From contig CAYGQJ010000013.1 in the NCBI GenBank assembly GCA_964351845.1, positions 7,182 to 71,181 of the forward strand: DNA of 64,000 nucleotides, given 5' to 3'. Source of the stretch: an uncultured Flavobacteriaceae bacterium. Lineage in GTDB: Bacteria > Bacteroidota > Bacteroidia > Flavobacteriales > Flavobacteriaceae. A program made the translations under genes and the position numbers. The notes beneath the pieces are model-generated. The model was not told the DNA's origin, made no database searches, and saw only the letters and a list, made by a program, of their open reading frames with translations. This document shows, piece after piece, positions 1 through 64,000 of the stretch (within the stretch, counting starts at the first letter, position 1; every line of letters begins with the position of its first letter).

Positions 1-2274
1 CCAAATTTGATCATTATTAGCACTTGCATCACAACGAATACGGAATCTATTGGACGCATTAAAGTTAAATGCACTACTATCTAGTGTAATGGTATCTGTA
101 AAGAACGAACCATTAGAAAAATCTGTTCCACTAACGTATTGCCCTATCACTTGATAGGAAGATCCGTTAAAGAATTCTACGAAATAATCTTCGCCATTTT
201 CCATGCTATTTGCAAACGAATGAAACTCGATAGTTACCTGATTATTTCCAGAAAGATCTAAGACTGGTGATACCATGTTTGAAGAATTAGAATTATCTCT
301 AAGTCTAACAGAAAAAGATCCTTCAAAAGAATTTGTGGTAGATTGTCTTGCGCAATCACTTCCGCCATCGATCCATCCTTCTAAACCTGTCTCAAAGAAA
401 TACCCAGCAATGACACCTGGAGTTCCTCCTCCACCTTCCAGCGTGGTAAATGAAGTTGTTGCGCTACCAGAAACATTTCCTGCAGCATCTTGAGCACTTA
501 CAGATGCGTTATATAATGTTAACTCTGTAAGCCCCGTAACATCAAAAGTTGTTGTTGTAGAACTTCCTACCACATTTCCATCTATAGAAATGGTATAGCT
601 AGCTACCCCTACATTATCTGTAGAGCCATTCCAACTTAATGTAGCACTATTTGAGGTAATATTTGAAGCGACTAAGCTTGTAGGGTCAGAGGGTGCTTCT
701 GTATCAGGAGTTCCTGCTTGTAATTGAAAAGAACCTACAACACCTCTTCTTCCGTTATTCATATATTCATTGATAAACCAAAAAGTAGCATCATCAGACG
801 GATCTACATCCATTTTACTATAATCTCCATAACGTGTCCCTGGTATTTTTGCATCTCCATTAGCGATTAACCCTTCCATAGCGGTCATGGTTCCTAATGG
901 ATCTGAACTTAATCTTCCCGTAAAATAAGAACTCACAAACACGGTAGATGGTGTAGAAGGACCAGACATAGACGTATATCCCATACCGATGTTTCCTTGT
1001 CCATCCATCGCCATACTTGCATTCCAAGCATGTCTTCCATCTGGCGCTGTATACGTTCCTTCTTGATATAAAGACCAAGGTTGGTTATCGCCACTTTGAC
1101 GGAACTCATACCAACGCACTGCGGCTAGTTCTTCAGAAGATGCATCTGCATCTACCACAAAATTAAAAATAGCTGAGTTATGGGTAGCAAATTTTCTAAA
1201 CTGTGCTTGATTCATAATTGTTGCCTGTAAGGCATCTATATTAATAGGTCTTCCACTCCCTGGCTGTCTTAGATTTGAAAAACTTCCATTATCAAACACA
1301 CTTATAAATGGCGTTGTATTAATTTGAGTGGGATTGGATATCGTAGAACTTGATGTGTTTGACCAATTTACATCCGCCGTCCAAACCTTGACGTGATCTA
1401 CAGAAACACCGTTCCATGCATTATCCTGTAAATACACAATCGTAGCTCCTCCTGGCGCTGGCATATTATTGTCTGTAATATTTAATGCTTGAGGACTAAA
1501 AAATCCACTCGTTACAATACCAGGAAGATTAAACCCAATAATTTGTGCATTGGGATCACCTACTAGCATTGCATCTCTTTCTAATGCCCAAAGTTTGTTT
1601 GTACCGCCTGTATTTTCTGTGATATAATATCCATCACTCCATACAGATAATTTTTGATAATCCTGAATTCCAGAAATTGTATATACAAACCAGTTGGCAG
1701 TAAGCGGGTTTGGCCCATCAGAAATAGCCACTTGTGCTCCAGAACCTAAAAAAGAAAGCACCCATCTATCTGCTGCATTGTCATAAGATGCCGTAAGATC
1801 ACAACATCCACCTGAAGGAAAAATTGCTGGATTAGGCGCTGTTTGCCCCAGTAACTGATTTCCAGATTTGTCATAAATAGCAAATCCAGTGTTAAAGACA
1901 ACCATTACGTGGTTAGGCCCAATCGCTAATGAAGGATCTGTGGGTTGTGATCCTGATGCATACGCATCAAAAACAATATCTGCAGCAGCCATACGAACAC
2001 TTTGTTCCTTTTCATGTTTATTTCTTACAAAGTAATCGTCCTCAGTTTGCGGATCTTTTCCTTGTACTATTTGGGCCGCTAAAGACCTCTTATCCTTTGC
2101 TTCTTTTTCAGTATTATCAGACGGAATAAGATCATTAGGTCGCGAAGACAATGAAGAAACATATTCTACAGAAGAAATTTTACCTTGATAAAAAGGCCTT
2201 GTCTTATCATCTACCTGCCCGTAGGACGAAAAAGAAAGAAAACAAAGCAATAAAAGTACTAATTTAATTTTCAT
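1..2274 (-). CDS. Secreted multidomain protein (beta-rich N-terminal region, fibronectin type III domain, further beta-sandwich domain); probable T9SS cargo; 3' end lies outside the window
   Basis: Absent from the ORF track. Translated by hand from ATG 2274: MKIKLVLLLLCFLSFSSYGQ (signal peptide)...PTDPSLAIGPNHVMVVFN...RYGDYSKMDVDPSDDATFWFINEY...DTEAPSDPTSLVASNITSNSATLSWNGSTDNVGVASYTISIDG (FN3)...NDQIW. The frame is open to position 1. Confidence 0.85.
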   Translation of the reverse strand, partial: MKIKLVLLLLCFLSFSSYGQVDDKTRPFYQGKISSVEYVSSLSSRPNDLIPSDNTEKEAKDKRSLAAQIVQGKDPQTEDDYFVRNKHEKEQSVRMAAADIVFDAYASGSQPTDPSLAIGPNHVMVVFNTGFAIYDKSGNQLLGQTAPNPAIFPSGGCCDLTASYDNAADRWVLSFLGSGAQVAISDGPNPLTANWFVYTISGIQDYQKLSVWSDGYYITENTGGTNKLWALERDAMLVGDPNAQIIGFNLPGIVTSGFFSPQALNITDNNMPAPGGATIVYLQDNAWNGVSVDHVKVWTADVNWSNTSSSTISNPTQINTTPFISVFDNGSFSNLRQPGSGRPINIDALQATIMNQAQFRKFATHNSAIFNFVVDADASSEELAAVRWYEFRQSGDNQPWSLYQEGTYTAPDGRHAWNASMAMDGQGNIGMGYTSMSGPSTPSTVFVSSYFTGRLSSDPLGTMTAMEGLIANGDAKIPGTRYGDYSKMDVDPSDDATFWFINEYMNNGRRGVVGSFQLQAGTPDTEAPSDPTSLVASNITSNSATLSWNGSTDNVGVASYTISIDGNVVGSSTTTTFDVTGLTELTLYNASVSAQDAAGNVSGSATTSFTTLEGGGGTPGVIAGYFFETGLEGWIDGGSDCARQSTTNSFEGSFSVRLRDNSNSSNMVSPVLDLSGNNQVTIEFHSFANSMENGEDYFVEFFNGSSYQVIGQYVSGTDFSNGSFFTDTITLDSSAFNFNASNRFRIRCDASANNDQIW

Positions 2275-2741
2275 AATTTTTGGCTTAAGTTATTAATATA
2301 CTGTAATGTACAAATAAAATTTATTCAAAGAATCAATTGTATGTTTTCGCTTGTTTTTTGCCAAAAAACCACATAATTATTATGGTTTTACCATTTAATA
2401 AAATAGAAGATAAAAATTATCGCTATTCTTTGATAAAGTGCTCAGAAGGCGTTAAAAAATTCTAAAACTCGTTTTTTAATGCCTTGCTCCCTTTCGAAAC
2501 GATCAATAAAGAAGACAACATTTGTTAGTTGTCGATGATTTCGTGCTTTATATCTAAAAAAAAAGTTAACGTTTTGTAAGATTCTTTTTTTGTTTAACCT
2601 TAGTAGAATTAAAGAGACAAAATATCTTCTTTTCTATAGTTGCTTTTGTTTTTGAAGAAAGATAAAATCCTACTAACCAAATAAAGATATCCGTCGAACT
2701 ATATCAAATAGTATCGAATACAACAACTAATTTTCTATCAA

Positions 2742-5700
2742 ATGAAAAAACAATTATTTTCGTTTTTATTCGCAAGCCTTCTATCATTTCTAGGGTATGG
2801 ACAAATCACCATAGATGAATCCTTAACTACCCAAGAATTAGTAGAAGATGTTTTAATAAACTCATCTTGTGCTGAGGTTTCAAATATTGTGTCTTCCACA
2901 GGAACTGATTTTGGAGATGTAAATGGTATCGCCGCTTTTTCTGCAAACGGATCAGATTTTCCTTTTGAAGAAGGAATTTTATTAATGTCTGGGGATGTTC
3001 AAGCTGCCCCTGGTCCTAATACATCTACACAAAGTAATGGTGGTTGGCCTGGTGATGCAGATTTGGAAGCAAATACAACGGCTATAAACACGAACAATGC
3101 TTCTTTTATAGAGTTTGATTTCACCCCATTTATTGAGCAGATAAGTTTTAACTTTATCATGGCTTCTGAGGAATATGATCAGAACTTCGAATGTACGTTT
3201 TCTGATGCTTTTGCTTTCATACTAACGGATATTACCACAGGAGATGTACAAAATCTAGCTGTTTTACCTGGAACAACAATTCCTATAGAAGTAACTAATA
3301 TTCGTCCTGAAGTACCTGGACAGTGTGCCGCTGTTAATGAAGAGTTTTTTGATAGATATAATTTTCAACCTTTTAATGATGAAAACGCCGCTGCCACCAA
3401 CTTTAACGGTCAAACTGTTCAGCTTACAGCAATGGCCGACGTGGTATCAGGAAATCCATATAGAATAAAATTAGTAGTCGCCGATCAATCTGACAATGCC
3501 TTTGATATTGGCGTATTTTTAGAAGCAGGTAGTTTTAACATTGGTACTACAGATTTAGGAGATGATATATTACTTTCTAACGGAAATGCCGCTTGTGAAG
3601 GAGATACAATCACTCTTAACGCAGAAGACCCAGATGCTGTATCATACACATGGTTTATGGATGGCTCTGAAATTGTTGGAGAAACAAATCCTACGCTTGA
3701 CGTAACAGTGGCTGGAACCTATAGTGTAAGTGTAAGTCTTAACAACACAGATTGTACTATCGAAGATGAAATCGTTGTTGAGTTTATCACAGCTTCTGCT
3801 GTTGATCTTGGTGATGATATTGATGCTTGTGAAGGGGATATGGTTGTTTTAGATGTTGATATTCTCGATTCTTCAGCATCTTTCGCTTGGTTTTTTAATA
3901 GTGTCGTTCTTATCGATGAAACAGACGCTACACTTAATGTAACAGAAGCAGGAGAATATGCGGTTGTTGTTACTTTTAACTCAGGATGTACTTTTTCTGA
4001 TGTCGTTACTGTAGATTTTACAACAGCCCCTATTATCGAATTAGGAGAGACTATAAATAGCTGTTTAGTAGATCCTATTATCTTGGACGCAACACCATCT
4101 AATGTAGATCCTTCGACAGTTACGTATGCATGGTTCTTAGACAGTGTTGTGCTTATAGACGAAACAGCAGCAACATTAAGTGTTACTCAAGAAGGAGTAT
4201 ATACAGTCGTGGTTACTTTAGGACCTTGCACCATAACAGATAGTGTTACTGTCGCACCTCTTGCGGTTCTTTTTGAATTAGGAGATGATTTTAACACCTG
4301 TTTTGAGTCAACAGTCACACTAGATGCTACACCAACAAACGTTGATCCTGATGAAGCCACTTATGAATGGTCTCTTGATGGTAGTATTATAACTGGCGAA
4401 GAAGAAGCTACCCTCACCATAACAGAGGAAGGAACCTATGAGGTTACCGTGTCATTTGGAATTTGCTCTAATACAGATAGTATTACCGTTACACTAGCAA
4501 ATCCTGATGGGTCTCCATGTACAGATCCAGAACCAACAGATTGTACCGTATTAGATGCTGGTCCAGATTTAGAGGTAGATTGTGAAAATCCTTGTGTAGA
4601 TTTAGTAGCTTCTGTCATAACACTACCGTTTACATCTACATCTTCCTATAGAATAGCTCAAATAGAATGTCCTAATCCTCCAACTAGTGGAGACCCAACA
4701 AATCTAGAAATAGATGACCGTTGGAGTGAATTGATAGATTTACCTTTTACGTTTACATATTTCCAGAATGATTACACCAATCTTGTGATAGGTGCAAATG
4801 GTCAAATTTCTTTTAACCCAGCGTACGCTGGTGAAACGAATGGATGGAATTCTGAACCCGGAGAGCTTTTACCTTTTAATGATGAAGATGTAGAAGGACT
4901 AGATGCAGAATTCCCTTTTAATACTATTTATGGAGCCTTTCACGATATAAATCCTGGAGTAGCACCTACCGCACCAGATAGAATAAATTTCTTTGTAGAT
5001 GGTGATGCACCTTACAGAAGATTTATTGTGAACTTTGATATGGTTCCTCAATTTAGTTGTACTGAGTTATTAACTTCTCAACAAATCATACTCTATGAAT
5101 CTCTAAATGTTATAGACGTTAACATCATCAACAAACCTGTGTGTGAGCCATGGAATGACGGTCTTGCAACTTTAGGAATCATGGGGAATGACCTTACTGA
5201 ATTTGCGGTTCCTGATGGAAGAAACACAGGAGCTTGGGAGGCTTTTGATGAAAGCTGGAGATTTATTCCTGATGGCCCAGCTAGTGATGATAGCGTATTT
5301 ACTTGGTCTGACGAAGATGGCACTATATTAAGTAATGACTTAATATTTAATGTATGCCCAACAGAAACCACTACGTATACCGCGACATTAACAATCACTA
5401 ATCCTGATGGATCTACTTCTACACTCACTGATGATGTCACAGTCACAGCAAATGTTGTAGACTTTACTGTTGGATTAGGTGATGACCTAGCATTTTGTGA
5501 TGTAGCCTCTTTTGAGATTGTTCCTGAACTCGCTGGAGATGTGACAAATCCTACTTTCTTATGGAGTACTGCAGAAACGACAGAGACCATTACTGTAACA
5601 ACGTCTGGAACGTATACTGTTGAAGTAACCGTAGATGGCTGTGTCATGATGGACGAAATAACAATTACCTTTTTAGAAAGTCCTTGTACTGTAGATTCTG

Positions 5701-7589
5701 ACTGTCTTGTTATCGATTTCTTAGAAGATTTTGGAACTGGTACAGAACGCGTATCAACTCCATTTACTGAATACACATTTAATCCAGGCCCTGGAGAAGT
5801 AAATGATGGAGAGTATGCGATCATAAATACTTCTGCTGACTTAAACAATGGATGGCATGACAATCTTGAAGACAATACGCCTGGAGATGTAAATGGACGT
5901 GCACTATTTGTAAATGCAGACTTTAATACAGATGAATTTTACAGAAGAACAGTAGATAACCTTCTAGCTGATACTAACTACACATTTAACGCATTCATCA
6001 CAACGGTGTATGACATAGATACGGGTATTTGTGGTGGTAATGGTATTCCTGCTAATGTAACATTCAGAGTTGAGGATCCATTAGGAGCTACACTAGCTGA
6101 AATTGACACAGGCGATATTCCGAACGAATCAGATCCAAACTGGCAACAATTTACTATTGATTTTAATTCTGCCGTAAATACTTCGGTTCAGATTGTATTA
6201 GTGAATAACTCAATAGGCGGTTGTGGTAATGACCTTGCGATTGATGATATATCACTATCATTTAGCGGTACCACACCTACCCTAGTTACTCCTCCTGATT
6301 TAGAACTTTGTGATGATCTTGGAGATATGGTAGAGATTTTTGATCTTACTTCGCAAATACCTACGATCTTAAACGGTGAGGACGCTGCAGATTTTAATAT
6401 CTCATTCCATACAACACAATTAGATGCAGAGGCAAATGCAAGTCCTATTGGAACTCCAAGTGCTTATGCAAATACTACAGATCCAGAAACCATCTTTGTA
6501 CGTGTTGAACGCGTATTAGATGAAAGTTGTTTTAGTTTTGTTGCGTTTGATTTAATCCTTAATGACATTTTCTCATTAGCAAATAATCTTCCGTCGACGA
6601 TTGATATCTGTTCAACAGACACAATCCCAGTATTAGATGCAACTCCAATAGATACCTCTATAGATCTATCTTCTGTAACGTATGTATGGACTGATGAAAC
6701 GAATACAACTGTGTCTACAGACGCTCAATTTACGCCTTCAGTTGCTGGTATTTATACCGTAGTGGTTGAATTACTACCATGTAGTCAAGAAACATTTACC
6801 GTAGATCTCTCTATTACAGAAACGCCTATTGTAGATCTTGGACTAGATGAGTTACTATGTAGTGATGCCTCTTTTGAAATTGTTCCTTCCTTAAGTGGAA
6901 ACCTAAATGGTGCAACACTTCTATGGAGCACAGGTGAAACTACAGATACAATCATAGTTGATCAATCAGGAACCTACGATCTTACTATAACAGTAGGGCC
7001 TTGTTCTGTCACAGATAGCATCACCATTACCATAGCTGATCCTGTAAACGTATCTGTTGATGATGACTTTACTACCTGTAGAGAATTCCCTAACACCCTT
7101 ACATCTGTAAGTGATGATGCTAATGTCACATATCAATGGCTTCTTAACGGGGACATCATCACTGGAGAAACCTCTAGCACATTAGACTTCTCTATACCAG
7201 AGAGTGCCGTAGGAACTCAGATATACACTGTTATTGTAACAACAGCAGCTGGATGTACAAGTGAAGACTCTGTCGATGTATCATTATTTGACGTAGGAAA
7301 CTGTGTGATTTCTCAAGGGATATCTCCAGATGACACGCCTGGATTTAATGACACACTAGATTTAGAGTTCTTAGCAGCCAGAACAGGAATTGATGTGCTT
7401 CAAATCTATAATAGACTGGGCACACTCGTTTATGAACAGAATAACTACGTAAACCAATGGAGAGGTCAAACAGATAATGGAAATGATCTTCCAACTGGTA
7501 CGTATTTCTATGTCATCAATCTTGAAGGTGAAGATCCTGTATTTGGAGGACAAGCTACAGGATGGATTTATATCAATAGAGGCAAATAA
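2742..7589 (+). CDS. Large T9SS type B (gliding motility-associated CTD) surface protein with an N-terminal choice-of-anchor L-like domain and repeated Ig/PKD-like modules
   Basis: 1615 aa with a signal peptide. N-terminal FEFIMASEEY...FSDAFAFIL is typical of choice-of-anchor L. About 80-aa repeats (TLDA...YAWFLD...ATLSVTQEGVYTVVVT). C-terminal ISQGISPD...FND...IYNRLGTLVYEQNNYVNQWRG...LPTGTYFYVI. Confidence 0.9.
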   Translation: MKKQLFSFLFASLLSFLGYGQITIDESLTTQELVEDVLINSSCAEVSNIVSSTGTDFGDVNGIAAFSANGSDFPFEEGILLMSGDVQAAPGPNTSTQSNGGWPGDADLEANTTAINTNNASFIEFDFTPFIEQISFNFIMASEEYDQNFECTFSDAFAFILTDITTGDVQNLAVLPGTTIPIEVTNIRPEVPGQCAAVNEEFFDRYNFQPFNDENAAATNFNGQTVQLTAMADVVSGNPYRIKLVVADQSDNAFDIGVFLEAGSFNIGTTDLGDDILLSNGNAACEGDTITLNAEDPDAVSYTWFMDGSEIVGETNPTLDVTVAGTYSVSVSLNNTDCTIEDEIVVEFITASAVDLGDDIDACEGDMVVLDVDILDSSASFAWFFNSVVLIDETDATLNVTEAGEYAVVVTFNSGCTFSDVVTVDFTTAPIIELGETINSCLVDPIILDATPSNVDPSTVTYAWFLDSVVLIDETAATLSVTQEGVYTVVVTLGPCTITDSVTVAPLAVLFELGDDFNTCFESTVTLDATPTNVDPDEATYEWSLDGSIITGEEEATLTITEEGTYEVTVSFGICSNTDSITVTLANPDGSPCTDPEPTDCTVLDAGPDLEVDCENPCVDLVASVITLPFTSTSSYRIAQIECPNPPTSGDPTNLEIDDRWSELIDLPFTFTYFQNDYTNLVIGANGQISFNPAYAGETNGWNSEPGELLPFNDEDVEGLDAEFPFNTIYGAFHDINPGVAPTAPDRINFFVDGDAPYRRFIVNFDMVPQFSCTELLTSQQIILYESLNVIDVNIINKPVCEPWNDGLATLGIMGNDLTEFAVPDGRNTGAWEAFDESWRFIPDGPASDDSVFTWSDEDGTILSNDLIFNVCPTETTTYTATLTITNPDGSTSTLTDDVTVTANVVDFTVGLGDDLAFCDVASFEIVPELAGDVTNPTFLWSTAETTETITVTTSGTYTVEVTVDGCVMMDEITITFLESPCTVDSDCLVIDFLEDFGTGTERVSTPFTEYTFNPGPGEVNDGEYAIINTSADLNNGWHDNLEDNTPGDVNGRALFVNADFNTDEFYRRTVDNLLADTNYTFNAFITTVYDIDTGICGGNGIPANVTFRVEDPLGATLAEIDTGDIPNESDPNWQQFTIDFNSAVNTSVQIVLVNNSIGGCGNDLAIDDISLSFSGTTPTLVTPPDLELCDDLGDMVEIFDLTSQIPTILNGEDAADFNISFHTTQLDAEANASPIGTPSAYANTTDPETIFVRVERVLDESCFSFVAFDLILNDIFSLANNLPSTIDICSTDTIPVLDATPIDTSIDLSSVTYVWTDETNTTVSTDAQFTPSVAGIYTVVVELLPCSQETFTVDLSITETPIVDLGLDELLCSDASFEIVPSLSGNLNGATLLWSTGETTDTIIVDQSGTYDLTITVGPCSVTDSITITIADPVNVSVDDDFTTCREFPNTLTSVSDDANVTYQWLLNGDIITGETSSTLDFSIPESAVGTQIYTVIVTTAAGCTSEDSVDVSLFDVGNCVISQGISPDDTPGFNDTLDLEFLAARTGIDVLQIYNRLGTLVYEQNNYVNQWRGQTDNGNDLPTGTYFYVINLEGEDPVFGGQATGWIYINRGK

Positions 7590-7660
7590 ACACAGGACTA
7601 ATAGATAATATTTATTATCGCGCATAACGCATCATTTATGCAATAAATAAATTTTTAAAA

Positions 7661-8575
7661 ATGAAAAAACTATTTTTATTAACCCTTATCACAAGCATTT
7701 TATGTGTTGATCTTGCAACAGCACAGCAAGATCCGCAGTATACGCAGTATATGTATAATCAGAATGTAGTTAATCCTGCATATGCTGGTTTACAAGAAGG
7801 GCTTTCTCTGGGTTTATTGTATAGAAACCAATGGTCTGCTCTTGATGGAGCGCCTGAAACGTATACCTTCAATGCACATGCACCCGTAGGTGAGAGGACA
7901 GGATTAGGAATTTCTTTGATTAGAGATGAACTAGGCCCTGTTAGAGAAACTAATGCATACATAGATTTCTCATATACAATCCCAGTAAGCAATAAGTATC
8001 AATTAGCATTTGGGCTAAAAGCAGGCGCTACGTTCCATGATATTGGACTCGCCGACCTAGAACTACAAGATCCAGGAGATCCTTTCTTTTCACAAAATAT
8101 AACTCAAACAACTCCTAACATAGGAGCTGGCGTCTTTTTATATAGTGATAATTTTTATGTTGGAGCTTCTGTACCTAATATCTTAAATTCTCTTCACTTG
8201 GATGAAAATGGATTACAATTTGGCTCAGAAACAAATCACTATTTTGTGACATCTGGATATGTTTTCCAAACCACCGAAAATTTAAAATTAAAACCATCAG
8301 TGCTCGTAAAATCAGCTTTTGACGCACCCACTTCTTTTGATATAAATCTTAACGCACTATTCTTGGAAAAATTTGAACTAGGAGTCTCATACAGATTAGA
8401 CGACTCTTTTAGTGGTATTGTAGGTTTTCAAGCAACACCTGATTTAAGAATAGGATATGCATATGATGCTGTTGTTTCAGAAATTAATAATGTTGCCCCA
8501 TCATCACATGAAATAATACTAACCTATAATATCATCTTTAATAAGCGTGCATTACGCTCACCGAGATACTTCTAA
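7661..8575 (+). CDS. PorP/SprF family type IX secretion outer-membrane barrel
   Basis: QQDPQYTQYMYN..VVNPAYAG, YRNQW..LDGAP, C-terminal SHEIILTY; lies directly after a type B CTD gene. Confidence 0.92.
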   Translation: MKKLFLLTLITSILCVDLATAQQDPQYTQYMYNQNVVNPAYAGLQEGLSLGLLYRNQWSALDGAPETYTFNAHAPVGERTGLGISLIRDELGPVRETNAYIDFSYTIPVSNKYQLAFGLKAGATFHDIGLADLELQDPGDPFFSQNITQTTPNIGAGVFLYSDNFYVGASVPNILNSLHLDENGLQFGSETNHYFVTSGYVFQTTENLKLKPSVLVKSAFDAPTSFDINLNALFLEKFELGVSYRLDDSFSGIVGFQATPDLRIGYAYDAVVSEINNVAPSSHEIILTYNIIFNKRALRSPRYF

Positions 8576-8593
8576 AATAAAATATAGTACAAC

Positions 8594-10474
8594 ATGAAGA
8601 AGTTTTACATATACATATTACTTGTTGCTACGAGTATTAATTTTGCTAATGCACAAAGCAAAGACACTAAAAAGGCAGATCAATTATTTAATAGATTAGC
8701 GTATATAGAAGCTATCGAAGAATATAATGGTCTTATTCAAAAAGGAAAAGCAGATGACTACGTATATGAGCAATTAGCGCGTAGTTACACAATCCTTAAC
8801 GATACAAAAAAAGCAGAATCTTTTTATAAGCGTATTGTTAAGAACAAAAATGCAAATCCAGAAACACTTTTTGCGTATGCAGAAATCTTAAAAGCAAACG
8901 GGAAATCAAGTGATTATAAAAAATGGATGAAACGATTTGTAAAAGCAAATTCAACTGATCCAAGAGCCGCTATCTATTTAAAAAATCAAGATTATCTAGA
9001 AGAACTAGAAGATCGCGATCCTTTGTATACTGTGACCAACGCAGATAAAATAAATACTAAATACGCTGACTTTGGTTCTTTTACAAAAGACAATAAAATC
9101 TACTTTTCTTCTTCTAGAAATACAGATCGTAAAAACCACAACTTAAATGGAGAGCCTTTCTTAGATATCTACGCTGCTACTACAGACGGATCTGCCATGA
9201 GTAACGTTGAGCTATTAGAAGGAGATGTAAACTCTAAATATCACGAAGGCACCATCGCAATTACACCTGATGGAAAGCGCATGTTCTTTGACCGTAACAA
9301 TTACTTTGAAGGAGATCTAGAAAAGGATGAAGAAGGCGTGAATCAAATCAATATGTATTCTGCCGAAAAAGTAGCTGGAGAATGGACAAACATTGAACCT
9401 GTTTCTTTTAATGATGACAACTATTCAACAGGACACCCTGCGATTAGTCCAGACGGAAAAACCTTATACTTCTCTAGCGACAAGCCAGGAGGGCAAGGTG
9501 GATCTGATATCTATATGGTAGAAATTAAAGCAGACAACACGTTTGGTGAACCTAAAAATTTAGGAAATCAAATTAACACGATTGCCACTGAAGCATTCCC
9601 TTTTATTGATGCTAATGGATCTCTTTACTTCGCAAGTAATGGCCATTTGGGACTAGGAGGTCTTGATGTTTTCCTTGCAGAAAAAAATGGCAATTCTTTT
9701 GCGTATCCAGAAAATTTAGGCCCTGGCGTAAATAGTGGTAATGATGACTTTGGAGCAAATATAGATTCAGAAAAAGGAACTGGATATGTCTCTTCAAACA
9801 GAAAAGGCGGTAAAGGAAGTGACGATATTTACATACTAGGCAAATTGCCTCCATGTGATGTAGATGTAACCATCACTGTAGAAGATACCGATGGTAACGG
9901 AATCTCTAAAGCATTCGTCGAAATTATGAATATCACCGAAGGAACAACAGATTCTGACACGGCAACCACTACAGGAAGATATCTATTTTCTTCAAAATGT
10001 AAAAGAGAATACAAAGTAATGGCGTCTGCAGATGGATTTATTCCTAATGAGCAAACCGTAACTGTGGCAAAAAAATCTGTCAACGTTACGATTACACTTC
10101 AAAAAGAAGCGATCATTACTCCAGACGAAGTGGTATTGAATCCTATTTACTTTGATTTTGACAAATGGAACATACGTCCAGATGCTGCAGCTGAATTAGA
10201 TCGCCTTGTTGCTTCTATGAATAAATATCCTGATATGAAAATCTCTGCAGAAAGTCATACGGATGTTAGAGGACCAGAATCATACAACCAGACACTTTCT
10301 CAAAAAAGAGCTGAGTCTATGCGTGATTATGTCATTAGTAAAGGGATCAATGCAAATCGTATTACCGCAGATGGAAAAGGAGAAACAGACCCTGCTGTCT
10401 CTTGTGAAGAAGCTGCTTGTTCTAAAAATGATCACCAACTTAATAGACGTTGTGTCTTTAAAATTGTAAAATAA
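8594..10474 (+). CDS. PorE-like OmpA family protein (TPR + PD40 propeller + carboxypeptidase-regulatory-like + OmpA_C)
   Basis: N-terminal TPR-like helices, PD40 repeats (GHPAISPDGKTLYFSSDKPGG), C-terminal IYFDFDKWNIR...SHTDVRG..YNQTLSQKRA...NRR. Confidence 0.9.
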   Translation: MKKFYIYILLVATSINFANAQSKDTKKADQLFNRLAYIEAIEEYNGLIQKGKADDYVYEQLARSYTILNDTKKAESFYKRIVKNKNANPETLFAYAEILKANGKSSDYKKWMKRFVKANSTDPRAAIYLKNQDYLEELEDRDPLYTVTNADKINTKYADFGSFTKDNKIYFSSSRNTDRKNHNLNGEPFLDIYAATTDGSAMSNVELLEGDVNSKYHEGTIAITPDGKRMFFDRNNYFEGDLEKDEEGVNQINMYSAEKVAGEWTNIEPVSFNDDNYSTGHPAISPDGKTLYFSSDKPGGQGGSDIYMVEIKADNTFGEPKNLGNQINTIATEAFPFIDANGSLYFASNGHLGLGGLDVFLAEKNGNSFAYPENLGPGVNSGNDDFGANIDSEKGTGYVSSNRKGGKGSDDIYILGKLPPCDVDVTITVEDTDGNGISKAFVEIMNITEGTTDSDTATTTGRYLFSSKCKREYKVMASADGFIPNEQTVTVAKKSVNVTITLQKEAIITPDEVVLNPIYFDFDKWNIRPDAAAELDRLVASMNKYPDMKISAESHTDVRGPESYNQTLSQKRAESMRDYVISKGINANRITADGKGETDPAVSCEEAACSKNDHQLNRRCVFKIVK

Positions 10475-10501
10475 CAAATCATACATTACATACTCACTCA
10501 C

Positions 10502-10534
10502 AAAAAGGCTTCCTATATTTTAGGAAGCCTTTTT
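10502..10534. terminator. Bidirectional intrinsic terminator
   Basis: AAAAAGGCTTCCTA-tattt-TAGGAAGCCTTTTT between convergent genes. Confidence 0.85.
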
Positions 10535-10597
10535 ATTTTTAATCAGCATCATGATTATTAACGCTATACTTTCATTATAATACTTCCTAAACTATTT

Positions 10598-12598
10598 TTA
10601 ATCTTCAGTAAGAGGTGTAGGTTTTTGAACTGCTTTTAATATATAGTTAGGTATCATCTCATTGGGCGGTGTACTTTTACCATATAGTTGATACGAATTA
10701 TAATTCCCTCCTGTAAATACAGTAATCATATCTAATGCTGGCCAAATATTAATTTTTTGCCCCCCATTCCCCGAAGCTTGATATGAATTATATCTTCGAC
10801 CCTCAATGTCAAAGTGTTTTTGATACCACAAGTAGCCATAATCACCTGCATCCATTCTAAAGGTTTTACTGACCCAATCTGCTGAGACTACTTGTTGACC
10901 TTGCCATTTTCCGCCGTCTTTATACATTTTAGCCAATTTAACTAAATCTCTTGGTGTTATTCTCATCGTACTAAACGTTGTTATACTAGACTTGTTTGGT
11001 TCAAAAGTCCAGTGGTAATTTGATATTCCCATTGGGTCAAATAGATGTTGTTTTGAAAACTCTTCTATGTTTTCTCCAGTTGAGACCTCTACCAAACTAC
11101 CTAAAGTAAGTGCACAGCCTGTACAATAGGAAGAAGATTTCCCAGGCGCTGTGATCATTGGCAAATCGAGTGTGTACTTTACCCAGTCTTCACTTTCCAT
11201 CATTGACCCCTCATTTCCTTTGCTCTCCTGATTACCATCTTCACAGTCTAAACCGTGTCGATACATTAAGAAATTTTCTATGGTGAGTTCCTTTTTCCTG
11301 GCATCTACATTGGCAATTTCTGGATACCTTGATTTGAAATAAGGCAGAAGTTTATCTTTTTCACCTTTTATAAATCCTTTGTCTATAGCAATACCAACGA
11401 TCCCACCAATGAAAGGCTTTGTTGCTGATCTTAATTGATGCGGTGTATCTTTATCATACCCATAAAAATACTCCTCAAGAACTAACGTATTATTCTTATA
11501 AATTAATATGCTATGCACATCTGGGTAATCCCCTTTTATCGTTTCCCTAACCATATCTAGTATGAGTTCCGGGTTTTGAAATGCGTCTTCCAAAGAACCT
11601 GTTTGTAAGCCATCAGGTAAGGCTATTGGTTTTTGATAGGTATAATCCTCAGGATGATGGAAAAGTTCTTTTCTTGGGAACATATCCATCTTCTCAATCT
11701 TTGTGGTTATTAACTTAAAAAATTGCTCATCGGTTGTATAAGCTATGACTTTATCAAGTTGATCTCTGCTGAATATAACAGTGCTTCCTTGTGCATCAGT
11801 AAAGCTATCTAAAGCGATGAATTTTAATGGATATTTTGCATTCTCTATGACCGCATAAAGGATGGTGTCTAATGCAGATGCCTTCAGCTCTAGCGTTGTA
11901 TTATTAATATATTCATATTTTCCTTCGTAGGCTAAAAGTGTTTCATATTCAGATGTTTCTTTTTTGGAAGAACACCCTATAGTTAATAACAACGTAATGA
12001 CTAACAACACAATTACGTTTTTTGAAAAATAGCTTTTCGTATTCCGTTTCAAGAAAGGAATCGATAACGGATAAAAGCATTTTTGTGACGTTACGGCTTT
12101 AAAAATATTATACGTTATTACCAAAATATTAAAAGGAACTACAGCAATAAAAAATAAAAAGCCCCATTTTTCAACTGTAACTAAAGATATAGAAGCAATA
12201 ATATATAATATAGTTACACTCAATTGGAAGTTAATAACCTTAATCCCATGTTCATTATATATAGCATTATCCTCTCGCTTATGGAGCCATAAAAAGAGTG
12301 GAATTAACACCGAAAACGGAAAGATAAATCCCAATAATGGTGAGCCATGTATAAACAGTAGCCATTTTTTTTGTAATGCCTCTTTTTTTGGATTCTCTAA
12401 CACCAATAGGTCTTCGGCTGTTATTCCTAGCGCATTTGATAATAACTGTATCGTTTGTAGTTGTGGGTTTACTTCGTCTTTTTCAATACGCTGTATTGTT
12501 CGTATTGTTACTTCAGATTTTTCAGATAGTTTACCCTGTGTGTACCCTTTTAGTTTTCTTTGGTACACTAAATTTTTTCCAATTGATTGAGTTTTCAT
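10598..12598 (-). CDS. Fusion protein: XRE helix-turn-helix + DUF4870-like membrane domain + serine hydrolase (beta-lactamase/PBP-like)
   Basis: N-terminal HTH (YQRKLKGYTQGKLSEKSEVTIRTIQRIEK), three hydrophobic helices with the DUF4870-type HGIKVINFQLS...FYPLSIPF, then SATK (SxxK), YCT (YxN-like) and SGNGGQ motifs. Start moved from 12643 to 12598 because a TAnnTTTG box lies at 12615-12622. Confidence 0.8.
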   Translation of the reverse strand: MKTQSIGKNLVYQRKLKGYTQGKLSEKSEVTIRTIQRIEKDEVNPQLQTIQLLSNALGITAEDLLVLENPKKEALQKKWLLFIHGSPLLGFIFPFSVLIPLFLWLHKREDNAIYNEHGIKVINFQLSVTILYIIASISLVTVEKWGFLFFIAVVPFNILVITYNIFKAVTSQKCFYPLSIPFLKRNTKSYFSKNVIVLLVITLLLTIGCSSKKETSEYETLLAYEGKYEYINNTTLELKASALDTILYAVIENAKYPLKFIALDSFTDAQGSTVIFSRDQLDKVIAYTTDEQFFKLITTKIEKMDMFPRKELFHHPEDYTYQKPIALPDGLQTGSLEDAFQNPELILDMVRETIKGDYPDVHSILIYKNNTLVLEEYFYGYDKDTPHQLRSATKPFIGGIVGIAIDKGFIKGEKDKLLPYFKSRYPEIANVDARKKELTIENFLMYRHGLDCEDGNQESKGNEGSMMESEDWVKYTLDLPMITAPGKSSSYCTGCALTLGSLVEVSTGENIEEFSKQHLFDPMGISNYHWTFEPNKSSITTFSTMRITPRDLVKLAKMYKDGGKWQGQQVVSADWVSKTFRMDAGDYGYLWYQKHFDIEGRRYNSYQASGNGGQKINIWPALDMITVFTGGNYNSYQLYGKSTPPNEMIPNYILKAVQKPTPLTED

Positions 12599-12614
12599 AC
12601 ATTTTAATTTGATA

Positions 12615-12622
12615 CAAAAGTA
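12615..12622 (-). promoter_or_regulatory. Bacteroidota sigma-70 -7 element
   Basis: TACTTTTG (TAnnTTTG consensus) just upstream of ATG 12598. Confidence 0.55.
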
Positions 12623-12810
12623 TTCATCTTCACTAGCTTTCATGACGACATACTGGTGTCATCTATCTGTCATTTGCTTATTTTATAGGGGTTATGATCA
12701 GTTTTTAGCTTATACACACTAAAATATATCTCTAAGTAAAATAACACTAATTATAGTAAACTTTATAGTGATCTAAGTATACACAACTATTCTTTTAAGC
12801 ATCCTAATTC

Positions 12811-12860
12811 CGCTTTCACGTAAGTGAAGTTTATACTGAGCCCGTCGAAGTACGAAAGCG
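12811..12860. repeat. Palindrome-A-like hairpin interrupted by a family C element
   Basis: CGCTTTC...GAAAGCG arms enclosing AGTTTATACTGAGCCCGTCGAAGT (12828-12851). Confidence 0.7.
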
Positions 12861-12902
12861 TATAAAGAACCATCCCATTTGGAAATATAACACTTCTAAT
12901 TA

Positions 12903-14291
12903 CTACTGCGCATTAATTTTAATATTGTCTAGCTCATACGTCCCGTCAAAAGTAGCATCACCACTTCCTACGTATTTAAAAGCGATATGAACAGTCCCCT
13001 CGAGACACGACAAATCAATAGTTCCAGAAGCTACCCAATCCTGAAAAAAGGTATCATCAGAAACAATAGTCCCTTCTAGTATGGGGCGCCAATCGGCATC
13101 ATCTATATGAGCTGTATCACCATCCCAATCAGTTGCATAAAGCAAGGTAAGTGTGCTTGCATCAGCAAAACTATTGGAGGTTTCAAAGGCAAGTGTCTCC
13201 ATTTCTTGTGCATTAAAATTAATCGCTGGGGTGATCAACCACGCAATCGTACTATCATCACCAGACGAAAAAGACCCTATCCGCACAGCAGTACCATAAT
13301 TACCCCCTGCATCAAAAGGTTCCCAAATTTCAGACCCTTCTTGGGCAAAGTTGATCCACGCATCATTCAAGGATCCGTTGTCTAAGTTATCGGCAAACAC
13401 AACGCCTTCTCCACTCTCTTCTGCAAGACCACACAAATCACACCGATCTCCTTCTTCAAATAGGACATCCTTTGGATCGTTGATCGCCATATTAAAGACG
13501 TCTCCGAAGAAGTCTTTTGTCAACACCCCTTGCAAAGTCCCCCTCCCTGACGGCAGTGATAATGCTTTAAAATCTGAGAAAGTACTTGTACTCAATATGG
13601 TTCTTGCTCCTGTAGCACAATCTTCCAATACCCGCTCACCATCAAACTGATCTTGTGGCTCTGAAGCATACGTTCTTTGATGATTAATGACTTCATCTAC
13701 ATTAAATTGGACGTTTTCAAGCGAAACAAACAAATTCGTTTTCTCATCAGAAAAATCAGAAAAAGAAATTGGCATCGGAATAATCTCTGCCACCTCATTA
13801 CTTCGTACAATCACCTCATTTTGCATAGAAGGTGGGATTTTTCCAACAGAACTCCCATCGGCAATACCTACCGAAAGAACGCCGTTAGCAATACCAACTG
13901 TAAGACCATCTAACCTAACAAATACTTTTCTTCCTAATTCATAGCTTGTAAATAAAGGATTTACATCGATGAGCACCCTAATCCCAGCCACTGGATTTTC
14001 AGGAAGATCTTGAATAATAAATTCTTCAAAAAAATTACCTCCTTCATCACTAGAGATCACATATCCTTCTATAAAGGTATCCACACCTTCAAATGTGAAT
14101 ATCGCATCTCCATTTGCGACAGCTTGGGCTACCTGTCCAGCAACACTGCTGATGCTTACCGGTTGTCCTTCTATTTCTAACGCTCCAGCATCTAATTCTG
14201 GAACAGAAAAGTCATCATCTTGCACACAAGAAATGAGTGCTGTCAAAACAGCTAACATTATAAATAATCGTAGTAATTTTATGGTTTTCAT
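12903..14291 (-). CDS. DUF5689 domain-containing lipoprotein
   Basis: Lipobox ALISC; IEGYVISSDEGGNFFEEFIIQD...GRKVFVRLDGL is typical of DUF5689; C-terminal beta-sandwich domain. Confidence 0.8.
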   Translation of the reverse strand: MKTIKLLRLFIMLAVLTALISCVQDDDFSVPELDAGALEIEGQPVSISSVAGQVAQAVANGDAIFTFEGVDTFIEGYVISSDEGGNFFEEFIIQDLPENPVAGIRVLIDVNPLFTSYELGRKVFVRLDGLTVGIANGVLSVGIADGSSVGKIPPSMQNEVIVRSNEVAEIIPMPISFSDFSDEKTNLFVSLENVQFNVDEVINHQRTYASEPQDQFDGERVLEDCATGARTILSTSTFSDFKALSLPSGRGTLQGVLTKDFFGDVFNMAINDPKDVLFEEGDRCDLCGLAEESGEGVVFADNLDNGSLNDAWINFAQEGSEIWEPFDAGGNYGTAVRIGSFSSGDDSTIAWLITPAINFNAQEMETLAFETSNSFADASTLTLLYATDWDGDTAHIDDADWRPILEGTIVSDDTFFQDWVASGTIDLSCLEGTVHIAFKYVGSGDATFDGTYELDNIKINAQ

Positions 14292-14327
14292 AAGCGTGTA
14301 TACTTCTATAGTTTCTTGATATTTTGA

Positions 14328-17192
14328 TTAAAAGCGAACGTAAAAATTCAGGAAGTACGTAGTTCCGTTTCCGAAGAAGTACCTAGGTCCAAACACAGGC
14401 CCATTTTCTCTTGCCTGGTCATCGCGCACATTTCTGAAGGTAGCATTACGAGATTGTTCAAAACCTCCCGTAACATACTGCTGATCCAATACATTATTGA
14501 TTGTGGCAAAAAAGCCTAAAAAGTAGTGACGGACTCTCCATGATTTCCCTCCAATAATATTGACTAAGAAATATGCATCAAACTCTTGTTGCTGTAATAA
14601 ACTTTTGCCCACAGTAGCGTCAAAATCATTAATAGGCAATCCATCGCTGTCGGTCACAAAATTGGTAGAACGCGCTAAGTTACTCACGTCTATATACGCA
14701 TTCGAGAGATAATTGGCAGTCACTCCTATATTCCAAAAATCAGGATCTCTATATTCAAACCCTACTTGAAAAGCTCTTTCAGGGCCTCCAGCTACGTGGA
14801 GATTCTCTAAGTTTGTGGTACCATCTCCAAAGCGTAGCGCTCCATCAAAATCATCACTTCGCAAGTATAAATTAGGGGTATTTGTAAACGTGTATTGCCC
14901 TACACTAGCCGACGCTTTTAACTTAAGTGTAGGTAACACTTGGGCTTCAATTCCAAGTTCTACCCCCATATGACGTCTTCCTACGTTTGTGAGAACCTCT
15001 TGTACAAAGGCATTTCCATCATTTCCTAAGCCTCCTAGATCTTCTGTAAAGTAAAATCCAATATCCGTTCCTTTTTCAAAAACTGTGTGATACCCCGTTA
15101 ATCTTGCTTTTACAACCGGAGATCTAAAAATATAGCTTACATCTACAGATTGTAGTTGCTCAGGCACTAACCCTTCTACCACCTCATTGTTTTGACGTGC
15201 GTTTACAAAAGAATTACGGATTGTAGGGGCATTTGTATAATAGCCGCTGTTCACATCAATAATATGTCGTCCTGTTATCTTATACGTCAATCCTGCTTTA
15301 ACGCCGCCTGTCGAAAAATTTAACGCTTCACTAGGTCCAAAAGATCCAACAGCTCCTTCTTGGTTTTGGAAATTTCCATTTTCAAATAATCCATTTCGTT
15401 GGTAACTTGTTTGCGTGATTGTGGTTCCTAAGTAAAAATCTACTTTCCTGTATTTGAATTGCGCTTGCGCGAAAGCCGATACCACATTGGCATCTATCTG
15501 ATAATTGTATTTGTAGCGATCTCCCTCCCCAACAATCCTATTAGGATTTCGCACATCACTTTGCGCATTGTCTGTAGAGATAACTCCTGATGCATCTTCA
15601 GACGCTGCTTCTGTAAAGTTATCTATATCCAAATAGCCTGTAGCCCCAAGTAAATCCTCAATTTCTGCATAATTCTCACTACGCAACCTACGATAACTCA
15701 CATTTCCATGAAGCGTAATATGATCTGTAATCGCAGTATTTACAATACTCGTTGCGCTTAGCTGCGTATCTTCTATCACATCATTTTGAAGAATATACAA
15801 CGCATTTCTGCCTTGCGCTCTTAACGCAGCATTACCCTCGTATAAAGCGTTCCAATGAAACTGTCCGTCGTTAACCAGCTGTTCTTGTGCTAAAAAGGCG
15901 TTTTGGAAGTCGGTTGCTGTTGGATTTTCATCTTGCAAAAAGAAACTTGGTAATAATTGATAATAATCAGGCGAAGGGTTACGAGCACCTCCAGCAAAGA
16001 ATTGCTGTCCGTTAGATTCCACCAATGTGGTTCCGTTCGCATCAATTCGACTATTCTTAATGGTTCCGGTTTGGTAGCCAATATTTGTAAGAATTGTTGT
16101 CTTTTCAGAAAGATCCCAGGTGTGATTTAACATCAAAATAGGCTCTTCTATTTCTCGTATACGCGTGTTGCGTATTTCTCCATTCAGATAGCCCCAAAAA
16201 GGATTGTATTGCCTTCCTTTAAGATCAAAAATCTCCTGTGTTAATGCAGTAGAACGACCCCTTCTATTAGGCGTATAAATCGCGGTAAGATTAAGGCTAT
16301 GCTGCTCATTAAATTTTCTTTCCACAGAGGCGAAAATGGAATTTGCATCATACAACGTACCTTCTACATAGCCTTCATTTCCAAAACGTCTAGAAGCAAG
16401 AAGTGTAAACGCCCACCCACTCGAAAGAAGTCCTGTGCTATAACTCCCCATCACACGCCCTTCATACGATCGATTGGCACCGGCATAAGACACCCGTCCT
16501 CCTTTACGGTATTGCGATGCGCGCATCGTAATATGTGTGACACCCCCTAAACCTCCAAAAGCATATTCATTGGCAGAAAGTCCTGCTGTAAACTCACGAT
16601 TGCGTTGTGCATCATTAAGGCCTCCCCAATTTCCCCACTGGGGACGTCCATTAAATTGCTTGTTCATTTCAATACCATTGATGAGTAGTTTCCCATTGGC
16701 ATTATCAAGACCTCTTGGCCTGAAAAAAGTGGCACTCCAATCAAAAGCCGCGGCACTTAAATACGTATCACGACCCGCAGAGAGCAATCCAGAAATGTTA
16801 AACCCGCCTAAATCATCATCTTCTCCATTGAGATCCGTATCAGATAAAGAAATAAGGCCATTGAGCTGTTGTTCTGCGGTGACATCTACATCAAACGTAA
16901 TGTCTCCTAGATCCAGTATGTTTCCTTCATGAACAACAATAGGAAAGCGTCGCGTCACATAGCCTTCTTTTGAAATCCTAAGAATTTGATCTCCGATAGC
17001 TATATCTTGAAATAAAACAAAGGCGCCTGATGCGTCTGTTTGTGTCGCTTGACTTGTTCCTTCTAGTGCAACATGTACATTGGGTAATTTGTCTGAGGTG
17101 ATTCTGTCAATGACAGTTCCTTTTACGGACGTTTGAGCCATGGCAAGAGGCATGGTCAAAACCAGTAAAAATCTAAAAATAGCGTACTTCAT
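14328..17192 (-). CDS. TonB-dependent receptor with N-terminal carboxypeptidase-regulatory-like domain
   Basis: Signal peptide, VKGTVID...LPNVHV domain, plug FFRPRGLD...INGIEMN, C-terminal YFFGNGTTYFLNFYVRF. Confidence 0.88.
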   Translation of the reverse strand: MKYAIFRFLLVLTMPLAMAQTSVKGTVIDRITSDKLPNVHVALEGTSQATQTDASGAFVLFQDIAIGDQILRISKEGYVTRRFPIVVHEGNILDLGDITFDVDVTAEQQLNGLISLSDTDLNGEDDDLGGFNISGLLSAGRDTYLSAAAFDWSATFFRPRGLDNANGKLLINGIEMNKQFNGRPQWGNWGGLNDAQRNREFTAGLSANEYAFGGLGGVTHITMRASQYRKGGRVSYAGANRSYEGRVMGSYSTGLLSSGWAFTLLASRRFGNEGYVEGTLYDANSIFASVERKFNEQHSLNLTAIYTPNRRGRSTALTQEIFDLKGRQYNPFWGYLNGEIRNTRIREIEEPILMLNHTWDLSEKTTILTNIGYQTGTIKNSRIDANGTTLVESNGQQFFAGGARNPSPDYYQLLPSFFLQDENPTATDFQNAFLAQEQLVNDGQFHWNALYEGNAALRAQGRNALYILQNDVIEDTQLSATSIVNTAITDHITLHGNVSYRRLRSENYAEIEDLLGATGYLDIDNFTEAASEDASGVISTDNAQSDVRNPNRIVGEGDRYKYNYQIDANVVSAFAQAQFKYRKVDFYLGTTITQTSYQRNGLFENGNFQNQEGAVGSFGPSEALNFSTGGVKAGLTYKITGRHIIDVNSGYYTNAPTIRNSFVNARQNNEVVEGLVPEQLQSVDVSYIFRSPVVKARLTGYHTVFEKGTDIGFYFTEDLGGLGNDGNAFVQEVLTNVGRRHMGVELGIEAQVLPTLKLKASASVGQYTFTNTPNLYLRSDDFDGALRFGDGTTNLENLHVAGGPERAFQVGFEYRDPDFWNIGVTANYLSNAYIDVSNLARSTNFVTDSDGLPINDFDATVGKSLLQQQEFDAYFLVNIIGGKSWRVRHYFLGFFATINNVLDQQYVTGGFEQSRNATFRNVRDDQARENGPVFGPRYFFGNGTTYFLNFYVRF

Positions 17193-17320
17193 GAGGGTTT
17201 AGTTAATCATAAATCCCGCATAAGATTTTTACATTACACCCAAATATACTCATTTTCAATGTATTCACTATATTTAGCCAAAAATATCTTAGTTTTTTTC
17301 AAAAAAATGAAATCGCCATA

Positions 17321-18379
17321 ATGAATTTAAAAACGTATCTATTCTTCGTTTTCCTTCTATCTTTTGCTTTCGCGAAAGCGCAAGACCAAAAAACCTACAA
17401 GCCACACACCATCGCTTTTTATAACGTAGAAAATCTTTTTGATACGGAAAATGATCCTATTACATTTGATGATGACCGTACGCCAGACGGAAAAGATCAT
17501 TGGACCGAAGCTATCTATGCAGATAAAATACAGAAAATGGCGCGTGTCATCTCAGAAATAGGCAAAGACATTACAAAAAATGCCCCTGCTATTATTGGAC
17601 TGGCTGAAATAGAAAATAGAAAAACCGTAGAGGCACTTGCTAATGATCCTCAATTACTAGACAAAGAGTATGGAATAGCCCATTTTGACTCCCCAGATCG
17701 AAGAGGAATTGATGTCGCTCTTATGTATCAGAAAGCAATATTTACGCCTATACACATTAGTAAACACGAGCTTATTATTTACACTAATGACGATGCTAAA
17801 AAACGTAAATATACACGCGATCAACTACTGGTTTCGGGTTTATTGGATGGGGATATGATTCATGTGATTGTCAACCACTGGCCTTCGCGTTCTGGTGGAG
17901 AAGCCCGAAGTCGTAAAAAACGTATGGCAGCGGCAGCACTTAATAAAAAAATCATAGATAGCCTTCAAAGTAATGACCCGTATGCAAAAATCATCACCAT
18001 GGGAGATCTTAACGACGACCCGACAAGCCCGAGTGTAAAAAAAGTATTGAAAGCTAAAGGAGATAAAGACAAAATAAAAGATAAGATGCTCTATAATCCT
18101 ATGGAGCCTATGTTTAAAAAAGGGATGGGTACCTTAGCTTATAGAGATGGTTGGAATCTTTTTGATCAAATCTTAATTACAGAACCCTTATTACGTAAAG
18201 AATATAGTTCCTACAGGTATTTTAAAGCGGGTATTTATAACAAAAATTACCTCAACACCCCAAAGGGTCGGTACAAAGGATATCCGTATCGCAGCTTTGC
18301 TAATGGAGGCTACACGGGAGGGTATAGTGATCATTATCCCGTATATATTGTCCTTATCAAAGAAGTAGCAGATAATTAG
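17321..18379 (+). CDS. Secreted endonuclease/exonuclease/phosphatase (EEP) family nuclease
   Basis: IAFYNVENLFDT, GLAEIEN, DRRGIDVAL, VNHWPSR, MGDLND, LFDQI, GYSDHYPV. Confidence 0.9.
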   Translation: MNLKTYLFFVFLLSFAFAKAQDQKTYKPHTIAFYNVENLFDTENDPITFDDDRTPDGKDHWTEAIYADKIQKMARVISEIGKDITKNAPAIIGLAEIENRKTVEALANDPQLLDKEYGIAHFDSPDRRGIDVALMYQKAIFTPIHISKHELIIYTNDDAKKRKYTRDQLLVSGLLDGDMIHVIVNHWPSRSGGEARSRKKRMAAAALNKKIIDSLQSNDPYAKIITMGDLNDDPTSPSVKKVLKAKGDKDKIKDKMLYNPMEPMFKKGMGTLAYRDGWNLFDQILITEPLLRKEYSSYRYFKAGIYNKNYLNTPKGRYKGYPYRSFANGGYTGGYSDHYPVYIVLIKEVADN

Positions 18380-18391
18380 ATTTCTTTTATT

Positions 18392-18452
18392 CGCTCCTGC
18401 CTGCCGGCGAGGCAGGTTTGAGAAATGGTATGCTGAGCCTGTCGAAGTAGCG
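18392..18452. repeat. Degenerate palindrome A carrying a B insert in one arm and a C insert in the other
   Basis: CGCT|CCTGCCTGCCGGCGAGGCAGG|TTTGAGAA|ATGGTATGCTGAGCCTGTCGAAGT|AGCG. Confidence 0.8.
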
Positions 18453-18467
18453 TACCACCAAAAATAA

Positions 18468-18500
18468 AAGAGGGAAGATGTTTTGCATCTTCCCTCTCTT
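18468..18500. terminator. Intrinsic terminator between convergent genes
   Basis: AGAGGGAAGATG-ttttg-CATCTTCCCTCT with A/T-rich flanks. Confidence 0.75.
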
Positions 18501-18520
18501 GTTTTAATTATCTTTATAAG

Positions 18521-18952
18521 TTATTGGAACCACCTATCCCAAGGAATCATCGCTAATACCGCGATCAATGCAAGAGTATAAAATATCGCTAGTTTCTTAA
18601 ACTTAGGGGTGGATAAGCGCTGTTTTTTATGTTTAGAATATCCAATGGTAACTAATACAACAGCTATAATCATTAATGTAGGGTGCTCTACAGCGAGACG
18701 TCTCATACTTCCACCCATGCCATTTTGCCGAATCTCATTGAGTCCACTAGGAGATACAAACCAAAGTACTAATCCTATCAATAATTGAATGTGCATGGTG
18801 ATTAATGTAAAAAGTGCCAAACGCATATCTTTGGCCCCATATTCTTTTTTTCCAAAAAACTTAGTTAGTGAATTAATCGTTGTAGCCACTAGTATAAAAA
18901 GAACTAGGCAAGCCCATACTGCATGCACAAATTTTATTGTATCAAGAAACAT
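18521..18952 (-). CDS. Conserved four-helix membrane protein of unknown function
   Basis: Four hydrophobic segments, HIQLLIG and AVEHPTLMIIAV motifs. Start placed at 18952 (MFLDTIKF) because TATCTTTG lies at 18980-18987. Confidence 0.7.
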   Translation of the reverse strand: MFLDTIKFVHAVWACLVLFILVATTINSLTKFFGKKEYGAKDMRLALFTLITMHIQLLIGLVLWFVSPSGLNEIRQNGMGGSMRRLAVEHPTLMIIAVVLVTIGYSKHKKQRLSTPKFKKLAIFYTLALIAVLAMIPWDRWFQ

Positions 18953-19003
18953 AATGTGTGTGTTTAAATAATGACTCCTCAAAGATAGGGCATTTTAAAC
19001 CAA

Positions 19004-19031
19004 AAAACCGACACTATATAGTGTCGGTTTT
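19004..19031. terminator. Intrinsic terminator after the Oar-like TBDR gene
   Basis: Perfect palindrome AAAACCGACACTATATAGTGTCGGTTTT. Confidence 0.8.
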
Positions 19032-19072
19032 GAAGTTTTCGCTATTGCGAAACTATATACTAAGCTATAGAA

Positions 19073-22000
19073 TTAGTTAAAGATATAACGTACTCCTATT
19101 TGTGCTTGCCATCTTGAAGACTGAAGACCGAAATCATCAACTTCTTCTACATTAAGACCCGTTGGGTTTCCTTCTGTATCGTACTCAAGGATACTATCTA
19201 CAAAGCTAAACACAGGTGTATCATCTGTAGAAACCGTTTGTAACGGCTGAACATTACTACGTACAAAGTTACGAACACCCCATTCTTTATTGATCAAGTT
19301 TGTAAAGTTGAAGATATCAAAAGATAATTGTAATGTATGCTTCTTGTCTCCTGACTTGAAGTAGATATCTTGTAAGATCTTTAAATCTACTACGTGATTC
19401 CAAGGTCCTCTAGATGCATTACGCTCTGCGTACTCACCTCTACGAGTTTTTAAATAATCATCATTTTCAATGAAGAAATTAAGACGTTCCCATTGTTGTG
19501 CTTGCTCAGCAGCATCTCCTGAGAATAGAATTTCACTAGCGTTTGCTGGCACATAGATTAATGCGTTGTCTCTAGAATCATCATTTAAAAGATCACGTCC
19601 TTCTCTATAGGTAAAACTATAAGGTCTTGACTGTGCTCCTTCATAGAAAAGACCAATTGTAGTCTTTCCTCCAAACTCGCCTCCGTAATTAATCTCGTAA
19701 GATGCATTTGCAGAAATACGACTTCCTAAAGCAAAATCAGAACGAGATAATGGAATATCAGAGTTCTTACCATTTACTGTCTGAATACCTCTCCATTGAG
19801 AGCTGTTCTGAGAAGAAGTACCATCAAATACTTTCTTAGAATCTCCGTATGCATACGTTACTTGTCCTTGGAAACCATTTGCAAATGGCTTTCTAATGGT
19901 AAGAGATGCGTTTGTAGCGTATCCTTCGTTCGTGTTTGATGCTAAGATAATTCTTCCGTACGTATCATCGATCTCATCACGACGATCATAGAAAGGTCTA
20001 TTATCTGCTCCTACATAAGATCCTACAGGATCTTTTAAGTTTAAGTTCTCATATCTGATATCATTTAAAACGTCAGTATAAGTGAAGTCAGCAGTAGCAA
20101 CTAATCCCCAGATTGGTAATTTTTGATCTACAGCGATATTAAACTTAGAAACTTGAGGTAATTTGAAGTTTTCAGCAAAAAGGTCAATGTTACCTCCTAC
20201 TCCTCCTGAACCAGCTGGAACAACTTGAGTCTGTTGGTTAACATCTGGCTGGAATGCTACTTGTCCGAAAAGGAAACTAAATCCTCCAGTCACACCATTG
20301 TTGTTATACGTTCCTCCAGGCCATACTAAAGGTAATCTTGAAGTAAATACTCCAATACCTCCACGTACTTGTGTTGTATTGTTATCGAATACATCCCAGT
20401 TAAATCCAATACGAGGTGCAATATGAGCTGTTGGAGTTACATTAGGCCCTACACGAGCACCTTGTAAATCTTTCCCTTCTGCTTCCAATAAAGGAATTGT
20501 ACGTGTATTAAAATCACCATTTGGTGTACCATCTTCCCAATAAGGAATATCTACACGAATACCTGCTGTTAACTTAAAGTTATCAGCCACTTGAACTTCA
20601 TCCTGTACATAGAAACCAGCTTGGAATGTTCCAAAATCTGCAGATCCCGCAGACTCATCACCTACTGTACCGTCACCTACTAAAGAATACCCATGTTGGA
20701 ATACATCTGCAACTTCTCCTGTTAAGAACTGGTTAAGACCTGAAGATGTTAAGTTTCCGTCATCATCAAATTGATCTTCAAATGTGTAATCTCCAAAGTT
20801 AAAAGCAAAAAATAAGTTCTTTGCAGAAGCCCACTCTAAGTTAGCTCCTAATGTCACTGTATGACGTCCAGCAAAAATCTCGAAGTTGTTGTTGATCGTA
20901 AAGATATCTTGCTCAAGTAAATTTGCTGTTGAGAAAGGCTCTGCTCCAAAAGAAATGGTACCAGCACCATCTTGAATATCTACCGTAGGAAATGGATTTC
21001 CAGCTGGATCACGATCGTCATCTACTTTCGTATATCCTATTTTAAGGTTGTTTGCGAATTTTGATCCAAAAGTAGCGTTCCACTCAAATGCTGCAGAATA
21101 CGTGTTTGTTTCAAATAACTCAGACCCATTAATGAATCCTATGTTTCTATTTCCAGAGCTACGTGCTTCAAGATTTTCAGCTTGTACAACTCCTAAACGT
21201 AAATATAGTTTGTGATTTTGACTTGCGTTTAAATCTAAACGTAAGTTGAATTTATCACTATCTAATGTTCTTGTGTTTGCATCAAAAATCCCTGGATTGT
21301 ATCCGTATTCTGACTGCAAGAAGTTTGATAAACCATTAATATCTTCTAATGAAGAATTTCCTGTGTAATTTGAAAAAGTAAAAGGCTGTGGCGTTTCATC
21401 TTCTTGACGCTCATAGTTTACAAAAACAAATAATTTGTCTTTAATAATAGGACCTCCTACACGCACACCGTACGTTAATGCAGAAAACTCATCTACTTTC
21501 TCACGCTCATCACCTGCGTCTTCATCTACAAGATCTACGGGTGTCTTACCTACTAAGCTTTCGTTTCTGTAAAACCCATAAGCAGATCCTTCCCAGTTAT
21601 TAGAACCAGAACGCGTTACTGCGTTTACAGATCCTCCAGAGAACCCTGATTGACGTACATCAAAAGGAGCAAGGTTAATTTGTACAGACTCAATAGCATC
21701 TACAGAAAAAGGATTCACCCCTGTCTGTCCACCATTTGTTCCTGATCCCGCAAGACCAAATACATCATTGTTTACAGCACCATCAATATAGATCGCGTTG
21801 TAACGGTTGTTTTGTCCACCAAGTGAGATAGAAAAACCATCATTCCCTTCTGTAAGTTGTGCAGATGGTGTTACACGAGCAAAATCTGCAAGAGATCTTG
21901 ATACCGTAGGTAGTGTATTAATGTCACGCTCAGAAATAGAAGTTTCAGAACCAGTTTTGTTACTGTTGAAAATTCCATTGTTTTGCGCTGTAATCACAAT

Positions 22001-22354
22001 CTCGTCAAGTGCATTTGCTGACTCTGCCATTGTGGTACTAACACGCTTAGACTCTCCTAAAGAAAGATTGAAACCCTCTTTTTTAAAGTCTTCAAAACCT
22101 ACATATGATATCGTTAAGGTATAAGGACCTCCCGATTTCATATTAGTAATACGGTAAAAACCGTCAAAATCTGTAACCGCTCCATAAACAGAACCGGTTG
22201 GTACGTGAGTAGCAATAATGTTAGCCCCTGGTAATGGACCCTCATTATTGTCTAATACTCGACCGTTAAGCGAACTCGTAGTTACCCCTTGCGCAAATGA
22301 CACAGCTGTCATAAAGAAAAGAGCAATTACGGATAAAAATGTAATTTTCTTCAT
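19073..22354 (-). CDS. Oar-like TonB-dependent receptor with carboxypeptidase-regulatory-like N-terminus
   Basis: QGVTTSSLNGRV, GQNNRYNAIYIDGAVNNDVFGL, RQSGFSGGSVNAVTRSG, C-terminal RWQAQIGVRYIFN. Confidence 0.88.
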   Translation of the reverse strand: MKKITFLSVIALFFMTAVSFAQGVTTSSLNGRVLDNNEGPLPGANIIATHVPTGSVYGAVTDFDGFYRITNMKSGGPYTLTISYVGFEDFKKEGFNLSLGESKRVSTTMAESANALDEIVITAQNNGIFNSNKTGSETSISERDINTLPTVSRSLADFARVTPSAQLTEGNDGFSISLGGQNNRYNAIYIDGAVNNDVFGLAGSGTNGGQTGVNPFSVDAIESVQINLAPFDVRQSGFSGGSVNAVTRSGSNNWEGSAYGFYRNESLVGKTPVDLVDEDAGDEREKVDEFSALTYGVRVGGPIIKDKLFVFVNYERQEDETPQPFTFSNYTGNSSLEDINGLSNFLQSEYGYNPGIFDANTRTLDSDKFNLRLDLNASQNHKLYLRLGVVQAENLEARSSGNRNIGFINGSELFETNTYSAAFEWNATFGSKFANNLKIGYTKVDDDRDPAGNPFPTVDIQDGAGTISFGAEPFSTANLLEQDIFTINNNFEIFAGRHTVTLGANLEWASAKNLFFAFNFGDYTFEDQFDDDGNLTSSGLNQFLTGEVADVFQHGYSLVGDGTVGDESAGSADFGTFQAGFYVQDEVQVADNFKLTAGIRVDIPYWEDGTPNGDFNTRTIPLLEAEGKDLQGARVGPNVTPTAHIAPRIGFNWDVFDNNTTQVRGGIGVFTSRLPLVWPGGTYNNNGVTGGFSFLFGQVAFQPDVNQQTQVVPAGSGGVGGNIDLFAENFKLPQVSKFNIAVDQKLPIWGLVATADFTYTDVLNDIRYENLNLKDPVGSYVGADNRPFYDRRDEIDDTYGRIILASNTNEGYATNASLTIRKPFANGFQGQVTYAYGDSKKVFDGTSSQNSSQWRGIQTVNGKNSDIPLSRSDFALGSRISANASYEINYGGEFGGKTTIGLFYEGAQSRPYSFTYREGRDLLNDDSRDNALIYVPANASEILFSGDAAEQAQQWERLNFFIENDDYLKTRRGEYAERNASRGPWNHVVDLKILQDIYFKSGDKKHTLQLSFDIFNFTNLINKEWGVRNFVRSNVQPLQTVSTDDTPVFSFVDSILEYDTEGNPTGLNVEEVDDFGLQSSRWQAQIGVRYIFN

Positions 22355-22529
22355 AATGAATTGATTGAATTAAGCAACGCAAAACTAATCAATTCTTCTA
22401 TCTGTTAAGATTATCACAACGTTAATTAATTAACATTAATGCTTTTTTTATAAACATAATAGGTTAATCAACAATAAAGTGTGTGTATTATTAATAAATT
22501 GTACTTATTAATAACTAATCCTTATTTTT

Positions 22530-24143
22530 TTATGCTTTTTTATACGAAATTAACAACTGCCTTGTAGACGCATCATGAACAGAGGATTCAACATCGTCAA
22601 AGTCGCTAAGCACTTGTTTAGCAAGCTGTTTACCAAGTTCTACACCCCATTGATCATAACTGTAAATATTCCAAATAACACCTTGTACAAAAATTTTATG
22701 CTCGTACATAGCGACTAAAGCGCCTAAAGTCTTTGGAGAAAGTGTATTTATGAGATAGGTAGTGGTTGGTTTATTTCCTTCAAAAACCTTAAAAGGGGTA
22801 AGCTGTTCTATACGCTTTCGCGAAAGCGAACTCTCCTTTAATTCATCTGTCACCTGAGCTTCAGTCTTACCGTTCATTAAGGCCTCTGTCTGTGCAAAAA
22901 AGTTTGCCATCAATTTATCATGATGATCTACATTGCCATGAAGACTTTTCTTAAACCCGATAAAATCAGCAGGAATCAGTTTTGTTCCTTGGTGGATTAA
23001 CTGGAAAAATGCGTGTTGTGAATTGGTCCCCGGTTCCCCCCATATAATATTCCCTGTTTCGTATGTCACAGGATTTCCATTGCGATCTACACTTTTCCCA
23101 TTACTTTCCATAATCGCTTGCTGTAAATACGCAGGCAATCTATGTAAGTATTGCGTATATGGAATAACGGCTTCACTTTCGGCACCAAAGAAATTATTGT
23201 ACCAAATACTTAATAAAGCGGTAATGACAGGGATGTTTTCGCCGAAAGGCTGTTCTTTAAAATGAACATCCATCTCCTGAGCACCTTTCAACAGCTCTTC
23301 AAAATGATCATATCCTACTGCTAGAGCAATAGAAAGCCCTACAGAACTCCAAAGGGAAAAACGCCCCCCTACCCAATTCCACATAGGAAAAATATTTTCT
23401 GATGCAATTCCGAAATTTTGGACAGCTTCTAGATTGGTAGATACCGCCACAAAATGACTTCCCACAGCTTCTTCTCCCAGCTGATCTACAAACCAAGCGC
23501 GTACCGTAGTAGCATTACTCAGTGTTTCTTGCGTGGTGAACGTTTTTGAAACGATAACAAAAAGTGTCGTCTCAGGATCAAGATCTTTTATGGTTTCCAT
23601 CACATGATCTCCATCTACATTTGAGATAAAGTGTGTGGTTAAATGATTTTTATAATACTGCAATGCCTCTACGACCATCACAGGCCCCAGATCTGATCCT
23701 CCGATACCTATGTTAACAACATCGGTAATCGCTTTTCCGGTAGCACCCGTATGCGCACCATCTATAATACTTTTTGTAAAGGTTTTTATAGCACCACGTA
23801 CGTCAGCAACTTCTTCTTTATGGTAAGCTGTTGTTGAAAAATCTCGTAAAGCAGTATGCATTACAGGACGATCTTCTGTTGCATTTATAGCTTCGCCTCC
23901 ATAATAACTAGCAATAGCTTCTGTAAGACCTACTTCTTCTGCAAGCTCAATGAGAAGTGATTTGGTTTCTTCTGTAATTCTATTTTTACTATAATCTACA
24001 AGAAAGTCCTTCCATTGTATCGTAAATGTTGCGGCTCTACCTTCATCTTTGAAGAGTTCCTTAAGGTGTGTGTCCTTTATGGTATCAAAGTGTGCTTGTA
24101 ATTTCTTCCAAGCATGTGTTTCTGTTGGGTTGATATTCTTCAT
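22530..24143 (-). CDS. pgi: Glucose-6-phosphate isomerase
   Basis: [53 protein letters not shown]. Confidence 0.98.
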
Positions 24144-24166
24144 TGGGTAGTCTTTACTATAGATTA

Positions 24167-25486
24167 TTATAAATCTTCTTCTTGAAGTGTGCTAGAGGCG
24201 CCTACACCTTCACCTTCACTGTCTGTTGCAAAAGGAATGGCTTCTAATTGTTTTTGAAGAGGCTGCATAATGCTGTCAAATATAGGCTTAAGATCTTCAG
24301 CAAGTGGCTCTGAAGCAGGTAAGTCTTCTTTAAAAGGATCTACTTGTCTACCATTTTTCCAAAAGCGATAACATACATGAGGACCTCCTGTATTTCCCGT
24401 CATCCCTATGGTTCCTATAACATCTCCTTGTCTTACAAAATCACCAACACGCACACTTCTTTTTTGCATGTGTAAATATTGGGTCTCATACGTTCCATTG
24501 TGCCGTATTTTTACATAATTTCCATTCCCTCCTTTACGCTCTGATTTTGTAACAGTTCCATCTGCTGTGGCAAGAATGGGAGTTCCAATACCTCCAGCAA
24601 AGTCAGTCCCTTTGTGAGGCCGAACTTTATAACCATAATATTTTATACGTCTTTTCAGATTATATCGAGAGGAAACTCTATTAAATTTTAAAGGACCTTT
24701 TAGGAAAGCACGTCTTAGATTATCTCCATTTTCATCAAAATAGTCAGAACCTCCTGGAAGGGAATCATTTTGAAAATGATAGGCATATACAGGTCTTCCT
24801 TTATGCTCAAAAACACTTGCTTTAATTCTCCCAATACCTGCAGGAACGGTATCATTCACAAAGCGTTCTTCATAAACTACTTTAAAGCGATCTCCTTCTT
24901 GAAGTTTAAAGAAATCTATTGTCCATGCATAAATATCTGCCATTCTATAGGCTACCAAGACATTGGTATCTAACTCATCAAAAGTAGAAGACAAATTACT
25001 ACTGATAACACCTGATATTTCTTTTTCTACAATGGTAATGGGATGTGATTTTTCTTCTGCAGTGAACTCATCTTGAAAATCTACTACTACGTAATCTTCT
25101 CTATTTTTTTCATAAATAAAGACTTGTGCCTTTTCTAAGGAATCCTTTGATTTTAATAATACATAAGGCTTTCCTGCCTTTATCTTACGTGTATCAAAAA
25201 CGTCTTGTATGGTATCTGAGATTTGCTGTATGGTTCCATACCCCACATGAGAATCAAAAAGAATTTTCCCAAAACTATCACCAGATTTTACCGTATCTCG
25301 CTGCACGATATAGTCATCTAAGACATACCCATAAGCCTCTACAGGTGGTTCTTCAATAATTTGCTCCTCATAAACAGGTGCTGGTTTCTCTTCTTTATCA
25401 CCACAAGCAACAAAGCTAAATGTTACTAATACGATCGTAAAAATGGTTCCTAATCTCACAGGTTTTATCATCTGTCCTTTATACAT
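24167..25486 (-). CDS. M23 family peptidoglycan DD-metalloendopeptidase (lipoprotein-like)
   Basis: [34 protein letters not shown]; true start may be the downstream Met (MIKPV). Confidence 0.9.
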
Positions 25487-26417
25487 CTTGCCCCCAGTTT
25501 GCTAATTCTTCGGTAGTCCAAACCTCTGGAAAAAATATTCTGCGTTGGTATTTAGGGTGCATATATTTTGTCCATTCACTTCCACCTGTTGCTTCTACTA
25601 CGTGTTCTCCATTATTCAGGTAATGGTTTGCTGTGTGATAGTGTGACATCACCCAAGTTACATTCACCGTATAGTCGTAGTGTCTCATTGCTTTTAACAA
25701 TGTTGGATCATTTTGATCTGCTTCAGGTAGTGATTTGAATTTTGCGTACAAATTTATAGTATTATATTCTTTTGTAAATGCTATAAACTCATTTTTATAT
25801 TTTTCTTCAAATGCGTACAGTAAATAACTCTTCTTACCCGTGTTGTAGTCTTTTCCAGCTGCTTGCCAGTACAGATGCTCTAAGGCATGTTCATAGGGAG
25901 TGTTCCTATCTATGGTTTCGCGAAAGCGAGCGTCTATCAAATTAATTAAATCGGTACTTGCAAATTCTATTTTCCGGTATTGTGCGCTCTGAAATCCGCT
26001 GGCAGGCGTTAAGGTCTTTCTGAATTTCATATACTGCTCAAGATCCATCCCGTCTTTCATAATTGTAAAAGAGGAAGTCAAGATATCAAAGTAACGGCTT
26101 ATACGATCCAAGCGTGATGCAAAAAAAGCGACCGTTAGGTTTTTATGATGTGCAACTTGTTCTATTTCCCAAAGCACCATTTTAAAGAGGAGTTCATTGA
26201 CCTGATGGTACATGATGAACACGTTTTCATCGGGGAAATTTGTACGTGGTAGCTGGAGATTAAGTAAGGCGTCAGTATGGATGTAATCCCAATAGGTAAT
26301 GGGTTTGCTTTGTAATAAACCTTCCAGATGATCATCAAGGTCTTGATCTATTTTCTCATATTTATCATCAAGAGCATCAATAATACGCTCAATATCTGGT
26401 TCGATTTTTTTCTTCAT
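25479..26417 (-). CDS. kynA: Tryptophan 2,3-dioxygenase family protein
   Basis: YWDYIHTDALL, DENVFIMYHQVNELLFK, LTPASGFQSAQYR, TGGS. Confidence 0.88.
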   Translation of the reverse strand: MKKKIEPDIERIIDALDDKYEKIDQDLDDHLEGLLQSKPITYWDYIHTDALLNLQLPRTNFPDENVFIMYHQVNELLFKMVLWEIEQVAHHKNLTVAFFASRLDRISRYFDILTSSFTIMKDGMDLEQYMKFRKTLTPASGFQSAQYRKIEFASTDLINLIDARFRETIDRNTPYEHALEHLYWQAAGKDYNTGKKSYLLYAFEEKYKNEFIAFTKEYNTINLYAKFKSLPEADQNDPTLLKAMRHYDYTVNVTWVMSHYHTANHYLNNGEHVVEATGGSEWTKYMHPKYQRRIFFPEVWTTEELANWGQDV

Positions 26418-26426
26418 AGAATTTGG

Positions 26427-27239
26427 TTAATTATCTACTACAATCTTAAAGGAGTGCTTAAGCCCTTTAAAGGCTTCAAGATCTGCTTTTAGTGATCCTA
26501 CGGCAAGACTGGCTTTAATACGAATAGGCACTTTATTTTCATCATCACTTACCCAAACCGTAAGGCTTTCTTGTTCTTTAAAGACACGCCCAGATTGTAC
26601 CAAAGGTCTAAATTTAAGGCATCTTATTTTACCAAACTCCGTATTCATGACCTCACGTCCTAAAAAACGAAGTTTAAACGGATAGTTCTCACTATCAAAA
26701 AACATGGTAACACTCGTTTCATCTCCTTCTTTAAGGTTTGAAGTATCTAAATGGTTACGCAAATAATAAAAAGCAGACACCATGTCTTGCACTCCAATAG
26801 CAGCATCTACCGTGCTACGTGTATTATGCTTTCTATTAAAGATATGTGCTTTATGATTTTCTTGATCAAAGTCTATGACTTTGTCTTTGGTATGACCTCC
26901 TTCATCTATTTTTCGAATGAACTGATAAGGCAAATCTGTTTCTTTATCTATATAACTTTCGTAATAGTCTTCTACTTTGAAAAACCATCTAGAAACGCCA
27001 CTTGTTTCTCCATACCCTTTTACGTGATAGACAGGAATATCTTTATATTTTGCCTCTTCAACGGTAAGCGTAGCATATCCAGCAGTGATTAACCCATAAT
27101 GCACTCTAAATTTAAACCACTCTCCTTCTTGATAGGCTGGTTTTATTTCCTGCGCATTTCCTACCACAGTAACTAGTGTAAAAACGCCTATGAATAGTAA
27201 TTGTTTAATATGATGTACTGATATTTTCATGCTTGGCAC
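26427..27239 (-). CDS. DUF3108 domain-containing protein
   Basis: GEWFKFRVHYG, FFKVEDYYESY, IRKIDEGG, WVSDDENKVPIRIKA. Confidence 0.85.
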   Translation of the reverse strand: MPSMKISVHHIKQLLFIGVFTLVTVVGNAQEIKPAYQEGEWFKFRVHYGLITAGYATLTVEEAKYKDIPVYHVKGYGETSGVSRWFFKVEDYYESYIDKETDLPYQFIRKIDEGGHTKDKVIDFDQENHKAHIFNRKHNTRSTVDAAIGVQDMVSAFYYLRNHLDTSNLKEGDETSVTMFFDSENYPFKLRFLGREVMNTEFGKIRCLKFRPLVQSGRVFKEQESLTVWVSDDENKVPIRIKASLAVGSLKADLEAFKGLKHSFKIVVDN

Positions 27240-27292
27240 TATTTGGTTATCTAGGGGCGTATTTACAATAGTTATTCCAAAAATACTATAAT

Positions 27293-27325
27293 AAAAAACT
27301 TCGCCCTATAAAGGACGAAGTTTTT
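27293..27325 (-). terminator. Intrinsic terminator after hppD
   Basis: AAAAACTTCG-ccctataaagga-CGAAGTTTTT. Confidence 0.6.
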
Positions 27326-27356
27326 GTGCAAATATTGTGTTAAGCTCCTTATAAAA

Positions 27357-28517
27357 TTATAACGTACCTCGTTGTTCTTGTTCTCTCTCTATAGATTCAA
27401 AAAGTGCTTTAAAGTTCCCAGCACCAAATCCTTTGGCCCCCATACGTTGTATGATTTCAAAAAACAAGGTAGGTCGGTCTTCTAGAGGTTTTGTAAAAAT
27501 CTGAAGCAAGTACCCATCCTCATCGGCATCTACAAGAATTGAAAGCTCTTGTAATTTTTCAATATCTTCTTTCATTACCTTCATGTGCTCGCCGAGTCGT
27601 TGTGGGATATCATCGTAATAGGTTTGTGGTGGGGGTGGTAAAAATTCAATCCCGCGTGCTTTTAATTGTGCTACCGTTTTAATAATATCATCAGTAGCCA
27701 TAGCAAGATGTTGTACCCCAGAACCTTCATAAAAATCTAGATACTCCTCAATCTGAGATTTCTTAGGGGCTTTCGCAGGTTCGTTAATCGGGAACTTAAT
27801 GCGTCCATTACCGTTGCTCATCACCTTACTCATTAAAGCAGAATACTCCGTATGGATTTGTTTATCATCAAACGATAGGAAATTGACAAACCCCATCACA
27901 TCCTCATACCACTTTACCCATGTATTCATTTGCCCCCAACCTACATTTCCTACCATGTGATCTATGTATTTAAGACCTGTAGGCGTAGGATTATAATCAG
28001 ACTCCCAAGCTCTAAATCCTGGTAAAAAAGTCCCTTTATAATTTTTACGCTCTACAAACATATGCACCGTCTCTCCGTACGTATAAATTCCTGCGCGTAC
28101 GGTCTCCCCATGTTCATCGGTTTCGACTTTAGGCTCCATATACGATTTTGCACCTCTTTTAGTCGTTTCTTCGTACGATTTTCGAGCATCATCCACCCAA
28201 AGCGCCACTACTTTTACGCCATCTCCATGCTTGACAATATGGTCGTTGATAGGAGATTTGCTGTTAAGCGGTGTTGTCAAAACAATTCTGATTTTATCTT
28301 GTTTTAACACATAGCTCACTTCATCTCTAGACCCTGTTTCTAATCCTTTATAAGCATACGATTGAAATCCAAAAGCAGTCTTATAAAAATGAGCTGCTTG
28401 CTTTGCATTCCCTACATAAAACTCCACATAATCTGTCCCTAACAAGGGTAAGAAATCTTGTGCTCCTTCAAATATTTTTTCTAGTCCGTAATTTACGGGT
28501 TGTATATCCTTACTCAT
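27357..28517 (-). CDS. hppD: 4-hydroxyphenylpyruvate dioxygenase
   Basis: IDHMVGNV, KFPINEP, SQIEEYL, GVQHLA, LLQIFTKP, FFEIIQR, GFGAGNFKALFESIE. Confidence 0.97.
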   Translation of the reverse strand: MSKDIQPVNYGLEKIFEGAQDFLPLLGTDYVEFYVGNAKQAAHFYKTAFGFQSYAYKGLETGSRDEVSYVLKQDKIRIVLTTPLNSKSPINDHIVKHGDGVKVVALWVDDARKSYEETTKRGAKSYMEPKVETDEHGETVRAGIYTYGETVHMFVERKNYKGTFLPGFRAWESDYNPTPTGLKYIDHMVGNVGWGQMNTWVKWYEDVMGFVNFLSFDDKQIHTEYSALMSKVMSNGNGRIKFPINEPAKAPKKSQIEEYLDFYEGSGVQHLAMATDDIIKTVAQLKARGIEFLPPPPQTYYDDIPQRLGEHMKVMKEDIEKLQELSILVDADEDGYLLQIFTKPLEDRPTLFFEIIQRMGAKGFGAGNFKALFESIEREQEQRGTL

Positions 28518-28522
28518 GATCC

Positions 28523-29032
28523 TTAGTTTTCTATAATTTTTATTTCTTTTATTTCTTCAATAAACATTGAGTCTATCATCAACGTATCTTTTTCAAATTC
28601 TTCAAATTCATAATCTTCTTCGCCTTCATAAATACTATCCGTTTCTTTTAGTAGATGAGGATATTTGTCAAGTAAAACTTCCCTATCTAATGTGTCATAA
28701 AAATTGTAAATTCCAGAACCCATATAGATAAACCCTATTAAAATAGATGAAAAAATAAGTCCACCAAAGACTAAGGTAATGATATTTACAACCCTCGCCG
28801 TAGCGACATTATCTCTTGATCTTTTTAAATATATCTCATGGCTCTCTTTATATAATTTTAAACTTTTAGTAGCCATCACAAGGCCTATGATAGATATGAT
28901 CACTGGCATAATAGATAACAATGCAAATGGAAAGAAAGCGACAGATAAGCAGCACCCACCTACGCTCACTAAAAGTGATATAATGCCTAAGATTAATGCT
29001 AACGGATCTGCAGGTAATTTACTTTGCGACAT
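28523..29032 (-). CDS. CCC-motif/DUF4190-like membrane protein
   Basis: LPADPLALILGIISL...GGCC, three hydrophobic helices, acidic tail. Confidence 0.65.
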   Translation of the reverse strand: MSQSKLPADPLALILGIISLLVSVGGCCLSVAFFPFALLSIMPVIISIIGLVMATKSLKLYKESHEIYLKRSRDNVATARVVNIITLVFGGLIFSSILIGFIYMGSGIYNFYDTLDREVLLDKYPHLLKETDSIYEGEEDYEFEEFEKDTLMIDSMFIEEIKEIKIIEN

Positions 29033-29081
29033 GTATATTATGTTAGACGCTTTTGTATTTCGATGGTCTCAATGTTGACTT

Positions 29082-29117
29082 CGCTTTCGCGAACCTGCCT
29101 GACGGCAGGCAGGAGCG
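29082..29117. repeat. Palindrome A split by a 20-nt B insert
   Basis: CGCTTTCGCGAA|CCTGCCTGACGGCAGGCAGG|AGCG. Confidence 0.9.
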
Positions 29118-29140
29118 TACTATTACTACTTAAAATTAAA

Positions 29141-30301
29141 TTAATGATCTAGCCATGACTTGTGATAGTCCTCATCGGCTATTTCCATAGCGGCTTCACA
29201 CACTTTTAAAGGCTTAAAGGTATCGACCATCACCGCCAATTCTTCAGTTCCTTCTTTTCCGATACTCTTTTCTACCGTCCCAGGGTGTGGACCATGTGGG
29301 ATTCCAGCGGGATGCAGTGAAATATGACCAGCATCCACATCAGCTCTACTCATAAAATCTCCATCTACATAATACAACACCTCATCACTATCTATATTAC
29401 TATGATTATACGGTGCCGGAATACTTTGTGGATGGTAATCATACTTACGAGGCACAAAACTGCACACCACAAAAGCATCCGTCTCAAAAGTTTGATGCAC
29501 GGGTGGTGGCTGATGTATACGCCCTGTAATAGGCTCAAAATCATGAATACTAAACGCATACGGATAGTTATATCCATCATATCCTACCACATCAAAAGGA
29601 TGAGAGGCGTAGACCATCTCAAAAATATCATCTTGCTTTTTGACTTTGATTAAGAAATCTCCTTTCTCATCATTGGTTTCTAACTCATACGGCTGGCGTA
29701 AATCACGCTCACAAAACGGCGAATGTTCTAATAATTGCCCAAACCAATTACGATATCTTTTGGGTGTATATATAGGACGTCGTGATTCGACAATAAAAAG
29801 TCGGTTATCTTCGGTGTCAAAATCTATTTTGTAAATCACCCCTCGCGGAATCAAGAGATAATCGCCATATTTAAAATCCAAATTCCCTAAATGCGTACGC
29901 AGTTTTCCTGACCCTTTATGAATAAACAAGAGCTCGTCTGCATCGGTATTTTTATAAAAATAATTCTGTGTTTTTTGTTTAGGTGCTGCCAGAATGATTG
30001 TACAATCACTATTGGTCAACACAGGTTTACGACTCTCCAGATAATCCTGTTCTGGCTTAATCTGAAACCCTCTAAACCGATAGGATTTTATACTATTTTC
30101 TAAGGCAATTTTTGGTGCTACAGAATATTGCTTGCGGATCTCTTTAACCTGCGTAGGACGATGCACATGATAACTATTGGTACTCATCCCATCAAAACCA
30201 ATGGTTCCAAATAGTTGTTCTGAATACAGTTCTCCATCAGGTTTACGGAACTGTGTATGTCGTTTAGGAGGAATCTCTCCTAACTTGTGATAAAATGGCA
30301 T
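29141..30301 (-). CDS. hmgA: Homogentisate 1,2-dioxygenase
   Basis: MPFYHKLG.IPPKRH, NTDADELL, HQPPPVHQTF, PYNHSNIDSDEVLYY, HPAGIPHGP, ELAVMVDT. The ORF track extends to 30346, but MPFYH at 30301 is the likelier start. Confidence 0.93.
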   Translation of the reverse strand: MPFYHKLGEIPPKRHTQFRKPDGELYSEQLFGTIGFDGMSTNSYHVHRPTQVKEIRKQYSVAPKIALENSIKSYRFRGFQIKPEQDYLESRKPVLTNSDCTIILAAPKQKTQNYFYKNTDADELLFIHKGSGKLRTHLGNLDFKYGDYLLIPRGVIYKIDFDTEDNRLFIVESRRPIYTPKRYRNWFGQLLEHSPFCERDLRQPYELETNDEKGDFLIKVKKQDDIFEMVYASHPFDVVGYDGYNYPYAFSIHDFEPITGRIHQPPPVHQTFETDAFVVCSFVPRKYDYHPQSIPAPYNHSNIDSDEVLYYVDGDFMSRADVDAGHISLHPAGIPHGPHPGTVEKSIGKEGTEELAVMVDTFKPLKVCEAAMEIADEDYHKSWLDH

Positions 30302-30510
30302 GGTATTGTATAAGTTTAGATTGCTATTAAAGGTACTTAAAATCAAGCAATCAATGACTATTCTGGGTTTCTCTTTATGAGAAATTTCAGTAACAATGGG
30401 AGGTATGTCCAGCTTTTGTTTGACATTGCGATAAAGATACGGGTTTTTTATATGTGTTTGGTATGTGTTTTACACGCTTTCGCGAAAGCATATAAAGCAT
30501 CACCATTTTT

Positions 30511-31620
30511 CTAGAACTCAAACCGCAATTGCACATCGATTTCTTTTTCTTCAAGTGTTGTCTTAGCTTTCTTTTTATCTTCTGTATTCAAATTAGACAG
30601 TGAGATGCCTAACAACCGTACACTATCCTTCATTTTTTCTTGATATAAAAGCTCTTTGGCGGTTTCTAGAATCACATCTTTGGTGCGTACATAATAATCG
30701 AGTGTTCTGCTACGCGTTTGTAAGGTAAAATCAGAGTATTTAATCTTAAGGGTTACCGTTTTTCCAGCGACGTTGCTTTTAGAAAGGCGTTTCTCCACCT
30801 CCTCGGCAATATGATCTAGGCGCTCCATCATAAAAACTTCTGAGGTAATATTTTCAGAAAATGTACGCTCCGCAGCAAGGGATTTTCGAATGCGATTGGG
30901 TTTCACCTGACTGTATTGAATCCCTCTTACAATATCATAATAATACGCCCCACTTTTCCCAAAATGTTGCGCCAAATATTCTTTGGACTTCTTTTTCATA
31001 TCCAGTCCTGTAAAAATTCCCTTTTGGTACATTTTTTCAGCCGTTACCTTCCCAATTCCATAAAACTTACGGATGTCAAGGGTCTCTAAAAAAGCAACCA
31101 CCTCCTCTGGCGGAATGGTTTTCTGTCCATTGGGTTTATTGATATCGCTGGCCACCTTAGCCACAAACTTATTAATGCTAATGCCCGCCGAAGCATTCAA
31201 TCCTGTTTTTTCTTTGATTTTCTGACGTATCCAGGTAGCAATCACCGTAGCACTGGGCATGCCTACTTTATTTTCAGTGACATCCAGGTAGGCTTCATCA
31301 AGAGATAAAGGCTCTACAAGATCTGTAAACTCATGAAAGACTTCTCGTATTTGCTTTGAAACTTCGTTATAGCGTGCAAAATCAGAGCGAACAAAAATAA
31401 GTTCAGGACATAATTTACGCGCTAGCACCCCACTCATGGCACTTCGCACCCCAAATTTACGCGCTTCGTAACTCGCTGCGCTCACTACGCCACGCTCACC
31501 TCCACCCCCCACAGCAATCGCTTTTCCTCGTAAACTAGGATCATCCAACTGCGCTACAGATGCATAAAATGCATCCATATCTACATGAATAATCTTACGA
31601 ATAGGGAGGGACGTTTCCAT
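30511..31620 (-). CDS. dinB: DNA polymerase IV
   Basis: IIHVDMDAFYASV, AASYEARKFGVRSAM, SLDEAYLD, AKVASD..KPNG; probable start METSLP (ORF track start 31656). Confidence 0.96.
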   Translation of the reverse strand: METSLPIRKIIHVDMDAFYASVAQLDDPSLRGKAIAVGGGGERGVVSAASYEARKFGVRSAMSGVLARKLCPELIFVRSDFARYNEVSKQIREVFHEFTDLVEPLSLDEAYLDVTENKVGMPSATVIATWIRQKIKEKTGLNASAGISINKFVAKVASDINKPNGQKTIPPEEVVAFLETLDIRKFYGIGKVTAEKMYQKGIFTGLDMKKKSKEYLAQHFGKSGAYYYDIVRGIQYSQVKPNRIRKSLAAERTFSENITSEVFMMERLDHIAEEVEKRLSKSNVAGKTVTLKIKYSDFTLQTRSRTLDYYVRTKDVILETAKELLYQEKMKDSVRLLGISLSNLNTEDKKKAKTTLEEKEIDVQLRFEF

Positions 31621-31677
31621 AACATGCAAGGTACGGATTAGCCTAGAAGTTTTCAATAGATATTGTACATTTGAGAT

Positions 31678-32346
31678 ATGCCAAAAACAGCCATCATATT
31701 AGGAGCGACAGGACTTACAGGAGGCCTCTTAACCGAACTTCTCATCAATGATCCTGCCTATTCAAAAATCAAACTCCTTACCAGAAGACCTACCACATTT
31801 TCCAGCCCTAAAATAGAAGAAGTCATTTGTGATCTGCTTAACCTAGAAACGGTCAAAGAAGAGGTTACAGGAGATGTCGTTTTTTGCTGTATTGGTACCA
31901 CAAAAGCCAAAACACCTAATCGAGATCTATATCACAAGATTGATTACGGAATTCCGCTAAAAGCTGCAAAACTTGCAATAGAAAATAAGATAACCACGTT
32001 TATGGTGGTCTCCTCTATAGGCACTTCTGCTAAAAGCCCGTTTTTCTATGTCCGTACCAAAGGAGAAATGGAACGCGATGTGCTAAAAATAGGGATCCCA
32101 CATACCTATATTATGAAACCTGCCTTTATCAATGGCCGTCCCGATGAAGATCGAAAAGGAGAAAAAAGCCTTAAACTCCTCATGCGTATCATGGACTTTT
32201 TTATGGTAGGACCACTTAAAAAATACAAATCTACACAGGCACTACAAATCGCCAAAGCCATGGCATATCTCGGGACACACGATCACAAAGAACAGAATGT
32301 GCTCAATGATCAAATCAAAACACTAAGCAATGCCTATAGCATTTGA
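31678..32346 (+). CDS. NAD(P)H-binding short-chain oxidoreductase (TIP30/YraR-like)
   Basis: ILGATGLTG, FCCIGTT, IDYGIP, FYVRTKGEME; TACATTTG -7 box at 31666-31673. Confidence 0.85.
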   Translation: MPKTAIILGATGLTGGLLTELLINDPAYSKIKLLTRRPTTFSSPKIEEVICDLLNLETVKEEVTGDVVFCCIGTTKAKTPNRDLYHKIDYGIPLKAAKLAIENKITTFMVVSSIGTSAKSPFFYVRTKGEMERDVLKIGIPHTYIMKPAFINGRPDEDRKGEKSLKLLMRIMDFFMVGPLKKYKSTQALQIAKAMAYLGTHDHKEQNVLNDQIKTLSNAYSI

Positions 32347-32740
32347 TCACATCACGGCACCTTCAAAAAACCTAGAGGCTTCCATTGCATTCTATAAAAA
32401 GATAGGAATGACACTTATTGAGATAGAACCTAAGCATCATGCGCACTTTGAAAATAAGGAACATCATACCATTTTTACTGTATATTACAACACAAAACGC
32501 CCAGAAGATGACGTCATTATTTACTTTGAAGTCACTCATATTGAGTTATTGGAAGTCCGCTTTCGCGAACTTGCCTCGCCAGCAGGCAGGAGCGAATACT
32601 TCATAAAAACAAACTACGCTACTTCCTGGGGAGGTCACGAACTTCACCTGAAAGACCCAGACGGAAATTGTGTAATTTTATATCAAAAGAATCAAACGGG
32701 AAATACCCCGCCTTGGCAAACCGCAACATATGAATCTTAA
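32330..32740 (+). CDS. VOC/glyoxalase family protein with an in-frame 21-nt repeat insertion
   Basis: FDHIT...FYKKIG...WGGHELHLKDPDGN; a split palindrome A plus B insert encodes RFRE-LASPAGR-SE. Confidence 0.8.
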   Translation: MPIAFDHITAPSKNLEASIAFYKKIGMTLIEIEPKHHAHFENKEHHTIFTVYYNTKRPEDDVIIYFEVTHIELLEVRFRELASPAGRSEYFIKTNYATSWGGHELHLKDPDGNCVILYQKNQTGNTPPWQTATYES

Positions 32741-33635
32741 TCAAATCACCATACCCTCCATAGACGTCAATCACGCTGTTGCGTTTTATAAAAAACTAGG
32801 ACTCCTACTCATTGTATACGTGCCTGAGCAATACGCTCGTTTTGAATGCCCCGATGGTGACAGTACGTTTTCTATCCATAAAGTAGACGAATTATCGTCT
32901 GGAGAGGGCGTCATTGTCTATTTTGAAATAGAAGAGCTTGACAAAAAAGTAGCCGAATTACAAGATCTTCACGGAGATACGATTCATTTTGACCTACTTC
33001 CTACAGACCAGTCATGGTTATGGAGAGAAGCCCGACTCAAAGACCCGGACGGGAATCAGCTTATTTTATTCCATGCAGGAGATAACAGGAAGAATCCGCC
33101 TTGGCGAATTAAAAGTGAAACTACAGAAGATTCTCGCCTTCGCGAGAATGAAAGTGAATCTTTTGAAATAGAACGTAAATTTTTACTCACCTCAGATGCT
33201 TTCAAAAAAGAAGCAAAGACCGCAACACGCATTACACAAGGATATCTCAGTATAGCCCCTGAACGCACGGTGCGTATTCGCACAAAAGGAGACAAAGGGT
33301 TTCTCACGATAAAAGGAAAATCAAATGAGAGCGGTACCACGCGTGTTGAAGTGGAGGAAGAGATCGCTTTCGCGAAAGCGGAAACACTTCTCAAACTCTG
33401 CCTTCCCGGGATCATAGATAAAACCCGATACGAAGTTATTATCGGAAAACACACCTGGGAAATCGACGAATTTTACGGAGAAAATGCTGGACTCCTACTC
33501 GCCGAAATAGAACTCTCCCAAGAGAATGAATTTTTTCAAAAACCCTCTTGGATTGGAAAAGAAGTTACTGGAAATAAAAAATACTATAATTCTTATCTTA
33601 GTACACATCCTTTCAAAGGTTGGGACGAAGAATAA
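32730..33635 (+). CDS. VOC family domain fused to a CYTH (triphosphate tunnel metalloenzyme) domain
   Basis: N-terminal MNLNQITIP...WLWREARLKDPDGNQLILF; C-terminal EIERKFL, ITQGYL, RTVRIR, LTIKG, KTRY, WEIDEFYG, LAEIEL, YYNSYL. Confidence 0.85.
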   Translation: MNLNQITIPSIDVNHAVAFYKKLGLLLIVYVPEQYARFECPDGDSTFSIHKVDELSSGEGVIVYFEIEELDKKVAELQDLHGDTIHFDLLPTDQSWLWREARLKDPDGNQLILFHAGDNRKNPPWRIKSETTEDSRLRENESESFEIERKFLLTSDAFKKEAKTATRITQGYLSIAPERTVRIRTKGDKGFLTIKGKSNESGTTRVEVEEEIAFAKAETLLKLCLPGIIDKTRYEVIIGKHTWEIDEFYGENAGLLLAEIELSQENEFFQKPSWIGKEVTGNKKYYNSYLSTHPFKGWDEE

Positions 33636-34150
33636 CGAACATAACAGCTGTTATTATGAAACTACGTATTCCTTTTTGTTGTCTACTATTTCTTTGTATG
33701 TCATGTGTACAACAAACGCCTCAAAGAGAATATATATTTACAGAAAAAGAAGAAAAAAAGATTCCTATCGCTTCTCAAATAGCGCAACTAAAAGCAGATG
33801 GCTACCAGATTTTTGACTATGTAGATGAAAAAACAGGAGATACGGTCATTATGCAACAATACTTTATGGCATTTTTAAAAAGCGGCCCCAATCGCGATCA
33901 ATCAGAAGAAGAGGCTACAAAACTTCAAGAAGCACACAGGGCACATCTAGGTCGTATGTATGAAGAAGGATATGCTGATATTTCGGGGCCTTTTGGAGAT
34001 GACGGAGAATTACGCGGTATTACCATATATAATGTACCTACCCTAAAAATGGCAGATAGTTTGGCCAACCTAGATCCTATGATGAAATCGGGTAGATTGG
34101 TTGTTGAAATTAAACCGTGGTGGGCTGGAAAAGGGTATCCGTTGCGGTAA
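33620..34150 (+). CDS. YciI family protein (probable lipoprotein)
   Basis: Lipobox-like LCMSC, YFMAFLKSGP, QEAHRAHL, ISGPFGDDG, DPMMKSGRL. Confidence 0.8.
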   Translation: MGRRITNITAVIMKLRIPFCCLLFLCMSCVQQTPQREYIFTEKEEKKIPIASQIAQLKADGYQIFDYVDEKTGDTVIMQQYFMAFLKSGPNRDQSEEEATKLQEAHRAHLGRMYEEGYADISGPFGDDGELRGITIYNVPTLKMADSLANLDPMMKSGRLVVEIKPWWAGKGYPLR

Positions 34151-34225
34151 CATTATGTATCCTAAAGTATATTGAACTCTCTATTTATAGTTTGCAATGC
34201 ATCATTAAAAACAATCGTATTTTAT

Positions 34226-34924
34226 TTACAAATCATCTGCTGTTCCTTTTACTGCTGGTTTAATGTTTTTTGGCAAATGAGATTTTAACATCTTTAATGT
34301 CTGTATTGCTGTTCCTCTTCCTATTATAACACCATTATTAGAACGAACTTCATACGTCCCCTTTTCATCAATGATTGGAATTACGATAGGTATATCATAA
34401 GTATATGGATACCCTGTACATCTACTAAAACAAAGTCTCATTAAACTAGTAAAAGGAAACAATTTCCCAATAATTTCATCCTGTTTAGCAATTTCTATAA
34501 ATTCTCGTAATTCTTTGAAATTCTCATTTTGGACATAGGAGTTCCATGCATATTCTACCTCTCTATTTTCATCAAATGCTATTGCTTTATTATTTGGCTC
34601 AACCCATGTAAATGTTTCTGATAATTTGTTTGTAGAAACATTATTTAAAAGCCAAAAGTCAATTACGGTCACCAATTCATTTAATTCACTTGTTTGCCCA
34701 TTTGCAAGGCAAACCCCATCTCTCCAAAAATCAGGCAGAAAAATATGCTTCTTTGATGCTAAGTAAATTTGAGAAAATTTGTTCCTATATTCTACTAGCG
34801 CATATGTCAAAGGAAATTTATCTATTGATTCATTTTCCTGAACCCTTAACGGTGATTTTATTTTTGCAAACCCACTATTAAGAGCATTATTTATGTTTCC
34901 GTATTTTTCTATTTCAAGATACAT
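34226..34924 (-). CDS. Hypothetical protein, possibly DUF6193-like
   Basis: 232-aa ORF, visibly AT-rich. The C-terminal LFPFTSLMRLCFSRCTGYPY..DIP resembles, from recall only, the DUF6193 family. Confidence 0.5.
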   Translation of the reverse strand: MYLEIEKYGNINNALNSGFAKIKSPLRVQENESIDKFPLTYALVEYRNKFSQIYLASKKHIFLPDFWRDGVCLANGQTSELNELVTVIDFWLLNNVSTNKLSETFTWVEPNNKAIAFDENREVEYAWNSYVQNENFKELREFIEIAKQDEIIGKLFPFTSLMRLCFSRCTGYPYTYDIPIVIPIIDEKGTYEVRSNNGVIIGRGTAIQTLKMLKSHLPKNIKPAVKGTADDL

Positions 34925-34964
34925 CCCCTATTACTTTTCTTTACATACACTCGCCAAAATCTAA

Positions 34965-35429
34965 TCAGACCCCTTTCAATAATCGTTTATCAAAAACAAT
35001 AGGAAGTTCATCCACAATCTTAACCTTAGAAAAATCAGGATGCTTTGGATTTATAAGAATATTATCATCTATGGGATTAATCGCCGAGGGAACGCTAAGG
35101 CATAAAAACTCAGCCTTCGCTACAAATTGATCTCCAATATCTAAAACAGTAGGATGTTCTGTTCTATGTATCCAATCTTCTGGCAAGTCCTCTAGAGCAA
35201 TACGACCCATGGTCATCGTCTTAGGAAATTCCAGTACGATAATTTTTAAATCTTTAGGAAATACATACACAGGAATATGCACTAATTTCTCAAGCATCGC
35301 CAGCGAACTATTTCCCGCTGTATAAAGCACCGAAGTCCCTTTACGGTTCCATCTTCCCCCATAAAGACGAGCCCCTTCGCCAGAGAGGTCTTTGGCATAG
35401 GTATCTTTGGCTATTCTATATACTCGCAT
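34965..35429 (-). CDS. RES domain toxin (NAD+ phosphorylase family)
   Basis: MRVYRIAK..Y..DLSGEGARLYGGRWN..G..VLYTA.NSSLAMLE.LVH, VPSAI, NILINPKHPDF. Confidence 0.92.
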   Translation of the reverse strand: MRVYRIAKDTYAKDLSGEGARLYGGRWNRKGTSVLYTAGNSSLAMLEKLVHIPVYVFPKDLKIIVLEFPKTMTMGRIALEDLPEDWIHRTEHPTVLDIGDQFVAKAEFLCLSVPSAINPIDDNILINPKHPDFSKVKIVDELPIVFDKRLLKGV

Positions 35430-35431
35430 AC

Positions 35432-35932
35432 TTATACGACGATACCATGAGCCATTCTATCTAATAAGATCTCTACAGAATCTATCCCGTAGGTGGTATC
35501 AAGCATAGACAACGGAGTTTGATTTTCAAAGGCGTAATTTGGGATACTTAACCATTTTCTAAACCCTTCTTTACTCCCAAAAAAATCCCATCCTTTTTCA
35601 AAGAGAATAGACACTTCAAGAATACGTTCTGTTTGAGGCGTAGATAATCGTTTTTTATCCTTGTGGATGCGCTCTAAGGTACGCTCAGAAATATGAAGTA
35701 ATTGTGCTAGCTCTTGTTTTGAAAAATCAAAAGCCTCTACAGCCAATAAAAATTTTGGATACGATAATCCTTCTCTAGAAACGTGAACTAATCGTAGCGT
35801 AGAACGATCTCCTACAGGGGTGTCACGCATAATAACTGCGGGTTCTGAAACTCCAGAAATATCAATATCACTCCCTGAAACTAAGTTTTGAACTAGGTTT
35901 CCAGATGTATTATAGGCCGTATCGTCACTCAT
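35432..35932 (-). CDS. Xre/MbcA/ParS antitoxin
   Basis: HTH (FSKQELAQLLHISERTLER), C-terminal WL..PN.AF..QTPLSMLDTTYGIDSV..LL.RMAHG; directly upstream of the RES toxin. Confidence 0.9.
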   Translation of the reverse strand: MSDDTAYNTSGNLVQNLVSGSDIDISGVSEPAVIMRDTPVGDRSTLRLVHVSREGLSYPKFLLAVEAFDFSKQELAQLLHISERTLERIHKDKKRLSTPQTERILEVSILFEKGWDFFGSKEGFRKWLSIPNYAFENQTPLSMLDTTYGIDSVEILLDRMAHGIVV

Positions 35933-35949
35933 AACTTTCTAAATTTACA

Positions 35950-35983
35950 CAAAGATAAGAAATTTGTCGTAAATATAACGACA
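35950..35983 (-). promoter_or_regulatory. Promoter -7 box and inverted-repeat operator of the TA operon
   Basis: TATCTTTG (35950-35957) with TGTCGT-N7-ACGACA (35965-35983) immediately upstream. Confidence 0.6.
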
Positions 35984-35994
35984 TTTGTTTAATT

Positions 35995-38361
35995 TTAAGA
36001 TTTTGAAACTTTTATTTGCTGTTTCAACTGATTCCCCTCTGCATCTACGACCGTAATGATATAATCTCCTTCTTCGGGTAAAACAGCGAGTTCATGAAAG
36101 GTTTCCGTATCTCCTATAAATCTATCATTCAGATACCAAAACACCTTCGTATCTGGACGACGATGTGCTAGTTTGAGAATCAAATCATTTCGTTTTCCAT
36201 CAAAATCTTTTGGTAAGATAATATCCTCATTCTTTTTTGGATATATAAAGGACATGGGCTGCTCCCCTAATAGATCACAATCTGGATGCATAGATGGTAA
36301 TTCGTTGTAGTCAGGATGCTTATTCGCATAATAATAGGCAATCGCAGGAGAGAGGACAAATCGCACTTCAGAGGTCATTTGATCTAACGCATAACAATCT
36401 GAATTTACACGATAATTGCCAGAAGCGGTAACATAGATCTGTTTGTGATATGCACAAGACGCACTATGAATCCCCGCGTTTGGAGCTAAAATTGTTTTTG
36501 TATCAAGACAATACACACTTGCTAAGGCACCACTTTTTGAGCAAATAGTCACTTCAGTAAGCGCATCAAAGGGTTTAGCAAACCACCTCCCTTCATTAGG
36601 CAACGTACGCAATACATCAAAAAACAAAGGTGCCGCCGCTTGTATCCCTGTCACACCCGGTCGCCCCTCGCCATCTGCATTGCCTACCCAAACTCCAATA
36701 GCATATTGCGGAGTAACGCCCACTGCCCATGCATCTTTAAAACCATAACTTGTCCCCGTTTTCCAAGCAATAGGTTGTGCATCTTCATAAAACTGCCAAT
36801 ACTCTTCCCCAGAAGGTCTATTGACTTCTCGTAAGGTTTCTAACGTATGGTAGATAGCACCTGCATCAAAAATAGGCGGGTCTGCAAAAACAGTAGTTTC
36901 CTCATGAGAAGCGTGAGGCATATAGGAATAGCCTTGAAAAGCCGTTTTAGTATATTCACTAGAAGTCGCCGTATACGTATTTAAGGTATGTGCTAGACCT
37001 GCGTAGGTTTTTGTCACTTCCCATAAACTACTCTCAGCACCACCTAAAATAAGAGAAAGCCCATAATAATTCGCCGACTTGTCAATATGTGCAACTTCCA
37101 TCTCTTGTAAATTAGTATAAAATTTCTCTAACCCATACCTACGTAACATTCGTACTGCAGGCACATTAAGAGATCGCGCCAATGCATTACTCGCAGGAAC
37201 CACGCCTTGAAACTCTTTATCAAAATTCTGAGGTTGATATCCATTAATATACGTCGGAATATCAATCACCAAACTCTGCGGTAAAATATCCCCTGCATCC
37301 AACATCCCCGCATATAAGAAAGGTTTCAACACGCTTCCTGTACTTCTAGGACGCATCACAATATCTACATCTTTTTGATGCTGACTCGTCGTAGGAGCAT
37401 TACCCACATAACCGATCACTTCTTTTGTAGCAACGTCCATGACAACAATAGCGAGGTTATAAATCTCATTTTGCTGCAATTGCGCATGATGCGCTTGAGC
37501 CAACCGATTCAACTCCTTTTGTACGGTATGTTGAATGGTAGTTTTCACTCGTTTTCCAGTATGTTCTTTACGGATGCGTTCGGTGAGATGCGGTGTTATT
37601 TGGGGTAATGGATAAGGTTTTCCTGGCAATTCTTCCAATATTGAAAGTTGATACGTACGCTCATCAATAATTCCTTTTTTCCATAGCTTTTCTAGAAGTT
37701 GATTCCGCTTTCGCGAAAGCGTACCCTCATTCTTCCCCGGCCGCACCATCGACGGGTTATTGGGGAGTACCGCTAGTGCCGCGCTTTGTCCCCAACTCAG
37801 TTGATGCGCCGGAAGCCTAAAATACCGCCAAGCTGCTGTTTCTAGGCCTACCACATTCCCGCCAAAAGGCGCATACGTCGCATACATCGATAGAATCTCC
37901 TCTTTTGAATATCTCGTCTCTAGACGCGTAGCTTTTACAAGTTCTAAAAGTTTTTCTGTGTAGGTACGTTGGGTATTTTTTCGCGAAAGCCTAATCACCT
38001 GTTGCGTAAGGGTACTTCCGCCGCGTCGTTTGTCGGTGGTGAGGTTTCCATAAATAGCTTTTCCCATCGCTACAGGATTAAATCCTGGATGCGAATAGAA
38101 ATACTCATCTTCAAACAACAAAAGACTCTGCTCAAACCGATACGGCACACTATCTAATGCCGGAAATCGCCATTGCCCATCATCTGCAATACGAGCGCCC
38201 AATAAATCCCCTGTACTACTCTCTACCACCGTCGATGTCGGATCTTTAAACAACGTAGCCGGTAAACAAAACAACCAATACAAAACCACCAACGCAAACA
38301 CCGAAAGCTTGATTTTATGCTTTCTAAGTTTAGAAATGACCTGTTGTTTGTTGATGTTCAC
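35995..38361 (-). CDS. pbpC: Penicillin-binding protein 1C
   Basis: FEDEYFYSHPGFNP, GGSTLTQQVIRL, RSTGSVLKPF, SLNVPAV, KTGTSYGFKDAW, C-terminal PbpC domain. Confidence 0.95.
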   Translation of the reverse strand: MNINKQQVISKLRKHKIKLSVFALVVLYWLFCLPATLFKDPTSTVVESSTGDLLGARIADDGQWRFPALDSVPYRFEQSLLLFEDEYFYSHPGFNPVAMGKAIYGNLTTDKRRGGSTLTQQVIRLSRKNTQRTYTEKLLELVKATRLETRYSKEEILSMYATYAPFGGNVVGLETAAWRYFRLPAHQLSWGQSAALAVLPNNPSMVRPGKNEGTLSRKRNQLLEKLWKKGIIDERTYQLSILEELPGKPYPLPQITPHLTERIRKEHTGKRVKTTIQHTVQKELNRLAQAHHAQLQQNEIYNLAIVVMDVATKEVIGYVGNAPTTSQHQKDVDIVMRPRSTGSVLKPFLYAGMLDAGDILPQSLVIDIPTYINGYQPQNFDKEFQGVVPASNALARSLNVPAVRMLRRYGLEKFYTNLQEMEVAHIDKSANYYGLSLILGGAESSLWEVTKTYAGLAHTLNTYTATSSEYTKTAFQGYSYMPHASHEETTVFADPPIFDAGAIYHTLETLREVNRPSGEEYWQFYEDAQPIAWKTGTSYGFKDAWAVGVTPQYAIGVWVGNADGEGRPGVTGIQAAAPLFFDVLRTLPNEGRWFAKPFDALTEVTICSKSGALASVYCLDTKTILAPNAGIHSASCAYHKQIYVTASGNYRVNSDCYALDQMTSEVRFVLSPAIAYYYANKHPDYNELPSMHPDCDLLGEQPMSFIYPKKNEDIILPKDFDGKRNDLILKLAHRRPDTKVFWYLNDRFIGDTETFHELAVLPEEGDYIITVVDAEGNQLKQQIKVSKS

Positions 38362-38391
38362 CTTGAATTTATGTTTATTTTTCTTGTTTTT

Positions 38392-38574
38392 ACCCCTTCC
38401 GTCAATAGCGCCGCTCTCGCTTCACTATTGCCACCTTCCCTGCCAGGGGAAGGAGCTCATGAGATAGTTATCTTTTAAACTTGGTGGAAATCTATTTGAT
38501 TTTCACCCCTTTTTAAGGCTCTCCTCCTTGAAAGGGAGGAGTGGCATTCGCCCAAGCGAATGACGAGGTGGGTC
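38392..38574. repeat. Family F hairpin pair (F1 forward 38392-38456, F2 reverse 38515-38574) downstream of DUF559
   Basis: ACCCCTTCCGTC-[hairpin]-GCCACCTTCCC..GGGGAAGGAGC and an inverted relative; repeated at 39017-39201. Confidence 0.88.
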
Positions 38575-38585
38575 AACCATCATCT

Positions 38586-38975
38586 TCATACCTCACATTC
38601 CTCATCTCCCAAAAAATGATCCTCAATATCCTTCAAAACACTCGGTAGCAAATTAAAAACCATCTTATTCTCAAACCGAATTACCGTTAACCCCTTGGAT
38701 GCCAGAAACTGTGTTCGTTTCTCATCTTTTTCTTGAGCCGTTGGATTCATATGAGGTTGCCCGTCTAATTCTATGACTAACTTCTCCGAAGCACAATAAA
38801 AATCAACGATATACTTCCCAACCCCATGCTGTCTTCTAAATTTTCTCCCCGCTAATTTTCGTTCTTTCAAATGATTCCACAAAAACGCCTCCGCTGATGT
38901 CAACCCATTACGCAATGATTTTCTAAAACCTTTCGTGTATTCCGGATCGTGGAGTTTTGGCTTTTTACTTCTCAA
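38586..38975 (-). CDS. DUF559 (Vsr-like) endonuclease domain protein
   Basis: RKSLRNGLTSAEAFLWNHLK..KLAGRKFRRQH.VGKYIVDFYC...KLVIELDG..H...DEKRT.FL...GLTVIRFEN. Confidence 0.92.
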   Translation of the reverse strand: MRSKKPKLHDPEYTKGFRKSLRNGLTSAEAFLWNHLKERKLAGRKFRRQHGVGKYIVDFYCASEKLVIELDGQPHMNPTAQEKDEKRTQFLASKGLTVIRFENKMVFNLLPSVLKDIEDHFLGDEECEV

Positions 38976-39016
38976 AATTGTGTTTTTTGTATTTCCTATT
39001 ATATTCTACTATTTTC

Positions 39017-39201
39017 ACCCCTTCCGTCAATAGTACCGCTCTCGCTCTACTATTGCCACCTTCCCCTGCTAGGGGAAGGAGCACTTACTAACTTTATTTT
39101 TTTTACAAGAGAAGCTATTTGTTTCTATACTTACTTTTTAAAAGCTCCCCTCATTGAAAGGGAGGAGTGGCATTTGCCAAAGGCAAATGACGGGGTGGGT
39201 C
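39017..39201. repeat. Family F hairpin pair (F1 39017-39082, F2 39141-39201) upstream of DUF559
   Basis: Near-identical direct repeat of the two elements at 38392-38574, with stem-preserving changes. Confidence 0.88.
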
Positions 39202-39230
39202 CGCTAGCCACTCTGCTACTTATCTACTCC

Positions 39231-42200
39231 CTACTTCTCAATCTCAACCCATGCCCCTTTATTACGTGCATAATATGTATTATCATACATCGCCTCTACC
39301 TGAGTACCTGGTAAATAATATTTCCCTAAATAGGAGGCATTTAAACGGACCGTAAAGGTTTTTGTGGAAGTTTTACTCAAATCAAAGTAAAAATTGACAC
39401 GATCATCGCGTATGTCTGTATATCTAGCAGCCCCTTCTGTTCCGCCTGCATCTTCTGTAAAACGGGTATTTACAATTTCCCATCCGCTTGGAAAGATTTG
39501 TGTAAGGGCTATATTGTCTACAAAATCACGACTGTCATTACTGACACTAATTTTAGCCACAAACTCTTCGCCTTGTCTCAACTTGGTAATGTCTATTTGT
39601 TGACCATCTGCACCCACAAACCGTGTCGTTACTGTAAGCTTACTAATCCCTGACAGCTCTTCCCCCAACGGTAATTTTCCGCTTTGGACGACACGAACAA
39701 ACACCACATTGTCTTTCGCATTTTGAAGGGTAATGGTATTAGCACCTTCTTTCGTTACTAAATCTCGCAGCGCAATCGCTTGTTGGGTATCAATCGTCAT
39801 TGATTTTCCATCTTTGGCATACTCCAACTTAATCGACTTCCCACCATTTTTGATCACCATTTTAGCCATGGCTAGTAACGCATAACTCGTTTCCTGCGTA
39901 CTTAACCAACGCTCTGACGACAAGGTTTTAGCCATAGAAATAGCAAGGTCTTTTTGCTTGGCGTCACCCATCGCGACCATCGTTTCTAATGCCATCGCGC
40001 GATTACGGAACACAGATCCATACGTATGATAATTACTTCTGTTAGGTTGAAAATCAATGTTTGCAGTGGCTGCTAATTCTTCAGCAGCTTTTGTTTGCCC
40101 TGCGAGTGCGTATGCTGCCGCCAATCGCCATTTGCTGTCATTGCTTAGGTTTCTGCTTTCGCGCAAGCGGTTCATCGCCGCAAGATCAGGTTGACCTGCA
40201 AGTGCTAAGGTGTATAAACGATACGCTTGTACAAGGGTCGTATTATACGCACGTTCCCCAGATCGCCACTCACGAGCCGTTTTTTTCTGAAAACGCAGCC
40301 AATTACTCATAAATGTAAGCGGTAAAGCATAGCCTTTTTTCTGTGCTTCGATCATAAAATGTCCCGCATAGTTGGTACCCCAAGTATCCGCAACCGTTTC
40401 ACCTTGCCAATAGCCTAATCCGCCATCTGCATTTTGAAAATTCCCTAATCGTTCGATCCCTCGCTTGATGTTTTCTTGTGCTTTTTGTTTTTGCTCAAAC
40501 GTCAAATCAAACACATCATCCATAAATAATTGTGGAAACGCACCCGATGTGGTTTGCTCTACACACCCATGCGGATACCGAATTAAGTACTGCATCCGTT
40601 TGGTGAAATCCATAGGAGGTAGCGTAGAAAACTCAATCGCCGACTCGTTAGATCCTGCGACCCCGAAGGTTGAATAATCAATGGTTAGACTCCCTGATGC
40701 AGGCAACTCATAATCGGTCACTTTTTGGGTGATCGGATTCGGGTTTTCAACATCTATTTCTACTTGATAGGTCGCACGTTCTCCATTTCCTTCAGCAATG
40801 ATTTCGATGGTTTGGATCTCATTCACGGCCGTCACATCAAATTCAAAAGGAACAATTTGCTCGCCTACAGAAGAGAAATTAATCGTCTTGGTCGTGCCAT
40901 CTGTAGCCTTAAATGCTGCCGAAGTTTTGACAGTAATTTTAGCTTGTTTAATGGTAGACTCCATCGCAAAAACGGTCACAGGCAAGGTTACGTGTTCGCC
41001 CGGAGATAGCTTTCGCGGAAGCGAACCTAACACCATCAATGGCTTACGAACAGGAACTGTTTTTTCGGCAGCACCATAGGCAGATGCGGTAGGATCGCCT
41101 GCCACCACCATCGCACGTACCGAACCGACATAATTAGGCATCTGTATCGTGTGGGTTTTGGTTTCATTTTCGCTTAAAGCGAAAGGACCTAAATATGTCA
41201 CCACCGGCTTAAAACGTTCTGCTTTTCTGTTTTTTGCAGCCGCAGCAGCATCGCCCCCACCGATTGCATAAATGTTTCCTACACTTCCTGAATAAGCGCC
41301 GATCACATCATCAAACATGTCAAAGGTCATTACGCCTAACGCTTCTCTGCTGTAAAAATGATTGTGAATGGCGGGGGTTTTATAACGTGTCAAGTCCAGC
41401 AAACCGTCATCTACCACCGCAATGGTATAGGTCATGGCTTTGGCGTTGGCCTCACTTACTTTGATGGTATAGGATTCCTCAGGCTTGAGGACATCAGGCA
41501 TCGTGATTTTAGGCGTAAGTATGGTATTTTGATCTTCAACCAGCAACGGAATCACACCATATAATCGAATAGGCAAATCATTTTTAGTTTGCTCGTGAGC
41601 TTGCAATAAGGAGATATTGACATAGACATTGGGTGCCATATCTGAAGTCACCGGAATCTTGAATTGTGTTTCGCCATTTTGAGCATCTACCCACCAACTG
41701 TCCAATACTTGAGTTCCATTTTCTAGGCTGATCAGCGCACGCGAACTATCACCGGACGGAAACGTAATGGTCGCCGCTTCCCCGACTTGATATTTTTCTT
41801 TATCTGACGAGAATACTAGCATTTTAGCACTTTCCGAATCACTTTGCAAACCACTCCAATTGCGATAAAAATACGCAATACGCCCCGTGGCATGTCCGCT
41901 TTCTGGATCAATTACTCGAATCAAATACCGCCCACTTTCTCTTTCTGGAATATTGACCGTAAAACTGGTTTTACCGTTATTCCCTGTGGTGACTTTAAAA
42001 TCTTTTACAGGCGTATGCACGGTGCCAACTTCGTAGTTGGAATAGTTATCGCGACCGCGACTCCACCACCAGCGCCAATTCATTTTAAATACTTGTACAT
42101 CCAACGTTCTGTTGCCTGCAGCTTTTCCTTTGGTGTTAGTGGTCACAACATCAAACTCGGTGTTATCATCGGTAAAATAGCTGCCGTAGGCACGTCCTTT

Positions 42201-44828
42201 GGGCGATTGTACCCCTACAAAATGATCAAAAGGGGCGATGTCTTTAGTAACGACATCTAATGAGAAGTCACCGCCGCCTTCATATGCTTTGGTTACAAAA
42301 GTTCCTTTCAGCATACCCGGAGCACGCTCGCTGAGTGCTAACTTTTGACTGATATTTGTACTCCCTTCTTCATTTAATTGACCGTCAAGTACCGTAAGTT
42401 CTACGTCATTAAAACTGCGAATAGGATCAAAGAAATGATAGGTAGGGTAGGTTTTGAAACCACTGTTAGAACTCCGAATCGTCACATCCGATTTAATCTT
42501 GAGATTACGTGCAGGGGCTCCGTGCAACCACGTAACTTTTGCAGTCCCCTCTAACGCACCGCTCGCATCTATGATATCATCTTCAAAGTCTAAGTTGACT
42601 TTTAACCGATTGGGTTTGATGGTTTCTACTTTTAAGGTTTTAGAAAAACTAGCACCGCCTACACTTACCGTCGCATTCCAATTTCCCGTAGGATCTGTGG
42701 GTGCGGTAGTAATCGGGAAATAATACACGTTATTGAGTGCTTTTCCTGTGTTTGATACAGTATTTGCCGTGAGCACCTTGCGATAGGTTAATTTTCCTCT
42801 GGCATCACTGACTTCTAATTTTACAGGATGGTCTTTGGGCAATGGATTGTTAGCATCATTCAACACAAACGAAAGGTGAATACTATCACCCGGACGATGT
42901 ACGCCTCGCTCGGTATACAAATATCCTTTGAGCCCTTTTTGTAATTGTTTTCCAGAAATATCAAATTTGCTCATAGAAAGGGCATTCCCGTCTTCTATTT
43001 TTAAATAGGCATAGTTGGCGCCTTTTTGAGCAACAGCAAATACGGCGTATCCTTTGGGCGTAATCGTCGCAAGCCCTGTGGCATCTGTCGTTACACTGCC
43101 AATGGGTTGTTTTTGATAATTATATAGAGTGATTTTAGTATTGGCTTCAGGCGTCGTGGTTACGATATCTGTCGCAGCAAAATGATAGCCATTATCTTTT
43201 CCTTTTTTGACAATCAACGCAAGATCCGAGCCTAAAATATTGCTCTGGATAAACCGATCTTCTTGGTAATAGGCGGGATGACACGGGTTATCTTCTTGTC
43301 GCCAATTATACACTTGATTTCGCCAACGATAGATTCTATTATCCCAATATTGCTCTTCGCGCTCGTCTTCATTGGTACTTTCTACCTCGGTAAAGTCCTC
43401 GTCATAATAATCTTCTTCATAATAGTCATCATAGGTGTCTTCTTCTACCTGTGTGCCATCGTCTACACATTCATAAGCGACATAGCTTTGCTTGTAACTG
43501 ATCTCTACCCGATACAATGCTCCTGGATCTGCCTGAAAGATCTTAGAAAGATCAATGCCGTGCACACGCCACTGACTATCGCCTACATCACTTGACTGAA
43601 AACTAGCATCTTCTAGCGTGATGGTTTTCTTTGTGACACGTCTTCCAACTTGCTTTAATCCATAGCTATTATTACTATTTAGGTTATTTTCCTGTAAATA
43701 TTCTAGTACATTATTTTCGTATATTTTTATGATCCGCACATCGACATGGCTCAAATTAACGGCTTCAAAATAGAACGGATTGCTTCCTGATTTAGGCAAA
43801 ACCACACCATTTGTAATCGCTCGAAGTGCGGGTTTTAACTGCTCAAAAGAAACGGTTTCTGCAAAAGGGGTTTTTAGTTTAAATCCATCGGTACTTTTAA
43901 TGCCTTGAAAAACCTCCACAAGGGATTTCCCTACAATCTTATTTTCTGGGTACACATTGAGGACATTGCCATCGACTTCAAAACGTAAATTTCCAGCTCG
44001 CTGAATCGTCACTAAGCCCTTAAAATTTTGTTTGTCTTGTAACGGATCTGAAAAATTGATCGTCAACGACGCATTGGCACCCAGTCTTTGATTGATTTTT
44101 ACAATTTTAAAATTATTACGCCCAGGAATTAGCACCTCATTATCCCCTTTTGTTTCATCGGCATCTATGGCATCGCCATCCCAACTGACTTGAATTTTCG
44201 TATCTTCTGTTTCTCTACGAATGCTATCTATTTTAAACACATGATAGCGAGCGGTGGTTTGATCACTCAACCACGTAATGGAGAGCGGTTTTCCGTTTTG
44301 AGTCGCTTGTATGAGTTGTTTTGCTTTCGCGAAAGCGATCACATCGGCACCCTCAACTTGCCCTTCTAGATATTGATATTCCCGATCATACGATTGTAAG
44401 GCACGGAGATCTACTTTGAAATCTGGGGTAATGGTTTTGAAACCAAACGCAAACGTGCGCATCTCTTTAGGAAGGTCGTCATAGAGTTTATCCAGACGCA
44501 CCTCCACCGAATATTCGGTGTCCGCTTCAAGAAGTCCATCAGGCACAAATTTTAAGGTGCGCTGTCCAGAAACCGTCAATGTTCCCGACGTTTTAGGTGT
44601 AATTTTCAAAATCTCTGAAGGGATTTCTTGATCGACTTCAAACTGCGTCAACGCCTTTGCTACCTGCACGGTAATTGGGTTTGCAATAGACTGCCTACCA
44701 CTTGTGGAATACGAGATATACTCCTTGTATTTAAACAAGTTATCAGTAGGTTGTTCAGTGCCTTTTTTATCACAAGTGATAAATAAAAGCGGTAGGACGA
44801 CGGCGAGAAGAAGATGAATTTTACGCAT
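39231..44828 (-). CDS. Bacterial alpha-2-macroglobulin (MG2/YfhM family) lipoprotein
   Basis: Lipobox LFITC, YLYTERGVHRPGD, VVDDGLLDLT, thioester motif PHGCVEQ, RDDRV, VEAMY. Confidence 0.95.
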   Translation of the reverse strand: MRKIHLLLAVVLPLLFITCDKKGTEQPTDNLFKYKEYISYSTSGRQSIANPITVQVAKALTQFEVDQEIPSEILKITPKTSGTLTVSGQRTLKFVPDGLLEADTEYSVEVRLDKLYDDLPKEMRTFAFGFKTITPDFKVDLRALQSYDREYQYLEGQVEGADVIAFAKAKQLIQATQNGKPLSITWLSDQTTARYHVFKIDSIRRETEDTKIQVSWDGDAIDADETKGDNEVLIPGRNNFKIVKINQRLGANASLTINFSDPLQDKQNFKGLVTIQRAGNLRFEVDGNVLNVYPENKIVGKSLVEVFQGIKSTDGFKLKTPFAETVSFEQLKPALRAITNGVVLPKSGSNPFYFEAVNLSHVDVRIIKIYENNVLEYLQENNLNSNNSYGLKQVGRRVTKKTITLEDASFQSSDVGDSQWRVHGIDLSKIFQADPGALYRVEISYKQSYVAYECVDDGTQVEEDTYDDYYEEDYYDEDFTEVESTNEDEREEQYWDNRIYRWRNQVYNWRQEDNPCHPAYYQEDRFIQSNILGSDLALIVKKGKDNGYHFAATDIVTTTPEANTKITLYNYQKQPIGSVTTDATGLATITPKGYAVFAVAQKGANYAYLKIEDGNALSMSKFDISGKQLQKGLKGYLYTERGVHRPGDSIHLSFVLNDANNPLPKDHPVKLEVSDARGKLTYRKVLTANTVSNTGKALNNVYYFPITTAPTDPTGNWNATVSVGGASFSKTLKVETIKPNRLKVNLDFEDDIIDASGALEGTAKVTWLHGAPARNLKIKSDVTIRSSNSGFKTYPTYHFFDPIRSFNDVELTVLDGQLNEEGSTNISQKLALSERAPGMLKGTFVTKAYEGGGDFSLDVVTKDIAPFDHFVGVQSPKGRAYGSYFTDDNTEFDVVTTNTKGKAAGNRTLDVQVFKMNWRWWWSRGRDNYSNYEVGTVHTPVKDFKVTTGNNGKTSFTVNIPERESGRYLIRVIDPESGHATGRIAYFYRNWSGLQSDSESAKMLVFSSDKEKYQVGEAATITFPSGDSSRALISLENGTQVLDSWWVDAQNGETQFKIPVTSDMAPNVYVNISLLQAHEQTKNDLPIRLYGVIPLLVEDQNTILTPKITMPDVLKPEESYTIKVSEANAKAMTYTIAVVDDGLLDLTRYKTPAIHNHFYSREALGVMTFDMFDDVIGAYSGSVGNIYAIGGGDAAAAAKNRKAERFKPVVTYLGPFALSENETKTHTIQMPNYVGSVRAMVVAGDPTASAYGAAEKTVPVRKPLMVLGSLPRKLSPGEHVTLPVTVFAMESTIKQAKITVKTSAAFKATDGTTKTINFSSVGEQIVPFEFDVTAVNEIQTIEIIAEGNGERATYQVEIDVENPNPITQKVTDYELPASGSLTIDYSTFGVAGSNESAIEFSTLPPMDFTKRMQYLIRYPHGCVEQTTSGAFPQLFMDDVFDLTFEQKQKAQENIKRGIERLGNFQNADGGLGYWQGETVADTWGTNYAGHFMIEAQKKGYALPLTFMSNWLRFQKKTAREWRSGERAYNTTLVQAYRLYTLALAGQPDLAAMNRLRESRNLSNDSKWRLAAAYALAGQTKAAEELAATANIDFQPNRSNYHTYGSVFRNRAMALETMVAMGDAKQKDLAISMAKTLSSERWLSTQETSYALLAMAKMVIKNGGKSIKLEYAKDGKSMTIDTQQAIALRDLVTKEGANTITLQNAKDNVVFVRVVQSGKLPLGEELSGISKLTVTTRFVGADGQQIDITKLRQGEEFVAKISVSNDSRDFVDNIALTQIFPSGWEIVNTRFTEDAGGTEGAARYTDIRDDRVNFYFDLSKTSTKTFTVRLNASYLGKYYLPGTQVEAMYDNTYYARNKGAWVEIEK

Positions 44829-45083
44829 AATGATGGTGTTAGGTAGCCTCTCTATCTCTCACCCAAAAGAGCAGAAACAGATAAAAAGGAATTCAAAATA
44901 TGCTACTAAAGATAACAGATTTTAAATAGATGAATATGAAATTACTTTGATGCTTTTACAGGTTAAGATTGGTTAAATCAACGTGTAAAATGGGTATAGA
45001 AATTTGAGTGGTTATGGTGGTAACGTAACTGTTAAAATTTCTAGTATGTGAATGTTAACATTTGTGACGGATTTAACAGTTTA

Positions 45084-45143
45084 AGCCCTCTCTGCCTTTC
45101 ATAGATATCTCCCAAGCCCTCTCTCTACCTTTCAAGGGAGAGT
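45084..45143. repeat. Degenerate family F-like CCCTCTC elements
   Basis: AGCCCTCTCTGCCTTTC...AGCCCTCTCTCTACCTTTCAAGGGAGAG, similar to 58545-58580. Confidence 0.45.
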
Positions 45144-45156
45144 TGTTATAAGGCTA

Positions 45157-45501
45157 TTAATTGAGTTTTGAGAAATGGTATTCGCGTTCTACTTTACAGA
45201 TGCGAACGCTATAAGACTCGTACCAGGTCGTTTTTCCTGTGGTTTGTGCTGCTTGATGATCGGTTTCGGCTTTCCAACGGGAGATATCTTCTACCGTTTT
45301 CCAATACGAGATGGTAATGCCTATTTCGCTACGTGCGTGATCTATACCTAAGAAACCTGGCATTTGACTCGCTAGTTCTTCTAGATGCTGTGCTGCCATG
45401 GCATACCCTCGGGTGATACTCGTCTGCGTACTCGTGAAAATAACAGCATAATACGGGACTTCGTGGTCAAGAAATGTAAGCGGAGTATTGTCTGATGCCA
45501 T
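45157..45501 (-). CDS. Antibiotic biosynthesis monooxygenase (ABM) family protein
   Basis: PYYAVIFTS, MPGFLGID.AR..IGITISYW....I..WK...H..AQ..GK..WYESY.VRICKVER. Confidence 0.88.
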   Translation of the reverse strand: MASDNTPLTFLDHEVPYYAVIFTSTQTSITRGYAMAAQHLEELASQMPGFLGIDHARSEIGITISYWKTVEDISRWKAETDHQAAQTTGKTTWYESYSVRICKVEREYHFSKLN

Positions 45502-45563
45502 ACCTGATGATTAGGTCTTAAAAATACTCCTTTTTTTAAAAATGTACGTGCAAAAAACAGGTG

Positions 45564-46322
45564 TTACTTTTTAATAAATCGTTGTGTCGTTATCACCCCG
45601 TTTTGACTTTCAAAGCGTACAAAATACACTCCAGAAGCCCAATTTTGAATGTCTAACGGATTTGAGCCCAACACTTCCTTTGACGTTGCTAGTTGTTGCC
45701 TCCCTTTCACATCAAATACAGTAATCATGTAATTCCCTGTTTCTTGTTGAGCCTCTATGTACAATTGATCACTCGAAGGGTTTGGGTAGATCGTAAAAGA
45801 AGCTTGTGTCACTTCATTTAGAGATAATGCCGCTCTGTTATATATTGCTACGTCGCCTGCAGAAGACATAACGTCTAAAGTGGCACCATCATCTCCTGAA
45901 AATGTAGTGAAATATTCAAATGGATCTGAAAGAGAAGCCTCATAAAATGTAAAATATACATTTTGAAAATTGCCATTTTCTGATGTATTACAATTTGCGA
46001 GTGTGGTCACATAATCATCCCCAATCATAAAAGTAGGCAATCCCCCATCTAGTTCTTGAAAAGTGACGCTCGCAGAAAAGATATCACATACGGAGCCCAT
46101 TATGGTTTCAGGCAGTCCATTCCCGCCACTATTTTCCTCCAAGAATTCAAGAGTTACCGTCTCAACCTCCTCATTGGAAGGGGGAAAAAATTCTTCTCCA
46201 TCTATTGTTATAGATTCTAATTCCCAAATGCCTTCAAAAAGAAGCGGGTCTTGTGCAAGGATATTTTGAGAAATAACAAAGCATACTAGCACTAAAAAGA
46301 ATCTGTATATTTTCATAACCAA
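45564..46322 (-). CDS. Small T9SS type A CTD cargo protein
   Basis: Signal peptide; C-terminal FTIYPNPSSDQLYI...ITVFDVKGRQ...ASGVYFVRF...TTQRFIKK. Confidence 0.88.
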   Translation of the reverse strand: MVMKIYRFFLVLVCFVISQNILAQDPLLFEGIWELESITIDGEEFFPPSNEEVETVTLEFLEENSGGNGLPETIMGSVCDIFSASVTFQELDGGLPTFMIGDDYVTTLANCNTSENGNFQNVYFTFYEASLSDPFEYFTTFSGDDGATLDVMSSAGDVAIYNRAALSLNEVTQASFTIYPNPSSDQLYIEAQQETGNYMITVFDVKGRQQLATSKEVLGSNPLDIQNWASGVYFVRFESQNGVITTQRFIKK

Positions 46323-46461
46323 CCATTTGGAATTTCAAAGTACTACATTTTACACAAACCATCAAGGTATCGTTGTCTCTATTTTTTTTATAGCTGACTT
46401 ATTAATTGCTTACTTTTAACCTAGTTGGCAAACATTACTTAAAAAATGAACACTCTTTTAA

Positions 46462-46779
46462 ATGGAATATGTAATTCGAACTTTATTAACTGAAAAAAAC
46501 AAATTAGTTGAAGAACTGAAAAGAAATGAAGGTGCTAATACTAATGTTGAACGAATTTCAGAAATTAAAAAAGCAATCAACTGGCTACATAAAATTTCTG
46601 AACTTAAACTCGAGAATATTAAAAAATATGAGATTGTGGAACTTCCTGATATGAATACAGGATATTCGGAATATAGACTTATGAATGATTGTGAAACTGA
46701 TAACATAAAACATTGGATTGAATTCAAAGATCATATTGGATTGACTCCTGGAGATTTTATTATAAGTCGAAAGCCTTAA
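46462..46779 (+). CDS. Hypothetical protein (AT-rich orphan)
   Basis: 105-aa ORF filling the gap between two genes; no motif recognised. Confidence 0.5.
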   Translation: MEYVIRTLLTEKNKLVEELKRNEGANTNVERISEIKKAINWLHKISELKLENIKKYEIVELPDMNTGYSEYRLMNDCETDNIKHWIEFKDHIGLTPGDFIISRKP

Positions 46780-46873
46780 AAAGCAAAACGATTTGCCAAC
46801 ACTGTATTAATTTAATACTAGCATAACAGCCTTATCTATCCTTTTTACCAACTTTACACAAAATAGTATTCTT

Positions 46874-48223
46874 ATGAACCGTACGATCCTCTCTTTTTTA
46901 GTCAGTTTTTTGATTTCTACATCTATTTTCCTGTCATCCGAACAGGCAGGCGCGCAAGCGGACTTTTTACAGTCAGGGCCTATGGTGGGATATTCTGATT
47001 TTCGAGAAGTACTGATTTGGGTACAAACCAAAGCTCCTGCCGATGTGAAAATTGGATATTTCGCTCAAGGCGAAAAGGAACGATTCACACCCACCGTTAC
47101 CGCTACAGCAGCCGAAGATCATATTGTAAAATTATTTCCAAGTGACGTGGCATATGGAACGCAATACACCTATAAATTATACATCAATAATCAACATGTA
47201 AAACGCCCGTATCCTTTAGAATTCCAAACGCAAACCTTATGGCAATATCGCACAGATCCGCCATCATTTACCTTTGCGATTGGATCTTGTTTTTATCGGA
47301 ATGACCCTACAGATGACCGCCCTGGAAAACCGTATGGAGATGTCTACGGAATCTTTGAGAGTATCGTTCAAAAAAGTCCTGATTTTATGGTCTGGCTGGG
47401 GGACAATATTTACCTACGCACCCCCGATTTCCAATCTGAACGTGGCATCCGATATCGGAACCGAGAAGCGCGTGCCACACCAGAATTACAATCTTTATTA
47501 GGAAGTGTACATCACTACGCGATTTGGGATGACCACGATTTTGGCCCCAATGATTCTGATCGGAGTTATGTACATAAAAAAATGACTGAAAAAGCCTTTA
47601 ACGACTATTGGGGGAATCCGAGTACCAATGCCACTGGAGAAGGCGGGATTACGGGACAATTTGTGTGGAATGATGTCGAGTTCTTCTTGATGGATGATCG
47701 CTATCACCGCGCACCTAACCGAAGTCTTGACACTACTAAAGACTACCTTGGAGAAGCGCAACTCAACTGGCTTATAGATGCGCTAACGGCTAGTAAAGCA
47801 TCTTTCAAAATCGTATGTATTGGTGGGCAAACCATCAGTGATGCGGCGGTGTACGAAAACTACGCCACGTATCCAGAAGCCCGCAAGCGTTTATTAGATC
47901 GTATTGCCGCCGAAAAGATAGAAGGCGTTGTCTTTATGAGTGGAGACAGGCATCATACGGAGATCTCTCGTTTAGAACGCCCAAATGCCTATCCGCTGAT
48001 TGATATTACGTGTTCGCCGCTTACTTCGGGCACCCATAAAGCCCGTGATGAAGGAAATACGTTACAAGTAAAAGACAAAACGTATTATGAGCGCAACTTT
48101 GGCATAGTCAACGTTTCTGGAACGTATGGAAAACGTACGCTTCTACTTACCATTTATGACGAAAAAGGGGCAAAAGTATGGGATTATACGATCTCACAAG
48201 AGGAATTGAAGTATCAAAAATAA
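46874..48223 (+). CDS. phoD: PhoD family alkaline phosphatase
   Basis: FAIGSCF, WLGDNIY, IWDDHDF, FFLMDDRYHR, LGEAQLNWL, MSGDRHH. Confidence 0.88.
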   Translation: MNRTILSFLVSFLISTSIFLSSEQAGAQADFLQSGPMVGYSDFREVLIWVQTKAPADVKIGYFAQGEKERFTPTVTATAAEDHIVKLFPSDVAYGTQYTYKLYINNQHVKRPYPLEFQTQTLWQYRTDPPSFTFAIGSCFYRNDPTDDRPGKPYGDVYGIFESIVQKSPDFMVWLGDNIYLRTPDFQSERGIRYRNREARATPELQSLLGSVHHYAIWDDHDFGPNDSDRSYVHKKMTEKAFNDYWGNPSTNATGEGGITGQFVWNDVEFFLMDDRYHRAPNRSLDTTKDYLGEAQLNWLIDALTASKASFKIVCIGGQTISDAAVYENYATYPEARKRLLDRIAAEKIEGVVFMSGDRHHTEISRLERPNAYPLIDITCSPLTSGTHKARDEGNTLQVKDKTYYERNFGIVNVSGTYGKRTLLLTIYDEKGAKVWDYTISQEELKYQK

Positions 48224-48224
48224 A

Positions 48225-48453
48225 GCCGGGGCTTCAGTACAATTTTTAGGATTGCTTTTAGCAATTATAAAAATCACTCAGCCACCTTTGATCCGTTTTT
48301 AATATGTGCTTTCGCGAAAATCACTTAGCCGCCTTATATTTTGTTTTAAAGTCGGCATTTCGATACATTTTGCTTCAATAGAAAAAGAATCAAAGGACAT
48401 TGAGTGATTTCAGAGTTCTGAAAAAGAACTCTGAAATAGTACCGAAATGCCGG
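48225..48453. repeat. X/Y mosaic (BIME/REPIN-like) unit 1
   Basis: X GGGGCTTCAGTAC..ATCACTCAGCCACC (48225-48287), partial A+X (48308-48333), Y GGACATTGAGTGA..GTACCGAAATGCCGG (48395-48453). Confidence 0.88.
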
Positions 48454-48458
48454 GTTCT

Positions 48459-49952
48459 TTACTCCACCACCTCAAAGGCTTGAATCGCGGCATTAGGCTC
48501 CATAATGGTATAGCCTGTCCAAAACGTAGGATCGTATTTTGATAAATAAGTCGCTTCTACGTTTTCATTTTCTGAAGCCGCTTCATAGGCGGTACTTGAA
48601 ATATCTTCTGAGTTAAAAATAACCATCTCATATTTAGACAAAGACGTTCCTTGCATATCGATGTTCAGCGAAAGCTCATTTTGCTTACGACGGCCTTTGA
48701 CAAATTTGTTTTTTTCGATCACTTTTAACGGGCGATCGATGCCAAAATAGTTTCCATTTTCTAACTCCAAATACCGCGGACTATAACTTCCACTGGCATT
48801 TTTAGCAAATAGCATTTTTCCTCTGTAGACATTTTCACCGTACTTAATCCCTAATAACCCAAAGGTAAATAGCGGACGCACATTGTCAAATTCTAAGCGT
48901 ACAATGGCAAAATCATCGATGTTGACAAATGCGGTTCCTTTAAAGTCTTTTTTGCCTTTGGGCGAAAAGTCAATAATATACACTGGCTCCTCATCGATAA
49001 ACGTATAATCTCTGATTTCAAACTCATACCGATTCGATTTTGTGAGGATATCAATCTTAGAATCTTCATTAAAAAAAAGTTGGGTGTACAGTTCGGAAAT
49101 ACGATTTTTAATCTGTTCTTGGAAGTCTTGATTATTGGCATTTTCGACCTCTACCTTTACTTTATTGGCATCTTCATTGGCCGCAGTAATAGAGTCTAAT
49201 TGTACTTTGGTTCCAAAAAGTCCCGACTTAATTTTAAGGTAGGAATTAGGTTTTACATTTTCTTTAAAAATGGTTTCCAGGCGTTCACTGAGTCCGTCGA
49301 CAGAGACATCTTTGGACTTATCATACAGCTCGGCTGCTTTATCTACATATAGCTTATGCTTATTGTAATTCCCATAAAAATCACCGACGGCTTCGCGATA
49401 ATAGGAAGATTCACGCGGGACAAGCGTTGCAATGCTATCAATCAATTCTTTGTCAAGCTCTTCTATTGTTGATTTTTTAAAGGCGAAATCTACTTTTTTC
49501 ATCGCATTAAAATCCGACTGCCTAAAGAAAATTTTCTTTTTAGATAATTCTTGAACATCGTAGTTTTTATACATATTTTCTTTGACTTTCTCAATCACTT
49601 CTTTGGCAGAAAGCGGATTGCTAGAAAGAAAAACACCTTTCAGCTCGAATGATTTTGGCGAAAGCCGCACCAGACTATCTGTAAGGGAGGCTACCCAAAT
49701 TCCTTTACGTTCATACCCCATGGATGAGATATACACAGAGTCTTGTATTTTTTTAAGTTGGTCAGGATTGATGGTAAACATCCCATCTTCATTTGAAATC
49801 ACGCCTTGATTTTCTGAAAGTTCAATGGTCGCAAACGGAATCGGTTCTTGTGTTTTGTCATCAATAAGTCTGGCTGATACGGTTTGTGCGGTCATTCCTG
49901 ATACGAGGAATGCAGACAAGAGCATTAAAATGTATTTGATAAGTGTGGTCAT
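48459..49952 (-). CDS. Secreted protein with carboxypeptidase-like regulatory (D_2) N-terminal domain
   Basis: VSARLIDDKTQEPIPFATI...GVISNEDGMF...ISSMGY; YDPTFWTGYTIMEP C-terminus. Confidence 0.8.
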   Translation of the reverse strand: MTTLIKYILMLLSAFLVSGMTAQTVSARLIDDKTQEPIPFATIELSENQGVISNEDGMFTINPDQLKKIQDSVYISSMGYERKGIWVASLTDSLVRLSPKSFELKGVFLSSNPLSAKEVIEKVKENMYKNYDVQELSKKKIFFRQSDFNAMKKVDFAFKKSTIEELDKELIDSIATLVPRESSYYREAVGDFYGNYNKHKLYVDKAAELYDKSKDVSVDGLSERLETIFKENVKPNSYLKIKSGLFGTKVQLDSITAANEDANKVKVEVENANNQDFQEQIKNRISELYTQLFFNEDSKIDILTKSNRYEFEIRDYTFIDEEPVYIIDFSPKGKKDFKGTAFVNIDDFAIVRLEFDNVRPLFTFGLLGIKYGENVYRGKMLFAKNASGSYSPRYLELENGNYFGIDRPLKVIEKNKFVKGRRKQNELSLNIDMQGTSLSKYEMVIFNSEDISSTAYEAASENENVEATYLSKYDPTFWTGYTIMEPNAAIQAFEVVE

Positions 49953-50045
49953 GTGTGATTGTTTAGTAGTATAGACGCGTCATTTTCACAAAAGGTTGTC
50001 TCGCATCTTTTTTTATGACGATTTTATAGATGGAATGTTACTTAA

Positions 50046-50239
50046 GCCGGGGCTTCGGTACAATTTTTAGGATTGCTTTCAGCAATGATAAAAATCACTC
50101 AGCCGCCTTTGATTTGTTTTTGTTATATGCTTTCGCGAAAGCAAAAAATTACTCAGACGCCTAACATTACAACAAACACAGGACATTGAGTGATTTTAAA
50201 ATCCTGATAAAGGGTTTTGAAATAGTATCGAAATGTCGG
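50046..50239. repeat. X/Y mosaic unit 2 with an embedded palindrome A
   Basis: X 50046-50108, A 50129-50142, Y 50181-50239. Confidence 0.88.
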
Positions 50240-50253
50240 ATCAATAAGAAATA

Positions 50254-50412
50254 TCACTCTTCCTTTTGCTGTGCTTTGATTTTTTCTTTGAGGATTTTTA
50301 TACGGGCTTCATGAGCGTCTTTTTTCTCGCGCTCTTTCTTTTTCTTTTGTGCCATCAGCTTAGAATGCTTGGCTTTATTTTTTGTGTTTTTAGGACTTCC
50401 TGCTTTTGCCAT
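50254..50412 (-). CDS. Small basic protein (52 aa), not in the ORF track
   Basis: MAKAGSPKNTKNKAKHSKLMAQKKKKEREKKDAHEARIKILKEKIKAQQKEE*; TATCTTTG -7 box at 50417-50424. Confidence 0.7.
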   Translation of the reverse strand: MAKAGSPKNTKNKAKHSKLMAQKKKKEREKKDAHEARIKILKEKIKAQQKEE

Positions 50413-50437
50413 AAAGCAAAGATAGTGAAGATTAATT

Positions 50438-50562
50438 GGGGGCTTCGGTACAATTTCCGCTTACGCGAAAATCACTCAGCCGCCTAGCATTGTATCAAGG
50501 AGAGGACATTGAGTAATTTCAAAATCCTGAAAAAGGATTTTGAAATAGTATCGAAATGCCGG
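50438..50562. repeat. X/Y mosaic unit 3
   Basis: X with an A-like core (50438-50485), Y 50504-50562. Confidence 0.88.
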
Positions 50563-50610
50563 CATCATGGGTCCGCTTTAACGCTTTGCTCTCCCTTTTG
50601 GTCGTGAATC

Positions 50611-51213
50611 TCACAAGCTCGCTTTCGCGAAAGCGGTTTGCATCTCCTTAAATGCTTGCACAGGATCAGCTGCATTCCAAACGCCACCTAAGGCACCCAC
50701 GCCTTGAAAGCCTAGTTTGATCGCTTCTGGGGTAGTTTGTGCGTTGATACCGCCCATGCCTGCAATGAATTTTGGGATGTGACGTACATCAAAACCTCTG
50801 CCTTGCATCTCACTTTTGGAAATCGCTGCAAACACCGGACTTAGCAAATGATAGGCAAAATCAACGGACTGTGCGGCGAGGTCTTCAGGTTCGTGGTAGG
50901 AGCTACTGACCGAAAATTCATTGTCGGTGAAAGATTGAACATAGCTCGCCAACTGATCGCCTTGGGCTCTCCATTTACGTTCTTCCAGATGAATTCCTTT
51001 GATGGGAAACTCGGCCGTGAGTTCGTGATGGAAATTATGCGTCATAATATATTGATAATACTGCGGATCTACTTGATCCAAATAGGCACAGTGCGCTTCT
51101 AGCGTTGCCGCTGGTTTTCTAAAATGAAAATACTGCAAGCCCGCTTCAAAGAGTTGATGCAAGGTTTGAATTTCTGTAGCGCTGGTTTGTTCTGGTGATA
51201 TGAGTAGGATCAT
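50611..51213 (-). CDS. Thiamine phosphate synthase (ThiE/TenI) family protein
   Basis: LFEAGLQYFHFRKP, GIHL, SSSYH, LLSPVFAAISK, AGMGGI, GALGGVW; likelier start MILLISP at 51213. Confidence 0.82.
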   Translation of the reverse strand: MILLISPEQTSATEIQTLHQLFEAGLQYFHFRKPAATLEAHCAYLDQVDPQYYQYIMTHNFHHELTAEFPIKGIHLEERKWRAQGDQLASYVQSFTDNEFSVSSSYHEPEDLAAQSVDFAYHLLSPVFAAISKSEMQGRGFDVRHIPKFIAGMGGINAQTTPEAIKLGFQGVGALGGVWNAADPVQAFKEMQTAFAKASL

Positions 51214-51220
51214 AGTTTTT

Positions 51221-51494
51221 CTTTTCATTCCCTTGAATTTACCTACCGACAGGCAGGGATGGGAATCTCATCATAACGTAAAAGTACGGTTTAATCTACG
51301 TATGAGGAATTTGATTGGTTTTATACCGCTTATGATTCTTTTTAATTCCCGTGAAGACGGGAATCTAATTCTTTTTTTGATTACGTTTCAGAGCTTGAGA
51401 TTCCCGTAGTTATTTACTGATAAGCAGCTAGTAAAATAACATGAGATTCCCGCCGGAGTTTATGCTGAGCATAGTCGAAGTGCGGGAATGAAAG
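51221..51494. repeat. Cluster of family D (ATTCCC-N8-GGGAAT) hairpins, two with nested inserts
   Basis: 51227-51266 (with a 20-nt B insert), 51345-51364 (intact), half copy near 51397, 51446-51489 (with a C insert). Confidence 0.85.
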
Positions 51495-51499
51495 TATTA

Positions 51500-51796
51500 C
51501 TAACTAGAAGCAATCACCTGCTTCAACGCTTCTTTCTGTACCACCCCTGACTGTCGCCAGACTTGTTTTCCGTTTTTGAATAAGATCATGGTGGGGACAC
51601 CACGCACTTGATATTTGGTAGCTAAGGGTTGGTTTTTGTCAACGTCTATTTTGACGATTTTAACGGCATCCCCTAGTTCTTCTTTGACTTGTGTGAGGAT
51701 AGGGCCTAAGGTTTTACACGGCCCACACCAAGTCGCATAAAAGTCGACTAAAACAGGCGTTTCTGAGTTGATGATTTGGGAGAAAGAGGACTTCAT
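51500..51796 (-). CDS. trxA: Thioredoxin
   Basis: VLVDFYATWCGPCK, KIDVDKN, VRGVPT. Confidence 0.95.
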   Translation of the reverse strand: MKSSFSQIINSETPVLVDFYATWCGPCKTLGPILTQVKEELGDAVKIVKIDVDKNQPLATKYQVRGVPTMILFKNGKQVWRQSGVVQKEALKQVIASS

Positions 51797-51852
51797 TTTT
51801 ATTATTTACTATAAAGTTACGAAAAAAAGAAGCTATTGACTGAATCAAACGC

Positions 51853-51972
51853 GGGGCTTCGGTACAATTTTTAGGATTGCTTTCAGCAATTATAAAAATC
51901 ACTCAGCCGCCTTGCATTGTAACACAAAAGGACATTGAGTGACTCGCTGCAAGCGAGGTGTATCGAAATGAC
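51853..51972. repeat. X/Y mosaic unit 4
   Basis: X 51853-51912; Y with a short CTCGC-TGCAA-GCGAG core 51930-51972. Confidence 0.85.
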
Positions 51973-52142
51973 TGGCTCTAGTTTTCATGCTTCGAAAAAC
52001 AGGCTGCTGCAAAGTTTCTATATTGAGATCCCGCTATTCAGCGGGATTAGTTCAACTTACAAGGTTGAGTGCGTCTTTTCAGACTTCTCAACATTGAGTT
52101 TCACTAAAAATAGTATATTCAACATCGAAAATTAGAATCTCT

Positions 52143-52427
52143 ATGTCCAAAGAAAAATCTTGGAAACAACTCATTTTAGACCTCGCCAAGGCGATCTCTG
52201 AAAGCGTAACGGGTGCCTCACGAAAAAGAACTTGGCATCAACATGTGGTGCCGTATGAAGACGGTTGGGCAGTGCGCCGTGAAGGGAATAAACGGATTAC
52301 CTCTAAACATCGCAAACAAAGTACAGCCATTACCAAAGCGAAAGTGATCGCCAAAAGAAAGAAAGCGGATGTCATTATCCATCGAGCGAGTGGTGGGATT
52401 CGAGAGCGGATTGGTTATGGGGATTGA
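52143..52427 (+). CDS. DUF2188 domain-containing protein
   Basis: QHVVPYEDGWAVRREGNKR.....KQSTAI..AK.IAK.....V.IH...G.IRER..YG. Confidence 0.88.
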   Translation: MSKEKSWKQLILDLAKAISESVTGASRKRTWHQHVVPYEDGWAVRREGNKRITSKHRKQSTAITKAKVIAKRKKADVIIHRASGGIRERIGYGD

Positions 52428-52527
52428 GATGAGGGTTGTTTTTACGCTATTTTTTTAATGTGCTTCTACTGGGTTAGTCGTTTTTTGAAAGCTTCTTGTT
52501 GTTAGATATAAAAAATTAACTGAGGCT

Positions 52528-52577
52528 AGGCGTTTCTGATTTGATGATTTGGGAGAAAGAGGATTTCATTTTTTATT
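52528..52577 (-). pseudogene. Truncated duplicate of the trxA 5' end
   Basis: About 50-bp near-identical copy of 51755-51803; reads MKSSFSQIIKSETPSLS*. Confidence 0.75.
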
Positions 52578-52669
52578 GAATTTAGGGGGTAAATCTTACA
52601 TCGTGAAGATACACTTTTTTGCAAAGAATAGGCGTACAGGTTTCCGCAAAGGAGTTGCTGTGTAAGTGA

Positions 52670-53098
52670 TTACAGCAATTCTTCTTTACACATCAAACCT
52701 GGCATTTGTATTTTTTCTCCTTTAATAGTCGCAGAAGCGATGATATGCGCACAACTGTCTTTTATTTTCAGAATTTCTACATAGACAACCGTTTCTTTCA
52801 CAGACTCAATATCTACAAATTCTGGATCATTATAGCTAGACACATAATGCAACTCATAACTGCAATCACTCGTCCAGATAATGCTAACAATGACCTCAGA
52901 GACATTTCCATTAATGTCTACAATTTCTCGTTGCTCATCGCCTTGGCGTATAATCAAGGTTTCAAAAGATACATATTCATTCATAGGAACGACAAAGGAG
53001 CCTTCTTTAAAATCGGCGCAGGTCAATGCCTCTTGTGCCTGTAGGGCACTGACGACAAATAGCGTCATACAAAAACTAAAAAGGGTCTTCATTATCAT
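52670..53098 (-). CDS. Secreted hypothetical protein
   Basis: Signal peptide, C.DFKEGSF, I.WTSDCSYEL. Confidence 0.7.
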   Translation of the reverse strand: MIMKTLFSFCMTLFVVSALQAQEALTCADFKEGSFVVPMNEYVSFETLIIRQGDEQREIVDINGNVSEVIVSIIWTSDCSYELHYVSSYNDPEFVDIESVKETVVYVEILKIKDSCAHIIASATIKGEKIQMPGLMCKEELL

Positions 53099-53192
53099 TT
53101 TTTTTGTGAAGATACGAGAATTTGAAACTCTTGTGTCACAACATCGTCAAGTGCAATGACATCTCGTTTTTGTGTATGAGTGACAAAGACAT

Positions 53193-53474
53193 CCGGCATT
53201 TCGGTACAATTTATAAAGTGCTTTCAGCACTTTATAAATCACTCAATGTCCTAGCAGTGTTACAATGTAACAAACACACCCCTTAATCCCCTACTTCGAC
53301 AAGCTCAGCACAGCGTCTTTCTAGAGGGGAAACTCATACTTTAAATGTTTTAAAACTAAATGTAAGGTGGCTGAGTGATTTCGAAGCATGAGAAATAGTA
53401 TCGAAGCCACCGAGTCAAGAACTCAATGTAAGGTGGCTGCCTGTTTTGCTGAAAGCAAAAGGTACCGAAGCCCC
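53193..53474. repeat. Mosaic unit 5: inverted Y, an F hairpin with a C insert, two inverted X copies
   Basis: Y 53193-53251; CCCCT|24 nt|CTTTCTAGAGGGG 53288-53329; X 53365-53410 and 53430-53474. Confidence 0.85.
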
Positions 53475-53625
53475 AGTTTGGATGTTAAAAATCAGGCCTA
53501 TTGTTGCAAAAAGAATCATTTTACTATCAATTTTACGGTATCCCCACATATTATACATAATAATGGGCAGTCACGGTATCTAGTTAGAGATAAAATAGTT
53601 ATATTTCCGTTCCCAAATTAGCCTG

Positions 53626-55857
53626 ATGCTTAAGACCGTCAAAACCCTACTCTTTTTTTTATGTATGTGCTACAGTTCTTTGGCAGCACAAGACTTACAG
53701 CAATATGAAAATTCGAGAGAGATTCCCTATACGTATACAAATGCTCAAATAGATTCTATTACCAATATTTTACGAGCTTATTTTTACGAAGCTAGCTATG
53801 ATAAAGTGATTGAGGAATCACCAACGCTTATTGACAACGCTCGGGATATTAATTATAAGATGGGGGAAAGAAGCTTGATCTCTATCCTTGGAAATGCCTT
53901 TGCTAAACTAGATGATATCGACAAAGCGAGTACGCTTTTTAATAAGGCACTTACGAAAGCTCAAAAGGAAAAAGATCTCCTTTCTTTAGCAACACACTAT
54001 AACAATCTCGGAAATACCTACATCAAAGAAGACCCTCAAAAAGCCATTTCTTATTTTGAAAATGCTTATGAGGCTGGAAAACAGCTAAAAAGCGACCGTA
54101 TTGCATTTATTGCACTCAACAACCTTTCAGAACTATATGTAGGGACTAAAGATCCACAAAACGCACAATATTATGTAGATAAAGCCCTGCCATTGTTATT
54201 GAATAGTGAGACCATCGATGAGGCTTTTAAAGAGGAATACATCGCAACTGTGTATCATGTGCAGGGAGCTATCTTTTTATTAAAAGGAAAAAACGACCAG
54301 GCCATTGCGTATATCTTAAAATCTATGGAGATAGGAAAAGGTGGTAAGTACCAAGAAGAAACACTCCTCGATAATTTTACGAATTTAATAGACGCCTACG
54401 ATAACACGGGGCAATATGAAAAATTAAATGTCGTTAGAAAGCGATATGACTCCTTACGAAATAAACGCTACGAAGCCGATAAAATTTTACAACAACAAAT
54501 TGCTCGCTTTAAGTTCAGCTTAGATCAATATGAACAAGAACTAAAAGCGTCCGAACTCGAAAGGTTACTGGCGCAACAAAAAGCATCAAAAAGTAAATTA
54601 CTTTCGACTTTCTCCTTAACCTTGGGAGGAATTTTATTATTAATTCTTGCGCTCTTACTCTACGTGAGGCGTAAGCGTTTTAAACTACTTAAAGATTTAA
54701 AAGCAAAAAACGCACAATACTTAGAAGCTAAAGAAAAATCAGAACGACTAACACAAGCAAAAACACAACTGTTTTCAACCATTAGTCACGAGCTACGTAC
54801 GCCGTTATACGGCATTATCGGACTCTCTTCTATATTACTGAAAGATCCTAAATTCCAAAATAACTTAGAAGATCTTACCTCTCTCAAATTTTCTGCTGAT
54901 TATTTATTAGCCCTCGTCAATGATGTCTTAAACTTAAATAAACTAGATTCTCAAACAGGGCAACATATTCAAAATAGCAATTTTAAATTAGAGTCCCTTA
55001 TTCATAACATCACCCAATCATTTGAGTTTATTAATCAGCAAAATAATAATGTCGTTTATATTGATATCGACCCTACCATTCCTAAAATTCTGCTTGGGGA
55101 TCAAACAAAAGTCTCTCAGGTGTTAATGAACTTAGTGAGTAATGCCAGCAAGTTTACACAAGAGGGACGCATTGATATTATTGTAAAAACACACTATGCC
55201 GACGATAAAAAAGTCTCTTTGTCTTTCTCTATCATGGATAACGGCATTGGGATTCCTGAAGAACAAAAAGAAAAAATCTTTGAAGAGTTTACCCAAGGTG
55301 CCAATTATAGTGAGTATGAAGGCACGGGACTCGGACTTCCTATTGTCAATAAAATCTTAGCCATTTTAGGCAGCAAACTCATGTTTGAAAGCACCTATGG
55401 TAAAGGAACGACCTTCTCTTGTATCTTGACTTTTTCTAGGGGCGCTGCTGATATGCTAGAAAACACTGAAAGAGAAGATGTATGTGTCAAAAAATTACAA
55501 GACAAAAAAATCTTGATTGTTGACGATAATAAAATCAATCAATTGGTTACTCAAAAAGTACTGGAACAACACGGGATGCTACACGGTGTTGCCAATAATG
55601 GATTGGATGCTTTAGAAAAAGTAAAAGAGCACGCTTTTGATGCCATTTTGATGGATGTAAATATGCCCGTCATGAATGGTCTTGACTCTAGTAGAGCTAT
55701 GCGAGATTTTGGCTTAAACACCCCTATCATTGCCTTAACCGCTGTAAATGCTGTAAATCCAGAGAAAGATTTTGGCACCTATGGGATTGATGATGCCATT
55801 GTAAAACCATATCGAACAGAACAATTATTAGAACTGCTGGTAAAGTACATTTACTAA
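53626..55857 (+). CDS. Hybrid sensor histidine kinase/response regulator with periplasmic TPR domain
   Basis: Signal peptide, TPRs, TM helix, ISHELRTPL, QVLMNLVSNASKFT, DNGIGI, GTGLGL, receiver ILIVDD...ILMD..MP...DGL. Confidence 0.93.
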   Translation: MLKTVKTLLFFLCMCYSSLAAQDLQQYENSREIPYTYTNAQIDSITNILRAYFYEASYDKVIEESPTLIDNARDINYKMGERSLISILGNAFAKLDDIDKASTLFNKALTKAQKEKDLLSLATHYNNLGNTYIKEDPQKAISYFENAYEAGKQLKSDRIAFIALNNLSELYVGTKDPQNAQYYVDKALPLLLNSETIDEAFKEEYIATVYHVQGAIFLLKGKNDQAIAYILKSMEIGKGGKYQEETLLDNFTNLIDAYDNTGQYEKLNVVRKRYDSLRNKRYEADKILQQQIARFKFSLDQYEQELKASELERLLAQQKASKSKLLSTFSLTLGGILLLILALLLYVRRKRFKLLKDLKAKNAQYLEAKEKSERLTQAKTQLFSTISHELRTPLYGIIGLSSILLKDPKFQNNLEDLTSLKFSADYLLALVNDVLNLNKLDSQTGQHIQNSNFKLESLIHNITQSFEFINQQNNNVVYIDIDPTIPKILLGDQTKVSQVLMNLVSNASKFTQEGRIDIIVKTHYADDKKVSLSFSIMDNGIGIPEEQKEKIFEEFTQGANYSEYEGTGLGLPIVNKILAILGSKLMFESTYGKGTTFSCILTFSRGAADMLENTEREDVCVKKLQDKKILIVDDNKINQLVTQKVLEQHGMLHGVANNGLDALEKVKEHAFDAILMDVNMPVMNGLDSSRAMRDFGLNTPIIALTAVNAVNPEKDFGTYGIDDAIVKPYRTEQLLELLVKYIY

Positions 55858-55886
55858 AAGGAAGGGATTAAAATTATTTCTTTTTA

Positions 55887-55921
55887 CGCTCCTTACTTAT
55901 CGGCTGCGGGTTCGCGAAAGC
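55887..55921. repeat. Palindrome A split by a degenerate 20-nt insert at the B site
   Basis: CGCT|CCTTACTTATCGGCTGCGGG|TTCGCGAAAGC. Confidence 0.75.
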
Positions 55922-55967
55922 ATACACATCTGCACAATACATCTTCCTAATTCTAAAAACACGATTT

Positions 55968-56747
55968 CTAATACCCTTTTTTTTCGATCTCCTTTACGAG
56001 GTCAAGCAAGATGAATACATCTACCAATTTTTGGGATCCTGTGGTTTTCACAAAAAACTGATGAGGTAAGATTTCTACTTCTACTCCTCGAATTTTAGCT
56101 ACTAGATGCATGATGTTTTCTACAGCTCTCGTTGTTTTTGAGTTTTGAATAGAAAAACATTCATAATTCGCTACTTGAATAGCATCATCTGGTCTGATTT
56201 TGTCTAAAATCCGATCTGAAGTCGTTTTTTCTTTGAAAACATAATGCCCCGAACTGTACTGAATAGGAATGGATACGGCTAGCTCATAGGCATTATGAAT
56301 CGTCAGAATGACAGCAACCCTCTTTCCGCTCTCAAAAAAATAGCGATACCCCCAATTTTCGTCCAATTCATCTAATAGTTGGAGGCGCTCAAAAACTTTA
56401 AATTGTTCTTCAGACAACGGACTTTTTGCTTTTACAAAACCTTCTTTTAGGAACTCCTTTCGTATAGATTCTGCGACGAGGTCTTCTCCAAAAAATTGTT
56501 CTTTTTTTTCCGTTTCACTCATTTTTTTGGAAGCATCGTCCAAGTCCCAAATACCAGACTCTGCTTCTTCTAAGGTAATGTATGTATCGGTTTCTGGGTC
56601 ATATATTCTAGTGTCTTCTAATCGCTTTTTCAGCAATGCTTCGTCTTCTTTTTCTTCTTTATATATCGGTTTATTTCCTATCGATACGACAAAAAAGAAA
56701 ATCCCTATAAAAGCTGCGATAATCAATAAACCTCCTAAAATCTCCAT
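55968..56747 (-). CDS. Hypothetical protein with an N-terminal membrane anchor
   Basis: 259-aa ORF, hydrophobic N-terminus, IYDPET...ITLEEAESG.W motif. Confidence 0.65.
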   Translation of the reverse strand: MEILGGLLIIAAFIGIFFFVVSIGNKPIYKEEKEDEALLKKRLEDTRIYDPETDTYITLEEAESGIWDLDDASKKMSETEKKEQFFGEDLVAESIRKEFLKEGFVKAKSPLSEEQFKVFERLQLLDELDENWGYRYFFESGKRVAVILTIHNAYELAVSIPIQYSSGHYVFKEKTTSDRILDKIRPDDAIQVANYECFSIQNSKTTRAVENIMHLVAKIRGVEVEILPHQFFVKTTGSQKLVDVFILLDLVKEIEKKGY

Positions 56748-56756
56748 CTATAAAAA

Positions 56757-58481
56757 TTAATGTCCACTTGCTTCTCCAGCACCGCTTGGAATTCTAATGG
56801 TTTCTACGATTTCTTGTACCTCGGCTGGTGGCGATGGTGTAAAACGATGTACGATAAGAGCAACCACAAAATTAACGGCCATGGCAACGCTTCCAAAGCC
56901 TTCTGGGGAAATCCCAAACCACCAATCCTTTTGAAGGCCTGCAACGGCTTCTTTACCTCCATCAAAAACCCCAAACTTAAACTTAAGTATGTAAAAAATC
57001 ATGAGTGTAATCCCGACAATCATCCCTGTGACTGCCCCTTCTTTATTCATTTTTTTATAAAAAATTCCTAATACAATGGCGGGAAAGAAAGAGGCGGCGG
57101 CAAGGCCAAAAGCCAATGCTACGACTGCGGCGACAAATCCTGGCGGATCAATCCCAAAGTAGCCTGCAATGACCACCGCTACGGTAGCTGCGCCACGGGC
57201 AATCCATAATTCTTGTTTGTCGGTAATATCAGGTTTAAAGGTTTTTTTGACAAGGTCATGCGATACCGATGATGAGATCACCAGTAATAATCCTGCAGCG
57301 GTTGATAATGCGGCGGCAAGTCCGCCAGCGGCGACTAAGGCAATGACCCAGGCAGGAAGGTTGGCGATTTCAGGATTTGCCAGCACCATAATGTCGCGAT
57401 CTACGGTGAGTTCATTAGCAGGGTGTCCATTTTCCGCTTTCGCGAAAGCGGTATACTGCACCTTTCCATCTCCATTTTTATCTTCAAAAGTAATTAAGCC
57501 TGTCGTTTCCCATTTGGTGAACCATTCGGGCATTTCTGAATAGGGTTGATCACTTACGGTGGTGATCATATTAGTACGCGCAAACACTGCTACGGCAGGG
57601 GCTGTCGTGTATAAAACAGCAATCAACAACAAGGCAATTCCCGCCGATTTACGTGCATCTCTTACGCGTTTTACCGTAAAAAATCGAACGATCACATGGG
57701 GTAATCCTGCCGTTCCTACCATCAATGCTAGGGTGATCATAAACACATCTATCTTTGACTTAGAACCGCTCGTATAGTCAGCAAAACCAAGGTCTTGTGA
57801 GAGGCCATTGAGCTTGTCTAAAAGGTAGGTGCCATCTTCTACGGTACTTCCCATCCCTAGCTGCGGAATCGGATTTCCCGTCATCTGAATGGATATAAAA
57901 ATAGCCGGTACCATAAAGGCAAAAATAAGCACGCAGTATTGTGCAACTTGGGTATAGGTAATGCCTTTCATACCGCCTAATACGGCATAAAACAGCACGA
58001 TAATCATTCCGATGATCACTCCTGTATTGATATCAACTTCTAAAAAGCGTGAGAATACGAGACCCACGCCTCGCATCTGCCCAGCGACATAGGTAAACGA
58101 CACCAACAATGCACAGCATACAGCCACAATTCTTGCCGTTTTTGAGTAATACCGATCGCCTATAAAATCAGGGACGGTAAACTTACCGAACTTCCTGAGA
58201 TAGGGCGCTAATAATAAAGCGAGAAGCACATAGCCTCCAGTCCATCCCATGAGATACACAGAGCCATCATAGCCTCCAAAAGAGATAATCCCTGCCATGG
58301 AGATAAAGGAAGCGGCACTCATCCAATCGGCAGCGGTAGCCATGCCATTTGCCCAAGGAGAAACGCCTCCGCCGGCGACATAAAATTCTTTGGTGGATCC
58401 AGCGCGGGACCAAATGGCAATACCAATATAAAGGGCAAAGGTGATGCCTACGAGTATGTATGTCCAAGTTTGTACAGTCAT
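56757..58481 (-). CDS. Sodium:solute symporter (ActP-like monocarboxylate permease)
   Basis: ANGMATAADWMSAASF, GWTGGY, FTVPDFIGDRY, GTAGLPHVIVRFFTV, AAALSTAAGLL. Confidence 0.93.
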   Translation of the reverse strand: MTVQTWTYILVGITFALYIGIAIWSRAGSTKEFYVAGGGVSPWANGMATAADWMSAASFISMAGIISFGGYDGSVYLMGWTGGYVLLALLLAPYLRKFGKFTVPDFIGDRYYSKTARIVAVCCALLVSFTYVAGQMRGVGLVFSRFLEVDINTGVIIGMIIVLFYAVLGGMKGITYTQVAQYCVLIFAFMVPAIFISIQMTGNPIPQLGMGSTVEDGTYLLDKLNGLSQDLGFADYTSGSKSKIDVFMITLALMVGTAGLPHVIVRFFTVKRVRDARKSAGIALLLIAVLYTTAPAVAVFARTNMITTVSDQPYSEMPEWFTKWETTGLITFEDKNGDGKVQYTAFAKAENGHPANELTVDRDIMVLANPEIANLPAWVIALVAAGGLAAALSTAAGLLLVISSSVSHDLVKKTFKPDITDKQELWIARGAATVAVVIAGYFGIDPPGFVAAVVALAFGLAAASFFPAIVLGIFYKKMNKEGAVTGMIVGITLMIFYILKFKFGVFDGGKEAVAGLQKDWWFGISPEGFGSVAMAVNFVVALIVHRFTPSPPAEVQEIVETIRIPSGAGEASGH

Positions 58482-58530
58482 AAAAAAGGGATTTGGTATT
58501 GGGGATTAGGAATTAGTATGCTATTATTTT

Positions 58531-58580
58531 GCTTTCGCGAAAGCCCTCTCTGCCCTTTGGGCATCTCTCCCAGAGGGAAA
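58531..58580. repeat. Palindrome A abutting a family F-like element
   Basis: GCTTTCGCGAAAGC followed by CCTCTC-TGCCCTTTGGGCA-TCTCTCCCAGAGGGA. Confidence 0.7.
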
Positions 58581-58608
58581 GAACTTTCTCAATATGACAA
58601 CAATCAAT

Positions 58609-58878
58609 TTAGGTATCATACCCATGTTTTTTGTCCAGTCGATTCATTAACCAGACATAAACAAAAATGAGAATAACAAATACATAAATAGATCCTTGTT
58701 GTGCAAACCAAAATCCAAGGGGAAATCCTCCTAGTTTTATGGTGTCTAAGGTGTCTTTAAAAAGAATCCCTGCGCCATAAGAAACGGCAAACCAAATCAA
58801 CAACAGTAGCAACAAATACTGTAAATTTTTCTTCCAATAGGATTGTGGGGTGTTCTGTGATGGTTTCATACAATGCAT
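58609..58878 (-). CDS. DUF4212 small membrane subunit of the symporter
   Basis: YWKKNL..LL.LL.IWF.VSY...LGGFPLGFWFAQQGSIYVFV. Confidence 0.9.
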   Translation of the reverse strand: MHCMKPSQNTPQSYWKKNLQYLLLLLLIWFAVSYGAGILFKDTLDTIKLGGFPLGFWFAQQGSIYVFVILIFVYVWLMNRLDKKHGYDT

Positions 58879-58983
58879 ACGATGTTAGACTTCGTAAATT
58901 AGTAAATTTAATCGGAATCTACATAGTTGGTTATTTTACTCCGCCATCTATTGAATCATACAGGGGAAGGAAATCATAAGCGA

Positions 58984-60705
58984 TTACCGCTCTACAAACG
59001 TCACTTTTGCAATCTTACCGTCTTCTATTTCATAAATAGCAACGACACTATACTTGTGATCCCCAAAATGGACATACTCTTCATCAATGATTTTAGTACC
59101 CATCACCATACGGTTTTTGATCTCGCAATAAAGACTAGAAGGACTTTCAAACGTTTTTGTAAACTTACTTCTTAAATGTTCTTTTCCTTTTAGTGTAGAC
59201 TCATTAGGGAAATTAAAAATTTCGATGGTATCTGCATAGGTGTCTAAAAAAGCGTCTATGTTTTTTGCATTGTACGCATTTATCTGACGCTGTACGATTT
59301 GTTCTGGTGTTTCTTTAATGATCTCTGAGGCCTGTAAAAGGATTCCATCTTTGATCACAGACTGGATCGTTGTAAGATGCTGGATATCGTCTAGCGGATT
59401 TTTGCTGAGCAAGATCATATCTGCGATTTTTCCTTCTGTGATGCTTCCTAATTGCGTGTCTAAACCAAAGCCTCGAGCTGCATTAATCGTGGCTGCTTTT
59501 AGTAATTGTGCATTGGTAAGTCCGCCTGTTTTCATGGCTTCCATTTCTTGAAGATATGAAGAGGCATGCATGGTTCCTATATTGCCCGCATCGGTTCCTG
59601 TAGCAATATTGACTCCTTGTTCTTGAAGAAAGATGAGATTCTTTGCCATTAACTCGCTCACTTTTGCATAGTATCCTAAAAACCCAGCTGGATTATTCTG
59701 AAAACGCTTTAAAGGAGCGGGCATGGTTTCTTTTGTATACCGTTTTACATCCTTTAATGTGCTATATACTCTTGGGTTTGCAAAATACAGATCTTGTGGA
59801 TGGTCTTCTGGCGTTCCTGTAAAGGAGGTGAAATAGTTTTTTGAGACAATTAATGTCGGGATATAGGTGACTTGATTTTGTTTCAGTAGTTGTGCAAACT
59901 CCTCGGTAAGTTCTTGGTCATCTACGCTATGTACTAAAATATCTGCGCCTGCTTCTACAGCAAGTTTGGCGGTTTTTAATTGCGTGGCATGCACTGCTAA
60001 TTTCAGATCATTTTCATGGGCTAGTTTTGCGATATGCGCAACAATAGGATATGTTTTTTCTGCGGGTATCCCTGGGCTTGCGATGTACCAAATCTTAATA
60101 AAATCAGGCTTATAGGGGAGCATTTTATTAAATAAGGCAGTGGCTTCAGCCATCGAAGTGATTTTTTCGATAGGCACATCGGCTAGTGTAGAAAGGGCTT
60201 CTGGTTGGTAGGGCGAAAATAAAGGTCCTGTCACATACACATTGGGAGCGATTTGTTCTTTTGCAATGGTATCGCGGACTTTAAAATTAGAAAATGGGCC
60301 TCCTACATCCATCACTGTGGTGATTCCTAGACGCAAATAGCGTTGAAAACTATCTTTTGCCATTTCTTCTGCAAACGCCAATTCGTCTTCATAGGGAACG
60401 ATATCGGTTAAACCCATCGCATCGGGTCGTGTGTATAGGCTTCCGGTTTGAAAAAAGTGAATATGCGTATCAATCATGCCTGGCATCACATAATGCCCTG
60501 TGGCATCTATCACTTGATACCCCTTTTTATTTTTGATCGCTTTCGTACTTATGTTCGCAATGATTCCTTCCTCTACTAGGAGGTTTTGTTTTTCTACCAA
60601 TGCGCCCGTATTCACATCTACAAGGGTTGCATTTGTAATTATCAGGTTTTGTGCATACAAAGAATAGGATAGCAACGCCATGCAAACAAGGAAGCAATAT
60701 TTCAT
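58984..60705 (-). CDS. Secreted amidohydrolase with a C-terminal SnoaL/NTF2-like domain
   Basis: MPGMIDTHIH, AVHA, ILVH, GTDAGN, G.IADMILL; C-terminal PEQIVQRQINAYNAKNIDAFLDTY...IDEE. Confidence 0.88.
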   Translation of the reverse strand: MKYCFLVCMALLSYSLYAQNLIITNATLVDVNTGALVEKQNLLVEEGIIANISTKAIKNKKGYQVIDATGHYVMPGMIDTHIHFFQTGSLYTRPDAMGLTDIVPYEDELAFAEEMAKDSFQRYLRLGITTVMDVGGPFSNFKVRDTIAKEQIAPNVYVTGPLFSPYQPEALSTLADVPIEKITSMAEATALFNKMLPYKPDFIKIWYIASPGIPAEKTYPIVAHIAKLAHENDLKLAVHATQLKTAKLAVEAGADILVHSVDDQELTEEFAQLLKQNQVTYIPTLIVSKNYFTSFTGTPEDHPQDLYFANPRVYSTLKDVKRYTKETMPAPLKRFQNNPAGFLGYYAKVSELMAKNLIFLQEQGVNIATGTDAGNIGTMHASSYLQEMEAMKTGGLTNAQLLKAATINAARGFGLDTQLGSITEGKIADMILLSKNPLDDIQHLTTIQSVIKDGILLQASEIIKETPEQIVQRQINAYNAKNIDAFLDTYADTIEIFNFPNESTLKGKEHLRSKFTKTFESPSSLYCEIKNRMVMGTKIIDEEYVHFGDHKYSVVAIYEIEDGKIAKVTFVER

Positions 60706-60795
60706 AATTGATCTATATTTTTAGATAAAGGTACGGAAAGTGTTCAATGCATTCAGAGGTTTTTTCTCTTATTGAATGTGTTACGATTGTCTTTT

Positions 60796-61902
60796 TTAGG
60801 AATGCACAATCGTTTCAAAAGTTCCGGGTAGGGCTACTTCGAGGAATTCTAGATCTTTGGAGCTGTGTGTAAATTGATAGTTCATACCGGGCGGAATAAC
60901 AAACGCATCGCCTTCGGTAAGGTGTTGTATGTCTTGACCTTCGGCGGCTAGTCGCATAGATCCTGAGAGCATAAAACTAAACAGAATATCTGTCGTATGA
61001 CTTACAACAGGGCTTTCTTGCAGTGTCTGAGTAGGTTTTATAACATGCACTGCGGCATCACCTTGGGTGGCACTGTGGATACCGCTTTCGCGAAAGCGGA
61101 AACCTGCGACACGCCAATCTTTCCAAACAGCATCTTTGACTTGATGATGACAGAAACGCTGCCCTTGAAAAAGTCGGTCGGGGCGATAGGTGTTTGTAGG
61201 GAGTTCTAGATCGTGATCTATGGTGGTCATATGCTCGGCAGGGACTCCAATCTCTATCACTTCCAAATGATCTGAGGCTTCGAGTACGCGGTGGCGTATT
61301 TCGGGAGGCTGGGTCACACAATCACCTGCATGTAATATAAAGGGAGGGCCTTGGTCTTCATAGACCAATTTTACCCAACCGCGTTTGCAAAAAATGAGTT
61401 GAAATCCGATGGTATGGTAATGCACCATATCGGGTACGGGGCCGCCTTCAGGTATACTGATATGTGAGGCAATGATGCTCCCACCCAATCTATCAGGAAT
61501 GAGATCGCGATATAGCATCCCCGCACGGCCAATCACCCATGAGGATGCTTCGGATAATTTACGAACTTCAAAGTGATGCTGGGTGCTTGGAGTGACCAGT
61601 GTATGGGTTCTGGGTAGTACCTGAATTACTGTCCCATTAGGTGCAATAAGTTCTTTTTTTCCGTGTGCAATAGTTTCTGGTATGTCTGTAATGATATTAA
61701 TCACCGGCGGCGGACTTGTTACACGTTTGTCTAAGACAAGGTGCATCCCAAATCCTGAGAGCATGGCTACCGCAGGATGATCTGCAGGAAATATTTTATC
61801 CAATCGAAATCCTAGTTGGATGAAAAAATCCATATCAGCCGTGAGGTCTTCTGAGGGTAAACGCAGTTGTGCGTAGGATGAAGTGGGATGGTATGTGCTC
61901 AT
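60796..61902 (-). CDS. VOC-like + double cupin domain protein
   Basis: N-terminal VOC-like segment; GPVPDMVHYHTIGFQLIFCKRGWV...HAGDCVTQPPEIRHRV; second cupin GDAFVIPPG. Confidence 0.8.
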   Translation of the reverse strand: MSTYHPTSSYAQLRLPSEDLTADMDFFIQLGFRLDKIFPADHPAVAMLSGFGMHLVLDKRVTSPPPVINIITDIPETIAHGKKELIAPNGTVIQVLPRTHTLVTPSTQHHFEVRKLSEASSWVIGRAGMLYRDLIPDRLGGSIIASHISIPEGGPVPDMVHYHTIGFQLIFCKRGWVKLVYEDQGPPFILHAGDCVTQPPEIRHRVLEASDHLEVIEIGVPAEHMTTIDHDLELPTNTYRPDRLFQGQRFCHHQVKDAVWKDWRVAGFRFRESGIHSATQGDAAVHVIKPTQTLQESPVVSHTTDILFSFMLSGSMRLAAEGQDIQHLTEGDAFVIPPGMNYQFTHSSKDLEFLEVALPGTFETIVHS

Positions 61903-61979
61903 TAGAAGTAAATAGTATCTTAATAATACTTCCTCACAAAATACAAATTAGATATGTAAGTGTTTATATAAGAATGGAG

Positions 61980-62975
61980 TTAATACAGCCCATAGTCTAA
62001 TGGAAGGGCGTCACCGAGGCGTTGACGGCCCATCAATCCGCTAAAGATAAGCGCATCTGGAGGATTAAAATTCCCAAAGCCATCAATGGTATAGTGAGTA
62101 TATTTGGGGCGGACATCGGATCGTTTTTTCTTGTTGTATAAAACCGCAACGGGACCTGTTAATTGCACTTTTTTGATACCGAGCGTATCGCTTACGATAA
62201 AATGCATTTTTGGGTATGTGGGTAATCCTTTTTTATAAATTGCAAAATCTTCTTCATCCCAAGTTTCGGTGGCTACCGTTCGCATAAAATGTAAGGAAGA
62301 GCCTTCATAGACTTCTTGTCTTCGCTTCTTATATTTTCTAACGTCTTTTTTCTCATCGATAAAGAAACTGGTGCCTGCATAATAGGATTGTATGACATGA
62401 TAGGGCTTAATAGATTTTGCGACATACGAAATCTTGCAGTCATACAATCGGAAACGAATCTCATAGCCTAAATAGGGGTTTTTAACACGCAAAACCTCAT
62501 CAGATGTTACGGTTAATTGCTTTTTGGAGGCATTGTAATATAGTCTGAGGGCATCTTCATTGAGAATCTTGCAGGACTGTCCTGCTTTGGTGGTTCCTAA
62601 AAACTGGGTTCGGAATGCGGCTACCAATTCTTTTCTGGTAAACAAGGGAGAGGCCCTCACGACCACCTCATCGAGTGATTCTTCTTTTGGAATCAGGTAC
62701 ACAGTCAGGGGTTTGTTTCCCGAAAGGGATAAAACAACATCTGTATATCCAAGATAGCTCACGATGAGTTGAGAGGTACTAGTTATTTCTGAGTAGAGGC
62801 TGAATTTTCCTTGCTCGTTGGTAATGCCTCCTATGGTGGTGCCTTCAAAATAGACCGAGGCTCCAAGCAAGGGTTCTTTGGTCACACTATCGTATACCGT
62901 ACCGCTGACAGTCTGCGCATACAGACTGCCGCAAAAAAGAAAACAAAGTATGTGCGTGTATATTTTCATGTTCAC
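61980..62975 (-). CDS. Secreted protein with carboxypeptidase-like regulatory domain
   Basis: VSGTVYDSVTKEPLLGASVYF.GTTIGGITNEQGKF...VSYLGY; YEGSSLHFMR. Confidence 0.82.
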   Translation of the reverse strand: MNMKIYTHILCFLFCGSLYAQTVSGTVYDSVTKEPLLGASVYFEGTTIGGITNEQGKFSLYSEITSTSQLIVSYLGYTDVVLSLSGNKPLTVYLIPKEESLDEVVVRASPLFTRKELVAAFRTQFLGTTKAGQSCKILNEDALRLYYNASKKQLTVTSDEVLRVKNPYLGYEIRFRLYDCKISYVAKSIKPYHVIQSYYAGTSFFIDEKKDVRKYKKRRQEVYEGSSLHFMRTVATETWDEEDFAIYKKGLPTYPKMHFIVSDTLGIKKVQLTGPVAVLYNKKKRSDVRPKYTHYTIDGFGNFNPPDALIFSGLMGRQRLGDALPLDYGLY

Positions 62976-62982
62976 CGAACCC

Positions 62983-63657
62983 CTATTTGTCTTTTGTCTT
63001 TATTTCTATGACTCCGTTTTCCCCATCTTTTCCATATTTTAGAGTGGCTGATGTTCCTTTAAGTACATTTACACTTTCTATATTATTTGGGTCTAGGTCT
63101 TTGAGTTTTCCTTTTCCCTTATTTCCTTTATATTTTTCTTCTCCATATTTATTCATAATAACAAATAGAGGGCTTTTACCGTCTTTTGTAGCACTACCGC
63201 GTATCACAATACGGGGGTTTTCACTAATAGGAGTAGTCACATTAAGGGTAGACAAATCAGTATCATCTCTAAGTTCTTTGAGGGTATTTTGTTGTTTTTC
63301 TGTGAGTTGATTTTTAATCTTAACTAACATTTTAAGACGTTGCCTTTTTAACTTTTTTTCAAGCTCTGCGATCTCTTCCATTTTTGCAAGTGCTTCTTTT
63401 TCATCTATAGAACTTTTTGAAATGAGTTTATTAAGATTTACTTGTAGTGCATCTAAGTCCCATTTTATTGAATTAAATGTTGCAATGTTGTCACTATAAA
63501 TTTTCTTGACATTTGTTACTTGCTCGTCTGAGAGTTCTAAATCAGATCTATATTTTAATACAGTTTCTGCTGAAAATAATTCGCTTTGAAAGGTATCTTG
63601 TGCTAGACTAGTTGCGTATCCCGTAATGCATAAGATGAGTATTATTAATTTTTTCAT
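62983..63657 (-). CDS. Periplasmic Spy/CpxP/ZraP-like helical protein with a C-terminal TonB-receptor plug-like module
   Basis: Signal peptide; LELSDEQV..VK.I...heptad helices; C-terminal PLFVI...LDPNNIESVNVLKG..AT.KYG.DG.NGVIEIKTK. Confidence 0.7.
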   Translation of the reverse strand: MKKLIILILCITGYATSLAQDTFQSELFSAETVLKYRSDLELSDEQVTNVKKIYSDNIATFNSIKWDLDALQVNLNKLISKSSIDEKEALAKMEEIAELEKKLKRQRLKMLVKIKNQLTEKQQNTLKELRDDTDLSTLNVTTPISENPRIVIRGSATKDGKSPLFVIMNKYGEEKYKGNKGKGKLKDLDPNNIESVNVLKGTSATLKYGKDGENGVIEIKTKDK

Positions 63658-63669
63658 AATCTATTTTAT

Positions 63670-63999
63670 TTAATCGTTAAAGTCGTTTATTAATGATGCT
63701 GTAGATGATTCCCAAGAGAAGACAGAAGGGTCATCAAGAAGCAATGTTTCTGTTGTTGTTTTGTTTTCTAGCGTAATGACTACTGTATTTTCTTCTGGTT
63801 GTATTTCTGGTTTTTGACTCCAAATCCCAATTCCAATTCCAACTAAAAGACAAGCTGCTATACTTGCAGGTATGAGGTATTGTATGATTGATTTCCTTTT
63901 TGGTGGAAGTACTTCTTCAAAATCAGGGATTTTATTTTTTAAATCTTCTTGACGCATGTCGTCAAAAAAGGATTTGATGTCTTGATTTTCTATATTCAT
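63670..63999 (-). CDS. Single-pass membrane protein (anti-sigma-like)
   Basis: Short N-terminal domain, one TM helix (YLIPASIAACLLVGIGIGIW), C-terminal W.SSTASL; start codon is at the window edge. Confidence 0.55.
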   Translation of the reverse strand: MNIENQDIKSFFDDMRQEDLKNKIPDFEEVLPPKRKSIIQYLIPASIAACLLVGIGIGIWSQKPEIQPEENTVVITLENKTTTETLLLDDPSVFSWESSTASLINDFND

Positions 64000-64000
64000 A

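Follow-up and report, generated by a model that had tools for sequence, protein, structure and literature searches.

Four copies of a 24-nt unit in the window

The window (the whole stretch of DNA analysed here, 64,000 nt from an uncultured Flavobacteriaceae bacterium) carries four copies of a short repeat, element C, at the places where an earlier note on this DNA had put them. The pattern CTGAGC-N(2,4)-GTCGAAG has four matches in the window, compared with 0.00 expected from 100 shuffles, and the spacer between its halves is N2-3 in all four. Likewise, the octamer GTCGAAGT occurs four times in the window, each time within a C copy. The copies (with their matches from a motif search of the window), the structures that hold them and two related hairpins are:

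12829..12852, + strand: C copy 1, GTTTA-TA-CTGAGC-CC-GTCGAAG-TA, 24 nt, within an interrupted A palindrome (pattern match 1, 12836-12850, +)
18426..18449, + strand: C copy 2, TGGTA-TG-CTGAGC-CT-GTCGAAG-TA, 24 nt (pattern match 2, 18433-18447, +)
51458..51481, + strand: C copy 3, GTTTA-TG-CTGAGC-ATA-GTCGAAG-T, 24 nt, 3-nt spacer (pattern match 3, 51465-51480, +)
53293..53316, - strand: C copy 4, (A)CGCTG-TG-CTGAGC-TT-GTCGAAG-T, 24 nt (pattern match 4, 53294-53308, -)
12811..12860, unstranded: host 1, A palindrome in two parts, CGCTTTC (12811-12817) and CGAAAGCG (12853-12860)
18392..18452, unstranded: host 2, A palindrome remnant, composed of CGCT, a 21-nt CCTGCC..GGCAGG hairpin element (18396-18416), TTTGAGAAA, C and GCG
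51446..51489, unstranded: host 3, D hairpin, ATTCCCGC-CGGA-[C]-GCGGGAAT, with C at the junction of loop and 3' arm
53288..53329, unstranded: host 4, F hairpin, CCCCT|CT-TTCT-AGAGGGG, with C within one arm
51345..51364, unstranded: D hairpin without C, ATTCCCGT-GAAG-ACGGGAAT, which serves as the reference for an unoccupied site
51227..51266, unstranded: D hairpin with another small insert in its loop, a degenerate CCTGCC-type element

C forms a discrete unit: the insert measures 24 nt in each of the window copies and 23-24 nt across the family, depending on whether the spacer has 2 or 3 nt. As stated in the earlier note, there is a 1-2 nt ambiguity at the boundaries. The window copies carry the tags GTTTA, TGGTA and CGCTG (none has TGTCA), are not consistently in sense orientation relative to neighbouring genes, and form no inverted doublets within the window. 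For the four copies, a resemblance arising by chance or an artefact of assembly is practically out of the question: besides the shuffles, the recurrence of the same sequence in an independent Logan contig, in isolate genomes and at hundreds of loci refutes this reading.

Host hairpins are restored upon excision of C

The earlier note had claimed that removal of 24 nt restores the D and F hairpins, and this was confirmed. Excision of 51458-51481 yields ATTCCCGC-CGGA-GCGGGAAT (DNA fold -9.0 kcal/mol, z -4.5), and excision of 53293-53316 yields CCCCTCT-TTCT-AGAGGGG (-8.2 kcal/mol, z -3.5). The D host, ATTCCC..GGGAAT, resembles the dRS3/CGTC-1 REP hairpins. Both A palindromes proved to be genuine contexts as judged from empty orthologous sites (see below), but both sites are more complex than first described: host 1 has 11 extra nt, ACGTAAGTGAA (12818-12828), between CGCTTTC and C copy 1, and folds at -6.4 kcal/mol (z -2.8) once that copy is removed, while in host 2 the segment TTTGAGAAA corresponds to TTCGCGAAA with two changes.

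The proposal that C lies in unrelated hairpins or palindromes is supported, the hosts being intact either on excision or in relatives. However, the D-hairpin-plus-C composite (51441-51493) is itself multi-copy in metagenomes (depth 177 versus ∼10), and Dokdonia ponticola has two copies of a D hairpin with C inside; therefore, not every nested C copy represents an independent insertion. Nor did the claim that the hosts share no sequence stand entirely, as a purine-rich GAA, GGA or GAAA is found 1-3 nt 5' of the insert at all four window sites. The same purine-rich motif occupies this position at cyanobacterial C sites. No target-site duplication was seen at clean 24-nt inserts.

C is gained and lost between close relatives

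The C unit is gained and lost between close relatives. In Dokdonia sp. GCA_039944475 (L122), the intact palindrome CGCTTTCGCGAAAGCG is present at the orthologues of both sites 1 and 2, and alignment of the site 2 position shows an intact A palindrome in a second relative (L123) as well; three 21-kb stretches of syntenic Dokdonia DNA contained no C copies. Conversely, D. ponticola possesses a C doublet at a position where the window has none, and a C copy in the D hairpin orthologous to 51227..51266, which holds a different insert in the window. The presence of C varies between genomes whose proteins are ∼90% identical. Site 4 lies in a 161-nt segment (53263-53423) that is missing from other strains; contigs from public runs showed this 161-nt indel and no clean 24-nt excision variants.

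Site 3 is occupied identically in Dokdonia sp. L103 and D. ponticola L125. In the L103 comparison, the C copy is identical between species at 25 of 25 positions amid flanks of only ∼70% identity, and the L103 orthologue of the unoccupied D hairpin reads ATTCCCGC-GAAG-GCGGGAAT, a compensatory change. Constancy of this kind would fit an immobile C, whose hairpin loop is kept in place because it functions as an RNA or DNA binding site, as a terminator module or in the regulation of a nuclease gene, while the host stems evolve around it. We regard such immobility as unlikely, though not negligible; the intact palindromes at empty orthologous sites and the variable presence of C in such similar genomes both argue against it.

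A family with covarying closing pairs

Beyond this Dokdonia-like flavobacterium, the family comprises at least hundreds of loci. Among the matches listed, the core was found in Bacteroidota, Nostocales, Chloroflexota, Alphaproteobacteria, Patescibacteria, Acidobacteriota and viral contigs, in the form of single copies, inverted doublets (at five loci and others), tandem arrays of non-identical copies, and copies nested in each other, with C inside the loop of another C copy at three loci. At five Nostocales loci, C forms precise 23-24-nt inserts in tandem heptamer arrays rather than in hairpins.

The unit consists of a 4-5 nt tag, 2 nt, a core of 15-16 nt, and 2 nt that pair with the first two. 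In 126 viral-contig copies chosen on the core alone, these N2/N2' positions were paired in 85% and 80%, with all four Watson-Crick types, as opposed to ∼48% in shuffled sequences. Upstream of the search pattern another 4 nt are conserved, and downstream another 1-4 nt. The tags fall into a discrete set of classes, among them GTCA/CTCA/NTCG, and many copies read TGTC-A-NN-core or CCTC-AT-G-core-C-AT. There are two conserved G.A mismatches in the stem and a 5-nt loop, C-YT-GT; a CCA tail was not seen. Nearest-neighbour DNA parameters predict no fold for the isolated unit (MFE 0 to -2.3 kcal/mol), and the hairpin structure that we infer for C would draw on the covariation of only two pairs together with a putative tandem G.A. 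By eye, hammerhead, T-loop, boxA, SECIS and kink-turn motifs were dropped as candidates, the core being without their defining positions; the CUGA..GAA resemblance to the hammerhead comes without its G8-A9 context. If translated, the repeat would encode peptides such as LSLSKDE.

Most 3-nt spacers have the form G-N-A between a closing C and G (GAA 9, GCA 9, GTA 8 and GGA 6 of n=53), a hallmark of mini-hairpins that are unusually stable as DNA rather than as RNA. This speaks against the spread of C via an RNA intermediate, in which a small hairpin RNA would be reverse-transcribed and inserted, a route reportedly proposed for the cyanobacterial small dispersed repeats (SDRs). Such a route would be compatible with a unit of fixed length that leaves no target duplications, and nothing more direct favours it; given also the mixed orientation of the window copies towards their neighbouring genes and the absence of reverse transcriptases from the recurrent neighbour families, we consider it very improbable.

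C lies mostly outside genes (28% of copies fall within long open frames, as compared with 78% of random positions) and preferentially between complementary flanks: a perfect flanking stem of ≥ 6 bp surrounds 20.5% of 127 copies from many genomes versus 4.2% of random positions, a fivefold excess. Targeting by secondary structure, as the earlier note suggested, gains partial support from these stems, from self-nesting and from the structure-specific nucleases among the relatives of the Slx1-like proteins described below. In contrast, the precise insertion into heptamer arrays indicates that a hairpin is not required, and weighs against a strict structural target. A rolling-circle model with template switching at microhomologies was rejected because the heptamer-array junctions are not in the predicted rotated register.

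The intergenic bias and the covarying closing pairs could both be accommodated by an immobile functional hairpin, but self-nesting, non-identical tandem arrays and the precise inserts in heptamer arrays could not easily be. Moreover, Rfam gave no match at the gathering score for the window, and a search of 23 loci by E-value returned only sub-threshold matches to RF02901.

C brackets genes of Slx1-like GIY-YIG nucleases

Among 148 open reading frames adjoining C, GIY-YIG was the top recurrent Pfam family, and five of the six GIY-YIG genes in C-selected loci abut a C copy. We also took the reverse approach, with 80 metagenome loci chosen only by the presence of a small Slx1-like (UPF0213) GIY-YIG protein. 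With 0.006 expected per window, the full core was found upstream in sense in 15 of these loci and downstream in antisense in 12; 11 loci have it on both sides. Tag plus half-core was present upstream in 44 loci, downstream in the same number, and in 36 on both sides in inverted orientation (∼0.016 expected per side); ∼28 of the 80 had it on neither side. The best inverted matches between upstream and downstream sequences start at TGTCA, and in 11 loci the reversed tag supplies the TGA stop codon of the gene. The same layout is seen in two isolate genomes, those of Cochleicola gelatinilyticus and Hwangdonia lutea. Hence, C brackets GIY-YIG genes far above chance.

The associated protein consists of a GIY-YIG catalytic domain standing alone, ∼85-110 aa long (Pfam PF01541, best E 4.9e-19). 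Its profile matches the UPF0213 structures 1zg2 (E 4e-19) and 1ywl (E 1e-14) in the PDB, and SLX1 weakly. Slx1 is a structure-specific endonuclease (PMC1564403).

The earlier note had advised a search for a nuclease or transposase gene flanked by C copies elsewhere in the genome. The 64-kb window and ∼180 kb of Dokdonia DNA contain no GIY-YIG gene, and Pfam searches of 13 window ORFs revealed neither a transposase nor a GIY-YIG domain near the copies; the link is shown for the family, not for this genome.

In principle, the bracketing could reflect a hairpin that regulates the nuclease gene, or a preference of C for such genes. The position of C at 11-70 nt upstream of the GIY-YIG start codons, in sense orientation, would suit the first of these and with it an immobile C. 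The inverted copy that overlaps the 3' end of the gene argues the other way.

Alternatively, C could be a REP/REPIN-type repeat moved on single-stranded DNA by a Y1 (HUH) transposase of the RAYT or IS200/IS605 kind. An imperfect palindrome, an unpaired 5' tag, insertion into loops without target duplication and inverted doublets are all in keeping with this idea, and REPs have been reported inserted within palindromes (PMC3733652). Nonetheless, it was GIY-YIG and no Y1 family that figured among the most recurrent Pfam families next to C, which led us to reject RAYT/Y1 as the enzyme. The two-fold symmetric, TIR-like bracketing of the GIY-YIG genes is unlike the asymmetric organization of IS200/IS605, and the C tag is not GTAG. 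We therefore judge a Y1-driven origin improbable.

A putative mini-element with hairpin ends

Since GIY-YIG genes are bracketed by inverted C-type ends, C is most likely the solo end of a GIY-YIG mini-element. Specifically, we give somewhat better than even chances to the reading that C is a solo copy of the hairpin repeat at the ends of a very small element, widespread in bacteria, that encodes an Slx1-like (UPF0213) GIY-YIG nuclease. The complete element would be ∼0.4-0.5 kb long, with one stand-alone Slx1-like (UPF0213) gene between inverted copies of (T/C)GTCA-NN-CTGAGC-loop-G(T/C)CGAAG-NN'; its 23-24-nt unit would also exist solo, as MITE- or REPIN-like inverted doublets, and in tandem or self-nested arrays. 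As for the insertion mechanism, the nuclease, acting in trans from elsewhere in the genome, may recognize the C hairpin and nick single-stranded or extruded DNA at hairpin loops, palindrome centres or GAA-type loops, whereupon host repair or ligation could place a copy of the unit without target-site duplication. GIY-YIG nucleases are not known to form covalent intermediates, which counts against this way of pasting a 24-nt unit.

Stand-alone bacterial Slx1-like (UPF0213/YhbQ-type) GIY-YIG nucleases are treated as vertically inherited repair proteins. A broader reading, quite possible yet somewhat short of probable, is that these proteins are largely the enzymes of pan-bacterial minimal selfish elements with hairpin ends that home in on hairpin loops and palindrome centres, and that the 23-24-nt solo ends are the SDRs (the 'smallest mobile elements') of cyanobacteria as well as the orphan CGTC/TGTC REPs, and give rise to many 'sRNAs' and spurious small ORFs. 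The link between C and a GIY-YIG nuclease would assign a function to a widespread protein family that has lacked one, reveal a mobile unit whose target is DNA secondary structure, and account for one frequent cause of spurious ORFs, broken assemblies and misannotated sRNAs. With regard to the window, the GIY-YIG mini-element would account for a foreign 24-nt loop in terminator-like and REP-like hairpins. In the literature searched, there was no prior description of the C sequence, of the peptides it would encode or of a link between GIY-YIG/UPF0213 and REP, MITE or TIR, and no mobilizing enzyme for very small dispersed repeats (SDRs, CGTC-type REPs) has been named since 2008-2013. The GIY-YIG association is a new lead on the enzyme for mini mobile elements previously without one, and makes the question bench-testable with one 100-aa protein and a 24-nt oligonucleotide.

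Comparison with known repeats and mobile elements

C closely resembles SDR1-8 of Nostoc punctiforme and relatives (Elhai et al., 2008; Genome Res 18:1484). The SDRs are dispersed, apparently mobile repeats of ∼21-27 nt. They sit within tandem heptamers, within copies of themselves and at one constant position in a highly iterated palindrome, SDR5 lying in HIP1 (PMC4390886). The 23-24 nt of C fall into this size range, and C shares the heptamer arrays, the self-nesting and the palindrome insertion, its own palindrome being CGCTTTCGCGAAAGCG of window sites 1 and 2. Nostocales C copies (CTTGTACTGAGCGNAGTCGAAGTA in heptamer arrays, self-nested) fit the SDR description. Compared by description, the cyanobacterial SDRs are probably the same family as C. 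The differences are that C occurs in many phyla, with covarying closing pairs, whereas SDRs are reported to be confined to Nostocaceae (PMC5861425), and that a GIY-YIG gene is linked to C while the literature searched names no enzyme for SDRs.

C resembles REP/REPIN-RAYT systems in that its units are short imperfect palindromes (20-40 nt in REPs), bear an unpaired tag, reach high copy numbers and occur as inverted doublets that form long hairpins, and in that the repeats flank a single small nuclease-type gene in inverted orientation. In contrast to these, the gene is GIY-YIG (Slx1-like) instead of HUH/Y1, the C core is near-identical across phyla where REPs are lineage-specific, and single 24-nt units of C appear to insert alone.

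CGTC/TGTC REPs, including Neisseria dRS3, have CGTC, TGTC or CCTC tags, stems of 8-9 bp that often start with AT and contain at most one mismatch, loops of 4-5 nt, a CCA tail and head-to-head dimers; a survey of them lists Alphaproteobacteria, Bacteroidetes, Chlorobi and others as hosts, and states that there is no dedicated transposase (Di Nocera et al., 2013; PMC3733652). The CGTC/TGTC/CCTC tag is present in the C classes GTCA/CTCA/NTCG and in the ends of the GIY-YIG elements, but absent from the four window copies. With its two conserved G.A stem mismatches, C would have been discarded by the filter of that survey. CGTC/TGTC-tagged REPs may be related to C or overlap with it.

Like MITEs and their parent insertion sequences, C elements combine terminal inverted repeats around one enzyme gene with gene-less doublets and solo ends. 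In contrast to MITEs, neither a DDE transposase nor a target-site duplication was seen, the ends are hairpins with a conserved loop, and the 'transposase' would amount to no more than a catalytic domain of 85-110 aa. Finally, the consensus of RF02901 (AaHKsRNA41, Aggregatibacter sRNA 41) holds GCUGAgCUUGcCGAAGC and an inverse copy as a long hairpin, i.e. a C-type doublet; it is annotated as the sRNA of one genus, and the matches obtained here score 18-29 bits relative to a gathering score of 97 bits.

Copies of C in the window and their host hairpins

The motif CTGAGC-N(2,4)-GTCGAAG, the core of the 23-24-nt dispersed repeat C, matched four times in the window and not once in 100 dinucleotide-preserving shuffles. 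Likewise, the GTCGAAGT octamer occurs four times in the whole window, each time as part of a C copy. A motif search located the cores as follows.

12836-12850 (+), site 1, in an A palindrome
18433-18447 (+), site 2, in an A palindrome
51465-51480 (+), site 3, in a D hairpin
53294-53308 (-), site 4, in an F hairpin

The hairpin contexts described in the earlier note were accurate on direct reading of the sequence. Excision of 24 nt, which it said restores the D and F hairpins, indeed does so: removal of 51458-51481 leaves ATTCCCGC-CGGA-GCGGGAAT, a dRS3-like hairpin (ssDNA fold -9.0 kcal/mol, z -4.5), and removal of 53293-53316 leaves CCCCTCT-TTCT-AGAGGGG (-8.2 kcal/mol, z -3.5). The 24-nt length also agrees with the unit of 23-24 nt derived from family-wide copies.

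The A palindrome, CGCTTTCGCGAAAGCG, is highly iterated in this genome. With at most one mismatch, the palindromic 14-mer GCTTTCGCGAAAGC is present in 15 copies in 64 kb versus 0 expected (within 15463-61097, e.g. 17366-17379, 22814-22827 and 33366-33379). Many of these copies lie within genes, and the palindrome, a flavobacterial counterpart of the cyanobacterial HIP1, is found in related Dokdonia loci too. A second tiny hairpin element of 20-21 nt, CCTGCCTG-NNNN-CAGGCAGG (CCTGCC-type), is unrelated to C in sequence and behaves similarly, being placed in an A palindrome (between CGCTTTCGCGAA and AGCG), in the loop of a D hairpin and, at site 2, beside C. The gene directly adjoining site 1 is absent from the syntenic position in the Dokdonia locus L122. 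The empty dRS3-like hairpin carries a compensatory stem change relative to Dokdonia locus L103, and a copy of a MITE-like family (100-230 nt, AAGCCGGGGCTTCGGTACAATTTTTAGGATTGC..AAATCACTCAGCC..) either adjoins or contains site 4.

29094-29113; 18396-18416; within 51227-51266 (degenerate): CCTGCC-type element
10598-12643 (-): 681-aa gene with HTH_3, DUF4870 and beta-lactamase domains
51227-51489: three dRS3-like hairpins (ATTCCC-N-GGGAAT), one empty, one with a CCTGCC-type insert, one with C; truncated fourth at ~51398-51407
48223-48453; 50044-50240; 50432-50562; 51846-51944; 53188-53264: MITE-like repeat

Empty and occupied sites in relatives

Judged by its flanking proteins, the source of the window is a Dokdonia-like flavobacterium; its histidine kinase matches D. 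ponticola best (92% identity). No C copies were found in the syntenic loci of three other Dokdonia genomes (21 kb each). At site 2, the aligned A palindrome is intact in L122 and L123, while one palindrome of the window houses both C and the second small hairpin element, in the order CGCT, CCTGCCTGCCGGCGAGGCAGG, TTTGAGAAA, TGGTATGCTGAGCCTGTCGAAGTA, GCG. At site 1, the palindrome is intact in L122; the window's version reads CGCTTTC, 11 nt, C and CGAAAGCG. The occupied state of site 3 is identical in L103, from another species of Dokdonia, and in D. ponticola (L125); the latter carries a second D+C copy, in the hairpin filled by a different small insert in the window (51227-51266), and a C doublet not present in the window. 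A 161-nt segment around site 4 (53263-53423) is missing from other strains represented in public metagenome contigs. Occupancy thus differs among Dokdonia relatives, and C has therefore been gained and lost over a short time scale. The D+C composite is multi-copy in public metagenome contigs (depth 177 vs about 10), and a larger composite has probably carried some nested copies along as it spread.

Anatomy and host range of the C unit

A genome scan with ACTTCGAC-N(2,4)-GCTCAGYA, one genome per species, yielded at least 120 loci, and its matches are not due to chance. Among the matches listed, the hosts were mostly Bacteroidota, joined by Nostocales, Chloroflexota, Alphaproteobacteria, Acidobacteriota, Patescibacteria and others; the first base past the pattern was A in 56/72 copies with a 2-nt and 38/53 with a 3-nt spacer, and the four bases before it formed a small discrete set (CTTG, GTCA, TTTA, CCTG, TGGT, CTCA, CTCG, TTCG). 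Viral contigs were scanned with the 15-nt core alone, leaving the flanks unselected. The closing pairs covary: among the matches listed (126 copies), the two positions either side of the core were paired in 85% and 80%, using all four Watson-Crick types, against about 48% in shuffled controls, and pairing at the third position of these copies was not above control. From this conservation and flank pairing, C is a discrete unit of 23-24 nt, tag(4-5) + N2 + CTGAGC-(YT or GNA)-GTCGAAG + N2'. It can be written as a putative continuous hairpin with tandem G.A (T-GA-G / C-GA-A); nearest-neighbour DNA parameters predict no stable fold for the isolated unit.

Arrangement and targeting

C copies occur as single units, as inverted doublets that form long hairpins, inside the loop of a further copy (loci L021, L034 and L038), and in tandem arrays (L045, L091 and L101) whose units repeat every 22-24 nt and are not identical. 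Among arrays built of whole or half units, one of a 16-nt TTGTCATGGTGAGC follows a GIY-YIG gene, and others have periods of 22-23 nt. Neighbouring units in these arrays differ, which suggests repeated insertion beside an existing end rather than slippage.

L256:2302-2407; L045:3699-3779; L051:340-440: whole- or half-unit tandem arrays

Long open frames are avoided, 28% of copies lying inside them versus 78% of random positions. The earlier note had proposed targeting by secondary structure, which is plausible but incomplete. In its favour, C is biased toward complementary flanks, with perfect flanking stems of ≥ 6 bp at 20.5% of copies versus 4.2% of random positions (5x). Against it, heptamer arrays serve as targets although they are not hairpins; in Nostocales they hold exact 23-24-nt inserts without target duplication (L015, L031, L070, L084, L086). 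Moreover, a purine run (GAA, GGA, GAAA) resembling C's own ..CGAAG end stands just 5' of the insert at all four window sites and at the cyanobacterial ones, which suggests that a short sequence component may contribute to targeting.

Association with a GIY-YIG nuclease gene

A Pfam scan of 148 ORFs adjoining C copies identified GIY-YIG as the most recurrent family (three members), and tblastn of C-selected loci revealed six GIY-YIG genes, five of them abutting a C copy. The encoded proteins (84-104 aa, mutual identity 37-39%) match by profile the UPF0213 structures 1zg2 (4e-19) and 1ywl (1e-14), and SLX1 weakly. As an unbiased set, we took 80 metagenome loci chosen solely by homology to these proteins.

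Motifs near the GIY-YIG gene in 80 protein-selected loci
Generalised core: upstream sense 15/80; downstream antisense 12/80; both 11/80; expected per window 0.006
Half-motif GTCA-NN-[CG]TGA[GA]: upstream sense 44/80; downstream antisense 44/80; both 36/80; expected per window 0.016

C is thus statistically associated with the gene. The best upstream-downstream inverted matches start at (T/C)GTCA and extend across CTGAGC...CGAAG with variable loop length; in 11 of these loci, the gene ends on a stop codon, TGA, supplied by the reversed tag. The isolate genomes of Cochleicola gelatinilyticus and Hwangdonia lutea have the same inverted-repeat layout.

In the window, a small DUF559 nuclease gene (Pfam E 1e-32) lies between A2M-like and PBP1C genes, flanked by ~170-nt direct repeats spaced 626 nt apart. 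Cochleicola gelatinilyticus (L329) has a GIY-YIG gene with C arrays in this slot, so that one intergenic slot holds two different small nuclease genes, each with flanking repeats.

38362-39230: DUF559 region
38586-38975 (-): DUF559 gene
38387-38556 and 39012-39182: direct repeats

Most economically, C can be read as the terminal hairpin repeat of a minimal element whose gene encodes an Slx1-like GIY-YIG nuclease. The four copies in the window would be solo ends, lodged in DNA able to become single-stranded or extrude; the nuclease may act on both C and its targets, and structure-dependent nicking and host repair would precede insertion. Several points weaken this reading: no joining chemistry is known for GIY-YIG enzymes, the heptamer-array targets are not hairpins, the window copies have non-canonical tags, and no GIY-YIG gene was found in the 64-kb window or the ~180 kb of Dokdonia DNA examined. 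A literature search found no paper tying GIY-YIG nucleases to REP, MITE or TIR repeats; a 2006 phylogenomic survey regarded the Slx1-like proteins of bacteria as repair enzymes passed on by vertical descent (PMC1564403).

Comparison with known repeats

Rfam held nothing for C except sub-threshold matches to RF02901 (Aggregatibacter 'sRNA 41'). The consensus of this family contains a C-type inverted doublet, which suggests that it may be a repeat of the C kind.

L025:3890-4048; L046:3338-3462; L012:5756-5828: sub-threshold RF02901 matches

Small dispersed repeats (SDRs) of cyanobacteria were reportedly the first of such a kind to be described, by Elhai et al. in 2008. The behaviour of C in cyanobacteria matches that reported for SDRs. 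One of them, SDR5, sits precisely inserted in HIP1 (PMC4390886). SDRs were found only in Nostocaceae (PMC5861425), whereas C spans many phyla. Many C copies carry tags of the CGTC/TGTC/CCTC REP type, repeats with 8-9 bp stems, 4-5 nt loops and head-to-head dimers that occur without a dedicated transposase in Alphaproteobacteria, Bacteroidetes and others (Di Nocera et al., 2013; PMC3733652). C is probably a new, flavobacterial member of a repeat kind first described in cyanobacteria; its distribution across many phyla and its consistent partner gene, GIY-YIG, are apparently new.

Follow-up and report, generated by a model that had tools for sequence, protein, structure and literature searches.

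The closest described counterparts of the word analysed here are HIP1 (GCGATCGC) and the alternative HIPs of cyanobacteria, perfect palindromes that are hugely over-represented in one lineage, lie in genes in every frame as well as in intergenic DNA, and originate by substitution. HIP1 sites are conserved between genomes beyond codon and peptide effects, and Xu et al. have put forward a chromosome-organising role for them (PMC5861425). The HIP1 core has palindromic extensions, and SDR5, a hairpin mini-element of ~21 nt, enters HIP1 between its third and fourth bases (PMC4390886). The SDRs of Nostocaceae (Elhai et al. 2008), as far as they are described in the papers that cite them (PMC4390886, PMC5861425), are 20-28 nt long and hairpin-forming, are present or absent at orthologous sites, are nested and occupy a fixed bond in an iterated palindrome. 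REP/BIME sequences with their RAYT transposases, and MITEs, are a second point of comparison, the REPs being extragenic and imperfect. Finally, the uptake signals USS (Haemophilus) and DUS (Neisseria) are likewise lineage-specific, over-represented words with an extended flank consensus, which occupy permissive coding segments in all frames, arise by substitution and are conserved across species. They occur about once per kb and are linked to demonstrated competence; to our knowledge they are not palindromes, and the known uptake signals have many one-mismatch variants.

The window, that is the whole 64-kb stretch of DNA analysed, is part of a genome of the marine flavobacterium Dokdonia and carries the 14-base palindrome GCTTTCGCGAAAGC in 11 exact copies (Table 1). 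No copy appeared in 100 dinucleotide-preserving shuffles of the window, and an order-3 Markov model predicts 0.0002 copies. For a codon-aware null, synonymous codons were permuted inside every gene in 2000 rounds that left the protein sequence and codon usage intact; it gave a mean of 0.09 copies and a maximum of 2, while the coding sequence actually holds 8. The preliminary description of this DNA had claimed at least 11 copies, far above chance, and had named a codon-aware null as a check: the count is exactly 11, and the enrichment passed the check in the window. It had also held that DNA rather than peptide recurs, which is borne out by the 8 coding copies in three frames (AFAKA, LSRKR, RFRES) and the three intergenic ones (30476, 50129, 58531); the frames and host genes of the exact coding copies in Table 1 are those that it had assigned. 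All 5 AFAKA peptides in the window are encoded by the motif; the probability of the motif given AFAKA is 0.008, a value kept low by the minority codons TTC and GCG. The nested palindromes number 26 for TCGCGA, 17 for TTCGCGAA, 14 for the 10-mer, 11 each for the 12-mer and 14-mer and 6 for the 16-mer CGCTTTCGCGAAAGCG, and this nesting marks the 14-mer as the unit. The preliminary description had noted that the core TCGCGA is the NruI site and had pointed to a possible methyltransferase link; TCGCGA apart from the motif is at expectation in the window (~9 sites versus ~8), so nothing yet indicates a TCGCGA-specific system, and CGCG apart from the motif is not enriched there. Sites with one or two mismatches add 7 to the window against 0.13 expected. 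Three copies split by small insertions and a decayed copy at 12812, all absent from the preliminary description, are present as well.

Table 1. Copies of the word and related elements in the 64-kb window, with the state of orthologous sites
Feature	Position	Reading or sequence	Context	Orthologous site in relatives
Decayed copy	12812..12825	GCTTTCACGTAAGT, 3 mismatches		exact TACGCTTTCGCGAAAGCGTATA in L404, L405
One-mismatch copy	15463..15476	GCTTGCGCGAAAGC	gene 14328-17192(-)	degenerate too in L118
Exact copy	17366..17379	phase 0, AFAKA	signal-peptide cleavage region, EEP nuclease gene 17321-18379(+)	exact in L404, L405, L118; GCTTTTGCAAAAGC in L406
Split copy	18393..18451	GCT, mini-insert A 18396-18416, TTTGAGAA, mini-insert B 18425-18448 (reverse orientation), AGC		intact TATACGCTTTCGCGAAAGCGTACC in L404, L406
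Exact copy, 'site B'	22814..22827	LSRKR	variable loop of Pgi 22530-24143(-)	exact in L404, L405; missing from L406, L118
One-mismatch copy	25914..25927	GGTTTCGCGAAAGC (RFRET)	tryptophan 2,3-dioxygenase (TDO) 25479-26417(-)	exact in L118
Split intergenic copy	29083..29116	GCTTTCGCGAA, mini-insert A CCTGCCTGACGGCAGGCAGG (29094-29113), AGC	older family-B-like insert 29049-29082 directly upstream	motif intact in L202, L404; simple 26-nt palindrome in L199
Exact intergenic copy	30476..30489		22 nt downstream of dinB-like gene 30511-31656(-)	exact in L203, L404, L406; one mismatch in L202; rearranged by ~42-nt insertion in L199-L201
Split coding copy	32559..32593	RFRE-[LASPAGR]-S	glyoxalase ORF 32330-32740(+); mini-insert A 32570-32590 (21 nt, +7 residues in frame)	motif intact in L202
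Exact copy	33366..33379	AFAKA	glyoxalase-CYTH gene 32730-33635(+)	exact throughout L199-L203 and L404
Exact copy	37707..37720	LSRKR	transglycosylase domain end, PbpC 35995-38361(-)	exact in 6/6 Dokdonia genomes
One-mismatch copies	40155..40168 and 41009-41022		alpha-2-macroglobulin	same variants in other Dokdonia genomes
Exact copy	44323..44336	AFAKA	alpha-2-macroglobulin 39231-44828(-)	exact in 6/6 Dokdonia genomes
MITE-like palindromic element	48221..48453	truncated motif 48308-48318, GCTTTCGCGAA joined to AATCACT...		
Relatives of the element at 48221	50042-50240, 50432-50562, from 51846; fragment at 53188			
Exact intergenic copy	50129..50142		centre of ~200-nt MITE-like palindromic element (50042-50240)	
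Exact copy	50621..50634	final residues AFAKASL*	TMP-TENI/ThiE-like gene 50611-51228(-)	
Exact copy	57436..57449	AFAKA	variable-length loop, SSF symporter 56757-58481(-)	interrupted in run X11 by 24-nt in-frame mini-element family B insertion
Exact intergenic copy	58531..58544		repeated hairpin module CCTCTCTGCC...CCCAGAGGGAGAG comes next	region replaced in run X11
Exact copy	61084..61097	RFRES	cupin gene 60796-61902(-)	unaltered in metagenome relatives despite ~10% flank divergence

The word is limited to Dokdonia, Nonlabens and close relatives, where it reaches ~140-320 copies per Mb, roughly one per 3-7 kb; other Flavobacteriaceae/Bacteroidota loci totalling 1.6 + 1.46 Mb held no copy. Among the first 117 word-holding genome blocks, 82 were from Dokdonia, Nonlabens or relatives and 42 of these held more than one copy; none of the 29 word-holding blocks from other phyla did. 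About 74% of copies are intragenic, in any frame, and intergenic DNA, with ~26-30% of the total, is over-represented. We conclude that this word is very probably a DNA palindrome specific to, and highly iterated in, the Dokdonia/Nonlabens branch of Flavobacteriaceae. Phylum (Bacteroidota), length (14-16 bases versus 8) and density (300-2700 per Mb for HIP1) set it apart from HIP1, as does the lack of a known cognate methyltransferase. One-mismatch copies, common for HIP1, are rare here: the sites counted were 133 exact ones, 17 with one mismatch and 18 with two, a 133:17 ratio that comes in part from blocks chosen for holding an exact copy (the window alone gives 11:4).

We are highly confident that the copies were written by base replacement rather than by added DNA, mostly in tolerant protein segments. 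When exact coding copies in Pgi, EEP, CYTH and the symporter were compared with their orthologues, none of the four was a simple added block and three showed no length change; the symporter copy sits in a loop whose length varies among orthologues. In the Pgi, EEP, CYTH and TDO alignments the copy substitutes for residues at the same length. At least 10 of 21 nt differ between the Pgi copy and the nearest non-carrier, the EEP copy leaves the length as in 8 orthologues, and the CYTH copy stands in place of the IPIDEA/ITLEEA of Flavobacterium orthologues; in TDO the ancestral peptide was already RFRD/KT. Pgi also shows turnover, with a widespread site A lost in the subclade of the window and site B gained. 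Substitution or conversion in preference to insertion, as first proposed, thus agrees with these alignments, and net insertions at every copy, the opposite outcome, were not seen in the orthologues tested.

That copies, once there, stay exact over genus-level divergence is held with the same high confidence. Across six Dokdonia genomes that share 74-87% nucleotide identity, 3 of 3 coding copies were identical, against 0.6% of 14-mers, and the copy at 17366 persists out to L118, which is ~74% identical to the window (BLAST, syntenic stretch). With no simple added block and with these identical copies, the HIP1-like reading of the preliminary description holds. Each of its testable parts (codon-aware enrichment, frames, lineage specificity, conservation) found support; two caveats are that the flanks, unlike those of 74 HIP1 sites tested, are skewed here, and that the unit is larger than 14 bases.

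The three split copies in the window carry mini-insert A, a 20-21 nt hairpin located precisely between motif bases 3 and 4. Its position is always GCT^TTCGCGAAAGC with fixed polarity, the orthologous sites are empty in other genomes, and the evidence for family A insertion comprises ~10 independent instances. This insertion at GCT^TTC parallels that of SDR5 in HIP1. Mini-inserts A and B also match the available descriptions of the Nostocaceae SDRs in size, hairpin formation, presence or absence at orthologous sites, nesting and fixed bond; from the SDRs so described they differ in phylum and in that two of the present cases are in frame within genes, where the mini-elements lengthen the proteins by 7-8 codons.

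The real unit exceeds 14 bases: around the core it usually reads ttaC-core-Gtaa. The extensions are C/G and then T/A: position -1 is C in ~80% of copies, position -3 is T in 66-79%, and a mirrored skew covers ~27 nt per side, the 5' side being poor in C and the 3' side poor in G. This skew was seen on the left of 129 and on the right of 122 of 146 copies. Coding and noncoding copies alike showed it, as did every codon position; control palindromes and chance occurrences of the word in other phyla lacked it. The skew hits the second codon position nearly as strongly as the third, and in motif-less orthologues a weak skew is already there at 2 of 3 sites; it could therefore result without any cutting, from the choice of sites or from selection acting on the composition of the flanks. 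Between copies the flanks share composition alone and are not homologous, and flank pairing showed no excess over the composition expectation. The hairpin of the 14-mer is weak (~-2 kcal/mol) and the exact, one-mismatch and two-mismatch sites include no compensating palindromic variants, indicating that sequence, not structure, is read. What is maintained is very probably the DNA word, and neither a peptide nor a stable hairpin. The larger unit with skewed flanks, the great excess of exact over one-mismatch copies and the insertion of mini-elements at a fixed bond are new observations.

The skewed flanks and the tiny hairpin insertions suggest that DNA is cut or processed at the word. Our reading of the mechanism, in which a putative sequence-specific DNA-processing protein recognises the word, is tentative; the best explanation overall, which combines the iterated word with a putative strand-processing recognition, has about an even chance of being right. 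The putative protein, probably dimeric, would nick or open the duplex at the word, preferably at the phosphodiester that links bases 3 and 4 on each strand, and the 3'-ended strands on either side of the break would be G/T-rich. New copies would probably come from a short templated patch (conversion) and not from stepwise point mutation. Such a protein would account for the all-or-none exactness, for the one position and one polarity of the tiny hairpin elements and for the strand-specific, two-sided footprint in flank composition. At the level of the cell, the word could mark 'own' DNA for recombination, repair or uptake, or could serve chromosome organisation. A Pfam search over nearly all window ORFs of at least 100 aa (all but 3 short ones) found neither a methyltransferase gene for DNA nor a transposase gene, and no candidate protein for the word.

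A neutral molecular drive, powered by short-patch mismatch repair with a bias (Vsr-like, or methylation-directed as in Elhai's HIP model), seems rather unlikely to us. Here a repair enzyme would convert near-cognate mismatches to the exact word, and copies would accumulate without benefit to the cell. The very sharp ratio of exact to one-mismatch copies fits this model, back-correction of mutated copies also predicts conservation, and resynthesis over short tracts could mark the flanks for ~25 nt. However, single-mismatch repair is unable to make the 14-mer from sequence with 7-10 differences, the lack of TCGCGA or CGCG enrichment apart from the motif is unfavourable, and the sole Vsr-like gene seen (a DUF559/Vsr-like ORF, 38586-38975) is not clade-specific, its family being widespread in motif-free genera. 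By our own reasoning, the skew polarity is also contrary to the simplest nick-translation error model, and the simplest polymerase-error model of very-short-patch synthesis predicts the opposite polarity. A similar model has been put forward for HIPs (PMC4390886), but Xu et al. hold that HIP1 site conservation favours selection (PMC5861425).

We consider it unlikely that the word is a DNA-uptake or 'own-DNA' signal, spread by biased uptake and recombination like USS/DUS in Pasteurellaceae and Neisseria. The word is 4-8 times less dense than USS/DUS and is palindromic with few one-mismatch relatives, unlike these signals; competence of Dokdonia/Nonlabens is undocumented in the literature searched, and uptake by itself leaves unexplained why the mini-elements insert at one fixed point. 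The USS/DUS-like features are the clade specificity, the positions in all frames of genes, the substitution in permissive segments, the conservation of copies between species and the extended flank consensus, and a cut at the motif would leave both 3'-ended strands G/T-rich. In addition, such a role is now being suggested for HIP1, which recent studies tie to competence genes and to the efficiency of transformation (bioRxiv 10.1101/2024.09.10.611283, 10.64898/2026.06.24.733823).

That a protein of the nucleoid or of chromosome organisation binds the word without cutting it, with flanks shaped by binding preference only, is quite improbable. Dyad symmetry, exactness, the extended symmetric flank consensus and conservation would suit it, as would the precedent of HIP1 with its periodic spacing (PMC5861425), but a duplex-binding dimer would not obviously tell G from C over a 27-nt flank, and the fixed position and polarity of the mini-insertions would be unexplained. 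Finally, it is highly improbable that the word is a mobile palindromic repeat of the ordinary REP/BIME or MITE kind, with coding copies as insertions or remnants. In favour of this, the intergenic copies form hairpin-capable palindromes of 24-26 nt (-9 to -11 kcal/mol) close 3' of genes and are interspersed with further repeated modules and with elements of 130-230 nt that have terminal inverted repeats, intergenic DNA is over-represented and mini-elements add codons in two cases, but the tested coding copies show no net insertion against motif-free orthologues, target duplication is absent, the copies are mostly intragenic and exact, their flanks are non-homologous, and the window holds no transposase or RAYT-like gene.

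Like REP/BIME and MITE repeats, the intergenic copies lie in a mosaic with short modules and are targets for the insertion of other elements. A repeated module (50586-50620) precedes the copy at 50621, and the hairpin module that follows the copy at 58531 also comes after the motif in L202.

The exact 14-mer palindrome GCTTTCGCGAAAGC was present 11 times in the window, always within 17366-61097, in agreement with the preliminary description, which had put the number at 11 or more. When the nested words around its core were counted in the window, TCGCGA (the NruI site) occurred 26 times, TTCGCGAA 17 times, the 10-mer 14 times, the 12-mer and the 14-mer 11 times each and the 16-mer 6 times. Thus, the 14-mer is the unit, and about half of the copies reach 16 bases (the extended 26-mer form is TTATACGCTTTCGCGAAAGCGTATAA). 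An order-3 Markov model predicted 0.0002 copies of the 14-mer in the window, none of 100 dinucleotide-preserving shuffles of the window contained it, and sites with one or two mismatches added 7 further occurrences (0.13 expected). The excess also survived a codon-aware null, in which 2000 synonymous shuffles that kept the protein sequences and the per-gene codon usage gave a mean of 0.09 and a maximum of 2 copies compared to the 8 coding copies observed. The palindrome is over-represented by orders of magnitude relative to both composition- and codon-aware nulls, as is typical of HIP1, the iterated word of cyanobacteria. Outside the motif, TCGCGA was found at its expected frequency in the window, which argues against a signature of NruI-type restriction-modification.

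Eight of the 11 copies lie in genes, where they encode AFAKA (five copies), LSRKR (two) and RFRES (one), exactly as had been assigned before; three copies are intergenic. Among 136 coding copies in a sample of the clade, codon phases 0, 1 and 2 were used 75, 36 and 25 times, respectively. The motif spells every AFAKA peptide in the window (the probability of that spelling is 0.008). An explanation at the level of the peptide is ruled out by the use of all three frames, by the intergenic copies and by the rare codons in all five AFAKA peptides; as proposed previously, it is the DNA that recurs.

We asked whether the coding copies had arisen by insertion or, as the preliminary description supposed, by substitution or conversion. 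In four proteins, the number of motif codons equals that of the unrelated residues in motif-free orthologues: LSRKR corresponds to LSEEK or MSGAE in Pgi, AFAKAQ to SAEAQ in the EEP nuclease, IAFAKAE to IPIDEAT in the CYTH protein and RFRET to RFRDT in tryptophan dioxygenase. The motif therefore replaces residues and adds none, and an insertion origin of the coding copies is ruled out by these alignments. Gains and losses between the window, L406 (a related locus) and L118 (from a more distant sister lineage) likewise occurred without indels; the loop that contains the symporter copy varies in length. Pgi carries two sites of different age. Site A (AFAKAEV) is the older one, present through most of the clade and decayed in the subclade of the window (e.g. 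to AFEKEEV), and site B, the copy of the window, is found only in a subset of the clade. Between the carriers of site B and the nearest non-carrier at least 10 of 21 adjacent bases differ, with no change in length and with the next codons conserved. These clustered changes, together with the scarcity of intermediates, suggest that a single short templated event, and not gradual point mutation, may create new copies.

When six Dokdonia genomes were aligned (identity to the window 74-87%), just 0.6% of the ungapped 14-nt windows were the same in all six. All three coding motif copies in the aligned region were identical in 6/6 genomes, flanking C and G included, so that in this small sample (n = 3 copies) the sites are kept between related genomes beyond comparable oligomers, as is the case for HIP1-type words. 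The copy at 17366 is retained in L404 and L405 (two related loci) and in the more distant L118, and the cupin copy is the same in metagenome relatives despite ∼10% divergence of its flanks. In L406, the motif at the site orthologous to 17366 is replaced by GCTTTTGCAAAAGC, in which the C of the inner CpG has become T on both strands and the palindrome stays perfect. This single case would fit deamination of methylated cytosine or correction of one arm by the other.

The window was placed in Dokdonia by PbpC, alpha-2-macroglobulin and Pgi, and its closest named species is D. ponticola (PbpC identity 91%). We searched for the 14-mer in 185,579 species, each represented by a single genome. Among the matches listed, 82 of 117 blocks belonged to Dokdonia, Nonlabens or close relatives, with 2-3 copies per 8 kb in 42 of these 82; blocks from other phyla, among the matches listed, held a single copy in 29 of 29 cases. 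In Dokdonia and the sister lineage L118, at loci picked by protein and not by motif, the density was 139-324 copies per Mb. As negative controls we used Pgi and symporter loci from genome scans that had no Dokdonia among the matches listed: the 14-mer was absent from 79 Pgi loci (1.6 Mb) and from 80 symporter loci (1.46 Mb) of other Flavobacteriaceae/Bacteroidota, again among the matches listed. The word can serve as a sharp marker of DNA from Dokdonia/Nonlabens.

Enrichment, occurrence in all frames, origin by substitution and conservation of sites together bear out the HIP1-like reading, and we classify the word as an iterated palindrome of the HIP-like kind that occurs outside cyanobacteria and is maintained as DNA. 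While HIP1 is a cyanobacterial, GC-rich 8-mer centred on GATC, the word in Dokdonia is a 14-mer centred on CGCG. The two share their evolutionary behaviour and a hairpin rider (SDR5 in the case of HIP1), which were already known from HIP1; what is new here is the length, the sharpness, the skewed arms and the Bacteroidota host. The literature searched contained no mention of the 14-mer, nothing relevant to the 10-mer core and nothing on such repeats in Dokdonia or Nonlabens.

Is it the sequence or a structure that is kept? In 537 kb of clade DNA, 133 sites were exact, 17 had one mismatch and 18 had two (the sample was partly chosen for holding an exact copy; the ratio in the window alone is 11:4:3). 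None of the 18 two-mismatch sites in this DNA was a palindromic double variant. Self-correction of a quasi-palindrome predicts such symmetric variants and is rejected, the one symmetric case being the EEP site of L406. As DNA or RNA, the 14-mer hairpin has only ∼ -2 kcal/mol, no better than shuffles, which indicates that the exact sequence is kept and not the structure. A hairpin or RNA function of the 14-mer is rejected because of this weak fold, the lack of compensated palindromic variants, the absence of a match in Rfam and the unpaired flanks. The flanks are T-rich on the 5' and A-rich on the 3' side, the opposite of a bidirectional terminator, and the motif does not qualify as a structured RNA or terminator. 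On each strand, the 3' half of the word in every copy is GCGAAAGC. According to Hirao and colleagues, GCGAAAGC reportedly forms an unusually stable, nuclease-resistant DNA mini-hairpin, which the ViennaRNA parameters are said to miss.

Beyond the word, the flanks are symmetric (C/G at ±1 in ∼80% of copies, T/A at ±3 in 66-79%), and intergenic copies are often a 24-26 nt palindrome, TATACGCTTTCGCGAAAGCGTATA. Over ∼27 nt on the 5' side, each strand is G/T-rich with 2-10% C compared to 18% in the background, and the 3' side mirrors this, being G-poor and A/C-rich. G exceeded C in the left flank of 129/146 copies and C exceeded G in the right flank of 122/146. This skew was found in Dokdonia and in Nonlabens taken separately, at copies outside coding sequence and at each of the three codon positions (most strongly at the third), and it alters amino-acid usage beside the motif. 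It was stronger in carriers than in motif-less orthologues at the same site, although the latter were above zero. Control palindromes and chance copies of the word in other phyla showed no such skew. The skew is compositional only, as pairing between the flanks does not exceed that of shuffled ones. A mirrored skew was absent from the 74 HIP1 sites examined on pSYSM and pCC7120alpha, both plasmids of cyanobacteria.

Orthologous comparison revealed that small inserts interrupt three more copies in the window (see the table). Across 852 kb of DNA from the clade, hairpin A, a mini-insert of 20-21 nt, almost always sat at GCT^TT(C/T)..., between bases 3 and 4 of the word, and its polarity relative to that bond was always the same. 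A second family, insert B (ACTTCGAC..GGCTCAG.AT.., 24-34 nt), also targets this word. It accompanies hairpin A as a nested insert in one split copy, left an older remnant elsewhere and forms a 24-nt in-frame insertion in the symporter copy of metagenome run X11. At HIP1, SDR5 inserts at the equivalent place, between the third and fourth bases, as described in PMC4390886. The likeness is that in both systems hairpins of ∼21 nt enter at a fixed bond.

Features of the window, by position
Feature	Position	Strand	Remarks
Split copy	18393		GCT, hairpin A, TTTGAGAA, insert B, AGC; L404 and L406 carry the intact 24-mer
Family B remnant	29049		older
Split copy	29083		GCTTTCGCGAA, CCTGCCT..AGGCAGG, AGC; also in D. 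ponticola; intact word in L202 or L404
Split copy	32559		same structure and occurrence as 29083; hairpin A lengthens a glyoxalase-domain ORF by seven residues (RFRE-LASPAGR-S)
Variable gene architecture	32330-33635		136-aa glyoxalase ORF and 301-aa glyoxalase-CYTH fusion
RES-domain toxin and Xre/MbcA/ParS-type antitoxin pair	34965-35932	minus	adjoins pbpC
Region of direct repeats	38387-39182		∼170-nt repeats, 625 nt apart, flanking the DUF559/Vsr-like gene
DUF559/Vsr-like endonuclease ORF	38586-38975	minus	129 aa, PDB 3hrl-like, between pbpC and the alpha-2-macroglobulin gene
130-230 nt intergenic element family	48221-48453		gene-poor stretch
130-230 nt intergenic element family	50042-50240		gene-poor stretch
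130-230 nt intergenic element family	50432-50562		gene-poor stretch
130-230 nt intergenic element family	51846-51944		gene-poor stretch
130-230 nt intergenic element family	53188-53212		gene-poor stretch
Modules GCTCTCCCTTTTGGTCGTGAATCTCACAAGCTC and CCTCTCTGCCCTTTGGGCATCTCTCCCAGAGGGAGAG	50586-50620 and 58545-58580		directly adjoin motif copies
Ends of metagenome contigs at motif copies	61074-61105 and 57426-57449		runs X4, X7, X11, X13

What could maintain such a word? The mirrored skew and the insertion of ∼21-nt hairpins at a fixed bond narrow the mechanisms toward strand-specific DNA processing. We tentatively propose, as the leading explanation though one somewhat less likely than not, a sequence-specific, probably dimeric protein that would open or nick the duplex at the site. 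This putative protein is suggested by the all-or-none recognition of an exact 14-16 bp dyad, by the two-sided, strand-specific footprint in the flanks, by the fixed bond and polarity at which the riders enter and by the clustered changes with which new copies arise. After a break at the site, both 3'-ended strands would be G/T-rich. Three other explanations remain in contention beside it: a neutral drive by biased repair, an uptake or 'own DNA' signal, as is now argued for HIP1, and a nucleoid site that is not cut. An ordinary inserting REP or MITE is largely excluded by the orthologue alignments. REP/BIME are strictly or overwhelmingly extragenic and imperfect, whereas the copies here are exact and about 74% of them are inside long ORFs (26% outside, clade sample), and MITEs have added element length, terminal inverted repeats and a target-site duplication, whereas the coding copies have no added length. 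The proposed nicking or opening protein could be part of a wider scheme, which we consider unlikely as a whole: a ∼70-bp unit (a G/T-rich, C-poor arm, the 14-16 bp palindrome and an A/C-rich, G-poor arm) would serve genome-wide as a programmed strand-processing or recombination site for a putative dedicated enzyme and would be parasitised by tiny hairpin elements, and HIP1/SDR5 would follow the same principle, an iterated palindrome with a fixed nick at bond 3^4 and ∼21-nt hairpin riders.

A Pfam search of all but three short ones of the window ORFs of at least 100 aa found no DNA methyltransferase or transposase gene among them; the window contains no RAYT (Y1 transposase) gene, and the literature searched contained no methylome paper on Dokdonia or Nonlabens. 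The DUF559/Vsr-like gene is present in the window and in the related loci L203 and L199 and absent at that spot in L200-L202, and therefore behaves as a small mobile cassette. As the specific partner of the motif it is ruled out, because genera that lack the motif commonly have close homologues of it; its family occurs widely in Flavobacteriaceae. The RES/Xre pair that adjoins pbpC in the window is present in L404 and L406 too, where it neighbours the CYTH region.

If the wider scheme were true, iterated palindromes would form a class of DNA-processing marks that spans phyla and not a cyanobacterial curiosity. To our knowledge, three decades of work on HIP1, all of it on cyanobacterial examples, have not settled its function. 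The counterpart in marine Flavobacteriaceae offers an independent, longer and sharper second system for finding the responsible protein, and an exact 14-16 bp site is far easier than an 8-mer for affinity capture, nick mapping and phylogenetic profiling. The word also changes protein sequences, both through AFAKA, LSRKR and RFRES and through the skewed amino-acid usage nearby, and the mini-elements at the word occasionally add 7-8 residues.

The region around the glyoxalase and CYTH genes varies in architecture: its counterpart in L404 is one 293-aa fusion, and in L406 the genes for glyoxalase (125 aa) and CYTH (156 aa) are separate. The intergenic elements of 130-230 nt contain inverted repeats both at their termini (AAGCCGGGGCTTCGGTACAATTT / AAATAGTATCGAAATGCCGG) and internally (AAATCACTCAGCCGCC / AGGACATTGAGTGATTT), as well as a terminator-like hairpin, and had no match in Rfam; they carry either the motif at their centre or no more than its first 11 bases, joined to AATCACT. 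These elements may themselves be MITE-like, a family separate from the motif. The short modules GCTCTCCCTTTTGGTCGTGAATCTCACAAGCTC and CCTCTCTGCCCTTTGGGCATCTCTCCCAGAGGGAGAG recur beside motif copies in other Dokdonia genomes (L199-L202), and in L199 and L200 the first of them bears a hairpin-A-like insert. Viral contigs mostly gave single chance matches to the word. Nine IMG/VR loci (L337, L374 and seven others), viral or proviral, had 2-3 copies within 11-15 kb; there the 16-mer form was frequent and the flank skew weaker than at host copies. The public runs that hold the window do so as metagenome contigs only. Such contigs begin or end at motif copies, and unrelated metagenome contigs align over the motif alone; thus, the word fragments short-read metagenome assemblies at its copies.

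Follow-up and report, generated by a model that had tools for sequence, protein, structure and literature searches.

Two different 20–24-nt mini-elements nested at mirror-image positions of an abundant palindrome in Flavobacteriaceae

The SDRs of cyanobacteria are reportedly hairpin-forming modules that nest in one another and lack target duplications, and their mobility is said to have been deduced from the comparison of filled with empty orthologous sites. One such module, SDR5, is inserted precisely between nucleotides 3 and 4 of the palindrome HIP1 (GCGATCGC) in Nostocaceae (Elhai 2008, quoted in PMC4390886 and PMC5861425), and passages of PMC5861425 place no SDR-like repeat outside Nostocaceae among HIP1-rich cyanobacterial genomes. 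PMC3733652 describes REP elements that sit within small palindromes, as well as REPs lying in frame in open reading frames. Both cases precede the architecture reported here, which a preliminary description of the locus had taken to be undescribed.

We analysed a 64-kb stretch of DNA from an uncultured Flavobacteriaceae bacterium (hereafter the window) and found two different 20–24-nt mini-elements, B and C, nested at mirror-image positions in a pre-existing palindrome, A. Compared with the SDRs in those quoted passages, B and C are of similar size (17–22 nt for B and 24 nt for C, with a C variant of 34 nt, against ~21–27 nt) and likewise too small for autonomy, and, as with SDR5 in HIP1, insertion occurs at one exact bond, away from the centre, of a palindrome that is hyper-abundant (GCG^ATCGC in HIP1, CGCT^TTCG in A). 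On the same accounts, the present system differs from SDRs in its occurrence in Bacteroidota rather than Cyanobacteria, in a host palindrome of 16–20 bp rather than the 8 bp of HIP1, in the presence of two different modules at both mirror positions of one palindrome, and in having one copy in frame in a gene. A search of open-access full text returned no paper with the A, B or C sequences, nor one describing such repeats in Dokdonia, Flavobacteria or Bacteroidota. We regard the B/C system as a further form of the rare, mechanistically unsolved SDR-like elements, one that adds a phylum to their range and for which the allelic evidence is unusually clear.

The nested repeat occupies positions 18392–18452 of the window and reads CGCT / CCTGCCTGCCGGCGAGGCAGG / TTTGAGAA / ATGGTATGCTGAGCCTGTCGAAGT / AGCG. 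The left outer arm of A (CGCT, 18392–18395), contiguous with TTCGCGAAAGCG in the empty alleles of three relatives (L001, L010 and L014), is followed by B, a 21-nt GC-rich palindromic module (18396–18416), by the core of A, where TTCGCGAA has decayed to TTTGAGAA (18417–18424), by the 24-nt module C (18425–18448), and by the right outer arm AGCG with the ancestral flank TACCA (18449–18457), which pairs with the 5′ part of C; C is assigned to the plus strand and the other features carry no strand. With B and C excised, the remaining sequence is CGCTTTTGAGAAAGCG, which mismatches palindrome A (CGCTTTCGCGAAAGCG) at two positions, and the coordinates, module lengths and two-mismatch residual given in the preliminary description hold to the base. 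Other copies of A+B from the same metagenomes show TTCGCGAA at the core, differing from the window at 18419 (T>C) and 18421 (A>C), and the flank AGCGTACC beyond the right arm is present already in empty alleles. The junction of B, CGCT^TTC, can be placed unambiguously. The junction of C can be placed at either GAA^AGCG or GAAA^GCG because A is both the first base of C and the next host base, and the mirror-image arrangement first proposed, with one module per arm, is therefore true to within 1 nt. The repeat lies between a stop codon (18379) and a bidirectional intrinsic terminator separating convergent genes (18466–18505, no strand assigned). The product of the flanking gene (17321–18379) is an Exo_endo_phos_3 protein with its best relatives in Dokdonia spp. 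(81–94% identity), contigs from biofilm metagenomes are near-identical to the window, and Rfam contains no family matching the nested repeat.

Comparison of the orthologous locus from 18 relatives, with the same intergenic site read in each, demonstrates that the nesting of B and C in A is real. An empty, uninterrupted A is present in L001, L010 and L014 (…TATACGCTTTCGCGAAAGCGTACC…), A with C and without B in L011 and L012 (CGCTTTCGCGAA / ATGGTAT..AAGT / AGCG), and A with B and without C in L003, L008, L009 and L021 (a CGCT-like arm / B / TTCGCAAAAGCG). In L007, B is present and C absent, with a degenerate right arm, and in more distant genomes the site lacks A. Among the loci compared, only the window holds both modules. 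The alignment of sister strains that had been suggested for this site yields both empty and filled alleles and shows, as originally proposed, that B and C were inserted separately into a palindrome that was there before them. On a neighbour-joining tree of a single gene the four states are interleaved, and B and C, two characters 8 bp apart, occur in all four presence/absence combinations among close relatives. Whatever the tree, four combinations at this distance require recurrent insertion or precise loss; recombination between the B and C positions is an implausible source of them.

Empty orthologous alleles exist for four filled sites in total (18392, 29082, 32558 and 12811). At 29082–29117 (no strand assigned), a 20-nt B (29094–29113) occupies GAA^AGCG in the arrangement CGCTTTCGCGAA / CCTGCCTGACGGCAGGCAGG / AGCG, and the corresponding site in L142 is an exact empty A, CGCTTTCGCGAAAGCG, with matching flanks. 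At 32558–32594 (no strand assigned), a 21-nt B (32570–32590) lies in frame in a VOC/glyoxalase gene (32330–32740) and adds seven amino acids immediately downstream of an invariant RFRE, reading LASPAGR or closely similar to it. Protein alignment finds the insert in the window protein and its two closest homologues, all 136 amino acids long, and six more distant orthologues of 122–129 amino acids read RFRES or RFREN, gapless and without insert; the DNA of L142, L143 and L144 carries an intact empty A at this site. Removal of B at 29082 and 32558 restores A with zero mismatches, so insertion entailed neither duplication nor loss of target sequence, and the claim that target duplication is absent stands with exact junctions. 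A degenerate 20-nt B (55891–55910) sits at CGCT^TTCG in a further copy of A (55887–55922, no strand assigned; CGCT / CCTTACTTATCGGCTGCGGG / TTCGCGAAAGCA), and a 34-nt C-like unit occupies the centre of A at 12811–12860 on the plus strand (CGCTTTC / ACGTAAGTGAAGTTTATACTGAGCCCGTCGAAGT / ACGAAAGCG), opposite an empty A at the orthologous position L001:5436. The reverse case is found at 30475, where A is intact in the window and L142 carries a ~45-nt hairpin element, G, after CGCTTTCGCGAAA. In the window itself, A is abutted by G (CCCTCTCTGCCCTTTGGGCATCTCTCCCAGAGGGAAAGAA) at 58530–58585 (plus strand). We separately observed two unlinked sites at which G, an element of ~40–45 nt (CCCTCTCTGCCYTTYRGGCATCTCTCCCARAGGGARAGAA), directly adjoins the right arm of A, at 58546–58585 in the window and at ~1850–1900 in L142. 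A DDE-type cut-and-paste reaction with staggered cuts at symmetric bonds was considered and rejected, as it would duplicate TTCGCGAA and no such duplication is seen.

The B family has the consensus CCTGCCTGCCGGCAGGCAGG, a perfect 20-bp palindrome with ends CCTGCC../..GGCAGG, and because the consensus is symmetric the orientation of B is undefined. Individual copies are 17–22 nt long, with the variation arising from loop indels, and the copy at 18396–18416 folds as a hairpin of −6.8 kcal/mol. Changes in the B arms are transitions (G>A and C>T) of a decay-like rather than covarying kind. The window copies differ from one another by several changes and so give no sign of very recent activity. At four sites in the window, B occupies CGCT^TTCG or the mirror of this bond. 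When ~512 kb of low-GC loci were searched strictly and regardless of context, every B was inside A and all but one were at CGCT-B-TTCG or GCGAA-B-AGCG, the exception being a D. sinensis copy (L017:17971) shifted by 2 nt from the usual bond and flanked by GCG^ or CGCTTT^. Looser searches added the degenerate B at 55891, which is placed as usual, and a copy at 51238 that occupies the loop of a second palindrome, E. Two copies found without anchoring (L136:2990 and L039:3373) follow the same position rule.

We extended this analysis to assembled metagenome contigs using the pattern CGCTTTCGCGAACYTGCC, anchored on one junction only, in place of the gap pattern anchored on A that had been suggested, which chance matches would swamp. 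Among the 120 matches listed, ~85% were GC-rich coding chance matches (RFRE-L/P-A...) and only ~14 were true copies of B, and the free junction read AGCR in 12 of these 14 singly anchored copies. A scan for split A at all positions was noisy, with partial copies of A common, and is usable only after inspection. In the metagenome contigs, a spike in depth is limited to 18387–18425 (130–150 against 12 in X1, and 665–983 against 5 in X5), and A+B is at least ~10-fold multi-copy in the source metagenome. Other metagenomic copies of A+B have the canonical TTCGCGAA and continue without C; in one contig, both arms of the same A are filled by B.

Module C has a conserved core, CTGAGC-N2-3-GTCGAAGT, preceded by A(G/T)(T/G)(T/G)TAT(G/A)C, and further copies of the core lie at 12836, 51465 and 53293 (minus strand). 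C-like units vary from 24 to 34 nt, and C does not fold on its own. Its 5′ part (18426–18434, TGGTATGCT) pairs over 9 bp with AGCGTACCA, formed by the right arm of A and the ancestral flank, and mimics the outer left arm of A (TACGCT). We rejected the idea that this 5′ part is a local inverted copy of the flank, since the same 5′ part is found in C copies at other hosts. GTAG spans the junction between the end of C and its host in only two of four copies. Within A, C takes two positions, in the arm and in the centre, and C-like units always lie in hairpins, namely A (arm or centre), the loop of E, or a CCCCT..AGGGG hairpin. Palindrome E (ATTCCCG..CGGGAAT) is a second host family, with empty, B-filled and C-like-filled forms. 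E holds B in its loop (51238–51257, TTTACCTACCGACAGGCAGG) at 51227–51266 (no strand assigned), where the 5′ flank of B is TTGAA^; it is empty at 51345–51364 and also at L140:3201; and it holds a C-like unit in its loop (51457–51481) at 51446–51489 (plus strand; fold z = −3.7), with a comparable E+C junction at L052:9581. The CCCCT..AGGGG hairpin at 53283–53327 (minus strand) contains a C-like unit at 53293–53316.

These observations bear in different ways on what had been proposed for B and C. The core proposal, that two different micro-elements were inserted site-specifically at mirror positions of a palindrome, is supported by direct comparative evidence, and B lies at one bond or its mirror in nearly all copies. 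The proposal that oligonucleotides of fixed length are added to hairpins is overstated: lengths are 17–22 nt for B and 24–34 nt for C-like units, C also occurs in the centre of A, one D. sinensis B is displaced by 2 nt, and the mechanism finds no support here. Three observations had been named in advance as contrary to the nesting, namely scattered positions within A, a lack of empty alleles, and B and C being equally frequent outside hairpins. None of the three was made, and in the loci searched B and C were not seen outside hairpins or palindromes.

Next to these repeats we noted a MITE-like element in five copies of 130–235 bp, with ends CCGGGGCTTCGGTAC... and ...GTATCGAAATGCCGG, some of them with A in mid-element (for example at 50128). 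The copies lie in the window at 48221–48455, 50042–50240, 50432–50562, 51846–~51990 and 53188–~53470 and are clustered near thioredoxin and thiamine-phosphate synthase-like genes. The sequence AAATCACTCAGCC, which adjoins A at 48315 and 50469, was examined as a further insert and rejected, being part of a ~200-bp MITE-like element that contains A.

The host palindrome A is itself hyper-abundant. The window contains 19 matches to CGCTTTCGCGAAAGCG at up to three mismatches against 0.14 expected, including six copies of the exact 16-mer, and the inner 14-mer GCTTTCGCGAAAGC occurs 11 times; among 8-bp palindromes in the window, TTCGCGAA shows the strongest over-representation (17 against 0.79 expected). 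In every Dokdonia-clade locus fetched except L013, the density of A is 0.14–0.29 per kb. The palindrome extends to ~20 bp as TNCGCTTTCGCGAAAGCGNA, position −2 being T in 80% of sites and position −1 being A in 49%. Copies are both intergenic and intragenic, the latter in all three reading frames (AFAKA, LSRKR and RFRES), and in the window include those at 17365, 22813, 25913, 33365, 37706, 44322, 50620, 57435 and 61083. The PGI gene encodes 537 amino acids in all genomes, with or without A, and in L002 it reads TCTTTTTGTGAAACTC at the place of the window's A. Intragenic A is gained via substitution and not insertion; spread of A into genes by insertion was ruled out, as gene lengths are constant and the differences are substitutions. 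The sequence TATACGCTTTCGCGAAAGCG is identical across eight genomes in which the flanks are only 79–90% identical. Intact A is kept far above the conservation of its flanks, and A broken by B or C decays.

Palindrome A thus shares with HIP1 its hyper-abundance inside and outside genes and a conservation above that of its surroundings, and differs from it in its length of 16–20 bp and its occurrence in Flavobacteriaceae; judged by these sequence patterns, A behaves in a HIP1-like manner at twice the length. Several side observations concern the setting of A. The DNA 5′ of A (−12 to −1) is T-rich, with C at 2–10% at most positions against a background of 19%, and the 3′ side mirrors this T-rich, C-poor composition. 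Exact A also occurs in 42 stretches of IMG/VR viral contigs (L145–L186), several of which have 3–6 copies (for example UViG_3300040781_000495). No true copy of B or C was found in those 375 kb of A-bearing IMG/VR viral contigs, and B searched alone on viral contigs gave GC-rich chance matches only. In the window, a Y-family (impB/mucB/samB, DinB-like) DNA polymerase gene (30511–31656) lies near A-bearing intergenic regions, and a RES toxin / Xre-MbcA-ParS antitoxin pair is found at 34965–35932.

Other described elements share some of these features. REP, BIME and REPIN elements, which RAYT (Y1 HUH) transposases mobilise, are multi-copy palindromes of 20–40 nt that are mostly extragenic, lack target duplication and form mosaic clusters; B is likewise a multi-copy palindrome, and the C-like modules of D. 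sinensis form inverted doublets as REPs do. Unlike REPs, B and C lack the GTAG or CGTC tags that define REP superfamilies, B occurs only within host palindromes rather than free in intergenic DNA, and no RAYT gene was seen in the sequence searched. The "peel and paste" transposition of IS200/IS605 elements also leaves no target duplication and a seamless joint, the element entering a single strand on the 3′ side of a short motif, and one-strand insertion of this type would explain the independent filling of the two arms of A. In contrast to B, a symmetric 20-mer, IS200/IS605 elements and their miniature derivatives, the PATEs, are at least ~100 nt long and have a pair of dissimilar subterminal hairpins and an orientation that is fixed; the 5′ motif varies here (CGCT^ in A hosts, TTGAA^ in E, and GCG^ or CGCTTT^ in L017), and no TnpA was found. 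Rickettsia palindromic elements (RPEs) resemble B in being palindromic repeats in frame in functional genes, and at 100–150 bp are unlike it in size. Insertion sequences aimed at REP palindromes, such as IS1397 and ISKpn1, similarly use palindromes as landing pads, but are autonomous and kilobase-sized, and MITEs have terminal inverted repeats, target-site duplications and lengths of 70–300 bp, whereas the B and C units measure 20–24 nt and lack duplication.

The comparisons themselves show short palindromic modules entering existing palindromes at a defined bond, independently on either arm, and an occupancy that shifts repeatedly among close relatives. We consider it on balance probable that B and C are very small non-autonomous SDR/REP-like modules for which A is a landing pad, mobilised through single-strand nick-and-join by an enzyme acting in trans. 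A module would be joined at one phosphodiester, CGCT^TTCG, on the 3′ side of CGCT; as A is its own reverse complement, this bond is present once on each strand, so that either or both arms could be filled and the CGCT^...^AGCG mirror pattern would result. Insertion proceeds without target duplication and is apparently reversible or recurrent, with removal probably precise, and an interrupted A, no longer maintained, decays. The putative nuclease or transposase may act on A in a form that is probably single-stranded or hairpin-extruded, on one strand per event, and candidates are an enzyme of HUH/Y1 type or one of the small nucleases, GIY-YIG or DUF559, whose genes are found among repeats of this kind. 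We counted the presence of small hairpin elements in A and E alike (C in E, B in E and G in A) in favour of the landing-pad reading. A more specific proposal, in which a dedicated Dokdonia enzyme system introduces a nick at CGCT^TTCG in one or other strand of the 16–20-bp palindrome and inserts or takes out palindromic modules of 20–24 nt with no duplication, the enzyme being perhaps the GIY-YIG or DUF559 protein encoded between direct repeats of such modules, is one that we regard as unlikely on present evidence.

We searched for genes that could supply such an activity. A tblastn search of ~527 kb, weak because it used an approximate probe, gave no significant match to a Y1/HUH transposase, and the ORFs scanned contained no match to Pfam Y1_Tnp; ~527 kb is too small a sample for the lack of a Y1/HUH match to count against such an enzyme. 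In D. sinensis, a GIY-YIG nuclease gene (L017 1805–2110; Pfam E = 1e-20) lies between direct repeats of ~150 bp (L017:1638–2270) composed of the modules CCTTCGACTCCGCTCAGG and CCTGAGCGTAGTCGAAGG, which share the C core CTGAGC-N2-3-GTCGAAG and form inverted doublets, and this gene may be the autonomous partner on which the C family depends. The window itself has a gene for a DUF559 protein (Vsr-like endonuclease) on the minus strand (38586–38975). This gene, situated between pbpC-like and alpha-2-macroglobulin genes, is flanked by hairpin-rich direct repeats of ~200 bp (38387–38585 and 39012–39210), and the whole locus (38387–39210) looks like an inserted selfish nuclease cassette. A D. sinensis homologue (L017:4620–4982) is 64% identical and likewise flanked by repeats. 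We treat the GIY-YIG and DUF559 genes as leads to a trans-acting enzyme rather than as evidence for one.

The best-surviving alternative, which we regard as possible though somewhat improbable, dispenses with special chemistry: a broken or stalling A would be repaired or copied from another A, through short-patch conversion or template switching, and a nested insert would be carried along or removed in the process. Such copying accounts for the lack of duplication and, no less well than enzymatic insertion, for the fixed position, mirror symmetry and apparent precise loss of the inserts; it accords with the origin and maintenance of A in genes by substitution, as in the PGI of 537 amino acids throughout; it accommodates the shifted B of D. 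sinensis as a different founder event; and recurring composites (A+G at two loci and E+C at two loci) fit spread within particular host families. Against it, homology on one side of B is only 4–6 nt (CGCT plus TA), far below what homologous recombination usually needs, and the occurrence of B and C in unrelated hairpins (E and CCCCT..AGGGG) demands several founder insertions and hence an insertion mechanism again. Very much less probable is that the hairpins are not mobile DNA but selected functional modules, such as 3′-UTR stabilisers, terminator helpers or protein-binding sites. The composite does lie in a 3′ UTR just ahead of an intrinsic terminator, B followed by TTT resembles a weak terminator, and most filled sites are intergenic; yet the same 20–24-nt sequences occur at unlinked loci, one of them in a coding gene, the B arms of many copies decay by transitions without covariation, Rfam has no match, and presence and absence are patchy among close relatives. 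That there is no nesting at all, and that the 61 nt form a single composite repeat or have come together by chance to resemble a split A, is hardly credible even though a 38-nt TATTCGCT-B-TTYGMGAAA recurs at 32561–32598 (89% alike) and the A+B composite is multi-copy, for orthologous sites hold uninterrupted A, A+B or A+C between conserved flanks and, at the density that A has, a match of both split halves to it carries p << 0.001.

Ever since the 2008 description of the cyanobacterial SDRs, it has been asked how DNA elements of only ~20 nt can move. The landing-pad system identified here is an independent instance in another phylum. Its target is long and unambiguous, one site exists cleanly in empty, B, C and B+C forms, a gene contains an insert that keeps the frame, and several module families share the landing pad. 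It makes the question testable through comparative genomics and trap assays, Dokdonia being a culturable marine genus. There are also consequences for annotation and assembly, as contigs break at such repeats and small in-frame inserts appear in proteins. The analysis also demonstrates that Flavobacteriaceae have a hyper-abundant palindrome of HIP type, one that stays constant from species to species. If a dedicated enzyme system does act on this palindrome, B and C would be the smallest enzyme-mobilised DNA elements known, and the system would offer a second, experimentally tractable instance of the HIP/SDR relationship.

Follow-up and report, generated by a model that had tools for sequence, protein, structure and literature searches.

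A 20-nucleotide hairpin of Dokdonia that looks like a very small, previously undescribed mobile DNA element

Results

Element B and its copies in the window

The question raised by this locus is whether element B, a 20–21 nt sequence that interrupts other short palindromes, is a unit separable from its hosts or an integral part of them. The original prediction favoured the former, describing B as a non-autonomous parasite of palindromic repeats. The window, that is, the whole 64-kb stretch analysed, is from the chromosome of Dokdonia (Flavobacteriaceae). It contains neither a tRNA nor an Rfam match at the gathering score.

The 20-nt form of B is the perfect, GC-rich palindrome CCTGCCTGCCGGCAGGCAGG, and the 21-nt form has one additional base after position 7. 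The entire element is one symmetric hairpin with an 8-bp stem and a folding energy of −8 to −8.8 kcal/mol, starting with CCTG and ending with CAGG, with variable bases on either side. The strict pattern CCTGCC-N(4–12)-GGCAGG yields three matches at an expectation of 0.00. We found no published description of B. All five copies listed in the original prediction are present with the positions and flanks given there; the list missed a sixth, at 46930–46950, making six copies per 64 kb. The copies, their hosts (palindromes A and D) and two uninterrupted palindromes are as follows, with the strand given where one was assigned.

18392–18452: one decayed A, both symmetric bonds of which hold an insert, CGCT^B^TTTGAGAA^E^AGCG
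18396–18416, minus strand: B copy, 21 nt, the minus strand reading CCTGCCTCGCCGGCAGGCAGG; between convergent ORFs
29082–29117: split host A, consisting of CGCTTTCGCGAA (29082–29093), B and AGCG (29114–29117)
29094–29113, plus strand: B copy, 20 nt, CCTGCCTGACGGCAGGCAGG, in palindrome A
32558–32594: split host A within a coding sequence
32570–32590, plus strand: B copy, 21 nt, in frame, CTTGCCTCGCCAGCAGGCAGG; flanks as at 29094
46930–46950: sixth B copy, 21 nt, in frame in the signal peptide of ORF 46874–48223(+)
50621–50634: intact A, an empty allele, at the C-terminus of ORF 50611–51228 (..TAFAKASL*)
51227–51266: host D hairpin, ATTCCC-TTGAA^GAT-GGGAAT
51238–51257, plus strand: B copy, 20 nt, decayed, TTTACCTACCGACAGGCAGG, within the D-hairpin loop
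51345–51364: empty D hairpin, ATTCCCGTGAAGACGGGAAT
55887–55921: split host A, consisting of CGCT, B and TTCGCGAAAGC
55891–55910, minus strand: B copy in A, strongly decayed; between convergent ORFs

Four of the six copies occupy one bond of A and a fifth the second bond. The 18396 and 55891 copies present the opposite-strand view of the A bond (CGCT^...^TTCGCG or TTTGAG). Together with the 29094 copy, which lies between the stop of ORF 29141–30346(−) and the start of ORF 28523–29032(−), they are situated just 3' of genes. At 29094 the insertion register is unique and no base is duplicated. The 51238 copy is immediately upstream of ORF 50611–51228(−). Two copies (32570 and 46930) are in coding sequence, and both are in-frame 21-mers. 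The former is inside a 136-aa VOC/glyoxalase-like ORF, 32330–32740(+), and yields the peptide RFRE-LASPAGR-SEYF; the latter reads F-LSSEQAG-AQA, its host being an A-like palindrome with the insertion at the second bond, TTTT^CGCG. A scan of the window for further split A palindromes found none beyond the six B copies. An intrinsic terminator was considered and rejected: B is followed by AGCG, TTCGCG or GATG, TTT occurs only at 18396, and some copies are intragenic.

Filled and empty alleles

Seven pairs of orthologous filled and empty loci were found, five at Dokdonia sites and two in uncultivated phages. In each of them the length difference is exactly 20 or 21 nt; none has a target duplication, and no excision footprint was seen in these comparisons. 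At 29094, D. ponticola (L001) has a B and L008 a decayed copy; L002–L005, L009, L011 and L016 have the empty site, with CGCTTTCGCGAAAGCG intact. The ortholog of 32570 is filled in L001 (PASPTGR) and empty in L005 (RFRE-SVYF). At 46930, L321 and L327 have the filled allele, and L322, L323, L324 and L325 the empty one (TTTCGCGCAAGC). At 50621, the site of the intact A in the window, a 21-nt B is present in D. ponticola (L322) and in genome '807' (L327), where it introduces a stop codon (..TAFLSAE*). The D hairpin at 51238, which excision of B had been predicted to restore, exists as real empty alleles in L321 (ATTCCCTTCTTCAAGGGAAT) and L323 (ATTCCCATCTTCATGGGAAT); the same hairpin in L322, L325 and L327 contains a different insert, E. 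The copy at 55891, initially called degenerate, is a genuine B, the D. ponticola ortholog (L322) having an intact 21-mer, CCTGCCTGCCGGCGAGGCAGG, at the same bond.

Since filled and empty alleles are seen at five Dokdonia sites, A and B do not form one inseparable unit, and for Dokdonia the view holds that B is a unit separable from the palindromes in which it settles, and non-autonomous. B is counted as non-autonomous because no gene family was found to recur beside it. The copies decay by point mutations, and many of them are in the course of decay. Some genomes have private variants, e.g. CCCGCCTGCCGGACGGGCAGG, occurring twice in L111, and CCTGTCTGCCGGACAGGCAGG, occurring twice in L237. As copies of one genome have such variants in common, new copies of B derive from resident ones.

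At three sites the distribution of B conflicts with the species tree. The window, D. ponticola and '746' have B at 29094. At 46930 it is present in the window, CALEMI and '807', and at 50621 in D. ponticola and '807'; at each of the latter two sites the copies have derived bases in common. This pattern points to precise loss or repeated gain. From the phylogenetic conflict and the lack of a footprint we infer that B may be excised precisely. Repeated insertion into a hot spot, or recombination between lineages, would produce the same presence/absence pattern.

Host palindromes, target bond and orientation

Palindrome A, CGCTTTCGCGAAAGCG, is over-represented and specific to Dokdonia, a single lineage, where it is located in genes and spacers alike. 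The host palindrome GCTTTCGCGAAAGC has 15 matches with at most one mismatch, at an expectation of 0.00. We found no description of A in the literature. It is A, not B, that is comparable to HIP1 of the cyanobacteria, both being short perfect palindromes over-represented in genes and spacers of one lineage; A differs in its sequence (it contains TCGCGA) and in the phylum.

The A–B junction 18-mer GCTTTCGCGAACCTGCCT was matched at no fewer than 108 loci. Among the matches listed, about 95 are in Dokdonia species, compared to about 17 expected by chance in the whole collection; D. ponticola alone has at least 17 exact junctions. In about 1.6 Mb of Dokdonia DNA, nearly all B copies reside in A (CGCGAA^AGCG, less often CGCTTT^CGCG), in a D-type loop (TGAA^G) or in GTGA(A/GA)^TTCAC. 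The same is true of about eight of the ten 'bystander' copies, unselected B copies that happen to lie in the GCTTTCGCGAACCTGCCT loci: they are in A, D-like or GTGAA^TTCAC palindromes. The commonest Dokdonia variant of B is CCTGCCTCGCCGGCAGGCAGG, with 26 occurrences there.

The claim that every copy sits within another hairpin is true of nearly all copies in Dokdonia, but only of a minority elsewhere. When B is removed, the joined flanks fold around the junction at −3 kcal/mol or better in eight of 14 Dokdonia sites, compared to 13.6% of control positions; genomes outside Dokdonia also show an excess (22% vs 10%), but viral contigs do not. Insertion in a hairpin arm, as originally proposed, applies to A, where B enters the 3' stem arm at a depth of two base pairs, so that it disrupts the A hairpin rather than being nested in it; in D, B is in the loop. 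What the sites have in common is the bond: in Dokdonia, insertion occurs 3' of GAA (equivalently, ^TTC), adjoining the dyad of a short palindrome. The 21-mers keep one orientation at a ratio of about 52:1, the additional base of A-hosted 21-mers being in the half that adjoins GAA (about 52 cases vs 1). The common factor of the Dokdonia targets is a GAA^ bond near a dyad together with a fixed orientation of B, and not a hairpin arm as such.

B outside Dokdonia

The palindrome CCTGCCTGCCGGCAGGCAGG and a few fixed variants of it occur in Bacteroidota, Patescibacteria, Omnitrophota, Planctomycetota, Nitrospirota, Chloroflexi, some proteobacteria and viral contigs; the range of B is about ten bacterial phyla plus phages. 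All of this identity between phyla rests on a search pattern with 16 of the 20 bases fixed. At the free loop bases, among 124 genome matches, GCCG occurs in 61 and ACCG in 25, about 0.5 of each being expected by chance. B is a cross-phylum family rather than a Dokdonia repeat. The sequences containing it come from many studies and include isolate genomes, one single-cell genome and assemblies of long reads. One viral contig terminates in 11 perfect tandem 21-nt units, an array that may well be an assembly artefact.

In the genomes outside Dokdonia, 22% of the copies are in hairpins, compared to 10% of control positions, and viral contigs show no hairpin excess around B. The palindromic host is a local habit in Dokdonia, not a defining property of the element. 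Copies are also found in the loops of tRNA genes. Open frames of at least 450 nt contain 28% of the 20-mers, 64% of the 21-mers and 84% of control positions outside Dokdonia, and all four Dokdonia copies within coding sequence are 21-mers. In coding sequence it is mainly the 21-nt form that survives, as a seven-residue insertion.

The flank rule outside Dokdonia is looser and differs from GAA^...^AGCG: T hardly ever precedes B, and there is an enrichment of about 3.5-fold for CGA^ and AGA^. The same element with a different flank rule is awkward if the identical element itself encoded the choice of target. Flanking direct repeats of 7 nt (at most one mismatch) accompany 12 of 238 non-Dokdonia copies (about 5%), 0.5 being expected, and the distribution of repeat lengths has a sharp peak at 7 nt. 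Several of these repeats form part of longer arrays of heptamers or octamers extending to either side. The repeats resemble either a DDE-type duplication or insertion into heptamer arrays.

Comparison with known systems

REP and REPIN sequences are thought to be processed as single strands; REPs are species-specific and extragenic and co-evolve with the RAYT gene that they flank. B is similar to them in being a short (within the range of 20–40 nt), GC-rich, multicopy, dispersed and non-autonomous hairpin, and it too would be processed as a single strand. REPs bear a GTAG or CGTC tag (PMC3733652). Neither tag is present in B, which recurs with the same sequence in about ten phyla and in phages; some copies are located within coding sequences and tRNA genes, and the fetched loci showed no RAYT nearby.

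Elements of the IS200/IS605 family have two different subterminal hairpins with guide sequences, are cleaved several bases off these hairpins and have a minimum length of about 100 bp, whereas B is a single symmetric 20-nt hairpin, has no guide sequences and would be cut exactly at its foot. On the other hand, B resembles them in lacking a target duplication (seven of seven pairs) and, in Dokdonia, in its position 3' of a short specific sequence, GAA^, in fixed orientation. Hairpin recognition and scarless excision, both typical of this family (IS608, ISDra2 and palindrome-associated derivatives), may be further points of similarity. HUH/Y1 subclasses are known from Bacteroidetes and Planctomycetes, some of them with 'atypical secondary structures' (PMC6006769). 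With MITEs mobilised by DDE enzymes B has the inverted repeat in common, but the fixed-length target duplication is absent from the filled/empty pairs.

Rickettsia palindromic elements insert in frame into protein and RNA genes, adding a peptide segment; they are about 100–150 bp long and confined to Rickettsia and its relatives. B is likewise palindromic and in frame in genes, unlike them in its length of 20–21 nt and cross-phylum range. The GC clusters of yeast mitochondria and the PstI palindromes of Neurospora are, like B, short and GC-rich; these palindromes are dispersed through AT-rich DNA, vary between strains and are sometimes located within genes or each other, the yeast clusters usually with short target duplications. 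They are organellar, and their sequence is unrelated to B.

Proposed mechanism and alternatives

We consider B to be, probably, a tiny parasitic non-autonomous mobile hairpin, gained and lost in trans without a scar, with the HUH/Y1 system as the closest model. B enters existing sequence at one exact bond, adding exactly 20 or 21 nt and duplicating nothing, and new copies stem from resident ones; copies would also depart precisely. A trans-acting enzyme would cut and rejoin single-stranded DNA at the foot of the hairpin. The nearest known model for it would be an HUH/Y1 transposase of the IS200/IS605 or RAYT type; that the agent is such a single-strand cut-and-join enzyme is our guess. As the flanks lie side by side in an extruded hairpin, one cut-and-join step would suffice to insert or remove it, leaving no scar. 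A crude search for the HUH...Y motif in 4 Mb of fetched DNA, about 1.6 Mb of it from Dokdonia, gave nothing convincing. The consequences for the host would be side effects: the A hairpin is broken, a stronger one is added, and a protein gains seven residues or has its C-terminus truncated.

An alternative, which we regard as unlikely, dispenses with a dedicated enzyme: template switching at replication, or ectopic gene conversion between the abundant A copies, would move B, the A arms serving as microhomology and the first B having arrived by horizontal transfer. No transposase was found, most Dokdonia copies have one composite A–B junction in one orientation, and conversion against an empty A would explain both scarless loss and the conflict with the tree. 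However, the homology on one side is just 4 nt (AGCG), the second bond within A is used as well, the D loop, GTGAA^TTCAC and GAGA^TTCAC hosts have only GAA^ or ^TTC in common with A, and B occupies unrelated sites, with exact filled/empty alleles, in phages and genomes that have no A. It is very improbable that B is MITE-like, composed of two abutted 10-bp terminal inverted repeats served by a DDE transposase encoded elsewhere. The perfect inverted repeat and the 7-nt flanking repeats fit this model, but several of the latter belong to arrays, no filled/empty pair has a duplication, and the fetched loci yielded no full-length element bounded by B half-sites (CCTGCCTGCC...GGCAGGCAGG).

Selection for a functional hairpin, either a terminator or stabiliser of transcripts or a binding site for a conserved protein, seems to us quite improbable. 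Filled and empty alleles would then reflect recruitment and loss of function. The position of three window copies just 3' of genes, the strength of the B hairpin (−8 kcal/mol, vs −4 for A) and the conservation across phyla agree with such a role. Yet copies are found in coding sequences, a signal peptide and tRNA genes, one makes a premature stop, many are decaying, four of five intergenic or flanking contexts read directly have no T-run after B, and it is not credible that an identical 20-mer arises point by point at exact bonds. An origin of B as an artefact of sequencing or assembly, for instance an adapter or a linker, has a practically negligible probability. A perfect palindrome, many matches in metagenome-assembled genomes and the tandem array ending a viral contig might raise this suspicion, but sources are diverse, copies inside genes preserve the reading frame, and orthologous copies differ between species by substitutions in graded decay, which effectively refutes it.

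Returning to the mobile hairpin, a stronger version is possible, though doubtful: that B is a bare 20-nt hairpin with no ends but its foot, mobilised in trans by a widespread structure-specific cut-and-join activity. It would then be the smallest transposable unit yet seen, in a class apart from REP/RAYT, IS200/IS605 and MITEs, spreading between phyla with scarless insertion and excision in spacers, protein genes and tRNA genes, and its agent might be phage-borne.

If B is indeed mobile, a 20-nt hairpin suffices to behave as a mobile element, one such hairpin has crossed about ten bacterial phyla and entered phage genomes, and the accepted size limit for transposable DNA is lowered. The odd seven-residue insertions met by annotators (PASPAGR or LPAGRQ-like) and the 20-nt insertions in genes, tRNAs and spacers of Bacteroidota, Patescibacteria and others would be explained. 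With its many filled and empty alleles and a target of only a few bases, B would be a clean natural system for studying hairpin-targeted scarless insertion and excision, and a trans-acting enzyme that exactly inserts or removes a defined hairpin would be of practical interest. Short genomic palindromes such as A can serve as landing pads for at least two different mini-elements, B and E. The latter, a Dokdonia element using the same bonds as B, may work in a similar way.

Filled and empty alleles

The window is a densely coding stretch of bacterial chromosome with about 38% G+C; neither tRNA genes nor Rfam matches were found in its 64 kb. The protein encoded by the homogentisate-dioxygenase-like ORF 29141-30346(-) is 98% identical to that of D. 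ponticola, and the next 18 best loci for this protein come from Dokdonia or close Flavobacteriaceae. At the nucleotide level, the window and D. ponticola differ by 10% (4.5 kb, four genes). The tree of the genomes compared is ((MAG87, AsnC12), (((D. pacifica, '746'), '807'), (CALEMI, (D. ponticola, window)))).

Five copies of element B, a GC-rich palindrome of 20-21 nt, had been reported in the original prediction, and on reading the window every coordinate is correct. A sixth copy, absent from that prediction, lies at 46930-46950, and scans of the window yield no further ones. The copies at 29094, 32570, 18396 and 55891, assigned to one site of the host palindrome A, all occupy CGCGAA^AGCG (that is, CGCT^TTCGCG, with ^ denoting the insertion bond). 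The copy at 51238, assigned to a different hairpin, is indeed in the loop of element D, ATTCCC-TTGAA^GAT-GGGAAT.

Element B is a true insertion. The suggested comparison of filled alleles (with B) and empty ones (without B) yielded both states at five Dokdonia sites.

Orthologous sites with and without element B
Site 1, B at 29094, downstream of ORF 29141-30346: filled in the window and D. ponticola, ACGCT/20 nt/TTCGCGAAAGCG; filled and badly decayed in '746'; empty in seven other genomes, ACGCTTTCGCGAAAGCG
Site 2, B at 32570, inside the 136-aa VOC/glyoxalase-like ORF 32330-32740: 21 nt in frame, RFRE/LASPAGR/SEYF; D. ponticola filled; CALEMI ortholog empty
Site 3, B at 46930, signal peptide: 21 nt in frame, F/LSSEQAG/AQA; window, CALEMI and '807' filled; four genomes empty
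Site 4, B at 51238, D hairpin: CALEMI and '746' empty; three other genomes hold an insert of about 30 nt, element E, instead
Site 5, A palindrome at 50621-50634: window empty; D. ponticola and '807' with a 21-nt B

Insertion is exact. At site 1 the register is unique and zero bases are duplicated, and a target-site duplication was rejected, as none is present in the filled/empty pairs; elsewhere, about 5% of copies give a 7-nt signal. The copy at 32570 is genic, not intergenic. The bond at site 3 is the second one of an A-like palindrome, TTTT^CGCG, and at site 5 the insertion truncates the protein in D. ponticola and '807' (..TAFLSAE*). Copies also decay: the counterpart of the decayed copy at 55891 in D. 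ponticola is an intact 21-mer. The empty alleles demonstrate that B is separable from A, as had been supposed, and rule out A and B as a single unit; a chance origin of B and A is ruled out by shuffles and by the non-random loop bases. In contigs of related metagenomes, too fragmented for allele calls, depth rises sharply at the A-B composite and loose ends occur there, which is consistent with many copies. Among the indexed public read sets, none from RNA contains the window.

For each of the three best-sampled sites (29094, 46930, 50621), no single gain fits the tree: the window, D. ponticola and '746' carry B at 29094, and D. ponticola and '807' carry it at 50621. The filled alleles at 46930 and 50621 have common derived substitutions (CCTGTC..., ...TAGGCAGG) and thus look orthologous, which would imply two or three exact losses at each. 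In that case B would be capable of exact excision. The conflict with the tree may also result from repeated insertion at hot spots or from recombination between lineages. Ragged alleles were not seen at the compared sites.

Host palindromes and element E

Element A is the perfect palindrome CGCTTTCGCGAAAGCG, written (C)GCTTTCGCGAAAGC(G) in the survey of its copies. The window contains 11 exact copies of its 14-nt core, or 15 when one mismatch is allowed, against 0 expected from shuffles.

Element A, 14-nt cores in the window
15463, 17366, 22814, 25914, 30476, 33366, 37707, 40155
41009, 44323, 50129, 50621, 57436, 58531, 61084

The copies are situated both in spacers and in genes, where the frequent translation is AFAKA, seen in the signal-peptide cleavage region at 17366 and at the C-terminus at 50621. 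Element A contains TCGCGA, and its behaviour is like that of cyanobacterial HIP1. It is found in the Dokdonia loci L001-L019 (L-numbers denote fetched loci) and is missing from 61 loci of other Flavobacteriaceae genera. A literature search of incomplete coverage found no published description of it.

Element E (about 24-30 nt, ..RGTTTATGCTGAGC..GTCGAAGT) is a second mini-insert, with the same hosts as B.

Copies of element E
Window: 12825-12851, 18422-18448, 51450-51481, 53293-53317
Relatives: L322 (D. ponticola), L325, L327 ('807'), about 60 nt upstream of position 10001

Three other species have it in the D hairpin of the 51238 site, and a D hairpin also hosts the window copy at 51450. The A palindrome holding B at 18396 carries E at its other symmetric bond, CGCT^B^TTTGAGAA^E^AGCG. 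Downstream of ORF 29141-30346, A is likewise followed in several species by an E-like sequence, which a 7-nt GAAAGCG repeat may accompany. A further repeat dispersed in Dokdonia, ..GCGAAATCGARCTTGCGAGA^TTCACGACCAGAGGGAGAG.., is located in the window at about 50560-50610 and in relatives at L006 10159, L002 10168, L323 10647 and L349 6302; it is empty in the window, and several relatives carry B at its GAGA^TTCAC.

Insertion rules in Dokdonia

The 18-nt junction GCTTTCGCGAACCTGCCT is present at no fewer than 108 loci. Of the matches listed, Dokdonia species account for about 95, with 17 or more of these in D. ponticola, and about 10 lie scattered outside the genus, as chance would give. Among the A-hosted copies of B in the matches listed, CCTGCCTCGCCGGCAGGCAGG has 26 occurrences, the perfect 20-mer has 15, and variants in which A or T replaces the extra C have 7 and 6, respectively. 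Every 21-mer among them equals the perfect 20-mer with one base added after position 7. The orientation is fixed: among the A-hosted matches listed, the half with the extra base faces GAA at about 52:1. This bias is not made by the search bait, since CCTGCCT starts both orientations.

An unselected sample was provided by ten further B copies lying by accident in the junction loci. A hosts five of them (bonds 4/12 or 6/10) and a D-like loop (CGCGAA^GGCG) hosts one; the palindromes GTGAA^TTCAC or GAGA^TTCAC host two or three, and one or two have no clear host. When B was excised in silico, the joined flanks folded round the junction at -3 kcal/mol or better in 8 of 14 independent Dokdonia sites, compared to 13.6% of 3000 control positions. 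The target is short, and what the Dokdonia targets have in common is a GAA^ bond (^TTC when read on the opposite strand) no more than a few bases from a dyad. Within A, the insertion point is two base pairs inside the stem, so the composite forms a pair of neighbouring hairpins and no longer has the A stem. Folded as single-stranded DNA, B has -8 to -8.8 kcal/mol and A has -4.3 kcal/mol.

Element B in other genomes

Element B is not a Dokdonia element. The pattern CCTGCCT-N(4-5)-GCAGGCAGG, applied to one genome per species, matched at least 120 loci; it fixes 16 of the 20 bases, the real diversity and abundance of B may differ, and the copy numbers are lower bounds. By the taxa stated in the sequence records, the matches listed comprise about 40 Bacteroidota, 29 Patescibacteria, 11 Planctomycetota/PVC, 7 Omnitrophota, 7 uncultured Gammaproteobacteria, 9 delta-type/Bdellovibrionota, 3-4 Nitrospirota, 3 Chloroflexi and 3 Ignavibacteria; Bacillota, Actinomycetota, Cyanobacteria, Enterobacterales and Archaea are not represented among them. 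The sources include isolates, one single-cell genome and assemblies of long reads. The flanks of these cross-phylum copies have no relation to one another. The free loop bases are far from random, with GCCG (the perfect palindrome) 61 times and ACCG 25 times among the matches listed, followed in order by the rarer GTCCG, TGCCG and CGCCG.

A length filter operates in genes. Frames of at least 450 nt contain 28% of the 20-mers, 64% of the 21-mers and 84% of control positions (matches listed outside Dokdonia), the avoidance of open frames by 20-mers being as predicted by selection against frameshifts. Genomes have private variants that recur at several of their sites, an indication that B is copied from resident copies. 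In four loci (L109, L121, L168, L175) B is inserted in B, one base off centre; B directly adjoining B is also seen.

In the original prediction, every copy of B that had been found lay inside another hairpin. This largely holds in Dokdonia with its palindromic hosts; outside, the signal is weak, and in viral contigs there is none. Among the matches listed outside Dokdonia, perfect flank stems of at least 6 bp accompany 10.7% of copies and 2.4% of controls; stable enclosing folds are found in genomes at 22% of copies against 10% of controls (p = 3e-4, matches listed), with no excess in viral contigs. As this enrichment is modest, the host hairpin was dropped as a general rule. In the same set, T hardly ever stands directly 5' of B, and CGA^ and AGA^ show an enrichment of about 3.5-fold. 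An exact 7-nt direct repeat flanks about 5% of copies outside Dokdonia (12 of 238 among the matches listed, 0.5 expected), often within a heptamer array. An apparent flanking repeat would arise where B is situated within tandem arrays of 7-9-nt units running on both sides, as is often the case outside Dokdonia.

Element B within tandem arrays of 7-9-nt units
L145, L166, L176, L180, L186, L197, L204, L227, L261, L262, L271, L273

Phages and tRNA genes

Viral contigs also carry B, some with 5-8 copies among the matches listed. For two B loci in a high-GC phage family, a sister genome provides exact empty alleles, ...CCCGTCGG^TTCACACG... and ...GCGCGAAA^CCGAAAGG...; the alleles differ by 20 nt without duplication, and the bonds are like those in Dokdonia. 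A third joined-flank search among viral sequences produced no empty allele. BLAST of two B copies against cultured phages gave no match, although the low-complexity filter and E-value limit may mask matches of 20 nt.

In a phage tRNA-Met, B is in the variable loop (L274, about 2230-2330; related contig L206, 8616). ARAGORN recognises the L274 gene in either state, at 92 nt with B as a long extra arm and at 72 nt once B is taken out; in L206 a part of the T-arm is deleted. Three tRNA 5' halves carry B in their D-arm. In L112 4017-4225 (Patescibacteria), an intact tRNA-Met lies between the 5' and 3' halves of a single tRNA (acceptor stem GTCAGGG...CCCTGAC), and the D-arm of the 5' half carries B. 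A small GIY-YIG nuclease ORF is immediately downstream of B in L160 2100-2480, L304 480-816 and L119 3550-3884. In L160 (a WWE3 bacterium) and L304 (a viral contig), B is in the D-arm of a duplicated tRNA-Lys(TTT) 5' half preceding this ORF, and in L160 an intact tRNA-Lys follows it. The arrangement may be a tRNA-targeting homing cassette.

The end of a 30.8-kb viral contig (L318 3911-4142) consists of eleven perfect tandem 21-nt B-like units (CAGGCCATGCCTACCGGCAGG); L245 and L315 are listed with it. The L318 array may be an assembly artefact. Besides the array, this phage genome has many dispersed and adjacent copies of B.

Candidate agents and known systems

Clustering of the ORFs near B, at distances of up to 400 nt and up to 3 kb, revealed no recurrent gene family beside it, in agreement with the prediction that B is non-autonomous; the large clusters in the 3-kb set consist of spurious frames that overlap, from related high-GC phages. 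The GIY-YIG ORF was rejected as a general agent, as it is absent from about 1.6 Mb of Dokdonia DNA. A regex search of the fetched DNA for HUH...Y motifs was negative, with no such gene found. The search for a full-length parent, with half-sites CCTGCCTGCC...GGCAGGCAGG 0.2-6 kb apart, retrieved only B-rich phage contigs and the terminal tandem array.

Insertion without duplication, 3' of a motif and in one orientation, with hairpin dependence and scar-free loss, is characteristic of the 'peel and paste' transposition of IS200/IS605 and of the related REP/RAYT systems. We infer an enzyme that would act in trans on single-stranded hairpins. However, B has no GTAG or CGTC tag and is not lineage-specific, unlike REP/RAYT, and it is one symmetric hairpin rather than the two distinct ends of IS200/IS605. 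Since these defining features are lacking, B would be likened to both systems in its working and not classed as a member of either. HUH/Y1 subclasses with atypical associated structures are mentioned for Bacteroidetes and Planctomycetes (PMC6006769).

The main alternative to an enzyme is spread of B by template switching between copies of A. The uniform A-B composite fits such an enzyme-free process, but the non-A hosts and the second bond do not, and neither do the B-bearing genomes and phages that have no A. Among known kinds of element, those closest to B are REP/REPIN, IS200/IS605 derivatives, Rickettsia palindromic elements and mitochondrial GC clusters; to our knowledge, a bare 20-nt unit common to many phyla and to phages is a feature of none of them. 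No published description of B was found in a literature search of incomplete coverage.

Other repeats in the window

A direct duplication of about 170 nt, 38387-38556 and 39012-39182 (626 nt apart), is located upstream of the 1865-aa ORF 39231-44828(-) and contains small GC-rich hairpins, CCCTGCCAGGGG and CTCCTCCTTGAAAGGGAGGAG. Longer repeats of about 95-100 nt, with the motifs AAGCCGGGGCTTCGGTACAATTTTTAGGATTGCTTT.. and ..GGACATTGAGTGATTT..GAAATAGTATCGAAATGCCGG, are clustered at 48221-48453, 50042-50562, 51846-51944 and 53188-53264. They border ORFs between 48 and 53 kb and are unrelated to B.
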